This document shows positions 1 to 64,000 of a stretch of DNA of 64,000 nt, piece after piece. The DNA lies in NCBI GenBank assembly GCA_964016885.1, contig OZ024743.1:3100001-3164000 (forward strand), read 5' to 3'. Under the pieces are notes generated by a model. It had not been told where the DNA came from and made no database searches. It saw nothing but the letters and a program-made list of their open reading frames with translations. The translations under genes were made by a program, and so were the position numbers. This stretch comes from Eledone cirrhosa (taxonomy: Eukaryota). Positions within the stretch are counted from its first letter, which is position 1. Each line of letters starts with the position of its first letter.

Positions 1-1924
1 ACTTAAATCAGCATAGCATGGTTCACACTGAAAAGAAATCACCATCATCATGAGCAGCAGCACTGTTTTAACATTCTTTCGTGTTATACTACAGTAACTG
101 GTATTATCACTTCATCCAAGTGATACTTCACAATCTATTAGCATTGAAGCAATGATCATGAAGACCATTCTCTGCTGGACTGGACACATAATCCACATAG
201 GTAAGTCCTGATTGCCAAGGATAGTGCTTTATGATGAACTAACTGGTTTCTCATCAATATAGTGGTCCTAAGAAGCATTGGAAAGACCAGTTGAAGTGCA
301 TGCTCACAGCCCGTGCAATTCCTGCTGAGGATTTTGAAGGACTCGCTGCATATCAGAAAAGGTAGAAGAGAGTTGTATATAATGGTGTGCAACAATTTGA
401 AGCTGAACACACAAGGCAATGGGATGTTCAAAAGGCAACCTGGCACCATTGTCAAATTTGGCCATTCAACAGTAACAATGTGGTTTTACATTCATGTCCA
501 GTTTGTTCCTTGGATCTGTCTTTCATATATTAGATGTACATCACAACTGTATGCTCATGAGAAGTATGGTTAAGATATCTGATCAAAAAAAGCAACATCA
601 TCTATGGACAGCCAGCAATAGCAGCATTGATACTCATCTTCATCTGTTATATTGTTGACAGTGGAATTTTATCATTCATCACATCCCATTTGATTAGCAT
701 CATCATAATGAAAGTGCCTTCTTCATACACTGGTTGATAACCAGCTTCTCTGTTAGTTCAATTTGTACTCAATCTTTTATGCAAGTTAGCATTAAGCATT
801 CAACATACTCTCCATATTTCTCTTCTACATTCAAGATTCCTGTCTCATTACTATACATCATACTCCTGTGCCTTAGTCATTAACAGGAACGCCAACTATT
901 TGATCTTCTCTCACCTCTTCCACAGCACTAATTAGATCACCTTGGTAACAATCTACAAACTACATCTAGCAAAGCATCTAAGACATACACCAACTGTTAG
1001 CTATTCCTTTACTTTTAAAGTGTTGCAGCGTTTGATAATAGTTCTACTTATTTAAAATGTCTTACAGGTGTGTGGGGCAAAGGCCTGTGAAATTTGTAAA
1101 AAGACATTTGAAAGGCGAAATAAACTGAATTATAGTAAAGGAGTACTTAATTACTGTACAATTTATAGTAAAGAATATTTCATGTAAGGAGTATAATATG
1201 GATTTAAACTTAAACTTATGCTGCTTTACAATTTGTGGATTTACAACCACCTTACAAGGTGAACTGGGTGCTTCTTGTAATGTCACCAGCACAACCATCA
1301 TTCAGGTTTAGATTAGGTGATTTATTTTTCTTTTGTCGCCAACATGACCATGCTAAACGGTGGACAGAGAGCCCCTTGTCACCAGCATGACCAGCTTACA
1401 GTCCACCCTGTAAGCTGGTGGCACCAGATCACCATACATGGTGGACTAACATGTAATTACTTTTTCTGGGAGAGGTGCATCTCTCCATTTTTTTAAGTAG
1501 GGTACGGTTCTTTGTATGCCTAACCACTGAGCAATGAGGTCACTGTTAACATAAAGCACAAATATCACTGCCTGCATTGTCGAATGCAAAGTGAAGAGAC
1601 AAATACAGACATACGTGTACACATATACATCAATCCACACACACACACTTCATCACCATATATATATAATGTGAGTGTGGAGATATAAGGCAAAAAGGGA
1701 CAATGATAGTAAACCAAAATTCCAGGCATGGAGGAAGAATTTGGAATCGAGGTATTGGTATGTTTTTGGAATTTCAAGTTGAAGGCAATGTGGGTTTTGG
1801 TATGGAGATGAAGGTTGTTAATCTTATCGAAAGACATCATGGGGCTATTTCTGACAAAAAAAATGTTGAGTTTTTAGCAGTCAAAAGTTAATGGTTTCTA
1901 ACATAGGCACAGGGGCAGTTTTTG

Positions 1925-2100
1925 GAGAGGGGAAATAAATTATATCGATTCTGGTACTTGACTGGTTCTTTATTTTATCGACCTAAGAAAGATGAAAGGC
2001 AAAGTTGGCTTTAGTGGATTTGAACTCAGAATGTAAAGGGCTTTAACTAAATACCACAAAGCATTTTGTCTGGCACTAATGATTCTGCCAATCCATCATC
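1925..2100 (-). mobile_element. tRNA-derived SINE, Meta-domain-like family
   Basis: Reverse complement of the GTTCAAATCC..CTTTGCCTTTCATC..GGTCGATAAAATAA motif that recurs many times in the window. Confidence 0.65.
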
Positions 2101-2450
2101 CTCTGCTATCTTGCTGGAAATTCTGAAATATGATACTACACATTCAAAGGAAAAGGAATCAACTCTCAAGAAGTTCAACGGTATATATACCACTGATGGA
2201 AACATTTGAAAACAATCTTATTTAGCCCATCATGTTGCTTAATTTCATTAAAAATGCAGTAAATTAGCAGAGTTGATAGAATCCTTTGCAGCATTAGTTC
2301 CGACTCTCTGCATTCTGAAATCATAAGCCACTGAGATTAATTTTACCCATCATCCTTTTGAGGTTGGTATTAAAGTGCAGTCCAATATTGGGTGAATTCT
2401 TCTTCCATATCTATTTCTCACTCCCCCTCCCTCTCTCTCTCCTTCTCTAG

Positions 2451-2601
2451 AAGAAATCAGCTGTGTTTAGACCTGGAGAGAGATTGGGCTCCACCAGGTT
2501 TTAAATGTCCAATACATGCCGTATGTCACTGCATTTCCCCAATGATTCCTTTGGGAGACACAGGTCCATATAATACAATACATGAAATAAAAAGTGAATA
2601 A
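2451..2601 (+). CDS. Possible terminal coding exon of an unidentified upstream gene (RNQLCLDLERDWAPPGFKCPIHAVCHCISPMIPLGDTGPYNTIHEIKSE*)
   Basis: Long polypyrimidine tract ending CTCTAG at 2450, open non-repetitive frame to TAA, AT-rich downstream sequence with AATAAA near 2705; family not recognised. Confidence 0.35.
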
Positions 2602-2819
2602 TGTCCCATAAAATAATAAAAAAAATTCAACTGAATATGATCTATAAAATTTAATATTTTTCACTTTAAAATATTCCAAAGGATTATCTGATCAGCTCTT
2701 AACTAATAAATTTGTTTTTGAGATTCATATTTCTTTCATTTTGATTTTGTATTTTAATGTGAAATATTTATGTAATTAAGTATTATATATATTTGTGTGC
2801 ATAATTTCATTCTGTAAAT

Positions 2820-3520
2820 ATTATGAAATCACTGCCAAATGCCATTGCTTAGATGCTTTTCCAGAGATCCAAGTTACTTGGCACACATGAGTCAGCCAGA
2901 GAATACTTTCTCTATTTAAGGCTTTTAACATCTCAAGCGGAATTTCATCCTCCACAGTGAACTTGCCACATTTGAACTCTTTAATTGCTCTTCTAACCTC
3001 AGCCTCTGAGAGATTAGTCATTGCTCCTAGATGCATCTTGTGTACATCAGAAGATACTGTATGACCAGTTTTAGGAGATCAGAAAAGTATTCTCTCCACC
3101 ATGCAAAGATACAGTTCTCAAAAGAAAAAAGAACCCCAGACACATTCCTGATAGTAGGTGTGGAGGAGGACTTTTATTATGAAGTCAATAGATGGTTTGC
3201 CAGAACACTTTATTTGCTGATCTGAAGTTGGATTCCAGCTTACTGCCAAAGACCTTCCATATGTTAATTTAGGACACCTTTACTGACTCTGCTGCGACTT
3301 TTTGTACCTGCTTGTACTGCAAATGTAAGAAGGACGTATTTCCAAGCCAAGCTTTAAAGGCCTACTTTGCTTTAATGGCATCTTTGACCTCTTGATTGAC
3401 CCAAGGGATCCTCCTATTACCCGGCACCACACCAAGTCACTTTTAACCACAGTCTTTAATAGCTGAAGGGAGACAAGAATGGTTACTCCAATTACAGAGG
3501 GATCTCCATGTTAAGCCTCC
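2820..3520 (-). mobile_element. Degenerate RTE-clade LINE fragment (region upstream of RT)
   Basis: EVRRAIKEFKCGK..EDEIPLEMLKAL..WLTHVCQVTW is typical RTE ORF2. Confidence 0.7.
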
Positions 3521-4430
3521 CTGGTAAAGTCTGCTAAGTGTCTGGCAAAGAGATGTAGGCAGATTGTCAAGTCCAAGGTAGCTGATGAACAGTGTTTTCG
3601 CCCTGGACACAGCACAGTTGACCAAATATTCACATTGTAGCAGGTGAATAGTTGCTTTGTAGACCTTGAAAAGGCATATGACTGCATTCCATGGAACATA
3701 CTGTGTAAGGATCTGCAGTTCTTGTTGCCCTGATGCCTCTATACGAACACACTAGTACTTTTGTTCGGATAGATGGTACTAAATCGAAACCATTCAATAT
3801 GGGAGTGAGACTCTGCCAAGGGTGCATACTGTCACATCTCCTGTTCATTATCTTCATGGATAGAATTGACATGAGCAGCCTGGTTAGAAGTAGTAGAAAC
3901 TAGCGAGTTAGGAGCAATCAGCTGGAATTTGCAAACGACAAGGTATTACTTGTCAGGTAATCTCCAAATTGCACTCCATAGGTTTGATGCCGAGTGCTGC
4001 ATGGCTGGAATGAAAATCAGTGCTGCGAAGACTGAGACACACACATTCTCTCAAGGAAGCCTACACAGTGCACTCTGCATGAGAGTGGAAAAGTTCAAGT
4101 ATCTCGGGGCTGTGTGTTCATGAGTGATAGAAGGCAGGAGGCTGAATGAAGTGCAAGAATTGCAGGAGATGGTGCAGTAATGCACCAGCTTCAGTATTTG
4201 GTAATTAGAAGAAGTGAAATATGTGTAAAAGCCAAACTAGCTAACTTCAATTTGGTATCCATGCTAACTCTTACTTACGGTCATGAATCACGCGTAACGA
4301 CTGAAAGAATATGATTGTGAATACAAGTGGCCAAAATGGGGCTCCTCCAAAGGGTTTTTGGAACAATGTTATTTGACTGCATAGCTCAGAGTCACTTCGG
4401 GTAGAGTCGCTACTTCAATGAATATTATGG
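3500..4430 (+). mobile_element. Degenerate RTE LINE RT fragment, inverted relative to the neighbouring piece
   Basis: CFVDLEKAYDCIPW, LCQGCILSHLLFIIFMD, VEKFKYLG, LTYGHES motifs with frameshifts. Confidence 0.75.
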
Positions 4431-4798
4431 GCATGTACCAGTAATGTAATGGGGTCAATTTAATCAGCTTTTCCTTTCCTTCAAATTTCTGGCCTTGTGC
4501 CAAAAATAGAATCAATTATTTTACCCTATGATTAAAAAAAAAGTTCCAAGCTAAAGAAAAATTTGGCTGCACAAAAATTGTTGATCATGAAAAAAGAAAA
4601 ATCATCTGACTAACAAATAGTAAAAAAAAAAAAAATTGGAGTTTTTAGCACATGGCTTGAAGAATATATGGCTGTTATTTCTAGCAGGTTAGCAACCACA
4701 TACAGGCTTTCTTCAGATTACTGATTAATTTTTGTTGATTTTTTATGTGTTATTTCTTAGTTTAGCCATGCGCTTAATGACTATCACTGTTTTCTTAA

Positions 4799-5003
4799 CC
4801 CTTTAGCATTTAAACCGGCTATATCCGGCCAGAATTCTCTCACTTCTTTCTGTTCAAACCAGCCATAACCAACCACTCATACTTATGTTAAGATATTGTT
4901 TACAAAATAAATATCAAAATCTTGTAGATTTGATATTATGTGAAAAATAGTTTTTACTGTGAAAATACAATAGTAAATATAGAGTAATGTAAATGCTAAA
5001 GGG
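4799..5003. mobile_element. piggyBac-type MITE
   Basis: TTAA-CCCTTTAGCATTTA ... TAAATGCTAAAGGG-TTAA: 14-bp TIRs with TTAA target duplication. Confidence 0.85.
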
Positions 5004-6879
5004 TTAAGTCTTGTTATATATTAAAAAATAAAACAAATATTGCTTCAAGAATTATAGCCTGTACTGGAGGATGAAAAAAGAAAATGAAAAGGAGAAAAAA
5101 AAAAAAAGGATCAAGCAATGAAAGAAAGGGAGTAGGGAAAGACAGTCACTACCCCACAGTCAAAACGGCAAAAGCATTACTATGGGGAATGGCTAGAGAC
5201 ACCTGCTGCAACAGCCACCTCATCTCATGGGCCACTGTCTTTCCGACTTTGCAGAGGAGACCAGTGTGGGAACCAAGAATCCCAGAGGTTTTGACGGAGA
5301 CTGGTGCAAAGATGAAGCGGTTATCAGGCCCCACTATTTGTCTTTATTACTGGTCATCTACAGCATGTGATTTATCCTCGATTGAACACTTTTCTAGATC
5401 ATATTCATCTCTAATCGAGCAAACCAATGATGAAAGACATTGTTAGCCAATGTTTATGTTACTACTTAAACATTATCACTGGCTCCTTCAGTGGAATGTT
5501 GTTATCTTCTATCTGATATATGTCACATAGATAGCTGCCATGTTGGTAATTTACTGATAAAGTCTACTGTTATCTGTGTTGTATGAAAAGAAACAAATGA
5601 ATGACTTCTTGCTTCATCATGAAATGAACATGCACCTGGCTGAGCATTCCACAGACACATGCACCCTTATTTTTTAGGGAATTTCAGCATGATACACTGT
5701 GTAGAAAGGCTGAATTACAGGTTTAGTCCACCTAAAAAGCTTTTAAACAGTTTTTCTATAGCTGGATGCCCTTTTTATCAACAACCATTTTACAGTGTGT
5801 ACTGGGTGAGTTTTATGTCACCAGTGCTAGAGAAGTTGTGACCTTGACACCTTGAGCGTTTTGGCAAGGTTTCTACAGCCTACTGCCCTTCTTAGCACCA
5901 ACCACCATACAGAGTGTACTGGGAATATTTTTTATATGTGATACCAGCACCAGTGAGATTGTTGTGTTGTAGCTGGAGCCACCTCACAACCATTTCTGGC
6001 ATGGTTTCTACAGTGATATTTCTGTTCTTCTCCTTAATTCATGAGCAATTTCAATAATTTGTTAATTAACCTCACAAAAATAAATAATCTTATTTTACAC
6101 AAGAAAAGAATAAAATAGAAAATATTCATATTTTACCTAAAAAATATTTCAGTATTTGATCTTAAAAAGAAAAAGTGAACAAAAATGTTGTTTCTTATTT
6201 ATATTTACTAATGTGAAAGTAAAATGAGATCTCTTTATTGGCAGGTTTCATAACACCAATTCATACTTCATTGAAACGCTAGTAGACATACTGTTTATGA
6301 GTGACCTAGATAAGTGTCACTATAGACATTAGAGCTGTGTTGATATAATTTTCACTGTAACTGGTAGGCACACACACCATCACCATTTTACGTGTTTTCC
6401 ATGTTTTCAAAGGTTAGCTGGTTTGTCACATTCTGAGACTATGAGAGGTCAGATCACTTAGTCTTGCTAACCTGTTCTATTTTGACATGGTTTCTGCAGC
6501 TGAATGTCCTTCTTAATGCCAATCACTTTACAGAGTACACTAGGAGAATTTCATTGTAGCAACCGCATTACCCTCTTACACAGTGCTGTGGGTGCATTTT
6601 ATCATGGGATTAGCACTGTCACTTTAAACAGTGTATTAGGTGTATTTTCTTCAGCACCAGCACTACTTCTTTACAATGTACTGGGTGAATTTTATCATGC
6701 CACTAGCACTAACATTTTACAGTGTACTGGATGTATTTTATGTCACCAGCATCACCACATTAAAGGTTGTACTGAGTGCATTTCATTCTATCACCAGCAC
6801 AACTACTTTAGAGTGTAATGGGCTTCCCACAGATTCTGTGTACCAAATTCACTCTCAAAGCATTGGTTGACCCACTACT

Positions 6880-7222
6880 CATCATTTTCATTCATTTCAT
6901 TTTACGTCCACTTTTCTCTGCTTGCAAGGGTGGGACGGGAACTGATTCTGGCTTGATCTCTACAGCTGGATGCCCTTCCTAACACCAACCTCATTTTACA
7001 GTGAGTGCTGGGTGCTTTTTTGCCGTGGCACCTCAACGACCACTTTACAGTGGAATGATAGGGACCGCGGTCCCTATCATCTCATTTCTACAGCTGAGTA
7101 AACTGGAGCAATGTGAAATAAAGTGTCTTGCTCAAGGAAACAACACATCACCCAGTCTGAGAATTGAACTCACAACCTTTCGATTGCAAGGCCAATGCTC
7201 TAACCACTAAGCCATGTGCCTC
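6880..7222 (-). mobile_element. tRNA/CORE-type SINE with RTE-derived tail
   Basis: Near mirror copy of 24185-24500; A/B-box head and CCTTGAGCAAGACACTT core. Confidence 0.8.
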
Positions 7223-7239
7223 CATACTGTATATATATA

Positions 7240-9145
7240 TTACAGAATGGGGTTGTTCCGAAGGACTGGCATAGCAGCATCATCATTAACTGTTACAAGG
7301 GTAAAGGAGATGCCCTAGATAGGTGTAACTATAGAGGCATTAAATTAATTGACCAGGTCATGAAGGTCACGGAAAAAGTAATAGCTCAACTAATCAGAGA
7401 GAGAATTGACCTAGATGAAATGCAGTTCAGGTTTGTGTCAGGCAAAAGTACCACAGACACTCTTTTCATTGTACGACAACTCCAGGAGAAGTACCTAGCT
7501 AAAAGTAAACCCCTATACTTAGCTTTTGTTGACTTGGAGAAACCCTTCGATAGAGTCCCCCGTTCCATTATCTGGTGGGCTCTTAGAAAACTAGGTGTTG
7601 ACGAATAGCTTGTGAGAGCTATACAAGCCATGTATAAAGAAACAGTCAGCAAGGTTAGAATTAACAACGAATATAGTGAAGAGTTTAGCGTAAAAGTTGG
7701 TGTCCATCAGGGCTCTGTTCTTAGCCCCCTACTATTTATTATTGCCCTTCAGGCTATAACAGAGGAGTTCAAGACCGGCTGCCCATGGGAACTCCTATAC
7801 GCAGATGATCTAACGCTCATAGCTGAATCAATGACCGAGCTAGAGAAGAAATTCCAAACATGGAAGCACAGCCTAGAATCAAAAGGCCTTAAAATTAACC
7901 TGGCTAAGACTAAAGTTCTAGTTTGTAGGAAAGAAAATAAGGCGGCGGTCCCTTCCGGGAAATGGCCATGCTCAGTGTGTAGGAAAGGCGTAGGTAGAAA
8001 CTCCATTTTATGTCCCAAATGCAAAGTATGAGTGCATAAAAGATGTAGTGGGATCACAGGTAAGCTAACTAAGAACATAGATTTTACATGTGGCCGGTGC
8101 TCTGGTGCAATAAGTAGCAGCAAGTGCCCACAAAATACTAGCTCTTCCAACTGCACAGAGGGTTCTATAGAAATAGTGGACAGCTTCCATTACCTGGGTG
8201 ACAAAATCAGCAGTGGGGGAGGGTGCTCTGAAAGTACAGTAGCTAGAGTCAGAACTGGATGGAAAAAGTTCAGAGAGCTTATACCACTATTAGCCGCTAA
8301 AGGGTTCTCCCTAAAAATGAAAGGCAGGTTGTACGATGCCTGCATACGAACAGCAATGTTGCATGGCAGTGAGACCTGGGCATTGTGTGCAGAGGATATA
8401 CGCAGACTAGAGAGAAACGAAGCTTGCATGCTCCGCTGGATGTGTAATAGTAATATACGTGAACGGCAAAGCATAAACGAACTAAGGAAAAAATTAGAAA
8501 TAAGAGGGATCAGATGTTGTTTACTCGAGAGAAGGCTACGTTGGTATGGACACGTGATGCGCATGAAGGACGATAGCTGTAAAGTGCAGGGCAATAAAGA
8601 TAGACGGTAGCCACGGAATAGGCAGACCCAGAAAAACCTGGGACGAGCTGATAAATTCCGACCTCACACACTTACACCTCACCAAGACAATGTCACTGGA
8701 CCGAGACCTTTGGCGGTACTCAGTAATAGAGAAGACCCGCCTTACCTAAATACAAAGTAAAACCTACTACAGTCAGTAGGCATCTCTAACAAAATACACC
8801 CCCGTCCCACCCATTCACCCCATCCACACCGCCCCTTTCAATGTAAAGTTATGTTGGTGCCACACCATCCAGGCCGAAACAAATGAGATCGTGTAGGTGT
8901 CACGTCAAAAAACACACAGTTCACGCTGTAATGTGACCGTGTAGGCAACACGGTAAAAACCTCCCAGCCCCACACTGTAAATGTGGTTGGTGTTAGGAAG
9001 GACATCCAGCTGTAGAAAACCTGCCAGATAGTCCTATGCGAGCAAGATAATCACTCTTGCCTCAAGTGGGAAAACCCCCGTCCAAACCCATGCAAGCGTG
9101 GAACACGGACGTTAAACGATGATGATGATGATGATGATGATGATG
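7240..9145 (+). mobile_element. 5'-truncated RTE LINE: RT, Cys/His (PHD-like) finger, 3' UTR and (GAT)n tail
   Basis: AFVDLEKPFDRVP, GVHQGSVLSPLLF, LLYADDL, CSVC..C..C..VHKRC; one frame broken by stops at 7606 and 8029. Confidence 0.95.
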
Positions 9146-9194
9146 CATATGTGTATCTGTGATGTATATGTGTATATATTTATATATATATTAG

Positions 9195-9855
9195 ATTAGA
9201 GAGAAACGAAGCCTGCATGCTCCGATGGATGTGTAATAGTAATATACGCGACCGACAAAGCATAAATAAATTGAGAGAGAGACTGAGCATAAGAGGAATC
9301 AAATGCTGTGTGCAGGAGAGGCGGTTGCGTTGGTATGGACATGTGATGCATATGAAGGATGAGAGCTGCATAAAAAGGTGCAGAGCACTAGAAGTTGATG
9401 GAAACCGCGGAGTGGGGAGACCCAAGATGACCTGGGATGAGGTGATAAAAGCCGACCTTACCCAATTACACCTCTCAAAGGCGATGACACACGACCGTGA
9501 ACTCTGGCGTCACGCAGTAATACAGAGTACCCAACCTCCCATGGGTACAAGCTGAAGCATATAGACAATATGCCCCCACCCCCCACTGCAAGGTGGTCGT
9601 GGAGGTGCCACGGCAAAAAAGCACCCAGCCCACACTGTAAAGTGGATGTGTAGGTGCCACGAAAAAGCACCCCGCACTCACTGTAAATGAGGTTGGTGTT
9701 AGGAAGGGCATCCAGCTGTAGAAATCAAGCCAAATCAGTTCCTGTATGAGCAAGGCATGGTCAGCCAACCAGACACTGCCCACAACAGGACAACCCGTCT
9801 AACCCATGCTAGCGTGGAAGAACAGACGTAAAACGGTGATGATGATGATGATGAT
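9195..9855 (+). mobile_element. 3' fragment of RTE LINE with tail
   Basis: ERRLRWYGHVMHM..GRPKMTW, then GGCATCCAGCTGTAGAAA module and (GAT)n. Confidence 0.9.
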
Positions 9856-10324
9856 AAAGCACCTAGCCCCATACTTACACCCCCCCCCCTCGCACACACA
9901 CAGACCAGTTTTAACACGATAGAGCATCTATCCCTCACATTCACGTATAGACATATCTTCTCACACTCACACACACTACTCTTTATCCACCTAACCTTCA
10001 CTCTTTGACATTAGAGATAGAACAGATTCCCTATACCATTTCCTGTCAGCATGACTTGGCAAGCTATTTAGAACGCTGGTTTAACAACTTTACTTCCCTC
10101 AGAAGAGATATTATCACGAAAATTAAGGGTATTTAAATAAATTTAAGGTAAAAGACTAATTGTCAACATTATTTTTGCATTTGCATTTATATTCTATATC
10201 CATACCTGCATTGTTTTGGCTTTACAAATACAAACGTTTATATATATATATATATACAAGTTAGTCATGTTGATGGCAAGACAGAAGGCACCCCACCTGC
10301 CTGTGGAGTGGTCGGGTTAGTAGT

Positions 10325-10600
10325 ACATGACAATAAACGCCCAGCCCATCCTGTAAAGTGGTTGTGACGGTGACACAAGAAAAGCACCCAACCCAACCTG
10401 TGAAGGGGTCGTGTTGGAGACATCATAAAAAGTGCCCAATCCACACAGTAAAGTGGTCATTATGGTGATGCGACAAAAGTGCCCAGTCCACACTATAAAG
10501 TGGTCATTTTGGTGCCACGACTAAAAGCACCCAGTCCACTCTGTAAAGTGATTTTGTAGGTGGCATTATAAAAAGAACACAGTCCACAATGTGTCATGAC
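10325..10600 (+). repeat. Tandem ~47-bp array of the RTE/SINE tail module (AAAAGCACCCAGYCCACACTGTAAAGTGGTCGT)
   Basis: About six diverged consecutive units. Confidence 0.7.
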
Positions 10601-11030
10601 AAAAAGCGTCTCCTGGCTCTGGTAAATATCCCCTCAGTTCTGGAGCTGGTTGGATTATCCAGAAGTAATAGGAAGAGACCAGACAGCCTTACCCTTTGTC
10701 CCTGGATAAGAGGTAGGTGTCTCTTCTGGGACGCCACAATCAGCGACTCCTTTGCTCAAGGATACCGTGGTAAATGTGGAGGTCACTGCTTCCGTTGCTG
10801 AACTGAATATAATTTGTAAATACCTGGATTTATCCAGTAATTATTTTTTCCAGCCTGTGTCCATTCGAGACGTTTGGTGGAGTTGGGCCGCTGACAGCAA
10901 AGTTGTTCTTATCCCTGGCGACTCACCTTATGAAGTGTCAGGTGATGCTCGTGAGTATGCCTGGTTGATTCAGCGCCTTAGCTTTGCCATCACCAGTGTG
11001 GATGTGTTGCAGATTGTCACCCTTGGTGGT
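10600..11030 (+). mobile_element. CRE-clade non-LTR element 3' fragment (restriction-like endonuclease)
   Basis: GLSRSNRKRPDSLTLCPW..G..LFWDATISD and WLIQRLSFAI motifs. Confidence 0.75.
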
Positions 11031-11134
11031 GAATTCCTCCCCCCTCCCCCTTTTCCTTCTTTTATCACTTTTGTTCATGAATTTATATTATTGCGTTATT
11101 ATACACGGTTTAGACATATTTGTCCTTCATTATA

Positions 11135-11790
11135 CGGTGTATTGGCAGTATCGGTAGAGGGTCAGACGCCATGCTTTGCAGCAAAGAGTTACGGCCCTTT
11201 ATGGTCTGAGTTCAAATCCCGTCGAGGTTAACTTTGCCTTTCATCCCTACGGGGTCGATAAAATAAAGTACCAGTAATACACTAGGATAATTGCTGGCCT
11301 TGTGCCAAAAGTAGAAACAATTATACAACCTTAATAAAATGAATATATTTGGAAGGTAACAATGAAAACAACGACACTTAACAAATAATTGTTTCTACTT
11401 TAGGCACAAGGCCAGCAATCACCCAGTGCATTACTGGTACTTTATTTTATCGACCCCGTAAGGATGAAAGGCAAAGTCAACCTCGGCGGGATTTGAACTC
11501 AGATCGTTAAGGAACGTAACTATGTTGGAAAGCATGGCGTCCGACCCTCTACCGATACTGCCAAACACATAATGCTCGGTTAGCATACTCATGAGAATTT
11601 CAAAACACACCATCTAAACATAATTGTTTCTACTTTAGGCACAAGGTGCATTACTGGTACTTTATTTTATCGACCCCGTAAGGATGAAAGGCAAAGTCAA
11701 CCTTGGTGGGATTTGAACTCAGATCGTAAAGGGACGTAACTATGCTGGAAAGCATGGCGTCCGACCTTCTACCGATACTGCCAATCCAAT
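11135..11790. mobile_element. Cluster of three Meta-domain-like tRNA SINEs (11135-11320 +, 11385-11545 -, 11620-11790 -)
   Basis: GAGTTCAAATCCCGTCGAGGTTAACTTTGCCTTTCATCC..GGGGTCGATAAAATAAAGTACCAG and two reverse copies. Confidence 0.8.
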
Positions 11791-12809
11791 AAACATAATG
11801 TGTTGATTAGTTGTCTCGGCTTATAAACGGGATTTGTTTTATTGCCCATTTCTCAGACACAAAATAAGGTCAACATATATTCGAGTATATACGGTACATA
11901 AATGTTCAGCATATATGTACAAATGACATACAAGCTTATATGTACAAATAAAGGACAAATGTACGATTAGAAGCCAAGATGTTATTGGAAAACAAAATTA
12001 TTGTAGCAACATGACTGAAATTTACATTGTGTATGTAAATTTCTAAGAATCACAGACTGAGTTATATATAAATATACAAACGCACCTAGCGTATTATAAG
12101 TTTCATTACGAATATTTACCGATGACGCATTCGTAGTAGCGAGTTTATCGGTGATTTTACTTTATTATAATACACCAACTCGTAAACATGTTTCAGTTTT
12201 GAAGACAGAATTGAATACAGGCAGACTTGAAGCCAAAGATACTAGAAACAAGCTTTTTCGAAATGAATGTCGGCATCTCATTAATCGGTAATTTTGATTT
12301 AGTTAATTTGTGTCTACAGTGTTTGCATGTTGATTTTTTTAAAGAAACTATTTTTAATTCAAGCATCATATTTAAACAGGTCTTCACTTCCCAGGTATGT
12401 ATTTTACATCCAGTTGGCAACACATAAAACATCTACAATAGTTTCTTATAAAGAAACCACAGCATTTCTTTACAAAAATAAAACAAAAAAGAAAATTTAT
12501 AAAGTAAGAAAGGATAAAAATTAAGAAACGATTTTAGTAACACATTGAAACAATCAGGAAGTAAAACGAAAATCAGACAAAACTAACTTGGTTTACGTTT
12601 TATATTCTCCTACGTGTATTTATTAATATTCGACGACTACATGTGTGTATGTATATAAGCTGCCACGTGTTTTTATATATATATAAACATTTTAAAGCTT
12701 GTTGAATTCCAACAGATTAAATATAATCTCTGCATATATATATATATATATATATATAATCACCACCATCATCATCATTTACGTCCGCTTCTCCCTATAT
12801 ATATATATA

Positions 12810-12843
12810 TGCTTGATTATAATGTTGATCATGTTATTCTTCA

Positions 12844-12879
<36 letters not shown>

Positions 12880-12913
12880 TGAAGAATAACATGATCAACA
12901 TTATAATAAAGCA
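12810..12913. repeat. Palindrome centred on a (TA)n tract
   Basis: TTATAATGTTGATCATGTTATTCTTCACTTTTA mirrored by TAAAAGTGAAGAATAACATGATCAACATTATAA. Confidence 0.85.
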
Positions 12914-13001
12914 GATTGTTTCTATGATAATCTAAACTATCCATCATAAGTGGTTTTCACAAACTCTTATTGGATAACCTTTAACGATATATTGTTACCC
13001 C

Positions 13002-13037
<36 letters not shown>

Positions 13038-13282
13038 TAGTTATGTAATAAACAACATAAGATAATTATTCCATTTACCAGTGGTTTCTTGAAGGCAGAT
13101 ATTTATATCTGTCTTCAGTCTTCAAAATGAATATATATATATATATGTGTGTGTAATTATAAATAAAATACTGGAGAGAACAACAATAATCATTTATGAA
13201 TACATATATTTTTAATAGCTGACAATTTGTTTCAAACACTAAATCCTTGATATGCAAAATCGGTATTAGTACGAGATAAATG

Positions 13283-13979
13283 GGCGATATCCAATTTTAG
13301 TGGACTAAATGCCGTTTAGTTGCTGCTTACTTCAATGTATGAGGCTATTCCAACAAATTTACATTCCCTTTTTTTTAGCCGTTAAAAGAAATATAGATTT
13401 ATTTATTGTTTTTTTTTTTTGCGATTTATTTGCCACTGGGGCATAGATTTCTTTATTTGCCACGTTTTTGTTTGTTTTTTTTGCGATTTATTTGCCACTA
13501 GAGCATTAGGCGGGTAGCGAAAGTAGCAATAATGGCCCGTGTAAGTGGGCCATCTCTCTATATAGGCTTGTACAGGTAAGAGAAGGGAGCACCCCCCTCT
13601 CTCTGTGCTCCCTGGCAGAAAGGTCGCACACTTTCTACGGGGGTGTGTGTGACCCCAAAAAGCTGCCTCTCTATTGAGGACTTAATTTTTTATATTCCTT
13701 TTTAATCACTCGTTAAATGTTTGTACTTGATTTTTGTAAAAAATTCCCCCGCCTAATGCTCTAGTGGCAAATAAATCGCAAAAAAAAAAACAAACAAACA
13801 AAAACGTGGCAAATAAAGAAATCTATGCCCCAGTGGCAAATAAATCGAAAAAAAAAAACAATAAATAAATCTATATTTCTTTTAACGGCTAAAAAAAAGG
13901 GAATGTTGTTGGAATAGCCTCATACATTGAAGTAAGCAGCAACTAAGGGGCATTTAGTCCACTAAAATTGGATATCGCC
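13283..13979. mobile_element. Foldback MITE with ~230-bp TIRs and 8-bp TSD (Merlin-like termini)
   Basis: GATAAATG-GGCGATATCCAATTTTAGTGG ... CCACTAAAATTGGATATCGCC-GATAAATG. Confidence 0.9.
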
Positions 13980-14309
13980 GATAAATGTATTATTTAGTGT
14001 TCTCATCAGAGCGGAAAGAAAAAATTTATAACAAAAATCAAAACAGATCACCGAAGTGATAGACCTACAGTAAAGATGGAATCTTGATATTAAAAAGGTA
14101 CAAGTTATAAACCGTTAGAACCGCCACTTTTTGCTCTGCTTATAATAACTTTGCTACACTTCTTTCCATTTTCTCGCTTGGTTTGCTAGCCTAAGCAATC
14201 TATACGCATCGAGCACACTAACCTTTTCTCTACTGGCCCGTAATCTGCATAACTAATCACCTTTCCTCCTCTTGATTGGTTTGCTAGCTTTTTATTTTGG
14301 GGAGTCGGG

Positions 14310-14460
14310 CCGCTGATTGCGAGGTTCCTCTCTTTGGCTGCTCGCCTCATCGAGGTAAGTGGCGAATCTTGCGAGGACGCTTGGTTGTTCCAGCGCATTA
14401 GCCTCGCCATCACCTGAGGCAACGCTGCGAGTGTGCTGGCTTGCCTAAAAAATCATTAGA
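14310..14460 (+). mobile_element. CRE-clade LINE extreme 3' fragment
   Basis: RLIEVSGE..DAWLFQRISLAIT.GNAASVLACL. Confidence 0.65.
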
Positions 14461-14896
14461 GAAGTTATCCAGTACTATTCGCTACGTTGCTGTCTTTTGC
14501 TAAGCGGGCTTATCAAGGGCATGGAAAGCAAAATAATAATCAATATAGGACCCAGGAGGGAATTCACGGTTAAACTAACATCATCATTCATTTTCCCCTC
14601 CGTGCATGTGTTTTTATTATCACAGAGCAAGGGGAGTAACTCTAGCCGGTGTTCAAGCAATCAGTCCCCTGTGGATTTTTATGCCTGTTCATATGCTGGT
14701 GTTTAGCATCTTTATATTATGTGTGTTGTTTCACTAGTGCCAGTACAGGTCGGGTCTGGGGTGTCCATTTATCATTTAGTGGATGTTGCTTCACTAATAT
14801 TTGTTCTCGTATGGTCTGTGGTGTACATTTGGTTCCCAGATGTTTGTTCGTACTGCTTGGTGTTATGGTTCGGGCATGGGGACCCAATTCGTAGTT

Positions 14897-15328
14897 TTCA
14901 TGTCACAGTCGCCTCCCAGGCAAAATACGACGCCTGTACCCGGTGTTTACAATTAATAACTGATTCTGCTCGGCTGTTTATAAGCTCATGGGGTGTTCTT
15001 ATGATGTAGTACAGCTCCATGAGGCAGAGCTGGCATTTCCCCCCTGAAGTTGTAGAGTGCAGCCCTACTGACAATATCCCAGTGTGTGGAGAAGCTTATG
15101 TTGGCGTCTTGCAATGTGGTGACGTAGTTGGCAAGCGATGTGGAGTGCCTTAATTTTTTGTTCCTGAAAGAGTGGAGATGCATTCTGAATCTCGTTTTAA
15201 ACTGGCCGGAGGTGGCTCCTATATAGTATTTAACTCCGCTATGGCTAGTTACGGTGCACCTATAAATAACCTTATCAGTCAGGCAGTTTCCCCTGAGAGG
15301 GCAGCCTCCACTATCACGACAGTTGCAA
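14897..15328 (-). mobile_element. Penelope-like element GIY-YIG endonuclease fragment
   Basis: CNCR..CPLRGNCL..VIYRCTV..YYIGATSGQFKTRFRMH, then after a frameshift CQLCLMELYYI..LINSRAE..CKHR. Confidence 0.85.
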
Positions 15329-15329
15329 A

Positions 15330-18300
15330 ACCACAATAAAACCATCCCCTGCTCCAGTCTCCTCACAAAGACATGATTACAACAACAAAAACAACAAAGG
15401 TAATGCTGCTCCAGTCTGGTCACAAAGACACGATCACAACAGCAACAAAAATGACGCTGCTCCAGTTTTTTCACAAAGACACAATTACAACAAATACAAC
15501 AACAACAACAACAAAAGAGGGAACTGCAACCCTATCCAATGTTGTAACCCCAAATCCAATCAAAAACTGCTCCCTGAACAAAAAAAAAATCTTTCATTTT
15601 TAGCCATGAACCTGAAAAGAGATAGAGAAAAACATTTTAGCCATCACCCAACACCAACCTTGCTGTCACTAACACAATCACAAAACAAGCCCCATGCAAC
15701 AGTCAAAACCAGCCACCACACTAGCCTCCACATTCTTACTCAATACACAAGGTATCAGCCCATCCATCAATGCACAGAAATGGAAGATCCAATTCATTGA
15801 GGATTGGGTTGGTAACCATCCATTTCACATCCCTTCTTCATTCTTACTGAGACCCACCTTGATAACTCCCACTTGGAGGCCGAAGTAAGAGTGAGAAATT
15901 TCACAACCATCCTTGCGGATCGTGTTGGCAGAAGGAAGGGTGGAACTGCCATTTTCCTGAATGATTCCTTTACAGCAGATGGCAACAACATTCTCTAATG
16001 GATACTGTGAATCAGCCACTGTGCACAATAAAGCCAATGACCTGACATTAGTTGGGCTCTATAGGCCACCACAAACACCCATAATCTGTTTCAAAGAATG
16101 CCTCAACAGTATTAAATGCTTTATTAAACAGTGCCATTCTAGCAACATACTTTTGATGGGAGACTTTAATCTACCCTGTGTCTATTGGTCTACATGTAGT
16201 TTGAAACCAGGCTCCACAGCCTCAACCACAGACAAAGAGGCTGCTGAGTCACCTCTTGACTTCATGAATGAGTTTTTCTTGTCCCAACTTGTCCTTGCAC
16301 CAACGAGGAGACATCAGAAGGACATTCTGGATCTAGTGTTTAGTAGCCACACTAACACTATACATAATATTACAGTGGAAAAAACCCTTCTCTCAGACCA
16401 TGACATGGTTCTTTGTAACCTGAGATTCCACCAGCCGAAAGCTAATCCCAGGGTCCTCTCTCCAGCCCACCCATTTGATAACATGGATCTCTACAATGCC
16501 AACTGGGATGCAATTATGAACAAACTATCACATGTCGACTGGTCTTTTACACACGCACACACTTCCACCAACATCAAAACATCTTGGCATATCTTTGTAG
16601 ACACTGTCACAAATATATGCACAAAACACACCCCACCAAAACCTGTGAACAAAACCAAGTGCAGTATCCCCCAAAACAGAAAAACAATTATCAGAAAAAT
16701 AAAAAGAACAAACAAAAAATTAACACACTAAAATACTGCCAACAACAACACACACATTCAATGGCTATCACCCTGCTTGAATCAAAAAAATATAACCTCC
16801 AGCCATGCATGATGACCATCATCAATAACCAGAGAATAGCTGAAGAGAGGTGGGCCATTGAGAAAATCAAACTCAACCCCAAAGTGTTCTTCTCATTCGC
16901 TAAAAAACACAAGGTCACCGTCTCTACTGTTGGCCCCCTAGTTGATGAAAATGGCACACTCCAAGACAATGCCAAAACCACTGCAGAAACAATACTGCTC
17001 TGTTTTCAGCAACCCTGATATGGCCGATCTGGGCTGTATCAGTGATGTTAACCCCCAACACACTATATCAGACATAACGTTTAGCGCCCCTGATGTCTTA
17101 GCGGCAATAAACGAAATTAAATACAATTCAGCAATAGGCCCCGACAGGTTCCCTGCTTGTGTCCTGAAGGTGTGTCGACACCAACTTGCAACTCCTCTTG
17201 CTAATCTGTGGAGGAACTCACTGGACACTGGCTATATTCCTGAAAACTTTCTGTCCCAGTCTTCAAAAAGGGAAATAAGTCCCTTGCAGTCAACTACTGT
17301 CCGATCTCACTCACCTCTCATATTATCAAGGTATTTGAGAGGGTGGTGAGATCACGAATAACCCACTTTCTTGAAAGCAACAGCCTGCTGAACTCCAACC
17401 AACATGAATTCCGTAATGGAAGGGACTGCCTAATGCAGCTCCTGCATCACTTTGACGATGTTTTGAGAGCCTTGGGAGAGGGCTCCAACACTGATGTCAT
17501 CTACCTTGATTTCAGCAAGGCCTTCGACAGGGTTGATCATAAGATTCTACTGAAAAACTATCCAATGTTGGTGTCTCTGGAAGGTTACTACAGTGGATCA
17601 AATGTTTCCTGACAGGCAGAACCCAGCATGTTGTAGTCGAAGGAGTAAAATCAAGTCCTGCAAAAGTCAGCAGTGGCGTCCTACAAGGCACTGTGTTGGG
17701 CCCACTTTTCATCATCTACATTAATGACATTACTGACATCATCAAACACAGCAACATCAGAATCTTCGCAGATGATTCCAAGCTCCAAAGGGTCATCAAT
17801 GAGGTGGGTGACCGGACTTGCCCTCAGTCAGACCTACTGGCTGTTATCCAATGGGCAGAGATGAATAATATGCTGTTGAATGAGGATAAATTTGAAGTAA
17901 TCCACTTTGGAAAAAAGGATGCCCTAAAACTACCATACTCTCTTCCTTCGGGTGAAACTCTAGTGGCTTCCAATAAGATCAGAGACCTGGGAGTAATTGT
18001 GGACAACAATATAAGCTGGGCCACTCTTATAAACAGCAAAGTTGATATGGCCCGCAGAATGTGTTCCTGGATTCTCAGAACTTTCCAGTCGAGATATATC
18101 CACACTGTTATCCTTCTCTTCTCCCCTTTTGCCCGACCCCACCTTGGATACTGTTGCCCACTGTGGTCAACCCACATGAAACAAAGTATCATGAAAGTTG
18201 AAGCACCCCAAAGGTCAATTACAAAAAAGATAGTTGGCATGACAGACCTTGACTATTGGGGTCGATTAGAAAAGCTCAAACTTTATTCTCTTCAACGTCG

Positions 18301-18627
18301 CCATGAGCGCTACATTATCTGTATGATAAAAATCCCACTCGAACAACAATATGGCACAATTATTTCACCTCAATTGGCCCTGCACTCTTTAACATTACAC
18401 CAAAACACATCAAAGCAGAGACAGACCCCATCAAGTTAAAGAAGTCTTTGGATAAATTCCTTCAAGAAATCCCGGATAAGCCTCCTACACCTGGATATGC
18501 CTCCGTAAACAATAACTCTCTGCTCGAGTGGGCCATGGTGCCCAAACACTGATTTGTAAGACTTCGCCAGGTGGTGCTATTAAGTTAGACATGGCCTGGG
18601 CCAATACTGGCCGAAACCTATCAAAGT

Positions 18628-18628
<1 letters not shown>
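15330..18628 (+). mobile_element. CR1/L2-group LINE with APE endonuclease and RT, frameshifted
   Basis: LTETHL, LYRPP, MGDFNLP, LDLVF, SDH (APE); YLDFSKAFDRV, QGTVLGP, IFADDSK (RT); ends in a (TA)n tract; 5' ~55-bp tandem units at 15348-15510. Confidence 0.92.
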
Positions 18629-18668
<40 letters not shown>

Positions 18669-18671
18669 ATA

Positions 18672-19265
18672 TAAGTGGTTGATAGCTTCCGGTACCTAGG
18701 TGATCAGATTAGCATGGAGGGGGGTGTTCCGAGGCCATAGTATCTAGAATAAGGACGGTTGGGAAGAAGTTTAGGGATCTGCTTCCTCTGTTGACAAAGA
18801 AGGGTTTCTCCCTGTGTACGAAGGGACGGTTATATGATGCCTCTGTGAGATGCGCGATGCTGCATGATAGTGAGACATGGATAGCAATTGCAGAAGATAT
18901 GCGACGGCTGGAGAGAAATGAAGCAAGTATGCTCTGTTGGATGTGCAATGTCAATGTGCGTGAACGACCAAGCATAGACGAGTTGAAGAATAAACTGGGT
19001 ATAAGAGGGATAAGTTGTGGTGTGCAGGAGAGAAGGCTGCGATGGTATGGACATGTGATGCGCATAGGAAATCCCAGTAGAAGGAAGACGCAGTAGAGGT
19101 AGACCACGAAAAACATGGGCGCATGTGGTGAGAGCTGACCTCAGATCACTGAAACTCACCGAGGAGATGACGAAGGACCGTGACAAGTGGAGAGGTACTG
19201 TGCTGAATAGGACCCGTCCAACCCTTGCAAGCAGGGAAAAGCGGACGTTTGATGATGATTATGAT
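18672..19265 (+). mobile_element. RTE LINE 3' fragment
   Basis: KGRLYDASVRCAMLH..ERRLRWYGHVMR, (GAT)n tail. Confidence 0.9.
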
Positions 19266-19277
19266 GTATACATATAT

Positions 19278-19873
19278 ATCAGATTAGCATGGGAGGAGGG
19301 TGTTCCGAGGCCATACTATCTAGAATAAGGACGGGTTGGAAGAAGTTTAGGGAGCTGCTTCCTCTGTTGACGAAGAAGGGTTTCTCCCTGCGTACGAAAG
19401 GCCGGTTGTATGATGCCTGTGTGAGGAGCGCGATGTTGCATGGTAGTGGGACATGGGCAGCAACTACAGAGGATATGCGACGGCTGGAGAAAAATGAGGC
19501 AAGCATGCTCCGTTGGATGTGCAGTGTAAATGTGTGTGAACGACCCAGCATAAATGTGTTGAGAGAGAAACTGTGTCTGAGAGGGATAGAATGTAGTGTA
19601 CGGGAGAGGAGACTGAGGTGGTATGGACGTGATGCGCATGGAGGATGACCGATGGGTGAAGAAGTGCCAGGAATTGCCAGTTGAAGGAAGACGTGGTAGA
19701 GGTAGACCACGAAAAACATGGGCGGAGGTGGTGAGAACAGACCTCAGATCATTGAAGCTCACGGTAGAGATGACGAGGGACAGTGACGAGTGGAGAGATG
19801 CTGTGCTGAATAAGACCCGTCCCACCCTTGCAAGCAGGGAAAAGCGAACGTAAAATGCTGATGATGATGATGA
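19278..19873 (+). mobile_element. Second, tandem RTE LINE 3' fragment
   Basis: GGGCSEAILSRIRTGWKKFRELLPLL..GRPRKTW, (GAT)n tail. Confidence 0.9.
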
Positions 19874-20036
19874 TATATGTATAAAATTATAAGAAACGAA
19901 ACGAGCTGTGTGGTTACTGTAAACAAAGTTTAAGATGGTAATATTGATGTAACAATCAGCTGTAAAACGAGATCGTAGATGTTTTGGACATCAAAAAGCG
20001 ATCAGCGGCGCGCCCAAGGCATTTTATCGATATATG

Positions 20037-21272
20037 TCTATATATATACTTAATACAATAACAGAGATAGCTTAACGCTAAACTCCGACTGGCAACCATC
20101 TCACTCAACAAACATTAGGTTATATGTTAGTATAACCCAATTTATGTGTTTGGGGTGCTAACTATATGTATTTTGTGGAAAGCCAGTTGTATTATTTTAT
20201 GAGATATAATTAAAGTTAAAATATATCTCTCTTTCCAAACAATTGTTTCATTATAAGTTTTCTACAAATTGGGAGAATATTTCCAGTTTATGTAGAAGCC
20301 TAACATATATTCATGTAAGAATATATTTAGATGGGCACTTATAAATCTTCAGTGGAAGCCCATTAAACTTTGATATAAGAAAAAATTCTTACCGCAGTTA
20401 AAAATCGTGTCTGCTAAGCTGCTCCCTCACGCATTGAATGACCGCCAAATTTGAAATTCCAGCAGTTTTTTGACTGAGGAAGTTTCATAGCGTCACGAAG
20501 CGGGAAGGGGAGACAACCACGATACATGAGAAAAGAAAAAAATAATATACACTCGGGTTAATTAGTTTTTTCAAAAACATTATCAATCCAACATGTTAAG
20601 AACTCAATTGAAATTTAAAAAATAAATGTATGCGTGTATTAATTACACACGCATATAGATATTTTCTTAGGCTAAAAACAGAGGTGATACCAAAATAATA
20701 AACCACATCACATCACCGCAGCAAATACGGAAGGTTACGCTTTAAAGGCGATTGGGAATGTAAATCTCTGGCCAAATTAAGAGTAAAATATTTAATACAC
20801 GCGGGTTAATTAGTTATTTAAAACTATTATCAATTCCACGTGTTAAGAACTCAATTAATTTTAAAAAATAAATGTATGCATGCAATTATTTACACACGCA
20901 TATATATATTTTCTTAGGCTAAAAACAGAGAAGTGACAACCAAAAAACCTCCATATCTCACAACAGTAACAAATACGGAAAGTCATACTTATAAGGTACC
21001 TGGAAATAAATACCTATGGCCAAATCAAGAGTAACATATTTAATACAATAACAGAGATAGCTTAACGCTAAACTCCGACTGGCAACGATATATTAACAAA
21101 TGGAAACTATATTTATAAAACCATATTTATTTTATTATACATATTTCAAGGACACCAAGTTAAATTATGGTGTGCTTTCATCAGATAAAATATAATATAG
21201 AGCAGTTTTATAAATAAATATTGACACACCCTTAAAGAATGCGACCATTTCTGTTGGAAGCTCCCGGATAGT
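20037..21272 (+). mobile_element. Non-coding element with internal direct repeats, possibly a non-autonomous Helitron
   Basis: Starts TCTATATATATA; ~48-bp direct repeat at 20049 and 21039; ~250-bp diverged tandem at 20540-21040. Confidence 0.35.
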
Positions 21273-21395
21273 ATATATATATCATCATCATCTTCATCAT
21301 CACCGTTTTACGTCCGTTCTTCCACTTTAACATGGGTTAGACGGGTTGTCCTGTTGTGGGCAGTAGCTGGTCGGCTGACCATGTCTTGCTCATAC

Positions 21396-21461
<66 letters not shown>

Positions 21462-21994
21462 GGAGCTGTATATATGTGTGTGTGTATATTTATTTACGAT
21501 ATATATGTATTTACGATTCCGGGAATATGTGGTGGTTTCTACGAACAAGTATTGGTTAGATTCTAAGAAAAATAACCTAAGCAATAATTGTTCGTGGAAA
21601 CCACCGCTTATTCCCGGAATCGTAAATATTTTCTGCGATTTCGTTGTAACGAAAAATTCTTTATAACGAGATCGACCGAAACAAATCGAGCGTTTGTTTC
21701 TTATTACCTCGGGGAATGAAAAAATTTCGTAATACTGAAAAATTCGTTATAATGGTATTTGTTATTTTACCTGTATATATATTTTGTTAAACGTATAGAA
21801 TAACGAACAGATGTAAGGGACGTAATTTGAAAAAAAAACTAACAGCATTTGTAAATAACTTTTCTTTGATTAAACATTTTAAAATTTTATGTATATATGC
21901 ATATACTAATTGCTATGCAAACTCTTTATCTAAACATACATCGAGTACTACTCTAATCTGTGGCCATTCCGGTCTCTATACTGCCAACATTTCA

Positions 21995-22090
21995 TATATA
22001 TATATCAACTAGAAATAGATTGACACATATATATATATCAACTAGAAATAGATTGACACATATATATATATATATATATATATCAACTAG

Positions 22091-22134
<44 letters not shown>

Positions 22135-22184
22135 ACTAGAAATAGATTGACACATATATATATATATATATATATATCAACTAG

Positions 22185-22244
<60 letters not shown>

Positions 22245-22275
22245 ACTAGAAATAGATTGACACATATATATATAA
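21995..22275. repeat. Compound minisatellite TCAACTAGAAAT(AGATTGACAC)(AT)n
   Basis: Six units with variable (AT)n spacers. Confidence 0.9.
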
Positions 22276-23160
22276 AATAAACACACAAAACAATCTCAGG
22301 GAATAATTTGTAAAGTGTGTAAGCACACATAGCTAGGTAGGTAACTAATTAAAGTTTAACTAGAACTTCAAATGTAGATACCTTTTAAAATGATTAATAT
22401 CCTTTGTATATATTTCTTTAAATAAAAAATATATTTCACCAATTAATCAATAAATCACAGCAGTTAAATCCCGGATGGTCACCAAAGGAGAAGATCCAAC
22501 CATCTGTGTTTACACATATATATATATATATGTTCCGTATAGAAATGACTTCTACAGAACTAGAGCTGTTTCATTCATTTGAAATCATCAAAACAATTCT
22601 AGTCCTGTAGAAGTCATCTCTATACAAAATAAATATATATCCTTTATACATGTATTGAGTACCTTATTTAACTGTGGTTCCCTCCAGATACCCTTGGAAC
22701 ACCATACCTATATATATATATATATATAAACACCATGCATATTTCTGTAGGTACTTAGTGCCTGTTGGAATATCCATACCCTTTTATAATTATTCTCTTA
22801 TATGTAGAAAACAAAACGTTGTATCACGCTGCTATTTTTAACGGCATGATCAACAAGTTTATATTATCCTGCTTTTACTTATGGCCTATTTTTGTGTGGG
22901 GGTCATTTTAACGGCCTGACCTCATGCAACGGGCAGGAAGCGATATATTATCTTACTATGAGGCTTTATACCCTTATAGTACGGAAATAGCTGTCTGAAG
23001 ATCTAATTCTTTCCATTGGAAATTCTCTGAATTTCCAATCTTTTGATTAGTGAAACCGTCGGTAACGGCAATAGAACAGGTGAATGTTTAAATAGTTTTT
23101 TGATTTATTTAAAAGATTGTTTGATGATTACTTGTTCCGCTCATTTATATATATATATAT

Positions 23161-23600
23161 ATTAGGATTGGTGCTCTGAAATAGCGATATATACATGAAT
23201 GTATGTATAGTATATCTGGCGATATACTGTATGTTTAATTAAAAACATTTTGAAGACCTTGCGCAAAAATTGAAAATTAGGATCGCTATTTCAGAGCACC
23301 AATCCTAATTTTCAATTTTTGCTGGACCGGCAATCGCTCTGTATAATCAGTTCCTGATTATTATTGGAATTCTATAAGAATTCAGCCTCTATAATTTTCA
23401 ACAAAGGTCGGTGAGTGCTAAGCTCTGGTGAACACCAACAGTGTGAAACGGATCTCTCAGCTTATCTCCCTTCCCTTGTTGAAAAAAGAATTAAGTGACA
23501 TAGTCACTACTTTAAAATAATAGCACATGGTCTTCAAAATGTTTTTAATTAAACATACGGTATATTGCCAGATATACTATACATACATTCATATATATAT
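23161..23600 (+). mobile_element. Small non-coding hammerhead-bearing retroelement (retrozyme/Penelope pLTR-like) with inverted 5' piece
   Basis: Flanked by (TA)n; homologous to 63511-64000; contains the hammerhead fold at 23419-23464. Confidence 0.7.
23419..23464 (+). ncRNA. Type I hammerhead ribozyme (slightly degenerate)
   Basis: TAAGCT-CTGGTGA-ACAC caaca GTGT-GAAAC ggatct CTC-AGCTTA: perfect stems I and II, core CUGgUGA/GAAA. Confidence 0.7.
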
Positions 23601-23652
23601 AGTGATGAAACATAAGTCAATTGCATGAACTCATACTCATAATCCTTTATTT

Positions 23653-23688
23653 ACTGCTATATATATTTCGATGACCTCATCAGGCAGT
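23653..23688 (-). ncRNA. Minimal type I hammerhead ribozyme with intact core
   Basis: Minus strand ACTGC-CTGATGA-GGtcaTC-GAAA-T atat ATA-GCAGT. Confidence 0.75.
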
Positions 23689-23766
23689 TAGTCAGTTCTT
23701 AGATATGCCAGCTCTGTGTTTATAGTGTTGATGGTATCAGAGCCTTGGACAAATATATATATATAT

Positions 23767-23882
23767 ATAGGAACCAGTAAGACCCCGACAGCTGAGCTCA
23801 AGCCGTTTCGACGGCTAATTCTGGACTGAATTAGCCGTCGAAACGGCTTGAGCTCAGCTGTCGGGGTCTTACTGGTTCCTAT
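23767..23882. repeat. Perfect 55-bp-arm hairpin with 6-nt loop, next to (TA)n
   Basis: ATAGGAACCAGTAAGACCCCG..GCTAATTC tggact GAATTAGC..CGGGGTCTTACTGGTTCCTAT. Confidence 0.95.
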
Positions 23883-24184
23883 TACCCACTCTACTACCTC
23901 AAGTATTGAGTACTTTGGTGCGTTATGGTCCACCTGGTTCCTTACCACATTTCCTTCGTTATATATATATATATATATATATTTGTTTTGCAAGGTTTTT
24001 GATATGAAATTGTGTGGAAACAAATATTGTTATACTTGGGGTGGGGTTGTATTGTTATATTTCCACTCACTGTTTGGTTGGTTTTCGCCTCTGTATCTTT
24101 TATATATCCATAGTTAATTTATTTGGCAATCAATGTTTATCATTGATTGACCAGCGGTTAAAAATACAGATATAAATATATATA

Positions 24185-24502
24185 TGGAGGCACATGGCTT
24201 AGTTGTTAGAGCATTGGCCTTGCAATCAAAAGGTTGTGAGTTCAATTCTCGGACCGGGTGATGTGTTGTTTCCTTGAGCAAGACACTTTATTTCACATTG
24301 CTCCAGTTTACTCAGCTGTAGAAATGAGTTGATAGGACTGGGGTCCCTATCATTCCACTGCAAAAAAGCACCCAGCACTCACTGTAAATGAGGTTGGTGT
24401 TAGGAAGGGCATCCAGCTGTAGAAATCAAGCCAGAATCAGTTCCCGTCCCACCCTTGCAAGCAGGGAAAGCGGACGTAAAATGAAATGATGATGATGATG
24501 AT
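24185..24502 (+). mobile_element. tRNA/CORE-type SINE with RTE tail
   Basis: A box TGGCTTAGTTGTT, B box GTTCAATTC, core CCTTGAGCAAGACACTT, tail ending GGACGTAAAATGA(TGA)n. Confidence 0.85.
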
Positions 24503-24749
24503 ATATAGTCTATCAAACTTCTTTCGTCGCACATTTGCAACATCATCAGTGGTACTATTATGTTCCCTCCTATTGTATTGTAATGTGTACGCCATTTTTA
24601 TTTTATTTATTTATTTAATTTTTCTTGCCTCAGTCTCTGCACATGCGTTTGCATGTGTGTATAATGTTTGGTGTGTGTGTTCGCATTTTGTTTTTGTATT
24701 CTATCTTTGTTCACTAGTGTGTGTTTATATGTGTTTGTTGTTATTGAAC

Positions 24750-24787
<38 letters not shown>

Positions 24788-24974
24788 TTATTTATATTTC
24801 CCTTAAGTCAGTATTGTTTGTTTGGGTATGGTTGTTATTGTTATTCCATTTGTTCTTTCTGTTCAACTTCAGTCTTCTTAGTTCTATCTCAGTTGCTTCT
24901 CTGATTTGCCTACCTGTTGAGTCATTTCTATGCTTGGATATTATTTTAATTTCTATGTTGTCTATATTACCGTC

Positions 24975-25655
24975 ATGTCACTGTTTAACGTCCATTTTTC
25001 CACGCTAGCATGGGTTAGACGAGTTGTCCTGTTGTGAGATATGTCAGGTCAGGTGACAATGCCTTGCTCATACAGAATGCTTTTGGCTTGGTTTCTACAG
25101 CTGGATGCCCTTCCTAACAACAACCATATTTACAGTGTGTGCTGGGTGCTTTTTCTCATGACATCTACATGACCACTTGACAGTCTGTGCTGGGTGCTTT
25201 CTGTTGTGATACCTACACGGCAAGGTGTGTATTTGGGTGTGTGTGAGGGGGTGGAGTGTTAGGACGTGTTAGGTAAATGGAAGTGGTGGAGGTGAAGGTG
25301 GTGTACACTAGATGTATGCTTCAGCCTGTGCTCATGGGAGGTATATGGAAGCGGGTGAAGGTGGTACATACTGGATGTGTGCTTCAGCCTGTACTCATGA
25401 GAAGGCGGTTCTGTATTACTGCATCATGCCAGAGATCTTGGTCCTGTGTCATCATCTTTGAGAGGTGCAATTGTACAAGGTCAGCTTTTATCAACTCATC
25501 TCAAGTCTTCCTCGGTCTACCCACTTCATGGCTTCCATCAACCTTTGCGTGCTCTGCACCTTTTTATGCAGCTGTCATCCTTCTTACGCATCACATGTCC
25601 ATACCAACACAGTCTCCTCTTCTGCATATTGCATCTGATTTCTCTCATGTCTAGT
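24975..25655 (-). mobile_element. RTE LINE 3' fragment plus tail
   Basis: Reverse of RRLCWYGHVMR..GRPRKT and the tail module. Confidence 0.8.
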
Positions 25656-25715
25656 TTCACATATATATATATATATATATATGCACCATACCAGGTACAT
25701 ACGTTTCGTGAACCC

Positions 25716-26920
25716 TAAGGACCAATTTCTTCAACCTGTGCCAATGAAAGTGAGCTGAGAAGAATAGTGCAAAAAGAAATAGTGCCATAGCAGAGCCTTG
25801 TTTTACGCCATTTGTCACATCAAAGGATTCCAACAACTCCCCAGAGTGCTTGCCAATTTACAGTGTCAAAGGTCTTGGTTAGATCTATGAACACCATAGA
25901 CAACTCCCAATTTCTCTTACAGACTTTCTCAGCAACCTGACGAAGAGAAAAGATCCTGTCAATTGTGCCATGGCCTGAATGGAAGCTGCACTACAATTCA
26001 GAGTAAATGTCAATATATTTGATGATCCTATTGAATATCAATTTGGCCAGGATTTTACCAGCAATTGACAGAAGTGATATCCCACGATGGTTATCACATA
26101 CACCCCTATTCCCTTTGTTCTTGAAGAGATGTTTGATGGACACGTCCATCTAGTCCAGCCGGCTCTCCAAATTGTTTTGAAGAGCTCATGCAGTTTTCTA
26201 ACAAGCTTTTGCCCACCATACTTATAAATCTCTGGTAGAATAGCATCCTTGTCAAGTGCTTTGCTCGAGTCCTTCACTTCCTACAGTGTTGGTTCAATAG
26301 ACATTTCAGGTATTTCAGGATGTTGAGAAAAGGACGCTATGATGTTGTCATCAATGACAGAGGCAGAGTGCAATGGAGTTCAATACAGTTTCAAAGTGCT
26401 CTTTTCATCTTTTCAAGATGTCCGACTTATCTGTCAAAAGTGTCTGCCCATCAGATGAGAGAACTAGCGAGACACCACTCTCATGAGGCTCATCCACTTT
26501 CCTCAGATCATCACAGAAGGCTTTAGAGCAGTGATTTCCAAAGTGGGTTCCGTGAAAAATGTAGAGGAATATATTTATATTACAACTATTTAACAGTATT
26601 AGACTTTGGGGTTCCCCCAAAAGTTTCTGAACCAAAAAGGGTTCTGTGTTTGAAAAAGTTTGGGAAACCTTGTCTTAGAGTCATTCTTATCTGCAACTTG
26701 TTGGAGTTCAGTAGTCTTTGCAAACCACCAAGCCTCTTTCATTTTCCTGAGAGCACATTGAAGCTGAATCTTGCATTTTTTGTATGCCTGCTTTTTGATT
26801 GATGTCTTATCATTTATCCATGCTTTGTTGGAGCTGTGTATTTGTTGGATTAACAGCTGGATTTTGATGTTGTTATCATCAAACCAATCCTGATGCTTCT
26901 GAACAGATCGTCAAAGAACT
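25716..26920 (-). mobile_element. Degenerate RTE (BovB-like) LINE fragment
   Basis: ILPEIYKYGGQKLVRKLHELFKTIW; DWFDDNN; FIDLTKTFDTV. Confidence 0.75.
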
Positions 26921-26929
26921 TCAGCATTC

Positions 26930-27400
26930 AGTAATCAGAAGGGAGGTAGGCGTAAAAGCCAAACTTGCTTTCTTCAATTTGGTATCCATGCTAATCCTCA
27001 CCTATGGTCTTGAATTTTAGATAATGACTGAAAGAATACAAGCGGCTGAAATGCAGTTCCTCCAAAGGGTTCTTGGAGTAACGCTACTTGAGAGAGTGCG
27101 TAGCCCGGAGATCAGAGAAGCACACCAGGTAGAATTGCTACTTCTCCGAATTGAGAGATCACAGCTCTGATATTATGGGTATGTGATTAGAATGTCTCGG
27201 GAAAGAATCGCTGGGCAAAACCAACTTGCTGGAGACCCAGGGTAGACCCCAGGCAAGATTGTTGGATAACATCTACAAGATTGGCTGGTCTTGCTTGGGG
27301 ATCTAGCTGGATTAGTTGGAGACTGTTGCTTCTGACAGGACCCGCTGGGGGGAGTGTTTGAGAAGTCTGCCCCACACAATCCTCTCAGGAATAAATGGGT
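26930..27400 (+). mobile_element. RTE LINE 3' fragment (same family as 3500-4430)
   Basis: LILTYGLE..MTERIQAAEMQFLQRVLGVT. Confidence 0.7.
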
Positions 27401-27580
27401 GAAGAAGAATATATATATATATATATATGCTGCTATGTGTGTGTATATTCTGTTGCTCATGTGTATATTTATTAGACAATTGAATATGTTATACACATTG
27501 GAATGTTATATCTAATCATATCTTTTTTCTATTTCACAATTAAAATTTATTATTTTCATGATTTTTTCATTCTGTTTTAG

Positions 27581-27742
27581 GTTCACTTCTTACTAATAAA
27601 AACGTATTAGAATTATTGCATGATCTCTCTGATCAACATAATCTTTCTGTTACTATCAGAGAAAGTTCAAAAGGTGCTGCAATAGCTGGATTCACAACAT
27701 TTGTTGGGGGTATCTGCATGGGACCCCCTGGATTTATTTTGG
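27581..27742 (+). CDS. C19orf12: C19orf12/Nazo-like gene copy 1, internal coding exon
   Basis: TTTTAG acceptor, GTAAGT donor; SLLTNKNVLELLHDLSDQHNLSVTIRESSKGAAIAGFTTFVGGICMGPPGFILG resembles the C19orf12 N-terminal half; start-codon exon not located. Confidence 0.9.
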
Positions 27743-28037
27743 GTAAGTTCTACACTCGTTCACTCTAATTCTTCTGTCATTGTTCTTTCTTCTATTTCAC
27801 CCTCTTAATCATATTGAGAACACAGAAAGAAAAAGTGAACTTCATCAAATCAAAGAGGATTATAGATAAAGAAAGAAGACAATCAAGAACTATTCCAAAA
27901 TATGTCTTTGCCAGAAGAATGAAACTAGTATATTCTTCTGCAATACAACTGACATTCACAGATGTAAAATTTCTGCTATTTATTTCAAAACATGTTTATG
28001 AATGCAAATTCTCAGAAAATAGTGCTTCTTGAAAGTG

Positions 28038-28069
<32 letters not shown>

Positions 28070-28229
28070 CCATTTAACGTCCATTTTTCAACACTAACAT
28101 GGGTTAGAAAAGTAGTGAAAATTGAAAAAAAAAAAGTTGAAACTGTTTATTACAAGACTTATCAAACTTTTTCCAACCCAGAAAGAGCATTTTCAACTGG
28201 CCTTAAAAACTTTTCCCATATTTATAAAA

Positions 28230-28960
28230 TATTTCAGTAATGGCAATGATTTACTTAGCTCCCTGCTGTTTATTTTAGTGCTTTGAGCCATTTCAGAGGA
28301 GTTTAAGGTTGGTTGTCTATAGGAACTTTTATATGCTAACAACCTAGTCCTTATTGCAGAAGCTGTGAAAGATCTAGAGAAGAAATTCCAGTTGTGGAAA
28401 CAAAACAGAATCATAAAGGATCAGAGTAAATTTAGCAAAGACCAAAGTTTTAGTGAGTAGTAAAGAAAAGACTTCAATGCCATAGTGGAAATGCTGTGCT
28501 TAATATGTAGAAAAGGAGTAGTTAGGAATTCTATATGGTGTACTCTACATAAAATATGGGTAGACAAGCAGTGTAGTGAGATTTCAGGAAGGCTAACAGA
28601 AAAGGTGAACTGTATGTTGCAGATGTACAAGGATAGTTAGTAGTAAGAATCCAGTGAAATAAACTTTTTTCCAATCCCAGGAAGAGTCCATAGGACTAGT
28701 TGGTAACCTCTGTTATCTATGTGACCTAATTAGTAGGGGAGAAGGTTGTTTAGAAAGTGTAGTAGCTGGAATAAGAACATAGTGGAAAAAAATTCAAGAG
28801 GCTGCTGCCTCTAATGGGTTCTCTTCCCAAATGAAGGGTAGATTGTATGATGCCTGCATGAGAAATTCAATGTTGTATGGCAGTGAATGTGAAAGCATGC
28901 TCTGTTGGACGTGTAATGTTAATGTAGTAAATGTGTAAAAGAAAACGCTTAAATGTGAGT
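28230..28960 (+). mobile_element. Highly decayed RTE LINE fragment
   Basis: ELLYANNLVLIAE, VNLAKTKVL, KGRLYDACM. Confidence 0.75.
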
Positions 28961-29750
28961 GTTGTAAGAAGTGAAGGGACCTACCTTTGTGTCTCCATAT
29001 GTCTGGACTGAATCTCCCTGCTTGATGTTCACCTGTTTCTTGTTTGGCAGAAAACAACAAATCTCACACACTCATCCACACCAGTCATTACAAAGGATGT
29101 CCACACTCAATGCTGCCCATCGACTGAGAGAATGACACTCCGCACTTCTGATGTGACGTCACTGGCCCCTCGCTTCTGACAAGAAATTCCCTGCAGATTA
29201 TTTCAGGTTTTGGCTTGGCAGCCTGTCTGATGAAGGAGCCCTGTGAGGTGGGGTGGCCGGCCATTGTCTGTGGAAATATCTTTGCCATTTTGTTTGTTCG
29301 GCGCAGCCGAAACACCACTTTGACCTAGGAATAGTGTCTATCACCGTCTCCCCTTCCCCCTTTCTTTCCTCCTTTGTCTAATAGTCTTTGCTCTTCCTCT
29401 CCATTCCCTCTCATTTATGGCATTTATAGTTCTTTCCAATATTGCTTTCTTTTTCTGTATGTTTGACCAATTTGTAGTTATATCAACAATAAACGTACAG
29501 AAAATGTTTTTTTTAAATATCTAGACAATACTGGAATTATCCGCACAAAGGAAAACTCTTAAGTTTTATCCTGTCTTTTCAGACTCTAATTATAATTTTA
29601 TTCTCTATTTTGTCTTGATTATTAAATCATAAGAAATGTTCAAATGAATTGACAATATAGTTTTGAAGTTTTGCCATAACATGACAATATTTGATCAAGA
29701 AATTTTATCAAATAATTGAAATTATTTATTGTTTTTTTTTTCTGTTTTAG

Positions 29751-30007
29751 GTGGTGCACTTGGTGGTTTAGCAGCATATGCAAGTTCTAATAACTTTAAA
29801 CCTGTTTCACAAGTCATTTATGAAATGCCTGAAGGAAAGAAACACTTATTATGTAAAAAGGTTAAAGAAATATTGGTAGCTACAGCAATTCCGTATTCTG
29901 TTACCCTCTCATCTTATGTCACAGCTAATCCAGAAATCGCTAACACAATTCTAAACATTTTGAAAGAATTTATTACCACAGAACTTGGTATGTTTTTAAA
30001 AAATTAA
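29751..30007 (+). CDS. C19orf12: C19orf12/Nazo-like gene copy 1, last coding exon
   Basis: Strong acceptor, phase 1 matches the previous exon; GALGGLAAYASSNNFKPVSQVIYEMP...LKEFITTELGMFLKN* resembles [33 protein letters not shown] of human C19orf12 (recalled sequence). Confidence 0.92.
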
Positions 30008-30489
30008 CTCATTGATTGTTTACAAAATCTGTTGGTAATTAAGTTTAATTCAATATGATTCTGTTGGATCATCCCCGTAAATACATCATACTTGCATGAA
30101 TATTATTCTTAAATATGTACTAGAAGAAAAATACAGAATATTTACAGTTTTCCAGACTCACTAGAAAATAAATAACATGTTTCCGAAAATTTATATGAAA
30201 ATATATTTTTTAAATTCCATTAAATTACACTGAACTTAAAATCTTAAATTGCTGAAGTTCACCAAAGAGATAACAAAGGACCATGACAAATCAAGAAAAG
30301 CCATGTTGAACAAGACCTATCCAACCTATGTAAACGTGGAACAGCAGATGTGAATTTATGATGATAATAAAAAAAATGTCATAATGAAAATACCTGATTC
30401 TTATACTATTTTGGATCCAAGAGGGTTTGTAACATATCTTTATCATTTCAGGATTTTGTTTATTAAAAAAGTATAGCTGTAGTTTTAAA

Positions 30490-30780
30490 AGCAGCTTGGT
30501 TTAATTTTCTCCTTTACTTTGCCATGTGATTTACAAAGAAGTTTGCACAGATACTTGGAAATTTGCAATGCTACTTTCCCAACTTCAGTCAATTAACCTT
30601 CAAATCTCTTAACAATTCTCTGAACTGAGGGCCTACAAAAATGACTTCTTTAATCTTGGTATCACTGATCTGAGGGAACATATCTTTTAAATATTTGAAT
30701 TCAGTTTGTGCCTTATCTGTTGCTTTAACATAAGTCCAAGCTTTATGCACAAAGGAGCAAGGAACACATTCCCATTATCG
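30490..30780 (-). mobile_element. DNA transposase remnant (Chapaev-3-like)
   Basis: Minus-strand APLCIKLGLM..FKYLKDMFPQISDTKIKEVIFVGPQFREL resembles the LPPLHIKLGLMK..KIKEGIFVGPQIR motif. Confidence 0.6.
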
Positions 30781-31129
30781 TCAGCAGTGTCGTTTAACAT
30801 CCACTTTCTTGGCTAGCAAAAGTTGGACCAAGTCAGTACTGAAGTGGGGCTACCAACCTCCCAGGTAGGCCAGGGGTTGGGATGGGTGGTTCTGCATCAC
30901 AAGTATGGTCTTACATTCTATCAAGTGCAAAGGAAAGGTTGTCATCTCTTTGATACACCTGAAGGGTCCTCCTAACCTTTTTGCCAGGCTTTTTACGGCT
31001 GGATCTACAAAAACAATTTTTATTGCCTGGAACAATTGAAGTGCATTTTGGTCAATTATTCTAAGTATTGGAGTTTTGTACTTCCTGGCCTGCCTGGGAG
31101 GTTAGTAGCCCTACTTCAGGACTGAACTA

Positions 31130-32435
31130 GTAACCTGCATAGTCAATCAAATAATACATGACGGAGACTTACCCAATGACTGGCGCAGCAGTACAATCAT
31201 AAATTGTTACAAGGGCAAAGGTGATGCTCTAGAAAGGAATAATGGACCAAGTTATGAATGTGACAGAAAGAGTTATAGCACAGCTAATTAGGGAAAGAGT
31301 CAAAATAGATGAGATGCAGTTGGGTTTCATGCCTAGGAAAAGTACTACAGATGCCCTCTTCTTAGTGAGGCAACTACAATAGGTTCCTAGCCAAAAATAA
31401 GCCACTATATTTAGCTTTTGTTGATCTTGAAAAGGCTTTGACAGAGTATCTTGATCTATTATCTGGGTGGTTCTTAAGGAAATTAGGTGTTGAAGAATGG
31501 TTTGTGAGAGTAGTGCAAGCTATTCAAGGTACAGGTAGGGGTTCATCAAGGTTTGATTCTTAGCCCACTCCTATTGATAATAGTTCTTCAGGCCATAATA
31601 GAGGAATTTAAAACTGGTTATCCATGGGAACTTCTCTATGCAGATGATTTGGCCCTTATAACTGAAATCAAAAGAGAACTAGAAAATAAATTCCGATTAT
31701 GGAAACTGAATTTGGAATCATGGTATGAGAGTAAACTTAGCCAAAACTAAAGTGCTAATGAGTAGGAAAAAAGATAGGACCCAGATTCCTTCAGAGAAGT
31801 GGCCCTGCTCAGGCATAAACTCCATACAATGTATACAATGCAAATCTTGGGTACACAAAAGATGTGGGATAACTAACAGGAAAGAAGACTTTGCATGTAG
31901 AAGATGCACAGGAGTAATCGAGAGGTAGAGTGCCAATGATATAAAACTTTTCCAGTCACAGGAAGGATCCATAGACTTGGTTGATAGCTTCTGCTATCTA
32001 GGTGACTTAATTAGCAGTGGAGGAGGGTGCATCGAGAGTATAATAGCTAGAATAAGGATAGGATGGAAGAAGTTTAGAGAACTACTCCCACTGTTGTCAA
32101 CAAAAGGTTTTTCCCTACGTACAAAAGGATGGCTGTATAATGCCTGTGTGCAGTGAAACATGCCTAGACTGGAGAGAAATAAAGCGATCATGCTTCGTTG
32201 GATGAGCTGAGGGTGTGTGCAGGAGAGAAGACTGTGTTGGACATGAACAATGGGTGAAGAAATGTCAGTGGAAGGAAGCCACAGTAGAGGACGACCAAGA
32301 AAAATATGGGTAAAGGTGGTGAGAGCTAACCTCAAATCCCTAAGACTAGCAGAGGGGATGACAAATGGAGAGTTGCTGTGCTAAGAAGGGCCTGTCCAAT
32401 TCATGCAACGTGGAAAAATGGACATAAAAATGATG
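31130..32435 (+). mobile_element. Decayed RTE LINE (RT region to tail)
   Basis: LSPLLLIIVLQAI..WELLYADDL..CIQCKSWVHKRC. Confidence 0.88.
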
Positions 32436-33039
32436 TAGAGCTGTACTACTATAGGGCACATTCACAGGTGTGGCAGATAGTGGAATGGTCTCTATATTGA
32501 GGTTAGCTGTGAATAAACCAGCTTGATGGCTAAGCCATTGCAGACCAACAACAACAACATTCATCAAGGTGCAATATTGTTGGGTCTATAAAAATATATG
32601 TACATATCCTATAACAATGCTGTGACAAGGCAAATGAAGGTCACCTTCAAATGAACCTTGCTTCCATCTGTGGGTTAAATAGATACCGCACTCTCTCCTT
32701 TCAGCTGTCATATCTTTGATGTTCCACTGGGTTATGGGTATGTGGGTTGAGAGGGTGTTTGCTCAAGACTACACAGGCACCTAAAACAGGAATGAATGCA
32801 CAGTATAAGACAAAAAAAAAAGAAAAATATCCTATGGTGATAGATAACTGATAAAGGTGGCAAGCTTGAGATACTGAAAGCTGCTCACCAGAAATCTGTA
32901 CATTGGCGACTTGAGTGTTGGCTGTGGATAATGTTGAACAATGGCAGCTGCCCAAGATCCTACTCAAGTCACCATGCAGCCCAATTTAGGAAGTGTGATG
33001 TCTGCTCCAAACTGGGGATGTCCCGATAAAAGGAGAGAT

Positions 33040-34540
33040 AAAAACGCATCTGAACTTAACTTGGCTGGGTTCTTTATTACTGGAGTTGGAAACTAAGAAA
33101 AGAAAAGAAAAAAATCAGTAAACACATTAGTTTGGTTTTGGGATGTTGGAACAGCAGAACGATGCTGGATGTAACCAATTCTGGAAGACCAGAGCAAAGA
33201 ACTGCAATATTAGATGGTACATTATAGCGTAAACATCGTTGTCTTTTCAGAGAAATGACTGAGAGGGCAAGGTGTGTTAAGAGAGCAAAACTACAGCTTC
33301 TGGCCCTTTCATTGCGAACTGTCGTCAGCAAACTGGTGTCTCTTGTTGGCGTCACATAACTGTTTGTAGTGCCTGTGCTCCTACAATGGCAAAGATACAG
33401 AATAAGAAGGAAGATTTCTTCGTAGTCACCTGGACACAGTGCCATCAGCTGACAAGGTGCTTGACCTAGGTGATTTTAATGCAATAGTAGGGATAGATTG
33501 TCACTTTGAAAAAGGAAAACTCTAGTGGACAATTTCTTCTGGAGCTATGCAGCGAACACTATTTTGGGCGTGACAAGTACTTTCCGGTTTCCTGAAAAGT
33601 GTTTTTTTAAATAGCTATTGGCATCTACTTGACTACGTATTCACCCAGAGGAACAGCATTGCAAATATAATCTGTATCTGTGTTATGAGAGAGATTGACA
33701 GCTCCACTGATCATGTACTGACGTGTACTATATGCAATTTGTGAGATTAAAGTGTAAGAAAGTTTGCAAAATTACACAAAAAAGACTGGATGTCAGCCAA
33801 CTAAAAACTCTTGAGGTGCAACGTACACTTGTAACAAATATAACCAGCAAGTTAAAGATGTTTTCTGAGAGCAGTTACATGAGGCAATATATAAAACGGC
33901 TGTTGCCGAAATCGGCTTCCCTAAATGCAAGCATGCTGATTGGTTTGATGAAAATGACATGAAGATACACAGTTATCTGAGAAACGTAGATACCATCAAA
34001 CCGGTCTAAATTAATGTACTCTCGGGTTTCGAATAATCGTTCCCTCCATCCCGCTTATTCATTTTTCAGACCCTCCACCCCACATATTAAATTTTGTTAA
34101 TCTATCTCCGGCAAAATTTTATTTTAAGTGGTAGCATTCTTGCGACAATTAATTTTCTTTAGACATTAAAAAAAATATAAATGACAAAAAAAAAAAAGAA
34201 CATTACAAGAAATCCCATACGTTATAAAATAAATAAGATGAGTTGGGGGTCTCAATATGAAAACTAAACGACTAATTCTGGTAATTAAGAAAACAACGGA
34301 GACAACCTAGAAAAATTACCGATTTTCCACCCCACCCTGCTTATTTCAACCTCTATTATTTGGCAGCTGAAAGTATACAGCAAGTTACCAGGCGACTCAA
34401 AGATGCGAGTGCCTTACTACAAGAGGAACTGTAGTTGATTGAAAGATCAATGGTAAGACCAGAAGACGACTGAAATACAGGCACTTGCTAATTCCCATAA
34501 CGTGTTTACAACCCCCCAGAAAAGTGGTAATGCACCAATA
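33040..34540 (+). mobile_element. Decayed RTE LINE 5' part (APE region), interrupted by a probable TA-flanked MITE at ~34018-34375
   Basis: LGCWNSRTMLD, LGDFNAIVG, WHLLDYVF, DSSTDH, DWFDEND motifs. Confidence 0.65.
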
Positions 34541-34559
34541 AAAAGTAAAGATCGTTTAT

Positions 34560-34973
34560 ACTTCTGTATCAGGACACTGGGGTGTATGTACAATATTTAT
34601 TTATGAAGATTGAGCTGAGTAGAGCTGAATAGCTGACATGCCAAGAGAGATGAAACAATGAATTAAGGATTTCAGAAGACACGGTCCACTGGCTGAAGTC
34701 TTGCCAGGCCGTGGTTAAGTTGCTGTGTTACATGTTGGCTAGTGATTTCCCGACGAAAGAAAGTTAGTTGTTTACCTTTTTGCAGTCAGGATGCGAGAGA
34801 GGATACCTCCGGCGGAGCGCGCCTGACCAAAAGGCCAGGCAGCGAAAAGGTGAAAAGAGAGGGAGATAGATTTCAGCTATCTCCTTTATAGTTCCCTGGA
34901 TGGAAGTCACAAAGAAGGTTCTGCAACCTCAACGGGAAGTAACTCCAGCTACTTCCTGTCTAGAGAGCGCTAC
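34560..34973 (-). mobile_element. Solo LTR related to the 46285-48401 family
   Basis: Shares CTTCCTGTCTAG..CGCTACA end and GGCCAGGC core; closest to 42553-42957. Confidence 0.65.
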
Positions 34974-36539
34974 AGGACACCCCTCCCAGACAAGAAGTCG
35001 AATGACCAAATGAAATTATTGTAGCGAGAACACGAGGAGCAAAGCAAAAGGTACAAGAACATGAATGAACAAAACATGAGCAAGCATATTACGTAATTAT
35101 TTATAGCTGTTATTACATTAAACATAGATGTATTTATTTTTATATGTTACACTCTAAGAATTAACTAAGTGAAATAGCGTAAAAATAAAGGCTTCGTTGG
35201 TTTAAGCTATTTTTATAAAGGATGCCACAGAATGTACGATATATAATGATTACAATATTTTTTAGCAACAACTCTAGTCCCACACTTTTGAAGGTTTATT
35301 ATAACATTCTGTGGCACTTTTGAGCTTGCGCATTTTTCATGTCTAGTTTAATATTTTTTTAAGGCAACGCTTGTAATAACTCTAGTTAAACAGGATATAT
35401 ATTAATAATAAATTATCGTTGTAATGTAATTAGATTATGTAATTGTTATTATAAATTATCTTATAAATATTAGTGTAAGATGTATAAAAATATTTTCAGA
35501 CTTTTAATATAAACAACTACAAAAAACAATCAATATTAAATCAATATATTATACATAATAGAAAACATAAAATAAACAATACAAAAACAAAATATTTACA
35601 TACAATTGCAATTATCAGTGTATATACATTTTCTTTATATTCCCTGAGCAAATTAATAAGATTTGTTTTTATTGTACATAATTTGATGACTTGTTGGAGT
35701 GTATTAAAAGATAGCAACAATTTGTGATTAAATTGTTATCTTAAGCAACTCACTTGTTAATAGTTGTTGGCTGAGCGAAATTGTAAAAGCCTATGAGCAA
35801 ATATAAAAAAAAATACACAAACAACATTTCCTTGTGTTATTACAACATTAGATAAAATAATTGAGCAATGTCGTTATATTTTGCTCTTATTGCACATTAA
35901 TAGTGTTTCTATTTTTCGGCACAAATCCATTACGGCAGTCCATTACTGGTACTTTATTTTATCGAATTAGTAAGTATGAAAGTCGAAGTTAACCTCGGCA
36001 GGATTTGAACTTAGAATGCAAAGGACCATAACAATACTGCAAAGCATGGTGTCTGACGCTCTACCAATACTTGTGTTGAGCTGGTCATTAATTTATGGTG
36101 GTCGTGCGTGGAGTAGAGCAATCGCTAGTTGAAATATTATGAACAAAACATTTTTATTTGCCGAAGAACATATTTTCAATACTGTTTGTGAATGTGACGA
36201 AGGAAATACATTCTGATATGGAACAGTGTACAAAGTGTGTCTGTGAATAACATAATGTTACCTCATGTTGTTGTCAAGACATAATGGATTTCGTATATCC
36301 AGTTAGAAGATGAAACCTAGCCATCTCGGATTAATTATATTTCATGCCATGTGTAAACGTGTTTGAGGATAGCAAAATATGCGTGTTTCTTGTCTGGAAA
36401 CTTTCTGCTAAACTGATTGGTTTCGTTTTTGGCACTATACAATACTCATCCAACAGATAGCTGTATTGGATCCTTGATTGGTTAATATTTAGGTGAGGGT
36501 GCTTGATGCAGAGTTAGTGCAAAATGGATCAATGAGTGT

Positions 36540-37108
36540 AATAATAATAATGATAATAATAATGAAAATATTGTGTACAATGCTGAGGTGCACTACAACT
36601 CATCAAAAGTGCATATATAATACATAGGGTAATATAAAAACGTCAGGAAAAAAGAACAGTGCATGAGTCATGATATACACATATGTGCATGTGTATGGTA
36701 GGGGGAGATCAGGTGTAGTTTTGGTGTATTTTGGAATGTATGATGGTTTTAAAGGATGCAGTGTGTCATCAGCTAACAACTGATGCAGGAAGTTTGTTCC
36801 ATCCTTCAGCAACTCTGAGCATGAAGAAATATTTCCTAAAGTCATGGGAGCTGTGTTGTTTTCTGACTTTGTAGGCATGTCCACGTGTTAGACACATGGA
36901 GATCAAAAAGGTGTTCGGGGTTGTTGTTGGTCGGATGGTTAATAACTTTGTGGGTGTTTACCAAGTCCATTGCCAGAGGGAAGCAAAATATTCAGGGTAT
37001 GGTAGGTGTCTGATGGAGGGTATGCGCTTGGTTGCATGTCTCTGAACAGTTTCCAGGAGGTCAATGTTCTGAGCAAGATAGGGGTTCCAGACTGATGACG
37101 CGAACTCA
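36540..37108 (-). mobile_element. CR1-type LINE 3' end with (ATT)n tail
   Basis: EFASSVWNPYLAQNIDLLETVQRHATKRIPSIRHLPYPE. Confidence 0.85.
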
Positions 37109-38046
37109 TTATTGATAACGACTATTCGGACTTTCTCAACGGACTGATTTTTAAACTCATCCATTTTCATGTACTTTGCAGTGCTCTTGTCAAAATTAGG
37201 AAGCTCATTGGTGGAACTGTGATAATGTTGATTTCCCCAATAATGCAACAAACCGTTAGCATTGACCTTTTCCATCAATGTATGCACAGCTTTAACATTT
37301 ATTTTTAATTGAGCACACACAAAATTTCGCATCCCAACAGATCTGGAGAACACACTCAGCACGTGACTATGTGCGTCGTTGCGAAGATTGGTATCTGTTA
37401 TTGTCTTTTTATATGACTTAACAAATTGGGACATCAAGATCTGATGCTGCATCCGGAAGTCAACCATTTTATTTAGTTTCTTCATTTGATACAAAGACCG
37501 CTTATGAAGAAACTTTTTTTTATAGTATGTTTTCTCATAAGACTGTATATTATCTTTATGGTGAATTTTATACATAGCCTTTGTTTGTAATACTTTGTCT
37601 TGATTTGCAGATCTGTACTTGGTCTGCTCTTTAGCCAACTCGGTACGTTTAGAAGCTCTACGCTCGGCTTGCTTTTGAGATATAATAGCTGAATTTGCAG
37701 ATCTATACTTGGCCTGCTTGTTTGCCAACTCATACCGTTTTGAACATCTATACTTGGCCTGTTTTTGTGTTAATTTAGCAAAATTCACAGCTCTATAATC
37801 GGCCTGTTTTTGTCTCAACTTCTCCCGATTCCGCATCCGGTAAGCTGCTTTCACATCCAATTTAATACGCTCATCTAGATTATTAGCACAGGAATGTGAA
37901 CAAGCTTGTGGGACCGCATCATTGTAAGTATATGAACTGCCTGCAACATCAAGACCCAATTCACAAGTGCAGCGTTGCTCATTCACATCGGCAGTGGGGA
38001 CACCAAAATCAGTGACAGGTCTCGATTCACTCGCGAGATACATCAC
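36958..38046 (-). CDS. Intronless 362-aa ORF with 15-residue basic helical repeats, fused in frame to the CR1 tail; probably transposon- or virus-derived
   Basis: KQADYRAVN/KQAKYRCSK/KQAKYRSAN/EQTKYRSAN periodicity; last ~50 aa are LINE sequence. Confidence 0.5.
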   Translation of the reverse strand: MMYLASESRPVTDFGVPTADVNEQRCTCELGLDVAGSSYTYNDAVPQACSHSCANNLDERIKLDVKAAYRMRNREKLRQKQADYRAVNFAKLTQKQAKYRCSKRYELANKQAKYRSANSAIISQKQAERRASKRTELAKEQTKYRSANQDKVLQTKAMYKIHHKDNIQSYEKTYYKKKFLHKRSLYQMKKLNKMVDFRMQHQILMSQFVKSYKKTITDTNLRNDAHSHVLSVFSRSVGMRNFVCAQLKINVKAVHTLMEKVNANGLLHYWGNQHYHSSTNELPNFDKSTAKYMKMDEFKNQSVEKVRIVVINNEFASSVWNPYLAQNIDLLETVQRHATKRIPSIRHLPYPEYFASLWQWTW

Positions 38047-38326
38047 AGCTACACTATATATCTAAACATATATACAGTGATACCTCGCTACTTGGCGGTT
38101 CAACTATCGCGGATTCACGATTTCGCGCATTTTTAGAATATATATATGAACACCTAAAATTTTTCATTAAATCCATTAAAATATTAATAATAAACACAGT
38201 TCTAATCATACGCTATATATATATATATATATAAATATAAGTAATTAATACCGTATAAATGGTACAAAGACTGTTTATGTAAAATGTATTTCTCAACAGA
38301 GTATTGAATACTTAGGAGAAATTCAA

Positions 38327-38538
38327 AACGAAGAGTGATAAAATTTCAAGCAAAGAGTTTAATTAGGTAATGACTTACAAATTTGTTTCAGTATATAGAC
38401 AAAGCCTGAAGCGCTAATTATAATAATTAGTTAATAATATTACAAAATATATTAATATTATATTAAATATATACTGAAACAAATTTGTAAGTCATTACCT
38501 AATTAAACTCTTTGCTTGAAATTTTATCATTCTTCGTT
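38327..38538. repeat. Inverted repeat (71-bp arms) carrying the 3' half of a hammerhead fold
   Basis: Arms 38327-38397 and 38468-38538; GAAAC-AAATTT-GTA-AGTC at 38476-38493. Confidence 0.85.
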
Positions 38539-38584
<46 letters not shown>

Positions 38585-39368
38585 TTTATCTAGTCCTTCG
38601 CTCAAGATTAATCTATAAGTTTAGATGTCTGCCTTCGTTTAAGTAAATATTACAGTAAGATTTTTAATATAAACAACTACAAAAAACAATTAATATTAAA
38701 ACGAAAAAATTATCAATGATAAAAGAAGCGGATGCAACTTTTTTTTTTATAAAGTTATATTCCTGTTTCTTTAAAGAACATTTCATTTTTGTTCTATTGT
38801 AGGCGAAATAATGCAATGGTTTAATAGGGAAGATATAACTTACCAATTATGTCTCTAACCGTGTAACGCTTTTTAAGTAGATAACTACAATTGAAAATAC
38901 TAAAGAAATGGAACCAACAATTCAATTTGAAAGTCGTCTAGTGACAGTGTATTACTGGTACTTTATTTTATCGACCCCGTAACGATGAAAGGCAAAAATG
39001 CAAATGCTTAAAATTTAAATTGCCTTAATTCTATCGTCTGCTGTTTCATTAAAGGGAGATTCTCGTCTGTATTTAATTCTATCGTCTACTGTTCCACTAA
39101 ACAGATATACCTCCACTATCGTCTCTATTTATACATTTTAACTTATAACTTATACACATTTGATTTGAAATATTTTATCTAGTCCCCCCTCTCAATATTA
39201 TGATGATTTCTTTCGAATGAAACTGTTCTAGTCCTGTAGAAGCCATTAATATATAAAATTGAACTGAGTTAAAAAATCACAATATTTATAATTAAATAAG
39301 CTCATATATATATGTGTGTATTTATCTGTTTATTGTATTATATATAATGTGTGTATATACAGGATGTC

Positions 39369-39956
39369 CCCCAAAAATATATACACACTTCAACAGCATT
39401 CTAATAACTATTGCCTGTACAGGTAATCAAAGTGTCAATCGAATGTTAGTTTCGTGTTTTAACAGTACAAATTTACAATACACACATAAAACCAGTGTAT
39501 ATACATACATGAGTGTGTATACACATACATGAATGTGTATATACAATATATATGTATATATATATAGACACATATATTCACGGTGCAACGGAACATTAAA
39601 ATATAGATGCGGGGGGGGGGGGGGGGTTGTATATATAGGGGCGCTGGGGATAAAGGAGTGTAAAGCGTGTGTAATTGATATATTGAAGGAGAGGAGCGTG
39701 CAGCGATAGAATAACAAATATATAGAGAGGGGGAGAGATGGTATTGAAGGGGAGGAGTGCAAAGCGAAAGAGTAAGAGAGATATATATAGAGACGGAACA
39801 GATAGAGAGAAACAGGCGTAAGTAACAGTGGAAGAGATATAGAGAGAGGGGGTAATAAATAAATGGAAATATAAGTGTAACAGTATAAGAGATATATAGA
39901 GAGGGGGAAAGTGTCAACGTAATGTTAGATACATCGTGACATACCTAGAAGTTTCA

Positions 39957-40046
<90 letters not shown>

Positions 40047-40820
40047 TGCTAGTTAAGAATTTCACATTTGTTATCAGTCAAAATTATATTGTCCCAAAAC
40101 TGAATAAATTATTTTATTTTATATATATACTGTGGCACCTCGGTTTACGAGTTTAATTCGTTCCGGCGCGGGGCTCGTAAACCGAAACACGTTTAAAGTC
40201 AGTTTTCACAGCTACACTATATATTTAAACATATATACAGTGATACCTCGCTACTTGGCGGTTCAACTATCGCGGATTCACCAAAAATATATACACACTT
40301 CAACAGCATTCTAATAACTATTGCCTGTACAGGTAATCAAAGTGTCAATCGAATGTTAGTTTCGTGTTTTAACAGTACAAATTTACAATACACACATAAA
40401 ACCAGTGTATATACATACATGAGTGTGTATACACATACATGAATGTGTATATACAATATATATGTATATATATATAGACACATATATTCACGGTGCAACG
40501 GAACATTAAAATATAGATGCGGGGGGGGGGGGGTTGTATATATAGGAGCGCTGGGGATAAAGGAGTGTAAAGCGTGTGTAATTGATATATTGAAGGAGAG
40601 GAGCGTGCAGCGATAGAGTAACAAATATATAGAGAGGGGGAGAGATGGTATTGAAGGGGAGGAGTGCAAAGCGAAAGAGTAAGAGAGATATATATAGAGA
40701 CGGAACAGATAGAGAGAAACAGGCGTAAGTAACAGTGGAAGAGATATAAAGAGAGGGGGTAATAAATAAATGGAAATGTAAGTGTAACAGTATAAGAGAT
40801 ATATAGAGAGGGGGAAATGT
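39369..40820 (+). repeat. ~550-bp direct duplication (39369-39915 and 40280-40820)
   Basis: Near-identical blocks starting CCAAAAATATATACACACTTCAACAGC. Confidence 0.9.
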
Positions 40821-40881
40821 GTTATTGAAGGGGAGGAGTGTAAAGCGAAAGCGTAAGATATATATATAGAGAGGGGGAATA

Positions 40882-40917
<36 letters not shown>

Positions 40918-40989
40918 ACACTTACTCTGATTGGTTGAAAATTAGCCAATGACATACGATCACCACCACCACGGCTATCCCCGGAAAAT

Positions 40990-41629
40990 TTATGAAGAAG
41001 TTACGCATATATGTTAGAACACCAAAAGTGAACATTCTGTTGTTTCACACTTTTCGTGTTCTAACAGATATCGTGAAATGCGACAGTTAGTTGATGCGTG
41101 AGAGAAAAAATCTGTCTGCACGAAAGTTTCACATGTGTGTGGTGTGTTCGTTTCTTTGACTGAGTATTTTCATAGTTTGTCAATAAATTTGCTGTGTATT
41201 CGTAATGTTACTCACACAACACCAGATTCTGCTATTTTTTTCTTTTTTCGGGGTGACCACTTATAACAATGAACGGCTGCATGTTCGTATCACGTCAGGG
41301 TTACCAATATAGCGAGAAACTAGCGGTGTATGAAATGTAACAAGGAGACATCGTTTGTGTGTATAATATTTAATTAACAATGGATATATATAGAACAGTA
41401 TAGTTGACATGTCAAAGAAATAGATGATAGAATGAGGCAAAGTTAGTAGTTACCGTTTTGATTGCCAGGCAAACGCGAGACGCCTGGCGAAGGCCAGGCG
41501 CCGGAAGGGCAAATGAGAGAGTGAGAACTTAAAGTTGTTAGTTTTATAGGGTTCTGACCGGAAGTTACAGAAAGGGTTCTACTTCCCGTCTAGGGGTTGT
41601 GAGTCACAACAATGGAGGCAACTGCTACA
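40990..41629 (-). mobile_element. LTR (41308-41629) plus PBS and internal leader of the 46285-48401 family
   Basis: TGTAGCAG...CGCTATA-TTGGTAACCC on minus; 41072-41307 matches 47806-48032. Confidence 0.8.
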
Positions 41630-41929
41630 GCCTATTATTAAATTTTAGCCCACCCTCGCACAACCGTTTAGCAGCTTTGTTTCTACTATGATAAAATACC
41701 CTAATTCCTTTCTCGGATGCTAATTTTTCTCCTTACCTTACCCTAACCTAATTTAATAGACAAGGTATAGAAAATGAATAATGTCAATAAACAACAACGA
41801 CATCATCACCATCTTTAGCGAGTACACTGTTCAGGTATTCGAAGGTGTCAATCATCTCCAGAGTTTCGCCCTCCAACTAGACTGGTTGCTGTTGTATTTC
41901 CCTAATAAGCATCAGTTTGGTCTTTTCAA

Positions 41930-43460
41930 TAGGTAAATTCAAATTGCTTAGTGTATCTCGTTAGGCGAGATCAAATCTTAGATAAGTGTCTATGGCGGGC
42001 TCCTTTTATTTCCCCCTCTTGTGCAAGTTTTTTATGGGACATTCAGCACACTTATTGATGCAGTTAACAAGATCACTTCCACCACAGGTGTCCAACAAGG
42101 TGACCCATTTCACTTTGCGTGGATTGTCGACGACATTGCCCACTTAGTCTGTTCAGTCTTCAAATCTGGTACCTGGACGACGCGAGACTGGGTGGTTCGG
42201 CTGAATATGTTGCCTTCAGCGAGTCATCCCAACCTTATTGCTGATTGTGCTTGTGATCAACTCGTCTGGTGATAAATGTGAGCTACGGTGAAACTGAATT
42301 TTAAGACGCAGTACTTAGCATCCAACCTGCCTGATTAGGGCACGGGTAACACCGAAAGATGGCTCATTCATTCTCGGCTCTCCAATTCTCTTGAAAGCCA
42401 TAGGAGGGTGCCTGTAAACCAAACACACTGATCTGACGAGGACGACGGAGAAATTGCATCTTATTGACGCGCACCTGGTACCCTTCTCTCTGAGGAACTG
42501 TTTCGCCCTTCCAAAACTTCTATTTATGCTGCGTGGTGTGCTTTGTTACCTTTGTAGCAAGAGTTGCCTCCCTTGTTATGACAATCACATCACCGCTCTC
42601 TAGACAGGAAGTAGCTGGAGTTACTTCCCGTTGGGGTGGCAGAACCCTTTTTGTCACTTCCGTCTTGGACCCTATAAAAGGGACACTCAGAGCTATCTCT
42701 CATTTGCTCTCTTCTAACCTGCCTGGCCCTTCGGCCAGGCGTCTTCGACCAGGCGCGTTCGCCTGGCAACCCTAACATGGTCTCTTGCGAGCTAACTTCA
42801 AAACGGTAACAAATAACTTTACTTCATTCTTTCATCTACTCATGGACATGTCAACTATACTATTCTACATAACTTCAACTTGTTTATTAAACTTTATACA
42901 CACAACTGAGTCTTTTGTTATATTCATACACACCAGTATTTTGTTATACCTTCATACGGATTGCCTCGTCGAACACGACACCACCATTCGATGCTGTGCT
43001 GAACCTACCTGCAATATTAGTTTCAACAGCGCCAACTGGCAACAAATGAGATTCCCTGTGAAATTCGGTGGCCTCTGCCTCCGAGCTACTTTTGACCTAG
43101 TACTGCCGGCCTACCTATCCTCAGTCACCTTCAGTCGCACCCTCATCAGCGAGGTCCTCCGCAAGCAAGCAGAACCAATTGTGGACTAAGAACTGGAGTC
43201 AGCTCTGGCTGATTGGATTGACGAAGGCCTCGCCGTCCTCCAGTAGGCAGATATCTAACGCAACTGGGACAATGTCAAGTGCAGGTCAATCTAGTCTTCC
43301 TCAGATCAACACCGTCTCAACTGCCTCCATTTTGCCTTGCAGTCAAACAGGTGTGCATGGCTCAATTCAGTGCGCTCCTCATCAACCGGTAGCCTTCGTG
43401 ATGAGTATACTCGCATCGGAGTGGCCTCCGTGTGTGTGAGCCGCACAAATGCCGTTGTGG
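41930..43460 (+). mobile_element. Decayed CRE-clade LINE RT region
   Basis: TGVQQGDP, WYLDDA, WQQMRFPVKFGGLCLR..LPAYLSS. Confidence 0.7.
42553..42957 (+). mobile_element. Solo LTR inserted in the CRE fragment
   Basis: Begins TGTAGCA, contains CCCTATAAAA; reverse-homologous to LTRs at 41308 and 46285. Confidence 0.75.
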
Positions 43461-43842
43461 AGCTGTTGTCGTCAAGACCCCAATCCCCGAACTGCAGTCC
43501 CCCACCTCCTCCGTAAAACGGGAAGACAGCAACTCGGCGAGGTATGGTGGCTTCTCCAACGAGTGTTGCTGACCATTCGCCTTTTCATTTCATTATTTAT
43601 TCTCAAGAAACCATTATTCATTTTACACAAGTGTTGAATGAGCCAGCATTCTCTCCTCTACACTATCTCTTAAATACCTCTAAAGATTTAAACGTTATAT
43701 ATTATGAACGCAACTTGACGGAAGTTGTATTTATCAAAACGCTGGTAGTTTTAAAATGCTTATAGCAATTTCGCTGAGGGATTTTCGATGAAAAGTTTCT
43801 GGCTCTGTGAAGTGCTTATATTGAGTATTTAGGGGGAAGAAG

Positions 43843-43870
43843 ATGAGAAAAAGACAACGGAAACCGGCAG
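43843..43870 (+). CDS. Probable first coding exon (MRKRQRKPA) of C19orf12-like copy 2
   Basis: AAGATG start, CAG|GTATGT donor, phase 1 compatible with exon 57331 (G|CG). Confidence 0.5.
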
Positions 43871-44683
43871 GTATGTATTAAGATATTTAAAATTTTTGAT
43901 CCCTATCGATTATTTCTGTTAAACGAAAGTAATCGTTATTCAACATGTTTTGTAGACAGACATACTGTCAGGCTAAGAGAAATATGTGTTGAAAAATGAT
44001 AAATGAATAAGAGAAAAATGATAAATTAATATATTAATGTGTGTGTGTAATGGCCAACGGAAGGTTGTGCTTATCCCCGTTTGTCTGCTCTATCTCTCTG
44101 AAGTTCCGAACCCCAGGTCTAATTGTGTCGCCTCAATGAACCCAGCGGACAGAATTGTGAGGATAGCGAGGGAGATGAGCTGAAAGAGCCATTCCAACTC
44201 GCATGTACCACTTTCAATATATCCCGAGACGCCTTTTCGTTTCCAGGCTCCCGTGAAACTAAAACTGGATCTGGTAAACACCGATAGGGGAAGGAAATAT
44301 CAGCAATTTTCTTTTCTACACACCAAGTTTAGAGTTGTACATACATACATACATACATACATACATACATACATGCATGTACCAGTAACTCCTGAGAATG
44401 TAGTAGGTGTCGCATTAATATATGGTGTTTGTAGGGCATTTTTTAAAAACCTGGCGGAGCCCATCTCTTCGCCATGTTTACATACATATAAATGAAAATT
44501 GTACAAATTGAAAAAAAAAAGTATATATATAATGGCGGTGCCCTAGCATTGCTTCAGCCTATCGGTTGGAACACGTAATTGAGTAATATTGGGAAACACT
44601 TCGGGTGGGCTTCTTTTCTGGAAATTATTAGAAACAAACAAACAAACAAAAAATGTAAACAAACCGATGTGTTTATTCCCTTT

Positions 44684-45633
44684 TGGGCACTACAACGCTA
44701 TTAGCTATCAGTCGAAAGCAGCCGATGAAAGCAAAACATCGTTTATTTCCGTATTACTACCAAGTGGAGTTACTTAAATGAAAATTTTATTTTTTCACGA
44801 ATTTTATTTTTTTTCTATTTTTTATTAATGCATATAGATGTAAGTGAAGTTACTTAAATGAAAATATAGGTGGCCCTTAAAAGGGTCAAATTAGAAAACA
44901 AATTTAAGTTAATTAGAAAACAAGTCATGGTTATCAAATAAATTGGATTTAATCATTTATATTTTCATAGTCATGGTTATCAATGTAGAAAACAAGTCAT
45001 TTTCACCAACAGTGGAGTTAATTTAAATGAAAATATAGGTGGCCCTTAAAAGGGCCAAATTAGAAAACAAATTTATGGTTATCAAATTTTTTTCACCAAC
45101 CTTATTCAAGAAATGTTTAGAAAACAAATTTTTTTCACCAACCTTATTCAAAAGCATGGATACAGTCCACATGGAGACAAGAGACAGTCCCCATGGAGAC
45201 AAGAGACAGTTCCATGGAGATTGATGGTATCTGCTGTAGTAGCGGTAGCGATGGAAAGATCGCGATGGTTAATTCCATTAACAATTTGGCCCTTTTAAGG
45301 GCCACCTATATTTTCATTTAAGTTAACTCCACTGTTGGTGAAAATGACTTGTTTTCTACATTGATAACCATGACTATGAAAATATAAATGATTAAATCCA
45401 ATTTATTTGATAACCACGACTTGTTTTCTAATTTGGCCCTTTTAAGGGCCACCTATATTTTCATTTAAGTAACTTCACTTACATCTATATGCTTTAATAA
45501 AAAAAAAAAATAAATAAAAAACGCGTGAAAACTCCACTTACGCGTGGTGGTAGTAATACGGAAATAAACGATGACGAATGACGTCACCTTCGCCTGCTTT
45601 CACGACTGACAGCTCATGGCGTTGTAGTGCCCA
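44684..45633. mobile_element. Foldback DNA element with long inverted arms, possible 4-bp TSD CTTT
   Basis: TGGGCACTACAACG ... CGTTGTAGTGCCCA; inner arms ~44820-45060 vs 45283-45500; central GAGACAGTCCCCATGGAGACAA repeats. Confidence 0.8.
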
Positions 45634-45659
45634 CTTTTGTTGTGAAAAGTTGCTAGAGT

Positions 45660-45880
45660 TCATATATTGGTTTCTGATTTAAGCACAAGACCAACAATTT
45701 TGGAGAGGTGAAGTCGACTAAATCGACCCTAGTGGCTTATTGGTACTTTATTTTATCGACCCTGTAAAAATGAAAGGCAAAGCTAACCTCGGCAGGATTT
45801 GAACTCAGATCGTAAAGGGCCGTAATTCTATACCATAAAGCAAGTTGTTCGATGCTCCACCCATACTACCAATCGACCGC
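45660..45880 (-). mobile_element. Meta-domain-like tRNA SINE (further copies at ~35900-36070, ~38950-39000, ~58760-58910)
   Basis: TGGTACTTTATTTTATCGACCC..GAAAGGCAAAG..GGATTTGAACTCAG. Confidence 0.75.
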
Positions 45881-46284
45881 CATATGAAATAGACGTATAA
45901 GTTGCATGACTCTCTGTCCAACTTCTACCACCTCCAATAGTAATTTACCCTACTTATTCCACTATTTTATAGTTAATATATGAATTATGTCAGATTTTCA
46001 CAAGAGCAAATAAATTTCAGAAAAAAATATTTTCTTTTTTAATTTAATAATTTGTGCAATTTCCTTTTATACGTTAATTGTTTTTTTTTTTTGTGTCTAA
46101 ATTTTAAATGACGCATTTATTTACAATTCTAAACTTGGTCTGTTACAACAAAGAAAGAAAAGATGACAATTGTTTGGTAATATTTTCGGTCCCTCTTTCG
46201 CCGTTCATGTGTGTAAGTCGACAGGTTAAATAGTTATTTAGGGAACATCAAATTTTTATTGTCATATAACATATATATAAGATT

Positions 46285-48401
46285 TATAGCGAGGATACTA
46301 GGTTGTATGAATGTAACAAAACGAGACATGGTTTGTGTGTATAATATTTAATTAACAATGGTAGATAGTATACTTGACATGTCAAAGATGAGGATGTTGT
46401 TAGAATGAAGCAAAGTTAGTAGTTACCGTTTTGATTGCCAGGCAAACGCGGCTGGCAGAGGACGCCTGGCTAAGGCCAGGCGCCTGTTGGCCAAATTAAT
46501 GGCGGAGCCCAATGAGAGGCTCTTGACCTGGTGCCGAAAAGGCAAAGAGAGTTAGGGAGCTTAAAGTTGTTAGTTTTATAGGGTTCTGACCGGAAGTTGC
46601 AGAAAGGGTTCCACTTCCCGTCTAGATCCCAATCAAAACAAGGGAGACAACCGCTACATAACTTCCCGCCAGAATTTTAGTGTATAAAAATCGAAATGAA
46701 AATATGTAGCAAGTTGGCGAGAATGTTGTAACAGGCATGAAAATTACGACAAAAGAATGTTTGGAAAAATCAATGATAGATATCAAGGTAGCCAACCGCT
46801 CTTGGCCAGAGAACGACTGGACATCCATCTATCCATCACCCAAAGATACAATGTAATAAAGTAAAAGTAATAGAAGAGCTCAAAGTTCAAAATATAGTTC
46901 ACAGGTGTGCAATCACATGACAGCAGGAAAGAAAGTGTGTTCCAGAGAATGAATGCAGGTGGTTTCTGTTCTGTGGTATATCGTGAAATTTCCAACCTCC
47001 GAATGGATTTTCTCACAGGAAGAGTGCTGCAAAAATGAATTCTCTGGCTTTGGTGAAGCTGTGTTGATGTATTGCTGTTGCTGTTATATTGCTGTTGTCT
47101 CGCTGAGTGAGCGTATTCGGTGTTTAAATTCACAGTAAATAATTTTTTTTTAGAAAAAATGAGTTGCGCAAAGTGCTAGAAATAGCAGCCGAAGTTGATG
47201 GTCGATGTTGAGAATGCGTTGACCTGGAAGGGTCAAGAGGCCAGCGACCAGGGAAATAAGCATTCTCAATAAATGCGCGGTCATCAACGGTAAATTTACA
47301 TTGTAAATTTATAAACCGGCAAATAGAAGAATATAGCTTAAGGCTGAAGAATCCTTGGGGAGAAATGTTATCTCTGGCGTGCGGCTGTCTGTGAGTAGAG
47401 ACATCTCAGTGAATCGAGAATTTGTGCTGCCTACACGTGCCAATACAAGGTTGAAAAAAAATAATATTTCTAACGCGCGAGAAAATGATAGTGCAATTTT
47501 GAAAGTGACAATGATGAAAAAGAAAGGCTTCACTCAGCATAATTATTGGTGTGAACTTTGGGAAAAAACAAAAAAACTTGAACGATGAAGAAAACGATGA
47601 ACAAAAAGGCAATGGTTCATCGAAAATAAATGTTCCTGTTGAAATGTTTTTTAAAGAATATCAAATTTCTTTTTTTTTGTGTGTGTGTTTTGAAAGAGTT
47701 CGATGTAAGAAACGAGAAACATATATATATATCGTGAAATGTTTTTTTTTTTTTTTTGTTTTGAAAGTGTTCGTTGTAAGAAACGAGAAACATATATATA
47801 TATTGGTGAAATGCGACAGTTAGTTGATGCGTGAGAGAAAAAGTCTGTCTGTGCGAATTCCACATGTGCGTGTGTGCGTGTCCTTGAGTATTTTCATAGT
47901 TTGTCGCTAAATTTGCTGTGTATTCGTAATGTTACTCACAAAACCAGATGTGCTATTTTTTTCTTTTTTTTGGGGGGGTGACCACTTATAGCGATGAACG
48001 GCTGTGTGTTCGTATCACGTTAGGGTTACCAATATAGCGAGAGTACTGGGTTGTATGAATGTAACAAAACGAGACATGGTTTGTGTGTATAATATTTAAT
48101 TAACAATGGTAGATAGTATACTTGACATGTCAAAGATAGATGTTAGAATGAAGCAAAGTTAGTAGTTACCGTTTTGATTGCCAGGCAAACGCGGCTGGCA
48201 GAGGACGCCTGGCTAAGGCCAGGCGCCTGTTGGCCAAATTAATGGCGGAGCCCAATGAGAGGCTCTTGACCTGGTGCCGAAAAGGCAAAGAGAGTTAGGG
48301 AGCTTAAAGTTGTTAGTTTTATAGGGTTCTGACCGGAAGTTGCAGAAAGGGTTCCACTTCCCGTCTAGATCCCAATCAAAACAAGGGAGACAACCGCTAC
48401 A
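46285..48401 (-). mobile_element. Complete non-autonomous LTR retrotransposon (TRIM/LARD-like)
   Basis: Near-identical LTRs 48033-48401 and 46285-46658; PBS TGGTAACCC; PPT GGCGGGAAG; GATT TSD on both sides; no RT or integrase inside. Confidence 0.9.
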
Positions 48402-49488
48402 GATTAAATAGAAATACATTCATATAATCAATTAATTATTGCTAGGAACCTTATAAATGTAAACGAAATAGCGTCCTATAAGTTGTCTTTTTCTTCTTTT
48501 CTCTTGGAAATTAAGAATACTCCAGCGCCCGTTGTTGTAGCGTATGGTTGAGCGTGCGTGTCTTTCTCTCTTTATATCTCTTATTTTATACTATTTTTGT
48601 ATAAATCTGGTGTCAGTACCGATGACCCATCCAACCCTTGCTGGCATGGAGAACGGACGGTAAATTATGACGACGACGATGATGATAATAATGACGACAA
48701 CGATGATGATGATGATAATAATAATTATGATGATGACTGTAACAAAATATCCTTTGGAAGTTGTTGGTTCATTGGATACAGAAGGACATTTCCAGGAGGA
48801 TTGAGTAAGGAGTAGATTCGGTGCCAGATTTACCATTGTGCTTAGGTGTGCTTAAGTATAGGGCCCCTATAACGGCGGCGAAGATTCGAAACCGAATCTG
48901 AGCTTTCCCGCCTCTGGGACAAGCCGTGGTAACTTGTTTACGCTCAAGAGACTAACCCCTTGAGAGAGGCTAAACACAGGTCAGAGGTGTTTACTCCTGA
49001 CAGAAAATAGGTCAGAGGATATATCCATCTTCCTGACTTGTTTACGCTTGGCAAACTAATCCCTTGGGAGACTAACTAAAGTTCAGAGGATATATCTATC
49101 CTTCTAACTTCAACTCTTATAAATACAGGGGTTGTTTACGCCTCGACAGAAAAGAAGTGATATACAGACAAGTCGCATTTACAAGCTCTCGTCACGAAAA
49201 ACCAGTCTGCCACTTATTCTCACCTTCCTGGCTGATCGCTGACTCCTGCAATACAAACAAGTAAATATACTGATACGCCGCACACGCATTCATAGTGAGT
49301 TCAGTATTTATACACGCACCATTTCTGTTTACACATATTGTACCTTTCTGATACAGTACAAATTACATCGAAACCACCATACCAACAGTTACATCCATCC
49401 ATCCACTTATCGTTACAACATAATATTCCGTTACAACTGGTGACCCCGTAAAACAGACACACAACCTTCTGATCATCCACTACAAACG

Positions 49489-50538
49489 ATGTCTCTAGCA
49501 CACGACGATTCATCTATGGCAGAAATGGCAGTCAGGGCGGCATTTACATTAAGGATTCCACCATTCTGGGTGCACGATCCAACACTGTGGTTCGCGCACA
49601 TCGAAGCGCAGTTCGCATCGAACCGGATCTTTATGGAGGCATCCCGTCTCACACATGTCATCGGTTCGATGTCTCCGGAGATTATGAATGAGGTTCGAGA
49701 CCTCATTTTAGCACCACTCGGCTCTGTGTCATATGACACATTTAAAAGAACATTAGTTAAGCGGACGTCGGAGTCACAGCAGAAGCGTTTACACCAGCTC
49801 CTCATATCGGATGAATTAGGAGATAAAAAGCCGACGCAACTCCTACGGCGAATGAAGCAGCTCCTGGGAGAACATAAACTCCCGGATGAAATTTTCAAGT
49901 AACTCCTCCTCCAGCGTTTACTTTCTGTCACACAAGTTGTACTAGCATCCACCAGGGAGTCCACCACCATAGAAGAACTCGCCGAGCTGGCAGATAAAAT
50001 CATGGAGGTACCACATCCGCACTCAAAAATAGCGAATGTGACGCCAGCCGTGCCTTCCACCAATCCTTTCCTTCAGCCCTCCAGTGCCACAGAGATGCCC
50101 GATCTACACCAGTTACTGGCACAGCAAGCAACACAGATACAGGCCTTGATGCAACAAATTCAGGCCTTGTCACTGGGCAACCCTGCCACGCGTCGGTCCA
50201 ACAGTCGAACTCGCCGATTTGGTGGTCGCTCAAGAAGTCCGAGCGCATCTCGGGATTCACCAGAAATGTGTTGGTACCACCAACGATTCGAGAGACGAGC
50301 GCAAAAGTGCAGCCATCCCTGTTCATTTGTTTCGAAAACGAATCAGGGAAACGACACAGCCAGAAACTCAATGCGATGGACGTTTCTGGCCCTCATAACC
50401 AAAGTCGCCTATTTTTCATTCAGGATCGCGTCACAGGCACGCGTTTCCTGGTTGACACCGGTGCCGAAGTCAGCATCATCCCGGTTTCCTGCGTTCCTGG
50501 AAAAAGGAGAGAGACACCAGCCTGGCTCCAGGCGGTGA
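49489..50538 (+). pseudogene. gag: Gypsy gag with premature TAA at 49900
   Basis: IPPFWVHDPTLWFAHIEAQF, LGDKKPTQLLRRMKQL, CWYHQRF..A.KC..PC knuckle in one frame. Confidence 0.9.
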
Positions 50539-53492
50539 ATCACTCACATATTCCGACCTACGGAGAACAGTCCCTGACACTAAATTTGGGACTACGCCGC
50601 ACTTTCCAGTGGGTATTCGTTGTGGCTAAGCTGCCGACCCCTATTTTAAGAGCTGACTTTCTTTAGCACTTCTCGCTGCTAGTGGATCTGAAAAACCAAC
50701 GTCTCGTTGACAACTCCACTGGTCTCACTGTGCGCGGCATAGCCGCTAGGACAGCCACAGTCAGTCCAGTCATTTCACGATCGACAACAACAACCCGGCA
50801 CAACCACATCATCAACAAATACCCAGACGTAGCTCGACCACTATTCAATGCTTGGCCTGTAAAGCATGACGTCACACACCACATAAAAACACACGGCCCA
50901 CCTGTCGCTGCACGACCTAGAAGGCTACCACCAGACCGGCTGAAGTCCGTCAAACAAGAATTTCAGCACATGCTGGATCTCGGCATCATACGTCCGTCCA
51001 GCAGCAACTGGTCCTCACCCATACACTGTGTACCCAAGAAGTCGTCGAACGACTGGCGAATCTGTGGCGACTACCGTGCACTGAACAACTGCACCGTTCC
51101 TGATTCTTATCCAGTGCCTCATCTACAGGACTTCTCTAGCTCGCTGCACGGGGCTCGCATATTTTCGAAGATCGATCTTGTGCGAGCTTACAATCAGATA
51201 CCCGTTGAGCCAGCAGAGATTCCAAAGAGCGCAGTCACAACACCCTTTGGAATGTTCGAATTTCTGCGTATGCCTTTCGGTTTGCGAAATGCAGCGCAGA
51301 CATTCCAGCGATTCATCGATACAGTCACCAGAGGTCTACCTTTTGTATACGCATACATTGACGACTTACTGGTGGCCAGCAGCTCCGATGAAGGACATGA
51401 GAAACACCTGGATCCCCTATTCACACGTTTGCGTGAATACGGAATTGTTATCAACCCCAGCAAATGTGAGTTCGGAGTTGCGTCCCTTCATTTTCTGGGA
51501 CACATCATTGACAAAGATGGTATTCGCCCACTTAAGGAGAAAGTCAAATCCATCATTGATTTTCCACAACCTATATCTCTCCGCAAACTGCGAGAATTTC
51601 TTGGCCTGGTAAACTTCTACAGAAGATTTATACCCCACTGTGCAGAGACAGCCCAACCACTCACAGATTTGCTGCGGCAGCGTACAACCAAAAACGCAAA
51701 CATCAAGCTCAGCGAAAAAGAATGTACCGCTTTCGCTGAGTTGAAGAAAATGTTGTCCGAGGCTACAATGCTGAGTTACCCCAAACCTGACGCCCCAATG
51801 TGTTTATTGACTGATGCATCCGATTTCGGTGTTGGATGTGTGCTTCAACAACTCTCTGGCGATATTTGGCGACCTGTATCTTTTTTCTCTAAGCGATTAA
51901 AACCCACCGAAACTAAGTACAGCACATTCAGTCGTGAATTATTGGCAGCATACCTTGCTGTCAAGCATTTTCGACACATGCTAGAAGGTCGTGTGTTCTC
52001 TATATACACCGACCACAAACCACTACTGTACGCGTTCAACGCCAAGCCTGACCGACACTCACCCAGGGAGGTCCGACATCTGGACTTGATTTCTCAGTAC
52101 ACTACTGATATTCGGTACATTAAGGGTGCTACCAACTCAGCAGCTGATGCCCTATCGCACAGGGAGCTTAACGCAATCCACACCACTGCCACTATCAACC
52201 TCCAGAGGATTGCAGCGGATCAACAGAACGACGAGGAACTGCTGCAACTCCGGAAATCATCCTTGAAATTGAAGGAATGCCCGCTGCCCTCTTCTTCGGG
52301 TTATATTTGGTGCGACATCTCCACAGGCTGCGAGCACCCATACGGGCCCCGGAAACATCGACGCAACGTTTTCTCGGCACTGCATTCTCTGGCACATCCT
52401 GCCGTCCTCGCCACGCAGAAACTGATGGTTGCCCGCTTTGTGTGGCCCAACATCAACAAGGACACCCGCGAATGGGCTAGGAACTGTATCGCGTGCCAGA
52501 AGGCGAAAATTCACCGGCACATCAACGCCCCGATCGGTTCTTTCGTAACACCTGATGCACGGTTCCAACATGTACATATAGACATAGTTGGACCTTTGCC
52601 TCCTTCTCAAAACTACACTCATCTTCTCACCTGTGTCGACCAATTTTCTCGCTGGCCAGAAGCTTTTACCCTGGCAGATATTACTGCGGAAACTGTCGCC
52701 AAAACGCTAGTGTTTCACTGGGTTTCGCGTTTCAGCACACCCGCGACCATCACTACGGATAGAGGACGTCAGTTCGATTCGCACCTATTTACCGAGCGGA
52801 CTCGTCTCCTCGGGTGCAAACACATCCGTACAACAGCGTATCACCCTGCCGCTAACGGCATGGTAGAACGCTTCTACCGCCAGCTAAAAGCATCTATCAA
52901 GGCTTACGAAGACTCCACTAACTGGTTCGAATACCTCCCACTCATTCTTCTTGGTATTCGTTCCACTGTTAAGGAGGGAGTCGGACATTCTCCGGCTGAA
53001 ATGTTGTATGGCACCGTACTCACTCTACCCGGACAAATGATCGCTCCTGTTTCGCCACAAGAACTTCCAGACCCTACAAAATATGTGCACCGTTTACCGT
53101 CATCGATGTCGCATCTATCTCCTTCAGCCCCTAAACAACAGCACATTACTTCACACATACCAAAAGACATCGATACATGAACGCATGTTTTCGTTAGAAA
53201 TGACGGTATTCCATCGCAACTTCTTCCGCCGTATTCCGGGCCCTATAAGGTGATACAGAAACGCCCTAAGTATTTCGTCCTCGACTTGAACGGGAAACGA
53301 AATACTGTCTCCATTGATCGTTTAAAAAAAGCGTTCATAGAACAGGAATTGCCACCAGTACCCACCGTTTCTCCAGCAGACTACCAACAACTTTGCCCGA
53401 CACAAACACGACAAATTCTGCACAACCCCGACACACCAAATCTGGAAGAACAGTCCGATGGCCCACGCGATACGTACAAGTTTATTGGGTAA
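50343..53492 (+). pseudogene. pol: Gypsy pol (protease-RT-RNase H-integrase), in-frame stops at 50664 and 53178
   Basis: [52 protein letters not shown]. Confidence 0.95.
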
Positions 53493-54592
53493 GTACAAAT
53501 TATGCATCCGGTCGACATTTCGGCTAATTTGTACATTTCAACGAATCGGCCAATTTCTGTGGTCATGAACTATTGCTACACACAAATCAATTAACTCTGT
53601 GCATCACCCACATCAAAAGAACAGACAAAAGAACATTTTTCCGTTTCTATGAAATGAACGAACTTTTAATCAACAAACTTTTCGTACGAACATTTTCAAT
53701 TTTATCTAACAACACAGTACATTTTCCTGCATGTAAATTTCTTTTGCTTTGCATGTTTTCTTTCATTTCTCCTGTTTGTAAATGACTTTCATGTGTTTTT
53801 TTTATTTTTACTGATTTTCTTCAACAACACACCTAGTCATACCTATCTTCATTTCACATGCACCTAGATCGTTCAATCTTAGCTTTCTCACTGGAATGGG
53901 GGTACTATAACGGCGGCGAAGATTCGAAACCGAATCTGAGCTTTCCCGCCTCTGGGACAAGCCGTGGTAACTTGTTTACGCTCAAGAGACTAACCCCTTG
54001 GGAGAGGCTAAACACAGGTCAGAGGTGTTTACGCCTGACAGAAAATAGGTCAGAGGATATATCCATCTTTCTGACTTGTTTACGCTTGGCAAACTAATCC
54101 CTTGGGAGACTAACCAAAGTTCAGAGGATATATCTATCCTTCTAACTTCAACTCTTATAAATACAGGGGTTGTTTACGCCTCGACAGAAAAGAAGTGATA
54201 TACAGACAAGACAAGTCGCATTTACAAGCTCTCGTCACGAAAGCCAGTCTGCCACTTATTCTCACCTTCCTGGCTGATCGCTGACTCCTGCAATACAAAT
54301 AAGTAAATATACTGATACGCACACGCATTCATAGTGAGTTCAGTATTTATACACGCACCATTTCTGTTTATACATGTTGTACCTTTCTGATATAGTACAA
54401 ATTATATTATAATCGTATTCTGTGATACTTGAATTTATTGTATGAATATTTTGTGTTATTGATTTTATCATTCAATATTCAAATTGAATATTGTTATAAT
54501 AAAATAAACTTTGTAACAACACAATCCTGGTATTTTTCTTTACATCGAAACCACCATACCAACAGTTACATCCATCCATCCAGGACGGGGTT

Positions 54593-55170
54593 CATCTTCC
54601 TGCCAAAAGAAAAAAAAATTTTTTACGATGACTTTTCCAAATGTTTGGGGCCTTATAACACAGGGCTTCATTTGTCCTAAATCGGCACTTAGTAGATTAT
54701 ATGATGTCTGCGTGGGAAGTGTGTTATTGCATAGTAGTGAGATTTGGGAGGTAAATGTAGATGATATGCGGAGACTGGAGCGAGCAGGCTCTGTTGAATG
54801 TGTGGTGTTAATGTGCACGAATGACGGGCGTGAATAAATTGAGAGAAAAACTGAGTATGTGAGGAATCAGATGTAGTGTGCAGGAGAGAAGACTACGCAG
54901 GTATGAACATGTGATGCTATTGATGGTGAACATTAAGTGAAGAAGTGCCAGGAGATGCTAGTAGATGGGTAGTAGAGGAAGACCGAGAAAAATGTGGGCA
55001 GTGGTGGTTAAAGCTGATCTCAAATCGCTGAACCTCATAAAAGGGATGATGAAGGAACGCTAGGAGCGGAGGGAGGCTGTAATTGAAACATGACTCATCC
55101 AACCCATGAAAGCATAGAAAATCGGGTGTGAAATGGTGATGATGATGATGATGATGACGACGATGACTAT
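54593..55170 (+). mobile_element. Decayed RTE LINE 3' fragment abutting the Gypsy 3' LTR
   Basis: RLYDVCVGSVLLHSSEIW..DMRRLER; (GAT)n tail. Confidence 0.8.
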
Positions 55171-55329
55171 GATGGATCAATTGCTGAAGCTGATTTGTTA
55201 CAATGTAAAGAAATATTATAATTTGGAGAGCTGTAACCATTTTTCTTGTTCGACAAAGTCTGGGGTTGTGGCTAATAGGAGATATTTTCATGTAGAGAAA
55301 AAATATAAACAAACATAAGAAGCAAAATC

Positions 55330-57030
55330 CATTCATCATCCTCATCACCATCATTTTACATCCTGCTTGCAAGGGTGGGACGGGTCCTATTCAGCACAGC
55401 ATCTCTCCACTTGTCACGGTCCTTTGTCATCTCCACCGTGAGCTTCAGCGATCTGAGGTCAGCTCTCACCACCTCCGCCCATGTTTTTCGTGGTCTTCCT
55501 TCTTCTGGGATTTCTTGACACTTCTTTACCCAGCGGTCATCCTCCATGAGCATCACATGCCCATACCAACACAGTCTTCTCTCCCGCACGCTACAGCCTA
55601 TCCCTCTTATACACAGTTTCTCTCTCAACTCGTCTATGCTTGGTCGTTCACGCACATTGACATTGCACGTCCAATGGAGCATACTTGCTTCATTTCTCTC
55701 CAGCCGTGGCATATCCTCCGCAGTTGCTGCCCCTGTCTCACTACCATGCAGCATCGCGCATCTCACACAGGCATCATATAACCCGCCTTTCGTTCGTAGG
55801 AGGAACCTTTCTTTGTGAACAGAGGAAGCAGATTACTAAACTTCTTCCAACCCGTCCTTATTCTAGATACTATGACCTCAGAACACCCGCCTCCCATGCT
55901 AATCTGGTAACCTAGGTACTGGAAGTTATCAACCACCTCTATAGATCCTACCTACATTTGAAAAATATGTCTATCACTGCAACTACTACTGTCAAATTTC
56001 TCTGTACATCTACTGCATATGTAGTTTTCCCTACTTGTTAGTTTGCCTGCTATCCCACTACATCTCTTGTGTACCCAAGATCTGTATTGCGTACATTTAA
56101 TAGAATTTATGACAACTCCTTTTCTGCATACCAAACATGGCCATTTCCCAGATGAAATCAGAGATTTGTGCTCTTTTCTACTTATCAACACTTTAGTCTT
56201 AGCTAGGTTCACTCTCAGTCCTCTTGATTCCAACTGCTGTTTCCATAGCCAGAATTCATTCTCTAGCTCCTCTACTGATTCTGCTATAAGTACCCGATCG
56301 TCAGCATAGAGAAGTTCCCATGGGCAGCCAGTCTTAAACTTCTCTGTTATGGCTTGAAGGACTATAATGAACAAGAGCGGGCTGAGGACCGAACCCTGAT
56401 GCACTCCTACTTGTATCTGGATTTCCTCACTAAACTCCATTCCTACTCTCACTTTACTGACAGCACCCCTGTACATAGCTTGCTCTGTCCTCACAAGTCA
56501 TTCCTCTACACCTAGTTTCCTTAGGGACCACCAGATGACAGATTGGGGTACTCTATCAAAGGCCTTCTCTAGGTCAACAAAAGCTAAGTATAGTGGCTTA
56601 TTCTTCTCTAAGAACCTCTCTTGTAGTTGTCTCACTAAGAAGAGGGCATCTGTTATACTTTTCCCAGATACAAAATCAAACTGTATCTCATCTAATTTGA
56701 CCCTTTCTCTAATTAGTTGCGCTAGTATTCTTTCTGCCACTTTCATAACCTGATCCATCAGTTTTATGCCCCTATAATTGCTCCTCTCCAGAGCATACCC
56801 TTTGCCTTTGTAGCAATTTATAATAATACTGCTGCATCAGTCTTTGGGTATGGCACCGCCATATATAGCTTGATTAACGATGCGTGCAACCAGTTTAATT
56901 CCTACTTCTCCTGTTGCTTTCAGCATCTCAGCAACTATCCCCGACGGTCCAGCGGCCTTACCACTTTTCATTTCCTTAATTGCCTCTTTGACCCTATAGT
57001 CGTCAATCTCAATAGCTGGTCCCTCTGGCG
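55330..57030 (-). mobile_element. 5'-truncated RTE LINE
   Basis: AFVDLEKAFDRVP, GVHQGSVLSPLLF, LLYADD, WVHKRC, RLCWYGHVM. Confidence 0.95.
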
Positions 57031-57330
57031 TAGATATTGTAAGGTTTATATAGAAGCCAAGTTTGTGAGTGGGTTCATGTTAGGGATATGACTTAAAGCT
57101 GGGAAGTCAGCCTGCCGCTTCTATTCATTTATTTTCTATCCCCAAAGGTTTACTTGATTTTTTCAACTACTATTTTCAGTGATCGACTATTATTATAGTC
57201 ATTTGCGTTGGGACCACTACCTTCCAAATTTCCTATTTTACCATTGCTTTTTAAGTCAATCGGTTGTTTATATTATCTAAATAACTAAATATGATTCTTT
57301 ATTAAATAATTTATTTTATTTATATTTCAG

Positions 57331-57492
57331 CGAAGAAAACATCTATAAACCAAATATTAGATAGTGTTTCTCTGGTATCTAAACACGAAAAAATAACTGT
57401 TATAAAAGGAACAACACTCAGAGGAGTCTTATATATTGTAATCGCAACATTAACTGGAGGTTATATTTATGGGCCAATTGGTTTAATTATTG
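57331..57492 (+). CDS. C19orf12/Nazo-like gene copy 2, internal coding exon (divergent)
   Basis: TTTCAG acceptor, GTAAGTTCTA donor, same 162-nt length and phases as 27581-27742; KKTSINQILDSVSLVSKHEKITVIKGTTLRGVLYIVIATLTGGYIYGPIGLIIG. Confidence 0.8.
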
Positions 57493-57528
57493 GTAAGTTC
57501 TATGTGTTATATTATTGCTCTGAATATA

Positions 57529-57751
57529 CGAAGGTCGGCTGAAGAATTCATAGGCTGGCCAAGATACTCTCATGGAATAACCAAATGAGGTTTATTTTTC
57601 AACATAATTCCTGAAAAACAAATCAAAACAAAAACAACAACAACAACAACAACAACAATGCAGTTATTAATAAGAAGAGTTGAAATTAGTATTTCACAGC
57701 TATAGCATCACTCCTTCATACACAGCCTATGAACTTTTCATCCTACCTTCG
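57529..57751. mobile_element. Tc1/mariner MITE
   Basis: TA-CGAAGGTCGGCTGAAGAATTCATAGGCTG ... CAGCCTATGAACTTTTCATCCTACCTTCG-TA; related half end at ~63405. Confidence 0.8.
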
Positions 57752-57983
57752 TAGTTACCATATCTTAAATTTAGCATTGCAAACTTACAAAATACTCCAT
57801 AATTATACAAATCTTGCTGCTTATATCGGCAAACTTATACTTACAAACTTATACTTACAAACTTTATAATTACAACCAAAATCTAAAGATCCTCATTTGG
57901 TAAAGTTATATTTACAATTGTAAATACTGACTGAGATGAAAAGGTTTAGATTTTGATGAAACCAGTTGTAGGTCGCTACATAG

Positions 57984-58646
57984 TGTAGCAAGCTACTTCC
58001 CTTTGGTGAATTGATACCCTGTCCGTGAGTAATTTTGGCTAAGTTAGGCCAATCACTCGCCGCACACGGATATGTATTTTCAACTTCCGCCCAAACGGAG
58101 ACTTTCCCCACTAATTTTAAACTAATTCTCATTAATTAGTTCTCATTAAATTAATTAGTTCTCTTTGTGCTTTGACCGTTGTAAGGTAAACAACTATTTT
58201 TCTTTTACTCCGCAACCATTAACCAATATGTAACACAACAGTGTAACCACGGGCCCGGCCAACTTCTCAGCCAGTGGACCGTGCCTTCTGAAACCTTAAT
58301 TTGTTTGTTTCATTTGTTTTGGCATGCCAGCTCAATCCAGCTCTTCTCACCTTAACCTTTGTTAATAAATTATGTAAAAACATGCTAAAGTCTTGTGATT
58401 CTATTTACCACAGCCATTGCTTTTAAACGAGATATGGAAAGATTCCTTCCAGAGTTATATTCACTGCAGCAACAGAAACTGAAACTTACAGCCGAACCTC
58501 AATTCAACTTACATTTATTGACAAAACAAACCATACCGTTCCCGTTACAACAAACTACATATTGTCATTGATATTATTATTACATGGCATAATATTATTT
58601 AACTAGCTAAACTGGTGACTATCAAATGTCTGCTATATTGGTGACC
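57984..58646 (+). mobile_element. LTR plus PBS remnant
   Basis: TGTAGCAAGCTAC ... TGCTATA-TTGGTGACC; homologous to 60695-61330 on minus. Confidence 0.7.
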
Positions 58647-59781
58647 ACTCCAATACACTAATATTAAATATTGGTGATATCATTAACTAAAATACTTCTA
58701 AAATAGTATGGACTCTGGTAGAGATAGATGATTGTAGCCTTATGAACCATCGGCTAATGATTTCTAGCATAGACACATGGTGACATAGAGGAACGGAAGG
58801 GGTTTAGCCCGTTGAATCGGCTGCACTACATCGTTTTTATTTATTTTAATGACTCCAGTGGGATGGAAGAGAAATTCAGCCTTTACAGGACTTGAACTCA
58901 GACAGTAAATTAAACACCGATTCTGTTTAGTTCACACAAGGGCCCAATATGTTGGAGGCAATATAATGGTAAAATACAAAAACAGTGGCAGATTTACACC
59001 GAGTAAAAGGGCCAAATCCCTCTAACAGTAATCCCCAGCCAAGTTCCGAGGCATTTCTCATCGAAAGAGGTCAGAACGTCTATTACCTCCTCTTGCTATA
59101 TAATCACAACCAAAATTCATTGATCCTCATATGGTAGAACGACAATCCATATTCGTAGGCGAGGAATTAAGTTAAATTCTTCTAAGACACATGGGTGAGT
59201 GAAGTGCATAGTCACATCTCCATCAGTTCATGCAAGGCTTCCACTGATCCATATCTCCTGTTTCTGCCGCTACTCTTGATGTTGTCGACATCATTGACGT
59301 TATTGTTTATATCGGTGCCGTTTTGGGCATCACTGCTGTTTTACATTATACACTTATTGGTGTTATTAGCGTCAACATTGTTGGCCTTGTGCTTAAATCA
59401 GAAACCATTATTATTATTATAATAAAAAAAATAATTACTATTATCTCCTAGCTGATCTGATTGTAAACATTGACACTCCATATGATTACCCCGTGTTTCA
59501 AAATTGTTATTTTGAGTATAGTTTAAACATTCTATTGAAAATGTCATTTAAAAAAATGTCACACTAATTAGGTGAGACACATTTATTCCTCTTCTTCCAC
59601 ATCATCCTCACACCCGTCATTTGCAGTCAAAGGACAAGGATTTTATTTTAAGAAGTTTGACGCTTAAAGAAGGAAGTGTTAAAAGGTAGTGTTAACACTA
59701 AATTTTCTGCTTTGGAAATTTTGATTATGAACTATAATGTCGATTTTTTTTCAGGGAAAAACAATTGACAATATAATTCAT

Positions 59782-62397
59782 AATCAGAGCAGAAGGGATG
59801 TAGGAGAAGAATCAGGGGGACCAAGGATCAATTGTTGATTGATAAAGCGATCTTTGAATATTGTAAAAGGAGGCACACAAATCTTGCCATGGTCTGGATC
59901 GATTACCGCAAGGCTTACGACATGGTGCCACATAGTTGGATAGTAGAATGTTTGAAAATATTTCGTATTGCAGCTAACGTTAGACAATTTCTGGTGAGCA
60001 GTATGGATTGTTGGAAGACTGAGCTGACATCATGTAAAAAAACATTGGGAGTTGTGAAGATCAAGAGAGGAATATTTCAGGGAGACAGTCTTTCACCTTT
60101 GCTTTTTGTACTGTGTATGGTTCCACTTTCATTGGTGCTGAGGTCTAAGGTTGGTTACGAGTGAGGAGGACGCGTGTTTAAGATAAATCACCTGCTGTTC
60201 ATGGATTACCTAAAACTTTATGGGAAATCCTATGAACATATTGATTCCCTTGTACAGACAGGTCACATATTCAGTAAGGACATAGGAATGGAATTTGGCA
60301 TAGAAAAGTGATGGGTGCTACTACTGAAGTGAAGTAAAATTAATAAGATAGAAGGAATTGAATTACCAGATGGACAAGTTATGAAGGAAATTGATGACAA
60401 CGGGTACTTAAGCATCCTGGAAACAAACCAAACGAAAGAACTGTTATCAAAGGAATATAAACGGAGACCGAAGTTTGTGTTAAAGACGAAGTTAAGTGGT
60501 AGGAATAAGATACTGGCTATCAACACATGGGCTGTTGCAGTGCTGAGGTATAGCGCTGGTGTGATAGAGTAGAGATGTATTGAACTTAAGGAGCTTGATA
60601 GAAAAACCAGGAAAATGATGACACTAAAAGGGGCTCTACACCCCAAAAATGATTTAGCAGATTTTTAATAATGATAATAATATTTGTATCAACAGGGGTC
60701 ACCAATATAGCATTCATTTAATTAATAGTCACCAGTTTAGCAGAAAAATAATATCATGCCACGTAATAATAATAATGATGTATTTTGTTGTAGCAGGAAA
60801 GGTATGGTTTGGTTATATCAATAAATGTAACGGTTTTGTTATATGGCAATGTTAGTTGAATTGAGGTGTGGCTGTAAGTCTCAGGTTCTGTTGCTGCTGT
60901 GATAATAATTCTGGAAAGGATCTTTCCATATCACATTTAAAGGACATGGCTGTGGTAATAGCATCACAAGACTTTACAATGTTTTTATATAATTTATTTA
61001 CAAACCGATTACAAAGGTTGAGCTGGCATGCCAAACAAAGGAATAAACAAATTAAGAGTTTAGAAGGTACGGTCGACTGGCTGAGGTGCTGACCAGGCCA
61101 CAGTTATGTTGTCGTTACATATTGGCTAGTGGTTGAACAGCAAAAGAAAAATGGTGTTTACCTTTCCATGATCAAAGCTGCAAGAGACAGTATATCGAAA
61201 GAAAGCGGGAAAATCTCTGTTTAGGCGGAATTTGTTAAGATATATTCGTGCACGGCTCACGATTGGCCTGACTTAGCCAAATCACGCACAAATAGTTTAC
61301 AAATGCGCCAAAGGAAAGTAGCTTGCTACAGTGACGTGGGCATGTATTTATCACGATAGAGAGGAGGAAGAGGTCTTATTAGCTGTGAAATGTGTGTGAA
61401 GTCGGAGGAAAATAATCAGGCATGGTATGTAAATAATTCAAAGGAGAGAGTGATGGCAGGAGTAAGAAAGATAAAGGTCCTAAACAGTGATGAAGTAAAA
61501 GAAAAGGGAGAGTTTAAACAAGACAGACAGAATGACATATTGAATAGTTGGAAGAAAAAAAAATGTACGATCAATTCGTACGTAAAATGCCTGAGACAGT
61601 TGAGAAAGATAGGAACTGGGAATGGACTAGGAAAAGTGACTTAAAAATTGAAACTGAGGGCCTTATTTTTGCAGCCCAAGAACAGGCATTGAGAACGAAC
61701 CATATCAAGTTCAATATTGACAAGTTAGTGAATTCCCCACTGTGTAGGCTGTGTGGTAAGTAAGGTGAGACAATAAACTACATTATTAGTGAATGTAAGA
61801 TGATTGCTTTGAAAGAGTACAAGAGAAGGCACGACAACATTGCTAGATTGGTTTATTGGAAGCTCTGTCATATGTATGGCATGAGCAGAAGTGAGAAATG
61901 GTATGAGCACCAACTGGAAAGGGTGGCTGAAAATGAACATATAAGATCTTGTGGGACATGATCATCAAGTGCGATCATTTTGTCGTGGCTAGAAAGCCTG
62001 ACATTGTTGTCGTAGAAAAGAAGAATAACAAGACATGTATTGTGGATATTGCTTCACTGTGGGACCACAGAGTGAATGAGAAGGAAAGTAAGAAAGTTGA
62101 GAAGTACCAGAAGCTGAAGAGAGAAATCAGGACATGTAGAAGTGATGCCGATTGTGATTGGCGCACTGGGAGCAGTTAGTAGAATGTTGGATGCATGACT
62201 TGAAAAGCTAGGAATTACCATCAAGACAGGATTGTTGCAGAAAACAGCAAAAATTCTAAGAAAGGGGTTAGAAAGTTGAATGAGAAGGAATGACTCAAAG
62301 GACCTTTGGCCATTGGCTATGGCTCGCTCTTTTGGTATAGTGTCGGTTTAACATCTGCCAGAAGAAAAGCGTTACGAATAATAGCAACAATAATAAT
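59782..62397 (+). mobile_element. R4/Dong-like RLE-type LINE, decayed, (AAT)n tail
   Basis: [64 protein letters not shown]. Confidence 0.9.
60695..61330 (-). mobile_element. LTR plus PBS inserted in the R4-like LINE
   Basis: Minus strand TGTAGCAAGCTAC ... TGCTATA-TTGGTGACCCC; splits the LINE frame near LHPK. Confidence 0.75.
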
Positions 62398-63474
62398 GTT
62401 TCCACATTCAACAGGATGTACCAGGTACATTTTTATAGCACAAGCACCCAGGAGGATGTCATCTCTTTGACACAGCTGTAGAAGTCCGCCCAACACTCCG
62501 TCTGGCAGATTTTCTATGGCTGGGTGACCTTCCTTTCACCAACCACTTTGCAGTGTGTTCTGGGTGCGTTTTATCATACCACCAACACCAGAGAGGTTGT
62601 CATGCTCTTGACATAACTGAAGAGTCCTCTTGACTTTTGTTCGGCAAGTTTTCTATGACTCTTCCTATCACCAACTAGTTTACGGTGTATACTGGGCGTG
62701 TTTTATTGTCTCACCAGCGCCAGGGAGGTTGACGTGGCCTTGACACAGTTGATAATAATCTCATCCTGTTTTTACATGGTTATATACATAAATATAACAT
62801 ATATATTCAAACACAACCAAGGAGAAGTATACACATCAATACATACATGCTTACATATCCACACGTAAAAATATACATAACACATATTCACGAACAAAAA
62901 GCACATATATGCATAATTAATTGAATATGTAGTGAGCTTAGAAAGAGAATGACAGTGGGAAAGTTGAGGTGTACATTCATTCATCGTGGAGTAGAGGTTT
63001 CAATGTTGAAGATAAAACATTTTTGCTTGTGTTTGTGGATATATTGTGGATATATTGTAAGAAAACACCACAAATTGGTTAGGGTTTTTGTTAAGCATTT
63101 TAACGTTTTGATTATTGCTATAAAGTGGTTGGCGTTAGGAAGGGCATCCAGCTGTGGAAACCATGCTTAAAATGGAACGTATGAGCTAGATGTGATCACT
63201 CAACCGATTCAGCCTCAGTACTTGACAACCCATCTAACCCATGCAAGCATGGAAAAATAGACGTTTCCCAGCGATAATTGCAATCACCATGACATTGGTT
63301 GTCAGGTGAAAAAAGAACATTTATGAATAATTGAATCACCCCAGTCCCTAGTTATAGAAGCACTGCAACAAGAAGAACGTTTAAAAATATAAAGGGTTAC
63401 TCATACGATGGTCGGCTGTAAAGTTGATAGCCTCACCATTTATTATCATGCCTGTCTGTATACGTATGTATATT

Positions 63475-63510
<36 letters not shown>

Positions 63511-63516
<6 letters not shown>

Positions 63517-64000
63517 TTGGTGCTCTGAAAAAGCTATATATATATGAATGTATATATAGTGTATTTTGCAATACACTGTATGCTTAATTAAAAGCATTTC
63601 GAAAACCGTATGCTATTGTTTTAGAGTAGTGACAGACTCACTTACTTTAATTTCAGCAAGCAGGGGGAGATAAAGCTGACAAGGCCTTGTTTCGCATTTA
63701 TTGATGCTTATCAAAGCCAACTACTCCTCCTGTCTGCTGAAATCATGGATGTTTGGTTCTTATAGAATTCTATAAGAACCAAACATCCACGAATTCAGCA
63801 GACAGGAGGAGTAGTTGGCTTTGATAAGCATCAATAAATGCGAAACAAGGCCTTGTCAGCTTTATCTCCCCCTGCTTGCTGAAATTAAAGTAAGTGAGTC
63901 TGTCACTACTCTAAAACAATAGCATACGGTTTTCGAAATGCTTTTAATTAAGCATACAGTGTATTGCAAAATACACTATATATACATATATATATATGTG
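63511..64000. mobile_element. Spacer-less ~460-bp palindrome of the hammerhead element family
   Basis: Axis at 63767/63768 in TATAGAATTCTATA; arms near identical; homologous to 23161-23600. Confidence 0.9.
63817..63861 (+). ncRNA. Type I hammerhead fold with degenerate core (mirror copy 63674-63718 on minus)
   Basis: GGCT-TTGATAA-GCAT caataa ATGC-GAAAC-AAGGCCTT-GTC-AGCT. Confidence 0.6.

Follow-up and report, generated by a model that had tools for sequence, protein, structure and literature searches.

A hammerhead motif between (TA)n tracts in Eledone cirrhosa as the probable deletion-damaged 3' end of a Hydra-clade Penelope-like element

Hammerhead ribozymes of Penelope-like elements (PLEs) have been described mostly as single motifs in truncated elements; their helix II is long and their helix III palindromic (PMC4209133). 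Cleavage is reported there to be weak for dimers and below detection for monomers; single motifs of S. mansoni gave no cleavage and the dimers only a low level. Among the protein-coding PLEs, the closest described system is the Hydra clade of Craig et al. 2021 (PMC8557442), which is marked by a set of protein motifs listed below, by (TA)n targeting and by canonical hammerheads. A further point of comparison is provided by the metazoan non-LTR retrozymes, which are presented as 150-450-bp non-coding tandem repeats with type I hammerheads that have a weak helix III and may need dimers (PMC7229834).

Here we analyzed a window of Eledone cirrhosa DNA, meaning the whole stretch of 64,000 nt from contig OZ024743.1 (positions 3,100,001 to 3,164,000, forward strand). 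A preliminary description had seen in it a small element with an intact minimal hammerhead. We find that this segment is very probably the 5'-truncated 3' end of a ~4.2-kb Hydra-clade PLE inserted in (TA)n, with a deletion-damaged hammerhead that likely no longer cleaves. The features concerned are as follows.

23602 to 23751, minus strand: probable 5'-truncated 3' end (pseudo-LTR, or pLTR, piece) of a ~4.2-kb Hydra-clade PLE, matching the last ~180 nt of the whole unit
23653 to 23688, minus strand: type I hammerhead motif with a stem I of 5 bp, CUGAUGA, a shortened stem II, GAAA and an 8-nt palindromic helix III
23670 to 23676, minus strand: putative remnant of stem II, 7 nt, after a 20-nt deletion between two TCAT repeats (from alignments and counts)
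23658 to 23666, minus strand: A15.1 to H17, that is the self-complementary AUAUAUAU and the cut-site A (from computed self-complementarity and a dimer model)
23646 to 23651, minus strand: AATAAA, also in the family form; no role assigned
23630 to 23641, minus strand: TATGAG twice, a 6-nt tandem duplication in the window copy only
23592 to 23601, no strand: (TA)5 tract, the target, adjoining the fixed 3' end and shared with the unrelated element next to it, the two lying tail-to-tail
23754 to 23769, no strand: (TA)8 tract at the 5' truncation point, where the family reads CATATG, a microhomology with (TA)n
23161 to 23591, plus strand: unrelated hammerhead element of a family with a canonical type I motif

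On the minus strand, the motif consists of ACTGC (23688-84), CTGATGA (23683-77), GGTCATC (23676-70), GAAA (23669-66), TATATATA (23665-58) and GCAGT (23657-53), and after a single A there is an AATAAA (23651-46). Much of what was first reported can be retained: the motif string lies at 23688-23653 with AATAAA close behind, the 150-nt segment is bracketed by (TA)5 at 23592-23601 and (TA)8 at 23754-23769, every catalytic core base is present, and the self-complementarity of helix III is borne out by computation. By type I PLE-style criteria, the window core has CUGANGA, GAAA, UH, stem I and the palindromic helix III. Under standard hammerhead numbering, we take the motif to be type I and the predicted cut to fall after UA, between 23658 and 23657. 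A strict descriptor (stem I of at least 5 bp, stem II of at most 12 nt and region III of at most 16 nt) has a single match in the window, and of 200 sequences simulated from it by a third-order Markov model one gave a match; the motif is real and not a product of chance. None of the 41 Rfam matches of the window (E ≤ 1) is to a hammerhead family, and MFE z-scores were unremarkable for the window motif (0.33, 0.77 and -1.10) and -1.92 for the family form. No second piece of the same PLE family was found in the window.

A genome-wide search for copies and for a parental Penelope ORF had been suggested, and both can now be supplied. Searching the organism's own 3.0-Gb genome gave 309 candidates, and all 40 that were scored match at E ≤ 1.5e-46. 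Longer copies run upstream into an RT-EN ORF, in a whole unit of 4.17-4.18 kb that includes ~1.3 kb of 3' non-coding DNA, and what was called a small element appears to be the truncated tail of this 4.2-kb one. The near-full units number 22, namely L063, L068 and 20 taken from the best matches; in 20 of the 22, a stretch of the unit's own 3' end, 28 to ~1,200 nt long, lies immediately upstream, which is the partial tandem or pLTR arrangement of PLEs. The units that were read did not include one with the whole ORF in a single frame; one unit holds a natural open frame of 847 aa, P0002, which provides the Penelope-type ORF. Its motifs are DKT at 86, YRDD at 317, CNCRDPSLC at 708, VVY..YIG at 727-744, CNLCLSE at 806 and LNRRADLFGACRH at 824 (LN..CRH); the VVY..YIG motif marks a putative GIY-YIG-type region at the C-terminus. 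DKG is absent from it, RMRWRAY (RWR) is found in copy L068, and by inspection there is no CxxC between VVY and YIG (CCHH absent). For P0002, 429 homologues were found; of those with a named source, the closest come from the molluscs Solemya and Argonauta. P0002 is collinear with a 705-aa homologue, P0001; DK[TS] occurs in 118 and RW[KR] in 88 of 120 homologues. At L094:2237-4780, two low-confidence inserts of ~120 and ~50 aa (P0002 residues 452-572 and 657-703) are seen relative to the ~705-aa homologues.

Pfam searches of P0002, P0001 and three broken pieces of L063 returned nothing relevant, and PDB sequence and profile searches with the family protein nothing significant. Among 12 homologues, Pfam recognized RVT_1 in two (both below cut-off) and GIY-YIG in two (one above cut-off). 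The best Foldseek match in the PDB for the AlphaFold2 model of P0002 (pLDDT 79) is the telomerase TERT 3du5 (E 7e-9), and no nuclease is among the matches listed; as a comparison of a predicted model, the fold search supports an RT and not a nuclease domain.

By motif comparison and by eye, the parent is very probably a Hydra-clade PLE. It shares with Hydra-1_Obim and the clade (PMC8557442) the DKT and RW[K/R] motifs, the CxCX5C linker, CxxC and CxH around the E and N of the EN domain and the lack of CCHH. Like the clade, it targets (TA)n, carries close to the 3' end, on the sense strand, a hammerhead whose helix III is palindromic, and shows partial tandems, truncation at the 5' side, an inverted arm and a one-sided tail. 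The N-terminus and the hammerhead sequence differ from those of Hydra-1_Obim. Measured against the clade as described there (PMC8557442), the two low-confidence ORF inserts and the ~1.3 kb of 3' non-coding DNA are different, the unit is longer (4.2 kb, against "generally <3 kb", a tendency and not a criterion), stem II is longer (27 nt, against 3-6 bp stems in the supplement rows) and so is the one-sided tail (~88 nt, against 30-40 bp). Three motifs of the family were not found in the portion of the Craig 2021 supplement at hand (PMC8557442), and a survey of titles and abstract starts of papers open without subscription gave no description of the family. We regard it as a new family within a known clade.

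The stem II of this family is long. Hammerheads with the 27-nt stem II occur in at least 3,069 places (exact pattern; reversed-pattern control 0), whereas a stem II of 17 nt or less was found in only 19 places, with 16 different sequences, and the 28-nt form of the window has one exact match genome-wide and is thus unique; these three counts (3,069, 19 and 1) are exact-match lower bounds. When 30 copies were chosen on their upstream sequence, stem II was 26-27 nt in every one of them and the core was intact in 25. Aligned to the window copy were 29 other loci, a set skewed to deletions by the window query; in 24 of them stem II is 27 nt long and includes a 9-bp inverted repeat, and in five it is shorter. 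Row L032, which had wrong coordinates, was left out of alignment A1. Within the assembly sequence, the window form equals the family form less 20 nt between TCAT repeats, which flank the 9-bp hairpin, and with 6 nt duplicated. The TATGAG duplication is absent from the 29 other aligned loci and from 18 other short-stem copies. Three copies, including that of the window, have a 7-nt stem II; one of the other two is identical there and one has a substitution, and these two differ elsewhere and are without the duplication. The three may have a small lineage in common. To judge from the copies compared, the short stem II is damage in one copy and not the family form, and the notion of an intact minimal hammerhead with a tiny stem II has to be given up.

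Substitution rates in the 30 copies (core 2.4-2.5%, stem II 3.6%, 5' flank 4.4%, 3' tail 1.6% and helix III 0.4%) gave no clear signal of selection on the core within copies. The layout of a short stem I, a long stem II and an 8-nt palindrome, for example TGCGCATA or TACGTATA, is also found in other, unrelated families at the loci fetched, which speaks for the family fold as a genuine design that recurs.

Computed folds set the two forms apart. The probability of the G10.1-C11.1 pair is 0.001 in the window copy and 0.40 in the family form, and a stable stem II closed by this pair is absent from the window copy (1 pair in the constrained fold, against 11). The window fold pairs the core UGAUG with CAUCG, and the core-open fold lies 5.9 kcal/mol above the best one; the best fold of the family form likewise buries part of the core. 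Calculated with nearest-neighbour energies, which omit core and tertiary contacts, the active dimer of the window form comes to -9.0 kcal/mol against -13.6 for two monomers (4.6 less stable) and that of the family form to -36.4 against -31.4 (5.0 more stable). These active dimers stand 12.4 (window) and 2.8 kcal/mol (family) above the best folds, and a mixed dimer 7.6. Helix III between two ribozymes would be the 8 bp formed by the AUAUAUAU palindrome. On this model the window hammerhead is likely inactive, its shortened stem II losing to a hairpin that buries the core, and the activity expected of an intact motif is not predicted for this copy. All core letters and the G-C closing pair are retained, so that some cleavage by it is possible.

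The family hammerhead compares well with the minimal PLE hammerheads of PMC4209133: both are type I and share a 5-bp helix I, a palindromic helix III, the G10.1-C11.1 pair and, for the family form, a long helix II; both are dispersed mostly as single motifs from truncated PLEs. The family fold differs in being without the unpaired base between A9 and G10.1 and in a palindrome of pure (AU)4. The 7-nt stem II of the window would be damage and is not a feature of the class as described there. The proposed link to PLE hammerheads can be kept for the type I, PLE-style architecture, but not for the tiny stem II as a class feature, the family having 27 nt. Likeness to the retrozymes (PMC7229834) extends to the type I motif, the weak helix III and the possible need for dimers; the parent unit, at 4.2 kb and coding, falls outside the size and non-coding nature given for them, and the neighbouring element at 23161-23591 fits their description better.

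If the segment were instead an independent, non-autonomous element of ~155 bp, SINE- or retrozyme-like and with a minimal hammerhead of its own, the (TA)n flanks on both sides would be accounted for, as would the several copies that begin at the 5' point of the window copy (16 of the 29 other loci start within a few bases of it) and the at least six copies with a +88 tail (described below) that also start near -167. However, the 29 loci were picked with the window query and are thus biased, and the start falls on the CATATG microhomology with (TA)n. Moreover, 13 of them continue upstream, some for kilobases, into the ORF; no head-to-tail array of the 165-nt unit was found in the loci read; and the short stem II, in 19 places with 16 sequences, is not inherited as a family. 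This reading is largely refuted, and we hold it to be highly improbable. It is also very unlikely that the segment is a PLE end in which the reduced ribozyme remains able to cleave, be it by itself or by pairing in trans with transcripts of the family, and might act on host read-through RNA. The core letters, G10.1-C11.1, stem I and palindrome are indeed all there, and thousands of family copies are potential partners in trans, but the core-open fold, the mixed dimer and the homodimer lie 5.9, 7.6 and 12.4 kcal/mol above their respective best folds, and the S. mansoni PLE motifs did not cleave singly and cleaved only at a low level as dimers (PMC4209133). Furthermore, no host gene was identified in the window, where the recognizable long frames look, by eye, like mobile-element relics.

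The 20-nt deletion could also have arisen from faulty reads or assembly at a perfect hairpin, the true allele having the family stem II. What is missing is indeed a hairpin between short repeats, and contigs of other samples break at 23671-23674 and run into the hairpin, although these may derive from any of the thousands of copies. Against such an error, which we consider extremely unlikely, stand the 19 shortened copies with 16 sequences, by which such losses recur, and the unrelated 6-nt duplication that the window copy also bears. The family form is long even if the deletion is an error, and our main conclusion, that of a truncated PLE end, holds either way.

The copies of the family also bear on how it is copied. 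They share a fixed 3' end 50 nt past the predicted cut, with 3,063 exact matches of the end followed by TATATAT; it is 38 family-nt beyond AATAAA, in (TA)n and without poly(A). Of 82 ends in the fetched loci, 61 are followed by TA-type repeats, 17 by the next unit and four by other sequence. The 5' ends are variable, and copies range from ~160 nt up to the whole unit. A second fixed 3' end, at about +88 to +90, i.e. ~138 nt past the predicted cut and ~88 nt into the next unit, is found in 104 copies; a position of about +78, considered for it, had 1 match only. An inverted arm adjoins 17 of the first 30 of these 104, a count that covers +88-ended copies only; 14 of the 17 arms stop at the plain end, and the other 13 copies are without an arm. 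The cut-site pattern gave 11 matches, of which seven are copies that stop there and four are TA expansions. Direct priming by the cleaved RNA end (...GAAAUAUAUAUA) on (TA)n was rejected as the main route, with ~7 copies against 3,063 at +50. Locus L122 has two copies that meet tail-to-tail over a single (TA)n tract; one of them goes no further than the ribozyme cut site, and its partner runs to the plain end. At the other side of the unit, 17 of the 22 near-full units extend upstream past the cut site of their own pLTR, with an overshoot of up to ~1.2 kb, and five start within ~60 nt downstream of it, too few to call an excess.

The 3' ends at 50 and ~138 nt past the cut site, together with the upstream overshoot, fit a template that had either stayed uncut or been closed into a circle after cutting. 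A re-joined circular template for PLEs was proposed by Cervera and de la Pena (PMC4209133). It is possible but rather doubtful that the footprints go back to an RNA that was cut by its ribozyme, re-ligated into a circle and then copied from two priming sites, one for each DNA strand of the break, so that nearly every copy would pass the cut site within 50 nt; a linear RNA that starts in the upstream pLTR explains the end data equally well. Should the circle be true, it would be genomic evidence for the long-proposed circular PLE template, in a protein-coding family and with exact coordinates.

The window copy could have originated as follows. Going by PLE biology, the GIY-YIG-type domain would nick (TA)n, and the RT would prime at the TA motif 50 nt past the ribozyme cut site. 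The unit reads TATTATA immediately after the fixed end, which could pair with the (TA)n target. Reverse transcription would have stopped after ~165 nt, at the CATATG microhomology. The stem II hairpin may then have collapsed by slippage between the TCAT repeats, either in reverse transcription or later in the DNA. In transcripts of the element, the family ribozyme would act as a dimer via the AUAUAUAU palindrome, probably slowly.

It was correct to see in the neighbouring element a second ribozyme family that meets the first in one (TA)n tract and is unrelated to it: compared with a whole 4.2-kb unit, its best blastn E is 0.78. The neighbouring copy has CTGGTGA at 23425-23431 (G for A6) and changes in helix III. 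A first look at its family gave 2,602 candidates, most copies having a canonical type I hammerhead and many lying head-to-tail (~318-nt unit) with inverted 5' pieces; it looks like a non-coding retrozyme with a PLE-type footprint. Since both families target (TA)n, their meeting at one (TA)5 is to be expected. From L097:6027 onward, a near-full unit of the PLE family likewise ends against a piece of the neighbour family, and the co-location thus recurs. The window has a third hammerhead at 21184 on the minus strand (motif about 21134-21192), with an 8-bp AT-rich stem I, a 30-nt stem II and TATGTATA in helix III; other loci hold relatives that have this stem I, and it is probably the end of another PLE family. 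A tblastn match to P0002 (E 4e-16) at 14922-15345 on the minus strand represents the endonuclease end of a further Hydra-type ORF. Adjoining the segment, at 23767-23882, is a perfect 55-bp inverted repeat with a 6-nt spacer, and its very high sequencing depth implies a very abundant repeat in two-armed form. Elsewhere in the window, 44847-45475 has four Rfam Histone3 stem-loop matches on both strands, three of them above the gathering score, and 49444-53180 (plus strand) has gag-like and pol-like open frames, including one of 837 aa, and looks like an LTR retrotransposon.

The window copy itself is an ordinary broken dead-end fragment and matters little. It does show that scans for ribozymes need care, since a "minimal" class can be mimicked by individual copies in which a hairpin-collapse deletion has occurred (19 short copies versus 3,069 long ones). 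Its parent is a high-copy, very probably Hydra-clade PLE family which, by the three motifs, is not in the part of the Craig 2021 supplement at hand (PMC8557442). The mapped predicted cut site and the two fixed ends give primers and constructs with which the role of PLE hammerheads and the question of template circularity could be approached.

What the first reader, a model, noticed from the sequence alone, without database searches (positions are those of the whole stretch)
27581..57492. Tandem, strongly diverged C19orf12/Nazo-like paralogs hidden among repeats
Seen: two 162-nt exons with identical phases and the same GTAAGTTCTA donor lie 30 kb apart and both end GPxGxIxG; neither appears in the ORF track. 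Copy 1 has a matching last exon. Known: C19orf12 is a small glycine-zipper membrane protein mutated in MPAN neurodegeneration, and its fly homolog Nazo is a STING/IKKbeta-Relish-induced antiviral factor. Inference: a local expansion with rapid divergence, possibly an immune-effector cluster.
Basis: partly seen in the sequence, partly recalled or inferred. Interest (0 to 1): 0.7.

Follow-up and report, generated by a model that had tools for sequence, protein, structure and literature searches.

The report
Old, fast-evolving octopod C19orf12 gene pair
This octopod genome carries two side-by-side, strongly diverged copies of C19orf12, a small membrane-protein gene tied to a human brain disease and to antiviral defence in flies; the duplication is shared with Octopus species, and an immune role for the odder copy is plausible but untested.

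Summary
Observation confirmed and extended. Both 162-nt exons are real C19orf12-family exons. Copy 1 is spliced 27742→29751 in one run's contig. Copy 2's missing 257-nt last exon lies 17 kb past the window; the two copies align without gaps at 26% identity. Copy 2 has no Pfam hit exon by exon, but scores 97 bits on a profile of 41 relatives and is 50% identical to an annotated Octopus bimaculoides C19orf12 homolog. The pair is old, not a recent local burst: each copy has its own Octopus counterpart, and a copy 1 + copy 2 clade is rejected (p-AU 0.0002). No further copy was found in 464 kb; a third gene lies 48 Mb away and a broken relic on another contig. Divergence is fast (copy 1 vs 3, dN/dS about 0.5-0.7) without shown positive selection. 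Copy 2's subfamily is basic and aromatic. Immune induction is published for family members in sea anemone and flies, but untested here; these are not Nazo orthologs. Copy 2 splicing and both start codons are unverified. This scan noted a similar tandem pair in another genome.

The parts
27581..27742 (+). Copy 1, exon A (162 nt, phase 1-1): N-terminal helix, strand and first half of the glycine-rich hairpin. TCA stands where the family has Met1, so the start codon must lie on an upstream exon that was not found.
   Evidence: PF20721 32 bits; contig piece; M1 nearly invariant in the family
27743..29750 (+). Copy 1 intron A-B (2008 nt, GT..AG)
   Evidence: (X4 contig 14 skips it)
29751..30007 (+). 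Copy 1, last coding exon B (257 nt to stop)
   Evidence: (21.6 bits)
30008..30377 (+). Copy 1 3' UTR as far as the spliced contig reaches; AATAAA at 30366
43560..43842 (+). Single-copy stretch ahead of the candidate first exon of copy 2; holds a kB-like site (43778) next to an IRF-like site (43790). Inferred promoter/5' UTR; motifs chosen after seeing the sequence.
   Evidence: single copy; 4 of 270 background windows hold both motifs; no strict kB consensus; a 192-nt X4 contig at 43551-43742
43843..43870 (+). Candidate first coding exon of copy 2 (ATG, 9 codons + 1 nt, phase 1, CAG|GTATGT). Inferred; junction not verified.
   Evidence: (best of the 3 donors with an in-frame ATG among 12 donors in 30400-57330); O. 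sinensis isoform X1 also has a short upstream extension
57331..57492 (+). Copy 2, exon A (162 nt, phase 1-1); AAG stands where the family has Met1
   Evidence: 37.3 bits on own profile; shuffles at most 7.9
57493..64000 (+). Start of copy 2's inferred intron A-B (23,225 nt), which runs past the window end to the 257-nt last coding exon B at G000:C4:3180718-3180974 (L005:6718-6974)
   Evidence: (exon B 42.6 bits); junction not verified by RNA

Best explanation
The two exons belong to two intact, tandem C19orf12-family genes from a duplication that is shared with Octopus; copy 1 keeps the family-typical sequence and is spliced, while copy 2 belongs to a basic, aromatic, fast-evolving octopod subfamily that likely serves as an infection-induced effector, as Nazo came to do separately in flies. 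Shown: gene structure, family membership, age of the pair, altered chemistry of the copy 2 subfamily. Predicted (from models of the Octopus counterparts): both keep one fold, a glycine-rich helical hairpin flanked by a small soluble domain. Inferred from published work on the family: the hairpin would sit in ER, mitochondrial or lipid-droplet membranes and restrain lipid turnover; induced through NF-kB/STING-type signalling, a copy would change the membranes and lipid supply that RNA viruses need. The identity and age of the genes are about 95% sure; the immune role of copy 2 is the weak step.
For: Family: (G42 G43 G47 P48 G50 G58 nearly invariant with copy 2 included). Age: reciprocal best matches copy 1-XP_014772542.1 and copy 2-XP_014767582.1; copy 2 clade 100/100, copies 1+2 as one clade rejected. 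Constraint: open frame and exact exon sizes kept; neutral substitution left the frame open in 19 of 500 runs at 75% and 4 of 500 at 60% protein identity. Fast change: 82% between O. bimaculoides and O. sinensis counterparts; long stem 1.1 plus 0.88; dN/dS <= 0.2 rejected for copy 1 vs 3; gain and loss of copies. Chemistry: net charge +14 (Octopus +6, +7) against a median of -1 in 34 other members; 13 of 23 family-conserved columns kept against at least 18. Same predicted elements in both subfamilies, pLDDT 85 and 84. Precedent: Nematostella C19orf12 log2FC 4.98 with cGAMP (PMC8713801 supplement rows); two soldier-fly homologs up on virus infection (PMC12952803 table); Nazo but not CG3740 antiviral (PMC12384588 passage). 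Weak: kB-like plus IRF-like pair at 43778-43799.
Against: No induction or antiviral data exist here for any cephalopod copy. dN/dS does not exceed 1: copy 1 vs copy 2 is saturated and omega = 1 is rejected. No strict kB consensus near the candidate start; the relaxed motifs were picked after the fact and the promoter itself is inferred. Nazo's lipid-droplet role is independent of immunity (PMC10883546 passages), and zebrafish has four co-orthologs studied in development, so duplication alone does not imply defence. Copy 2 has lost the family's Met1 and depends on an unverified exon. No genome-wide control for the rate of ordinary orthologs was computed.
Confidence: 0.45

Rival explanations
1. 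Same two genes, but the split is metabolic, not immune: copy 2 is a tissue-specialised lipid-droplet or membrane-contact protein (for example digestive gland or gonad), and its fast change reflects relaxed constraint after duplication.
For: The best-tested function of the family is control of lipolysis and lipid droplets, independent of immunity, with nazo gut-enriched and CG3740 broad; dN/dS below 1; the subfamily's altered chemistry is shared by this species, O. bimaculoides and O. sinensis; neighbours found are a Gab/Dos-like PH gene and a DUF1674 gene, not immune genes.
Against: Family members are induced by cGAMP or virus in a cnidarian and two fly lineages; repeated gain and loss of copies. 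The two roles need not exclude each other.
Confidence: 0.37
2. Copy 2 is decaying in this species: it lost its ATG, has a 23-kb intron and an LTR element, and is now a young pseudogene of a gene that still works in Octopus.
For: AAG at the family's Met1; terminal branch 0.88 against 0.03-0.08 for the Octopus orthologs; only 46-50% identity to them.
Against: 138 codons open, both exon sizes and all splice sites exact; neutral decay rarely keeps the frame, and the relic on C2 has 5 stops at 70% DNA identity; a single-copy, in-phase ATG exon is available; copy 1 also lacks Met1 and yet is spliced.
Confidence: 0.12
3. A recent, species-specific tandem expansion forming an immune-effector cluster.
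For: Tandem position, identical exon sizes and donor decamer.
Against: Copies 1+2 as one clade rejected, p-AU 0.000159; all three own copies as one clade rejected, p-AU 0.00001; synonymous sites saturated; only two copies in 464 kb.
Confidence: 0.02

Closest known systems
Octopus bimaculoides XP_014767582.1, O. sinensis XP_036360077.1/XP_036360076.1, O. vulgaris CAI9723918.1 ('protein C19orf12 homolog' / hypothetical)
   Same: Likely orthologs of copy 2: 50%, 46%, 41% identity, one clade (100/99, 100/100), same basic and aromatic make-up and, in the first two, the C-terminal FIRFFITSKL motif.
   Different: They keep Met1; copy 2 here has lost it, is more basic and sits on a much longer branch. 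They are machine annotations, with no paper found.
O. bimaculoides XP_014772542.1
   Same: Reciprocal best match of copy 1, 43% over 138 residues, family-typical glycine zipper and near-neutral charge.
   Different: Their pairing in the tree is unsupported (52/3), so one-to-one orthology is not shown; copy 1 lacks Met1.
Drosophila Nazo (CG11671) / CG3740 pair
   Same: A lineage-specific duplicate pair of C19orf12, one of which is STING/IKKbeta-induced and antiviral (PMC12384588 passages).
   Different: Nazo exists only in Sophophora (PMC10917227 passage), so the octopod pair arose separately; induction here is untested.
Human C19orf12 (MPAN/NBIA4), Pfam PF20721
   Same: About 140 residues with a central glycine-zipper hairpin.
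   Different: No human sequence was compared here; single-copy status in humans is recalled, not checked. Copy 2 keeps only 13 of 23 family-conserved columns.

Membership tests
C19orf12 (PF20721) | Pfam profile score above the 30-bit cut-off, copy 1 | tested here: met
   Exon A alone 32 bits, exon B 21.6 bits.
C19orf12 (PF20721) | Pfam profile score above the cut-off, copy 2 | tested here: inconclusive
   Neither exon hits Pfam alone; the spliced protein could not be handed to the Pfam tool. Its Octopus ortholog scores 40.8 bits.
C19orf12 (PF20721) | Full-length homology to family members, copy 2 | tested here: met
   97.1 bits on a profile of 41 library hits, exons 37.3 and 42.6 bits; best of 1000 shuffles 7.0-7.9. 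The profile holds three Octopus proteins and its members were found with a query that included exon A. Direct BLASTP to P0031: 20/50 and 47/83.
C19orf12 (PF20721) | Central glycine zipper GGxxxGPxGxxxGGxxGG in a hydrophobic hairpin | tested here: met
   Present in copies 1 and 2, peak 19-residue hydropathy 1.44 and 1.76 (family range 1.41-2.06); copy 3 lacks one repeat.
C19orf12 (PF20721) | About 140 residues starting at the conserved Met1 | tested here: inconclusive
   138 aligned codons in both copies, but TCA and AAG at Met1; starts depend on upstream exons, inferred for copy 2, not found for copy 1.
C19orf12 (PF20721) | ER / mitochondrial / lipid-droplet membrane location and lipid-turnover function | not testable with these tools
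   Published for human and fly proteins (passages).
Nazo (Drosophila) | Orthology to Nazo | tested here: not met
   Nazo is limited to Sophophora; the six octopod proteins plus one unnamed protein form their own branch, 98/97. No named fly sequence was in the tree.
Nazo (Drosophila) | Induction by STING/IKKbeta/NF-kB | not testable with these tools
   No challenged samples available; only a post-hoc motif hint.
Nazo (Drosophila) | Restriction of picorna-like viruses | not testable with these tools
   Needs a cell assay.

The most novel reading that the evidence does not exclude
Octopods evolved their own 'Nazo' by convergence: an ancient tandem duplicate of C19orf12 with a remodelled hairpin and a basic, aromatic surface became a dedicated, NF-kB/IRF-induced antiviral membrane effector that is still changing fast, which would point to C19orf12 as a recurrent, animal-wide interferon-like effector whose duplicates are repeatedly recruited for defence.
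Probability: 0.3. Interest if true: 0.65.

Novelty: new member of a known kind. Interest (0 to 1): 0.38.

Why it matters
C19orf12's molecular function is unsettled although its loss causes MPAN, and cephalopod antiviral effectors are barely known. A natural pair that shares one predicted fold but differs in charge and hairpin glycines offers a ready comparison (lipid-droplet rescue versus virus restriction). Without induction data it remains an ordinary, already machine-annotated paralog family with an undescribed history.

Tried and rejected
RNA for copy 2: run X4 laid on 42000-58200 listed no contig or joint across 43870-57331 and no piece on exon A (8 pieces shown, 600 not shown; one run, contigs only): no evidence either way. 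No RNA holder was listed on record; X4 is taken as RNA only because its contig skips the intron. First exon of copy 1: the first 390 nt of the spliced contig were not placed in the pieces shown; the donor at 23080 lies in a repeat and has no in-frame ATG; the donor at 12395 has no phase-1 ATG and lies in a stretch duplicated at 92-95% elsewhere on C4. Both rejected; start unresolved. The donor weight matrix was approximate and recalled. More copies: profile scan of 19,524 stop-free fragments in 664 kb found only the six known exons. Weak genome hits L072, L073, L074, L091, L102 gave no profile match; L072 (E 0.03, one stop) stays unexplained. No exon A within 70 kb before the C2 relic. Word-index protein searches with single exons found nothing. 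Scripts cut copy 3's exon wrongly; those rows were dropped and redone. Fold searches: no match at E <= 0.001, best Z 6.6; uninformative. Homodimer job on P0015: no verdict. STING and Mab-21 family searches of the genome returned no candidates; Mab-21 should exist in any animal (recalled), so the blanks say nothing. Protein atlas unreachable. Supplements of PMC7064767 (oyster poly I:C), PMC11228953 (Amphioctopus LPS) and PMC4199593 (O. vulgaris hemocytes) held no 'C19orf12'; naming may differ. The journal version of the cGLR paper was not held; the preprint PMC9980059 text has no mention; its unseen supplements may bear on mollusc induction. First tree had long-branch rows (48 rows); rebuilt with 21 rows.
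Full report
Setting. The window is G000:C4:3100001-3164000 of a 3.0-Gb genome. About half is repeat. The nearest proteins are from Octopus, at 43-50% identity, so I read it as another octopod (inference).

Observation. Copy 1's exons hit PF20721 at 32 and 21.6 bits. A 1180-nt contig of run X4 joins exon A to exon B and ends just past an AATAAA; X4's kind is not on record, and I infer RNA from the skipped intron. Copy 2's exon A has no Pfam hit. Its last exon lies outside the window at C4:3180718-3180974, found by phmmer at E 1.4e-6 in 264 kb. It is 257 nt, exactly as in copy 1, so the two proteins align without gaps at 36 of 138.

Family membership. A profile of the three exon A peptides returned 256 proteins at E <= 0.001 from 1.84 billion; 13 of 14 checked carry PF20721. 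A profile of 41 of the 150 listed (130-160 aa) scores copy 2 at 97 bits against at most 7.9 for 1000 shuffles; it includes three Octopus proteins. Direct BLASTP to O. bimaculoides XP_014767582.1 gives 20/50 and 47/83 for the two exons.

Copy number. Only these two genes were found in 464 kb around the window. A third gene with a 162-nt exon A and a shortened exon B lies at C4:51282441-51284592; it lacks one zipper repeat. A last-exon relic with 5 stops, 70% identical in DNA to copy 1, lies on C2. Genome searches score only the best candidates, so these counts are lower bounds.

Age. Copy 1 and XP_014772542.1 are reciprocal best matches, as are copy 2 and XP_014767582.1. In a 21-row tree copy 2 groups with its two Octopus counterparts at 100/100; forcing copies 1+2 together is rejected (p-AU 0.000159); six octopod proteins plus one unnamed protein form a branch at 98/97. 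No named squid, cuttlefish or fly sequence was in the tree, and long branches may pull together. The O. vulgaris model CAI9723918.1 begins with part of another paralog's exon A fused to a copy 2-type protein, which suggests, by inference, the same tandem order there; that piece is only 12 of 26 identical to XP_014772542.1, so Octopus may hold a third paralog.

Rate. Copy 2-type proteins are 82% identical between O. bimaculoides and O. sinensis, low for that pair by my recollection; I had no control. Copy 1 vs copy 3: dN/dS 0.54 (GY) or 0.73 (MG); 0.2 or less is rejected under both, 1.5 too; the C-terminal alignment is uncertain. Copy 1 vs copy 2 is saturated and dN/dS = 1 is rejected. So the change is fast, and positive selection is not shown. 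Neutral substitution kept copy 2's frame open in 19 of 500 runs at 75% protein identity, which argues for constraint.

Anatomy. AlphaFold models of the two O. bimaculoides proteins (stand-ins; the spliced products could not be folded) show the same order of elements: helix, strand, long glycine-rich helical stretch (about 27-66), strand, four helices (pLDDT 85, 84). The copy 2 subfamily swaps small residues in the first hairpin helix for bulky ones, has 14-17 aromatics (at most 12 in 34 others) and net charge +6 to +14 (median -1), and keeps 13 of 23 conserved columns. Copies 1 and 2 both lack the family's Met1. For copy 2 a single-copy, in-phase ATG exon at 43843-43870 fits, and O. sinensis isoform X1 has a 13-residue upstream extension of unlike sequence. 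A kB-like and an IRF-like motif lie 45-65 nt before that ATG; 4 of 270 background windows hold both, but I chose the motifs after seeing them and no strict consensus is present.

Mechanism. Shown: two intact paralogs, old split, altered chemistry. From papers: the family acts at lipid droplets, ER and mitochondria and limits lipolysis (PMC12384588, PMC10883546; passages); Nazo but not CG3740 is antiviral; Nazo is limited to Sophophora (PMC10917227, passage); a Nematostella homolog rises about 32-fold with cGAMP (PMC8713801, supplement rows); two soldier-fly homologs rise on virus infection (PMC12952803, table passage). Inferred: copy 2 is likely an inducible membrane-lipid effector of defence (0.45); the rival is organ-specific lipid handling (0.37); decay is less likely (0.12).

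Novelty. The Octopus counterparts are already annotated as C19orf12 homologs. A full-text search for C19orf12 with octopus found 0 papers; none of the 30 listed for C19orf12 with marine invertebrate terms held the gene name. The octopod subfamily split thus seems undescribed in the held library, but duplication of this gene is known in flies and zebrafish. Verdict: real genes, new members of a known family, moderate interest.

Noticed in passing
window 48867-54407: LTR retrotransposon inside the inferred first intron of copy 2: LTRs 96% identical, DUF7041, protease and an 837-aa RT/RNase H/integrase frame; related copies appear among X4 contigs.
   Followed up: partly
G000:C4:51282441-51284592 (L002, L033): Third C19orf12 gene, 40% identical to copy 1, with one zipper repeat and about 14 C-terminal-domain residues missing; also lacks Met1 in exon A; expression untested.
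   Followed up: partly
G000:C2:380549734-380549944 (L065): Broken relic of a copy 1-like last exon (5 stops, 70% DNA identity), no exon A found within 70 kb upstream.
   Followed up: yes
L048:4458-8989 (C4:2.944-2.949 Mb): Exons of a Gab/Dos-like adaptor gene (PH domain, then proline- and tyrosine-rich exon), about 180 kb upstream; family name from recall of the motifs.
   Followed up: partly
L014:3307-3627 (C4:3.267 Mb): DUF1674 exon (SDHAF4-like, name recalled), about 87 kb downstream of copy 2.
   Followed up: no
L018:2747-4519 and L016:2981-4417: PIF1 helicase frame (Helitron-like) and GIY-YIG frame (Penelope-like); element names inferred.
   Followed up: no
window 10241-12665: Stretch duplicated at 92-95% at C4:235.24 Mb, holding a strong donor at 12395; nature unresolved.
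   Followed up: partly
window 63538-63997 and 23187-23600: A 230-nt-arm inverted repeat without spacer (98%) and related inverted repeats, probably MITE-like elements.
   Followed up: no
P0003 (O. vulgaris CAI9723918.1): Gene model looks chimeric: part of one paralog's exon A fused to the next paralog, with an aberrant C-terminus.
   Followed up: partly
G000:C198:18588-18785 (L072): Weak match (36%, one stop, E 0.03) to copy 2's last exon on a 33-kb contig; no family-profile match.
   Followed up: partly

Follow-up and report, generated by a model that had tools for sequence, protein, structure and literature searches.

The near-perfect palindrome at 63.5-64 kb of the window (the whole 64,000-nt stretch of Eledone cirrhosa DNA analysed here) is, by sequence comparison, one insertion of a non-LTR retrozyme family built on a hammerhead-bearing repeat of about 320 bp, and it is the symmetric extreme of the insertion pattern that is common in that family. 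By analogy, the inverted arms, the one-sided tail and the (TA)n target point to Penelope-like elements (PLEs), of which they are hallmarks. The identity of the locus as a Penelope-type retrozyme insertion is highly probable, and is far better supported than either of the priming models that could account for its shape. As to mechanism we favour, with a probability of roughly 0.55, a Penelope-like reverse transcriptase (RT)-endonuclease that used the two ends of the cut as primers, at two adjoining sites of a single RNA, circular or multimeric.

Anatomy of the palindrome

The arms (63538-63767 and 63768-63997; 230 nt each) are 98% complementary and 0 nt apart, and the axis at 63767/68 lies inside GAATTC, itself within a self-complementary 10-mer (63763-63772), confirming the spacer-less, near-perfect palindrome reported in the preliminary description. 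Two mismatches are internal (63742/63793 and 63745/63790), and further differences fall in the outer TA tract. Each strand carries one type I hammerhead-like motif with core TTGATAA, stem II GCAT/ATGC and stem III C-AAGGCCTT-G. The left arm has an extra 24-25 nt (63511-63534) that is unpartnered on the right arm, which continues past the window end into (TA)n. The exact 36-bp fold-back junction occurs once genome-wide, and no reuse of the axis was found elsewhere in the genome.

63483..63510, unstranded: (TA)n microsatellite, left target flank, from sequence; a TA-rich flank is common in the family
63511..63534, minus: tail, monomer positions ~144-168, left arm only (self-comparison and genome-wide tail junctions)
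63535..63767, minus: left arm, monomer 226-320 then 1-143, reading leftwards (inverted-repeat and family comparison)
63652..63739, minus: putative left-arm type I hammerhead, mirroring 63796-63883; minus-strand core 63708-63714
63763..63772, unstranded: 10-bp palindromic word common to both arms, junction microhomology and axis
63768..63997, plus: right arm, monomer 226-320 then 1-~143, stopping in the internal TA tract, no tail
63796..63883, plus: putative right-arm type I hammerhead with long stem I and U3-A8 core at 63821-63827 (motif, covariation, folding)
63828-63841, 63842-63845 and 63846-63855, plus: stem II, GAAA and palindromic stem III of the right-arm hammerhead
after 63857, plus: predicted cut of the right-arm hammerhead

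A dispersed and tandem retrozyme family

With a single palindrome arm as query, the genome search gives 2,052 candidates, of which the best match at 96-97%; a 27-mer of the family has 506 exact genome matches and a degenerate ribozyme pattern 2,230. The family monomer, defined from tandem copies, is 320 bp long, non-coding and low in GC, within the 170-400-nt range of retrozymes, and folds with z = -5.1. A type I hammerhead in every tandem unit, as in retrozymes, is found in the family but not at the palindrome locus. We found no long open reading frame in the monomer or the palindrome locus, so neither provides the RT and GIY-YIG endonuclease of an autonomous PLE. A MITE or foldback DNA transposon does not match the insertions either, since their inner ends are spread across the monomer and their two outer ends differ. 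A microRNA precursor was also considered and rejected: MIR6288 scores 56 against a gathering score of 74 bits, and the match is to the hairpin only.

The array at C14:23.50 Mb (G000:C14:23499000-23508300; L226, L228) contains 27 consecutive intact hammerheads, head to tail at a spacing of 320-321 bp, and belongs to the same subfamily as the palindrome. It lies between a short inverted arm that has no tail and a tail, each in (TA)n, and is a candidate source locus. A loop variant repeats 12 units apart within it, which suggests a later block duplication. A second array (G000:C28:5644000-5653900; L227) consists of a second subfamily in a higher-order repeat of ~2.0 kb.

The related copy at 23 kb is a member of a sister family, for which the genome has 2,456 candidates:

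23161..23260, minus: short inverted arm with tail (L032)
23282..23602, plus: one monomer running to the TA tract, with a decayed C3-G8 hammerhead whose core lies at 23425-23431

Outside the ribozyme it is 79-87% identical to the palindrome, and its motif has core CTGGTGA, stem II ACAC/GTGT and stem III C-GGATCT-C. Because most copies of the sister family instead have stem III CAGATCTG (30 of 36, counted by eye) and core CTGATGA (28 of 36), GGATCT and CTGGTGA are private decay of the 23-kb copy and not family states.

The hammerhead core is a U3-A8 covariant

The TTGATAA core had been read as degenerate and used to date the foldback. It is present in 36 of 39 family-A copies and in 27 of 27 units of the C14 array, and the first 100 of the 2,230 pattern matches, scored by eye, comprise 88 TTGATAA, 9 CTGATGA, 3 TTGATGA and 0 CTGATAA. 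Among 42 aligned copies the 3-8 pair is UA in 34, CG in 7 and UG in 1. U3-A8 is a natural covariant that is active in vitro (PMC3088659), and ~1,300 Schistosoma PLE motifs carry this core (PMC4209133). The sequence comparison thus identifies TTGATAA as the U3-A8 covariant of the C3-G8 pair, already in print, and not as local decay; since it is family-wide and keeps its pairing, it cannot date the foldback.

The selection on RNA structure proposed in the preliminary description, with pairing kept while sequence changes, is supported. Fourteen of 28 pairs change on both sides, which 0 of 500 shuffles reached, although the sequences are kin-related, so that this figure is no probability and reflects few independent, subfamily-level events, and the alignment search pattern fixed part of the core, which bears on the counts. 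Three of the four pairs in stem II show such two-sided changes, as do two within the stem III palindrome. Subfamily variants fall at 0 of 12 core positions and 37 of 249 others, at loci chosen by sequence downstream of the cut; taken alone, this is a weak sign of core constraint.

The motif has the conserved core with its 3-8 pair, stems I-III and an NUH cut site, as in type I hammerheads. Rfam gives no hammerhead family match at E ≤ 1 and only miRNA matches below gathering score, and the ribozyme call therefore rests on motif, covariation and folding. In folding predictions, 4 of 6 subfamily representatives have the active dimer as their free minimum, and all 6 place the active monomer 1.1-8.4 kcal/mol higher than the minimum. 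The monomer from the palindrome copy is predicted to be trapped with its core paired to stem III, at a gap of 7.0 kcal/mol. Cleavage as a dimer through the palindromic stem III, suggested earlier for this locus, is thus predicted as a property of the family. It does not extend to the palindrome itself: its two hammerheads lie on opposite strands, so neither transcript has two sense hammerheads to dimerise. The long double-stranded RNA that had been proposed is predicted here too, with read-through RNA folding into one duplex at -399 kcal/mol.

The 5' ends of the arms do not accumulate at the cut site (5 of 159 ends within 3 nt) and so give no sign of cleavage in vivo; ribozyme activity is a prediction. 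A pile-up seen earlier at the cut site was an artefact of the reference start and disappeared with a longer reference (the same 5 of 159); a cluster of starts near 193-203 probably reflects a variant carried by the reference copy and was set aside.

Inverted insertions pair one tailed with one tailless end

The foldback had been presented as an unusual local event, but inverted, outward-facing arms are found at 64 of 91 loci of family A, to which the palindrome belongs, at 17 of 30 of the sister family (family B) and at 23 of 40 mixed loci (104 of 161 in total); among family-A loci taken in genome order the count is 46 of 63. Ten duplicate-window ids were removed before counting. Arms were accepted at ≥45 nt and ≥86% identity (72% in the family-B/mixed-locus and junction analyses), and three loci of the family-B/mixed set without a filter-passing arm were scored as non-inverted. 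L067, a twin of L026, was left out of the arm-comparison, junction and folding/variant sets and kept in the 91-locus count.

Outer arm ends lie either at monomer ~143, in the internal TA tract, or at ~168, a tail of ~25 nt further on. One UA-tract end is combined with one tail end at 49 family-A, 12 family-B and 18 mixed inverted loci (79 of 104). Like is combined with like at 2, 1 and 1 loci, respectively (4 of 104), and 21 loci are unclassifiable, such that a tail is paired with no tail in 79 of 83 classifiable inverted insertions. Pairs of two 143 ends account for 2 of the 104. TA-rich DNA adjoins the tail end in 61 of 65 cases and the UA-tract end in 54 of 70. There are 1,068 exact tail-to-TA junctions genome-wide, and among the first 100 of these, inspected by eye, none has an opposed tail pair within 2 kb. 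The 27 non-inverted loci, also classified by eye, comprise 13 that end near 143, 9 near 168, 3 with a short inverted tail and 2 ending elsewhere.

The arms of a locus are not nested, the further 5' reach belonging to the tailless arm in 29 of 48 cases, to the tailed arm in 17 and to neither in 2. Arms of the same locus diverge by 3.9%, against 6.5 ± 0.3% when shuffled, and have subfamily variants in common. Microhomology of at least 3 nt is found in 15 of the 27 junctions that are clean enough to score (36 of 63 are not clean), against 6.6% for random joins. Only 2 of these 27 are symmetric, at the palindrome locus and at L064. The latter (G000:C1:11402626) is a second spacer-less palindrome of the family, whose axis is the first four bases past the predicted cut. 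Arms cross the cut site and can exceed one monomer (maximum 1,154 nt), and their inner ends are scattered over the monomer, which fits a circular or uncut multimeric template.

How the inverted ends could form

Priming of both cut ends on one RNA would proceed as follows. The tandem copies, observed as arrays, would be transcribed into multimeric RNA, and the hammerhead, for which folding predicts activity when two copies pair through the palindromic stem III but none in a single copy, would process multimers while leaving circles intact. One DNA end would be primed at the internal UA tract (~143) and the other ~25 nt further on (~168); with two priming sites, one per DNA end, the tail would stand on exactly one arm. 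The two cDNA 3' ends could then anneal at a short complementary word, seen today as junction microhomology. At 63.5-64 kb both cDNAs would have halted at one self-complementary 10-mer, producing the spacer-less palindrome. The resulting locus would be a dead end for the ribozyme, since read-through RNA is predicted to form a duplex of ~230 bp.

This scheme has a biochemical precedent. With the anole PLE enzyme, cutting and extension take place on both strands, and two adjacent internal start sites bound the tail (Frangieh 2024, PMC11167929). The start sites were alike on both strands in vitro in that report, so that the available part of it does not predict the either-or end pattern seen here. 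The hammerhead of the anole element was dispensable for insertion (PMC11167929). We tentatively suggest, at somewhat short of even odds, a more specific version in which an RT dimer primes both (TA)n cut ends, one protomer per start site, on the same circular RNA, with microhomology joining the cDNAs.

A snap-back, in which the same Penelope-like machinery yields a tail-primed cDNA that folds at a self-complementary word, copies itself to the TA tract and joins the other end there, is the main rival and would equally explain a one-ended tail, but we consider it less probable. Central deletions would afterwards erode the perfect palindromes, and the locus at 63.5-64 kb would be one that survived. 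The palindrome locus and L064 are symmetric at self-complementary words, and the former fits a snap-back equally well; its private mismatches, 23 and 26 bp from the axis, may stabilise the palindrome. The deletion that follows a snap-back could likewise un-nest the arms. Long palindromes are prone to deletion. Palindromes at PLE junctions have been interpreted as products of self-priming (Arkhipova 2013, PMC3846280). However, symmetry is confined to two clean junctions of 27, and young loci with near-identical arms are already asymmetric (L007, L010, L012, L070, L097). Moreover, because loci with a single end stop at 143 as well as at 168, 143/143 pairs should be numerous under snap-back; a lone tailless end is seen in 13 of the 27 non-inverted loci, yet the paired form is limited to the two cases noted above.

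Arm-to-arm gene conversion after insertion, allowed for in the preliminary description and by which near identity would be maintained and not inherited, is improbable. Four non-majority bases are common to both palindrome arms, and a variant pair at monomer 70 and 74 co-occurs solely in these arms (2 of 39 matches). Rare variants shared between arms are, however, also present in about ten asymmetric loci, as expected if one RNA templated both arms, and two internal mismatches have been left uncorrected. Conversion leaves the one-sided tail unexplained and could at most be an addition to an insertion mechanism.

A fold-back read or assembly artefact is very improbable: the junction is unique and no spanning read or contig was found in four public DNA runs that contain the family (runs possibly of other individuals or species), but the flanks are unmirrored, the tail is one-sided as at 78 other loci, the arms differ internally, and opposite-strand joints of other copies are present in an independent run, in 6 raw reads with 5 starts; many reads of that run stop at GAATTC as in a restriction library.

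Relation to known retrozymes and PLEs

As far as the available text of the comparison papers goes, the family resembles animal non-LTR retrozymes (Cervera and de la Pena 2020, PMC7229834; Li, Clavereau and Pollet 2026, 10.64898/2026.07.22.740005) in its non-coding monomer of 170-400 nt with one type I hammerhead per unit, in having both dispersed and tandem copies, in low GC, in a ribozyme that favours the dimer and in the co-occurrence of PLEs. Most Eledone family copies differ from them in the U3-A8 core. The available parts of these two sources contain no description of head-to-head copies, a one-sided tail or (TA)n for retrozymes.

These features match EN+ PLEs, in which the portions at hand of three reports (Arkhipova 2013, PMC3846280; Craig 2021, PMC8557442; Frangieh 2024, PMC11167929) describe a head-to-head inverted, 5'-truncated copy, a tail at one end, inverted junctions that are palindromic or overlap, insertion into microsatellites, partial tandem copies, and a hammerhead upstream of two internal 3' ends. 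Unlike those elements the retrozyme has no ORF, and its tail is ~25 nt and not 30-40. According to the available text on the Schistosoma mansoni PLE Cercyon (Cervera and de la Pena 2014, PMC4209133), its hammerheads share the U3-A8 core and palindromic loop 3, and pairs of them lie on opposite strands 100-700 bp apart in Schistosoma. They are minimal with a long stem II, whereas the retrozyme has a 4-bp stem II, an 8-nt stem III palindrome and a long stem I.

Taken by itself, then, the palindrome locus is ordinary, with its U3-A8 core, opposed hammerheads, junction palindrome and one-sided tail all in print for PLEs. Searching titles and the starts of abstracts returned no publication on this retrozyme family. 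The origin of PLE inverted repeats and tails is named as an open question in the part of Craig 2021 (PMC8557442) available to us, and the family constitutes a large natural test of how PLEs form both. Its end pairing and its un-nested arms from a single template lead to a testable model of two-ended priming, and it connects animal retrozymes structurally with PLE enzymes. If the RT-dimer version is true, thousands of retrozyme insertions directly record the Penelope integration reaction, one model covers both the inverted pLTR and the one-sided tail, retrozymes are tied to PLEs by footprint beyond co-occurrence, and about a thousand or more long hairpins in the genome are possible editing or small-RNA substrates.

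Autonomous elements as candidate helpers

The genome contains 10,595 GIY-YIG candidates, of which 30 were examined here. In these 30 loci, 7 further stretches and the upstream flanks of 27 single-arm loci, we found no autonomous element with extended sequence shared with the retrozyme; the 30 loci and 7 stretches yielded nested retrozyme copies and one weak antisense match. The best helper candidate aligns at 63.5 against 74 ± 8 for shuffles, indicating no similarity above shuffles outside the ribozyme.

The element at L235 (G000:C1:145868500-145876500) has an unbroken 938-aa frame with RT and GIY-YIG domains, and U3-A8 hammerheads with core TTGAAAA in both of its 750-bp terminal repeats, which are 99% identical. 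In the related L134-L161 family the TTGATAA core and GCAT/ATGC stem II are present at 13 of the 30 GIY-YIG loci, and the element terminates in TTCA(TA)n, sometimes followed by a tail. A linker motif CxxxxCxxC in the autonomous elements is of the Neptune/Nematis type as described in the available text of PMC8557442. The retrozyme and the autonomous elements of L134-L161 are alike only in core, stem II and TTCA(TA)n end; their tails differ. On this sequence resemblance, autonomous RT and GIY-YIG elements are candidate helpers of the retrozyme.

Two autonomous PLE families are distinguishable (L134-L161 with L236-L265, and L235), both with U3-A8 cores and a palindromic CCGG in stem III. A GIY-YIG match 4 kb from a family copy (L164) proved to be an unrelated neighbour.

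Host gene and other features of the window

27583-27741 and 29744-30004: exons of C19orf12-like copy 1 (Pfam PF20721 on 27583-27741)
57331..57491, plus: predicted exon of C19orf12-like copy 2 (weak match, E 0.18; AG/GT borders)
G000:C4:3180711-3180971, 16.7 kb past the window: predicted last exon of copy 2 (30% identity to the last exon of copy 1, E 4e-10)

The proposed position of the palindrome in an intron of C19orf12-like copy 2 holds as a gene prediction, with a sense-strand intron of ~23 kb. The two C19orf12-like genes are in tandem and diverged, with matching exons 24-30% identical, and a third match lies at G000:C4:51282419.

An LTR retrotransposon occupies 48867-54407, with LTRs (48867-49368 and 53905-54407) that are 96% identical and a frame at 50667-53180 encoding 837 aa of RT-RNase H-integrase. 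Directly after (TA)n, at 23752-23882, stands a near-perfect GC-rich hairpin of ~110 bp that is unrelated to the retrozyme. In the inverted repeat at 44684-45633, three matches to the histone 3' UTR stem-loop exceed the Rfam gathering score; they are probably repeat-borne. The window also contains a tandem duplication of ~545 bp with 98.5% identity (39371-40822) and other short inverted repeats (12819-12904, 11128-11574 and 13280-13982), one of them centred on (TA)n.
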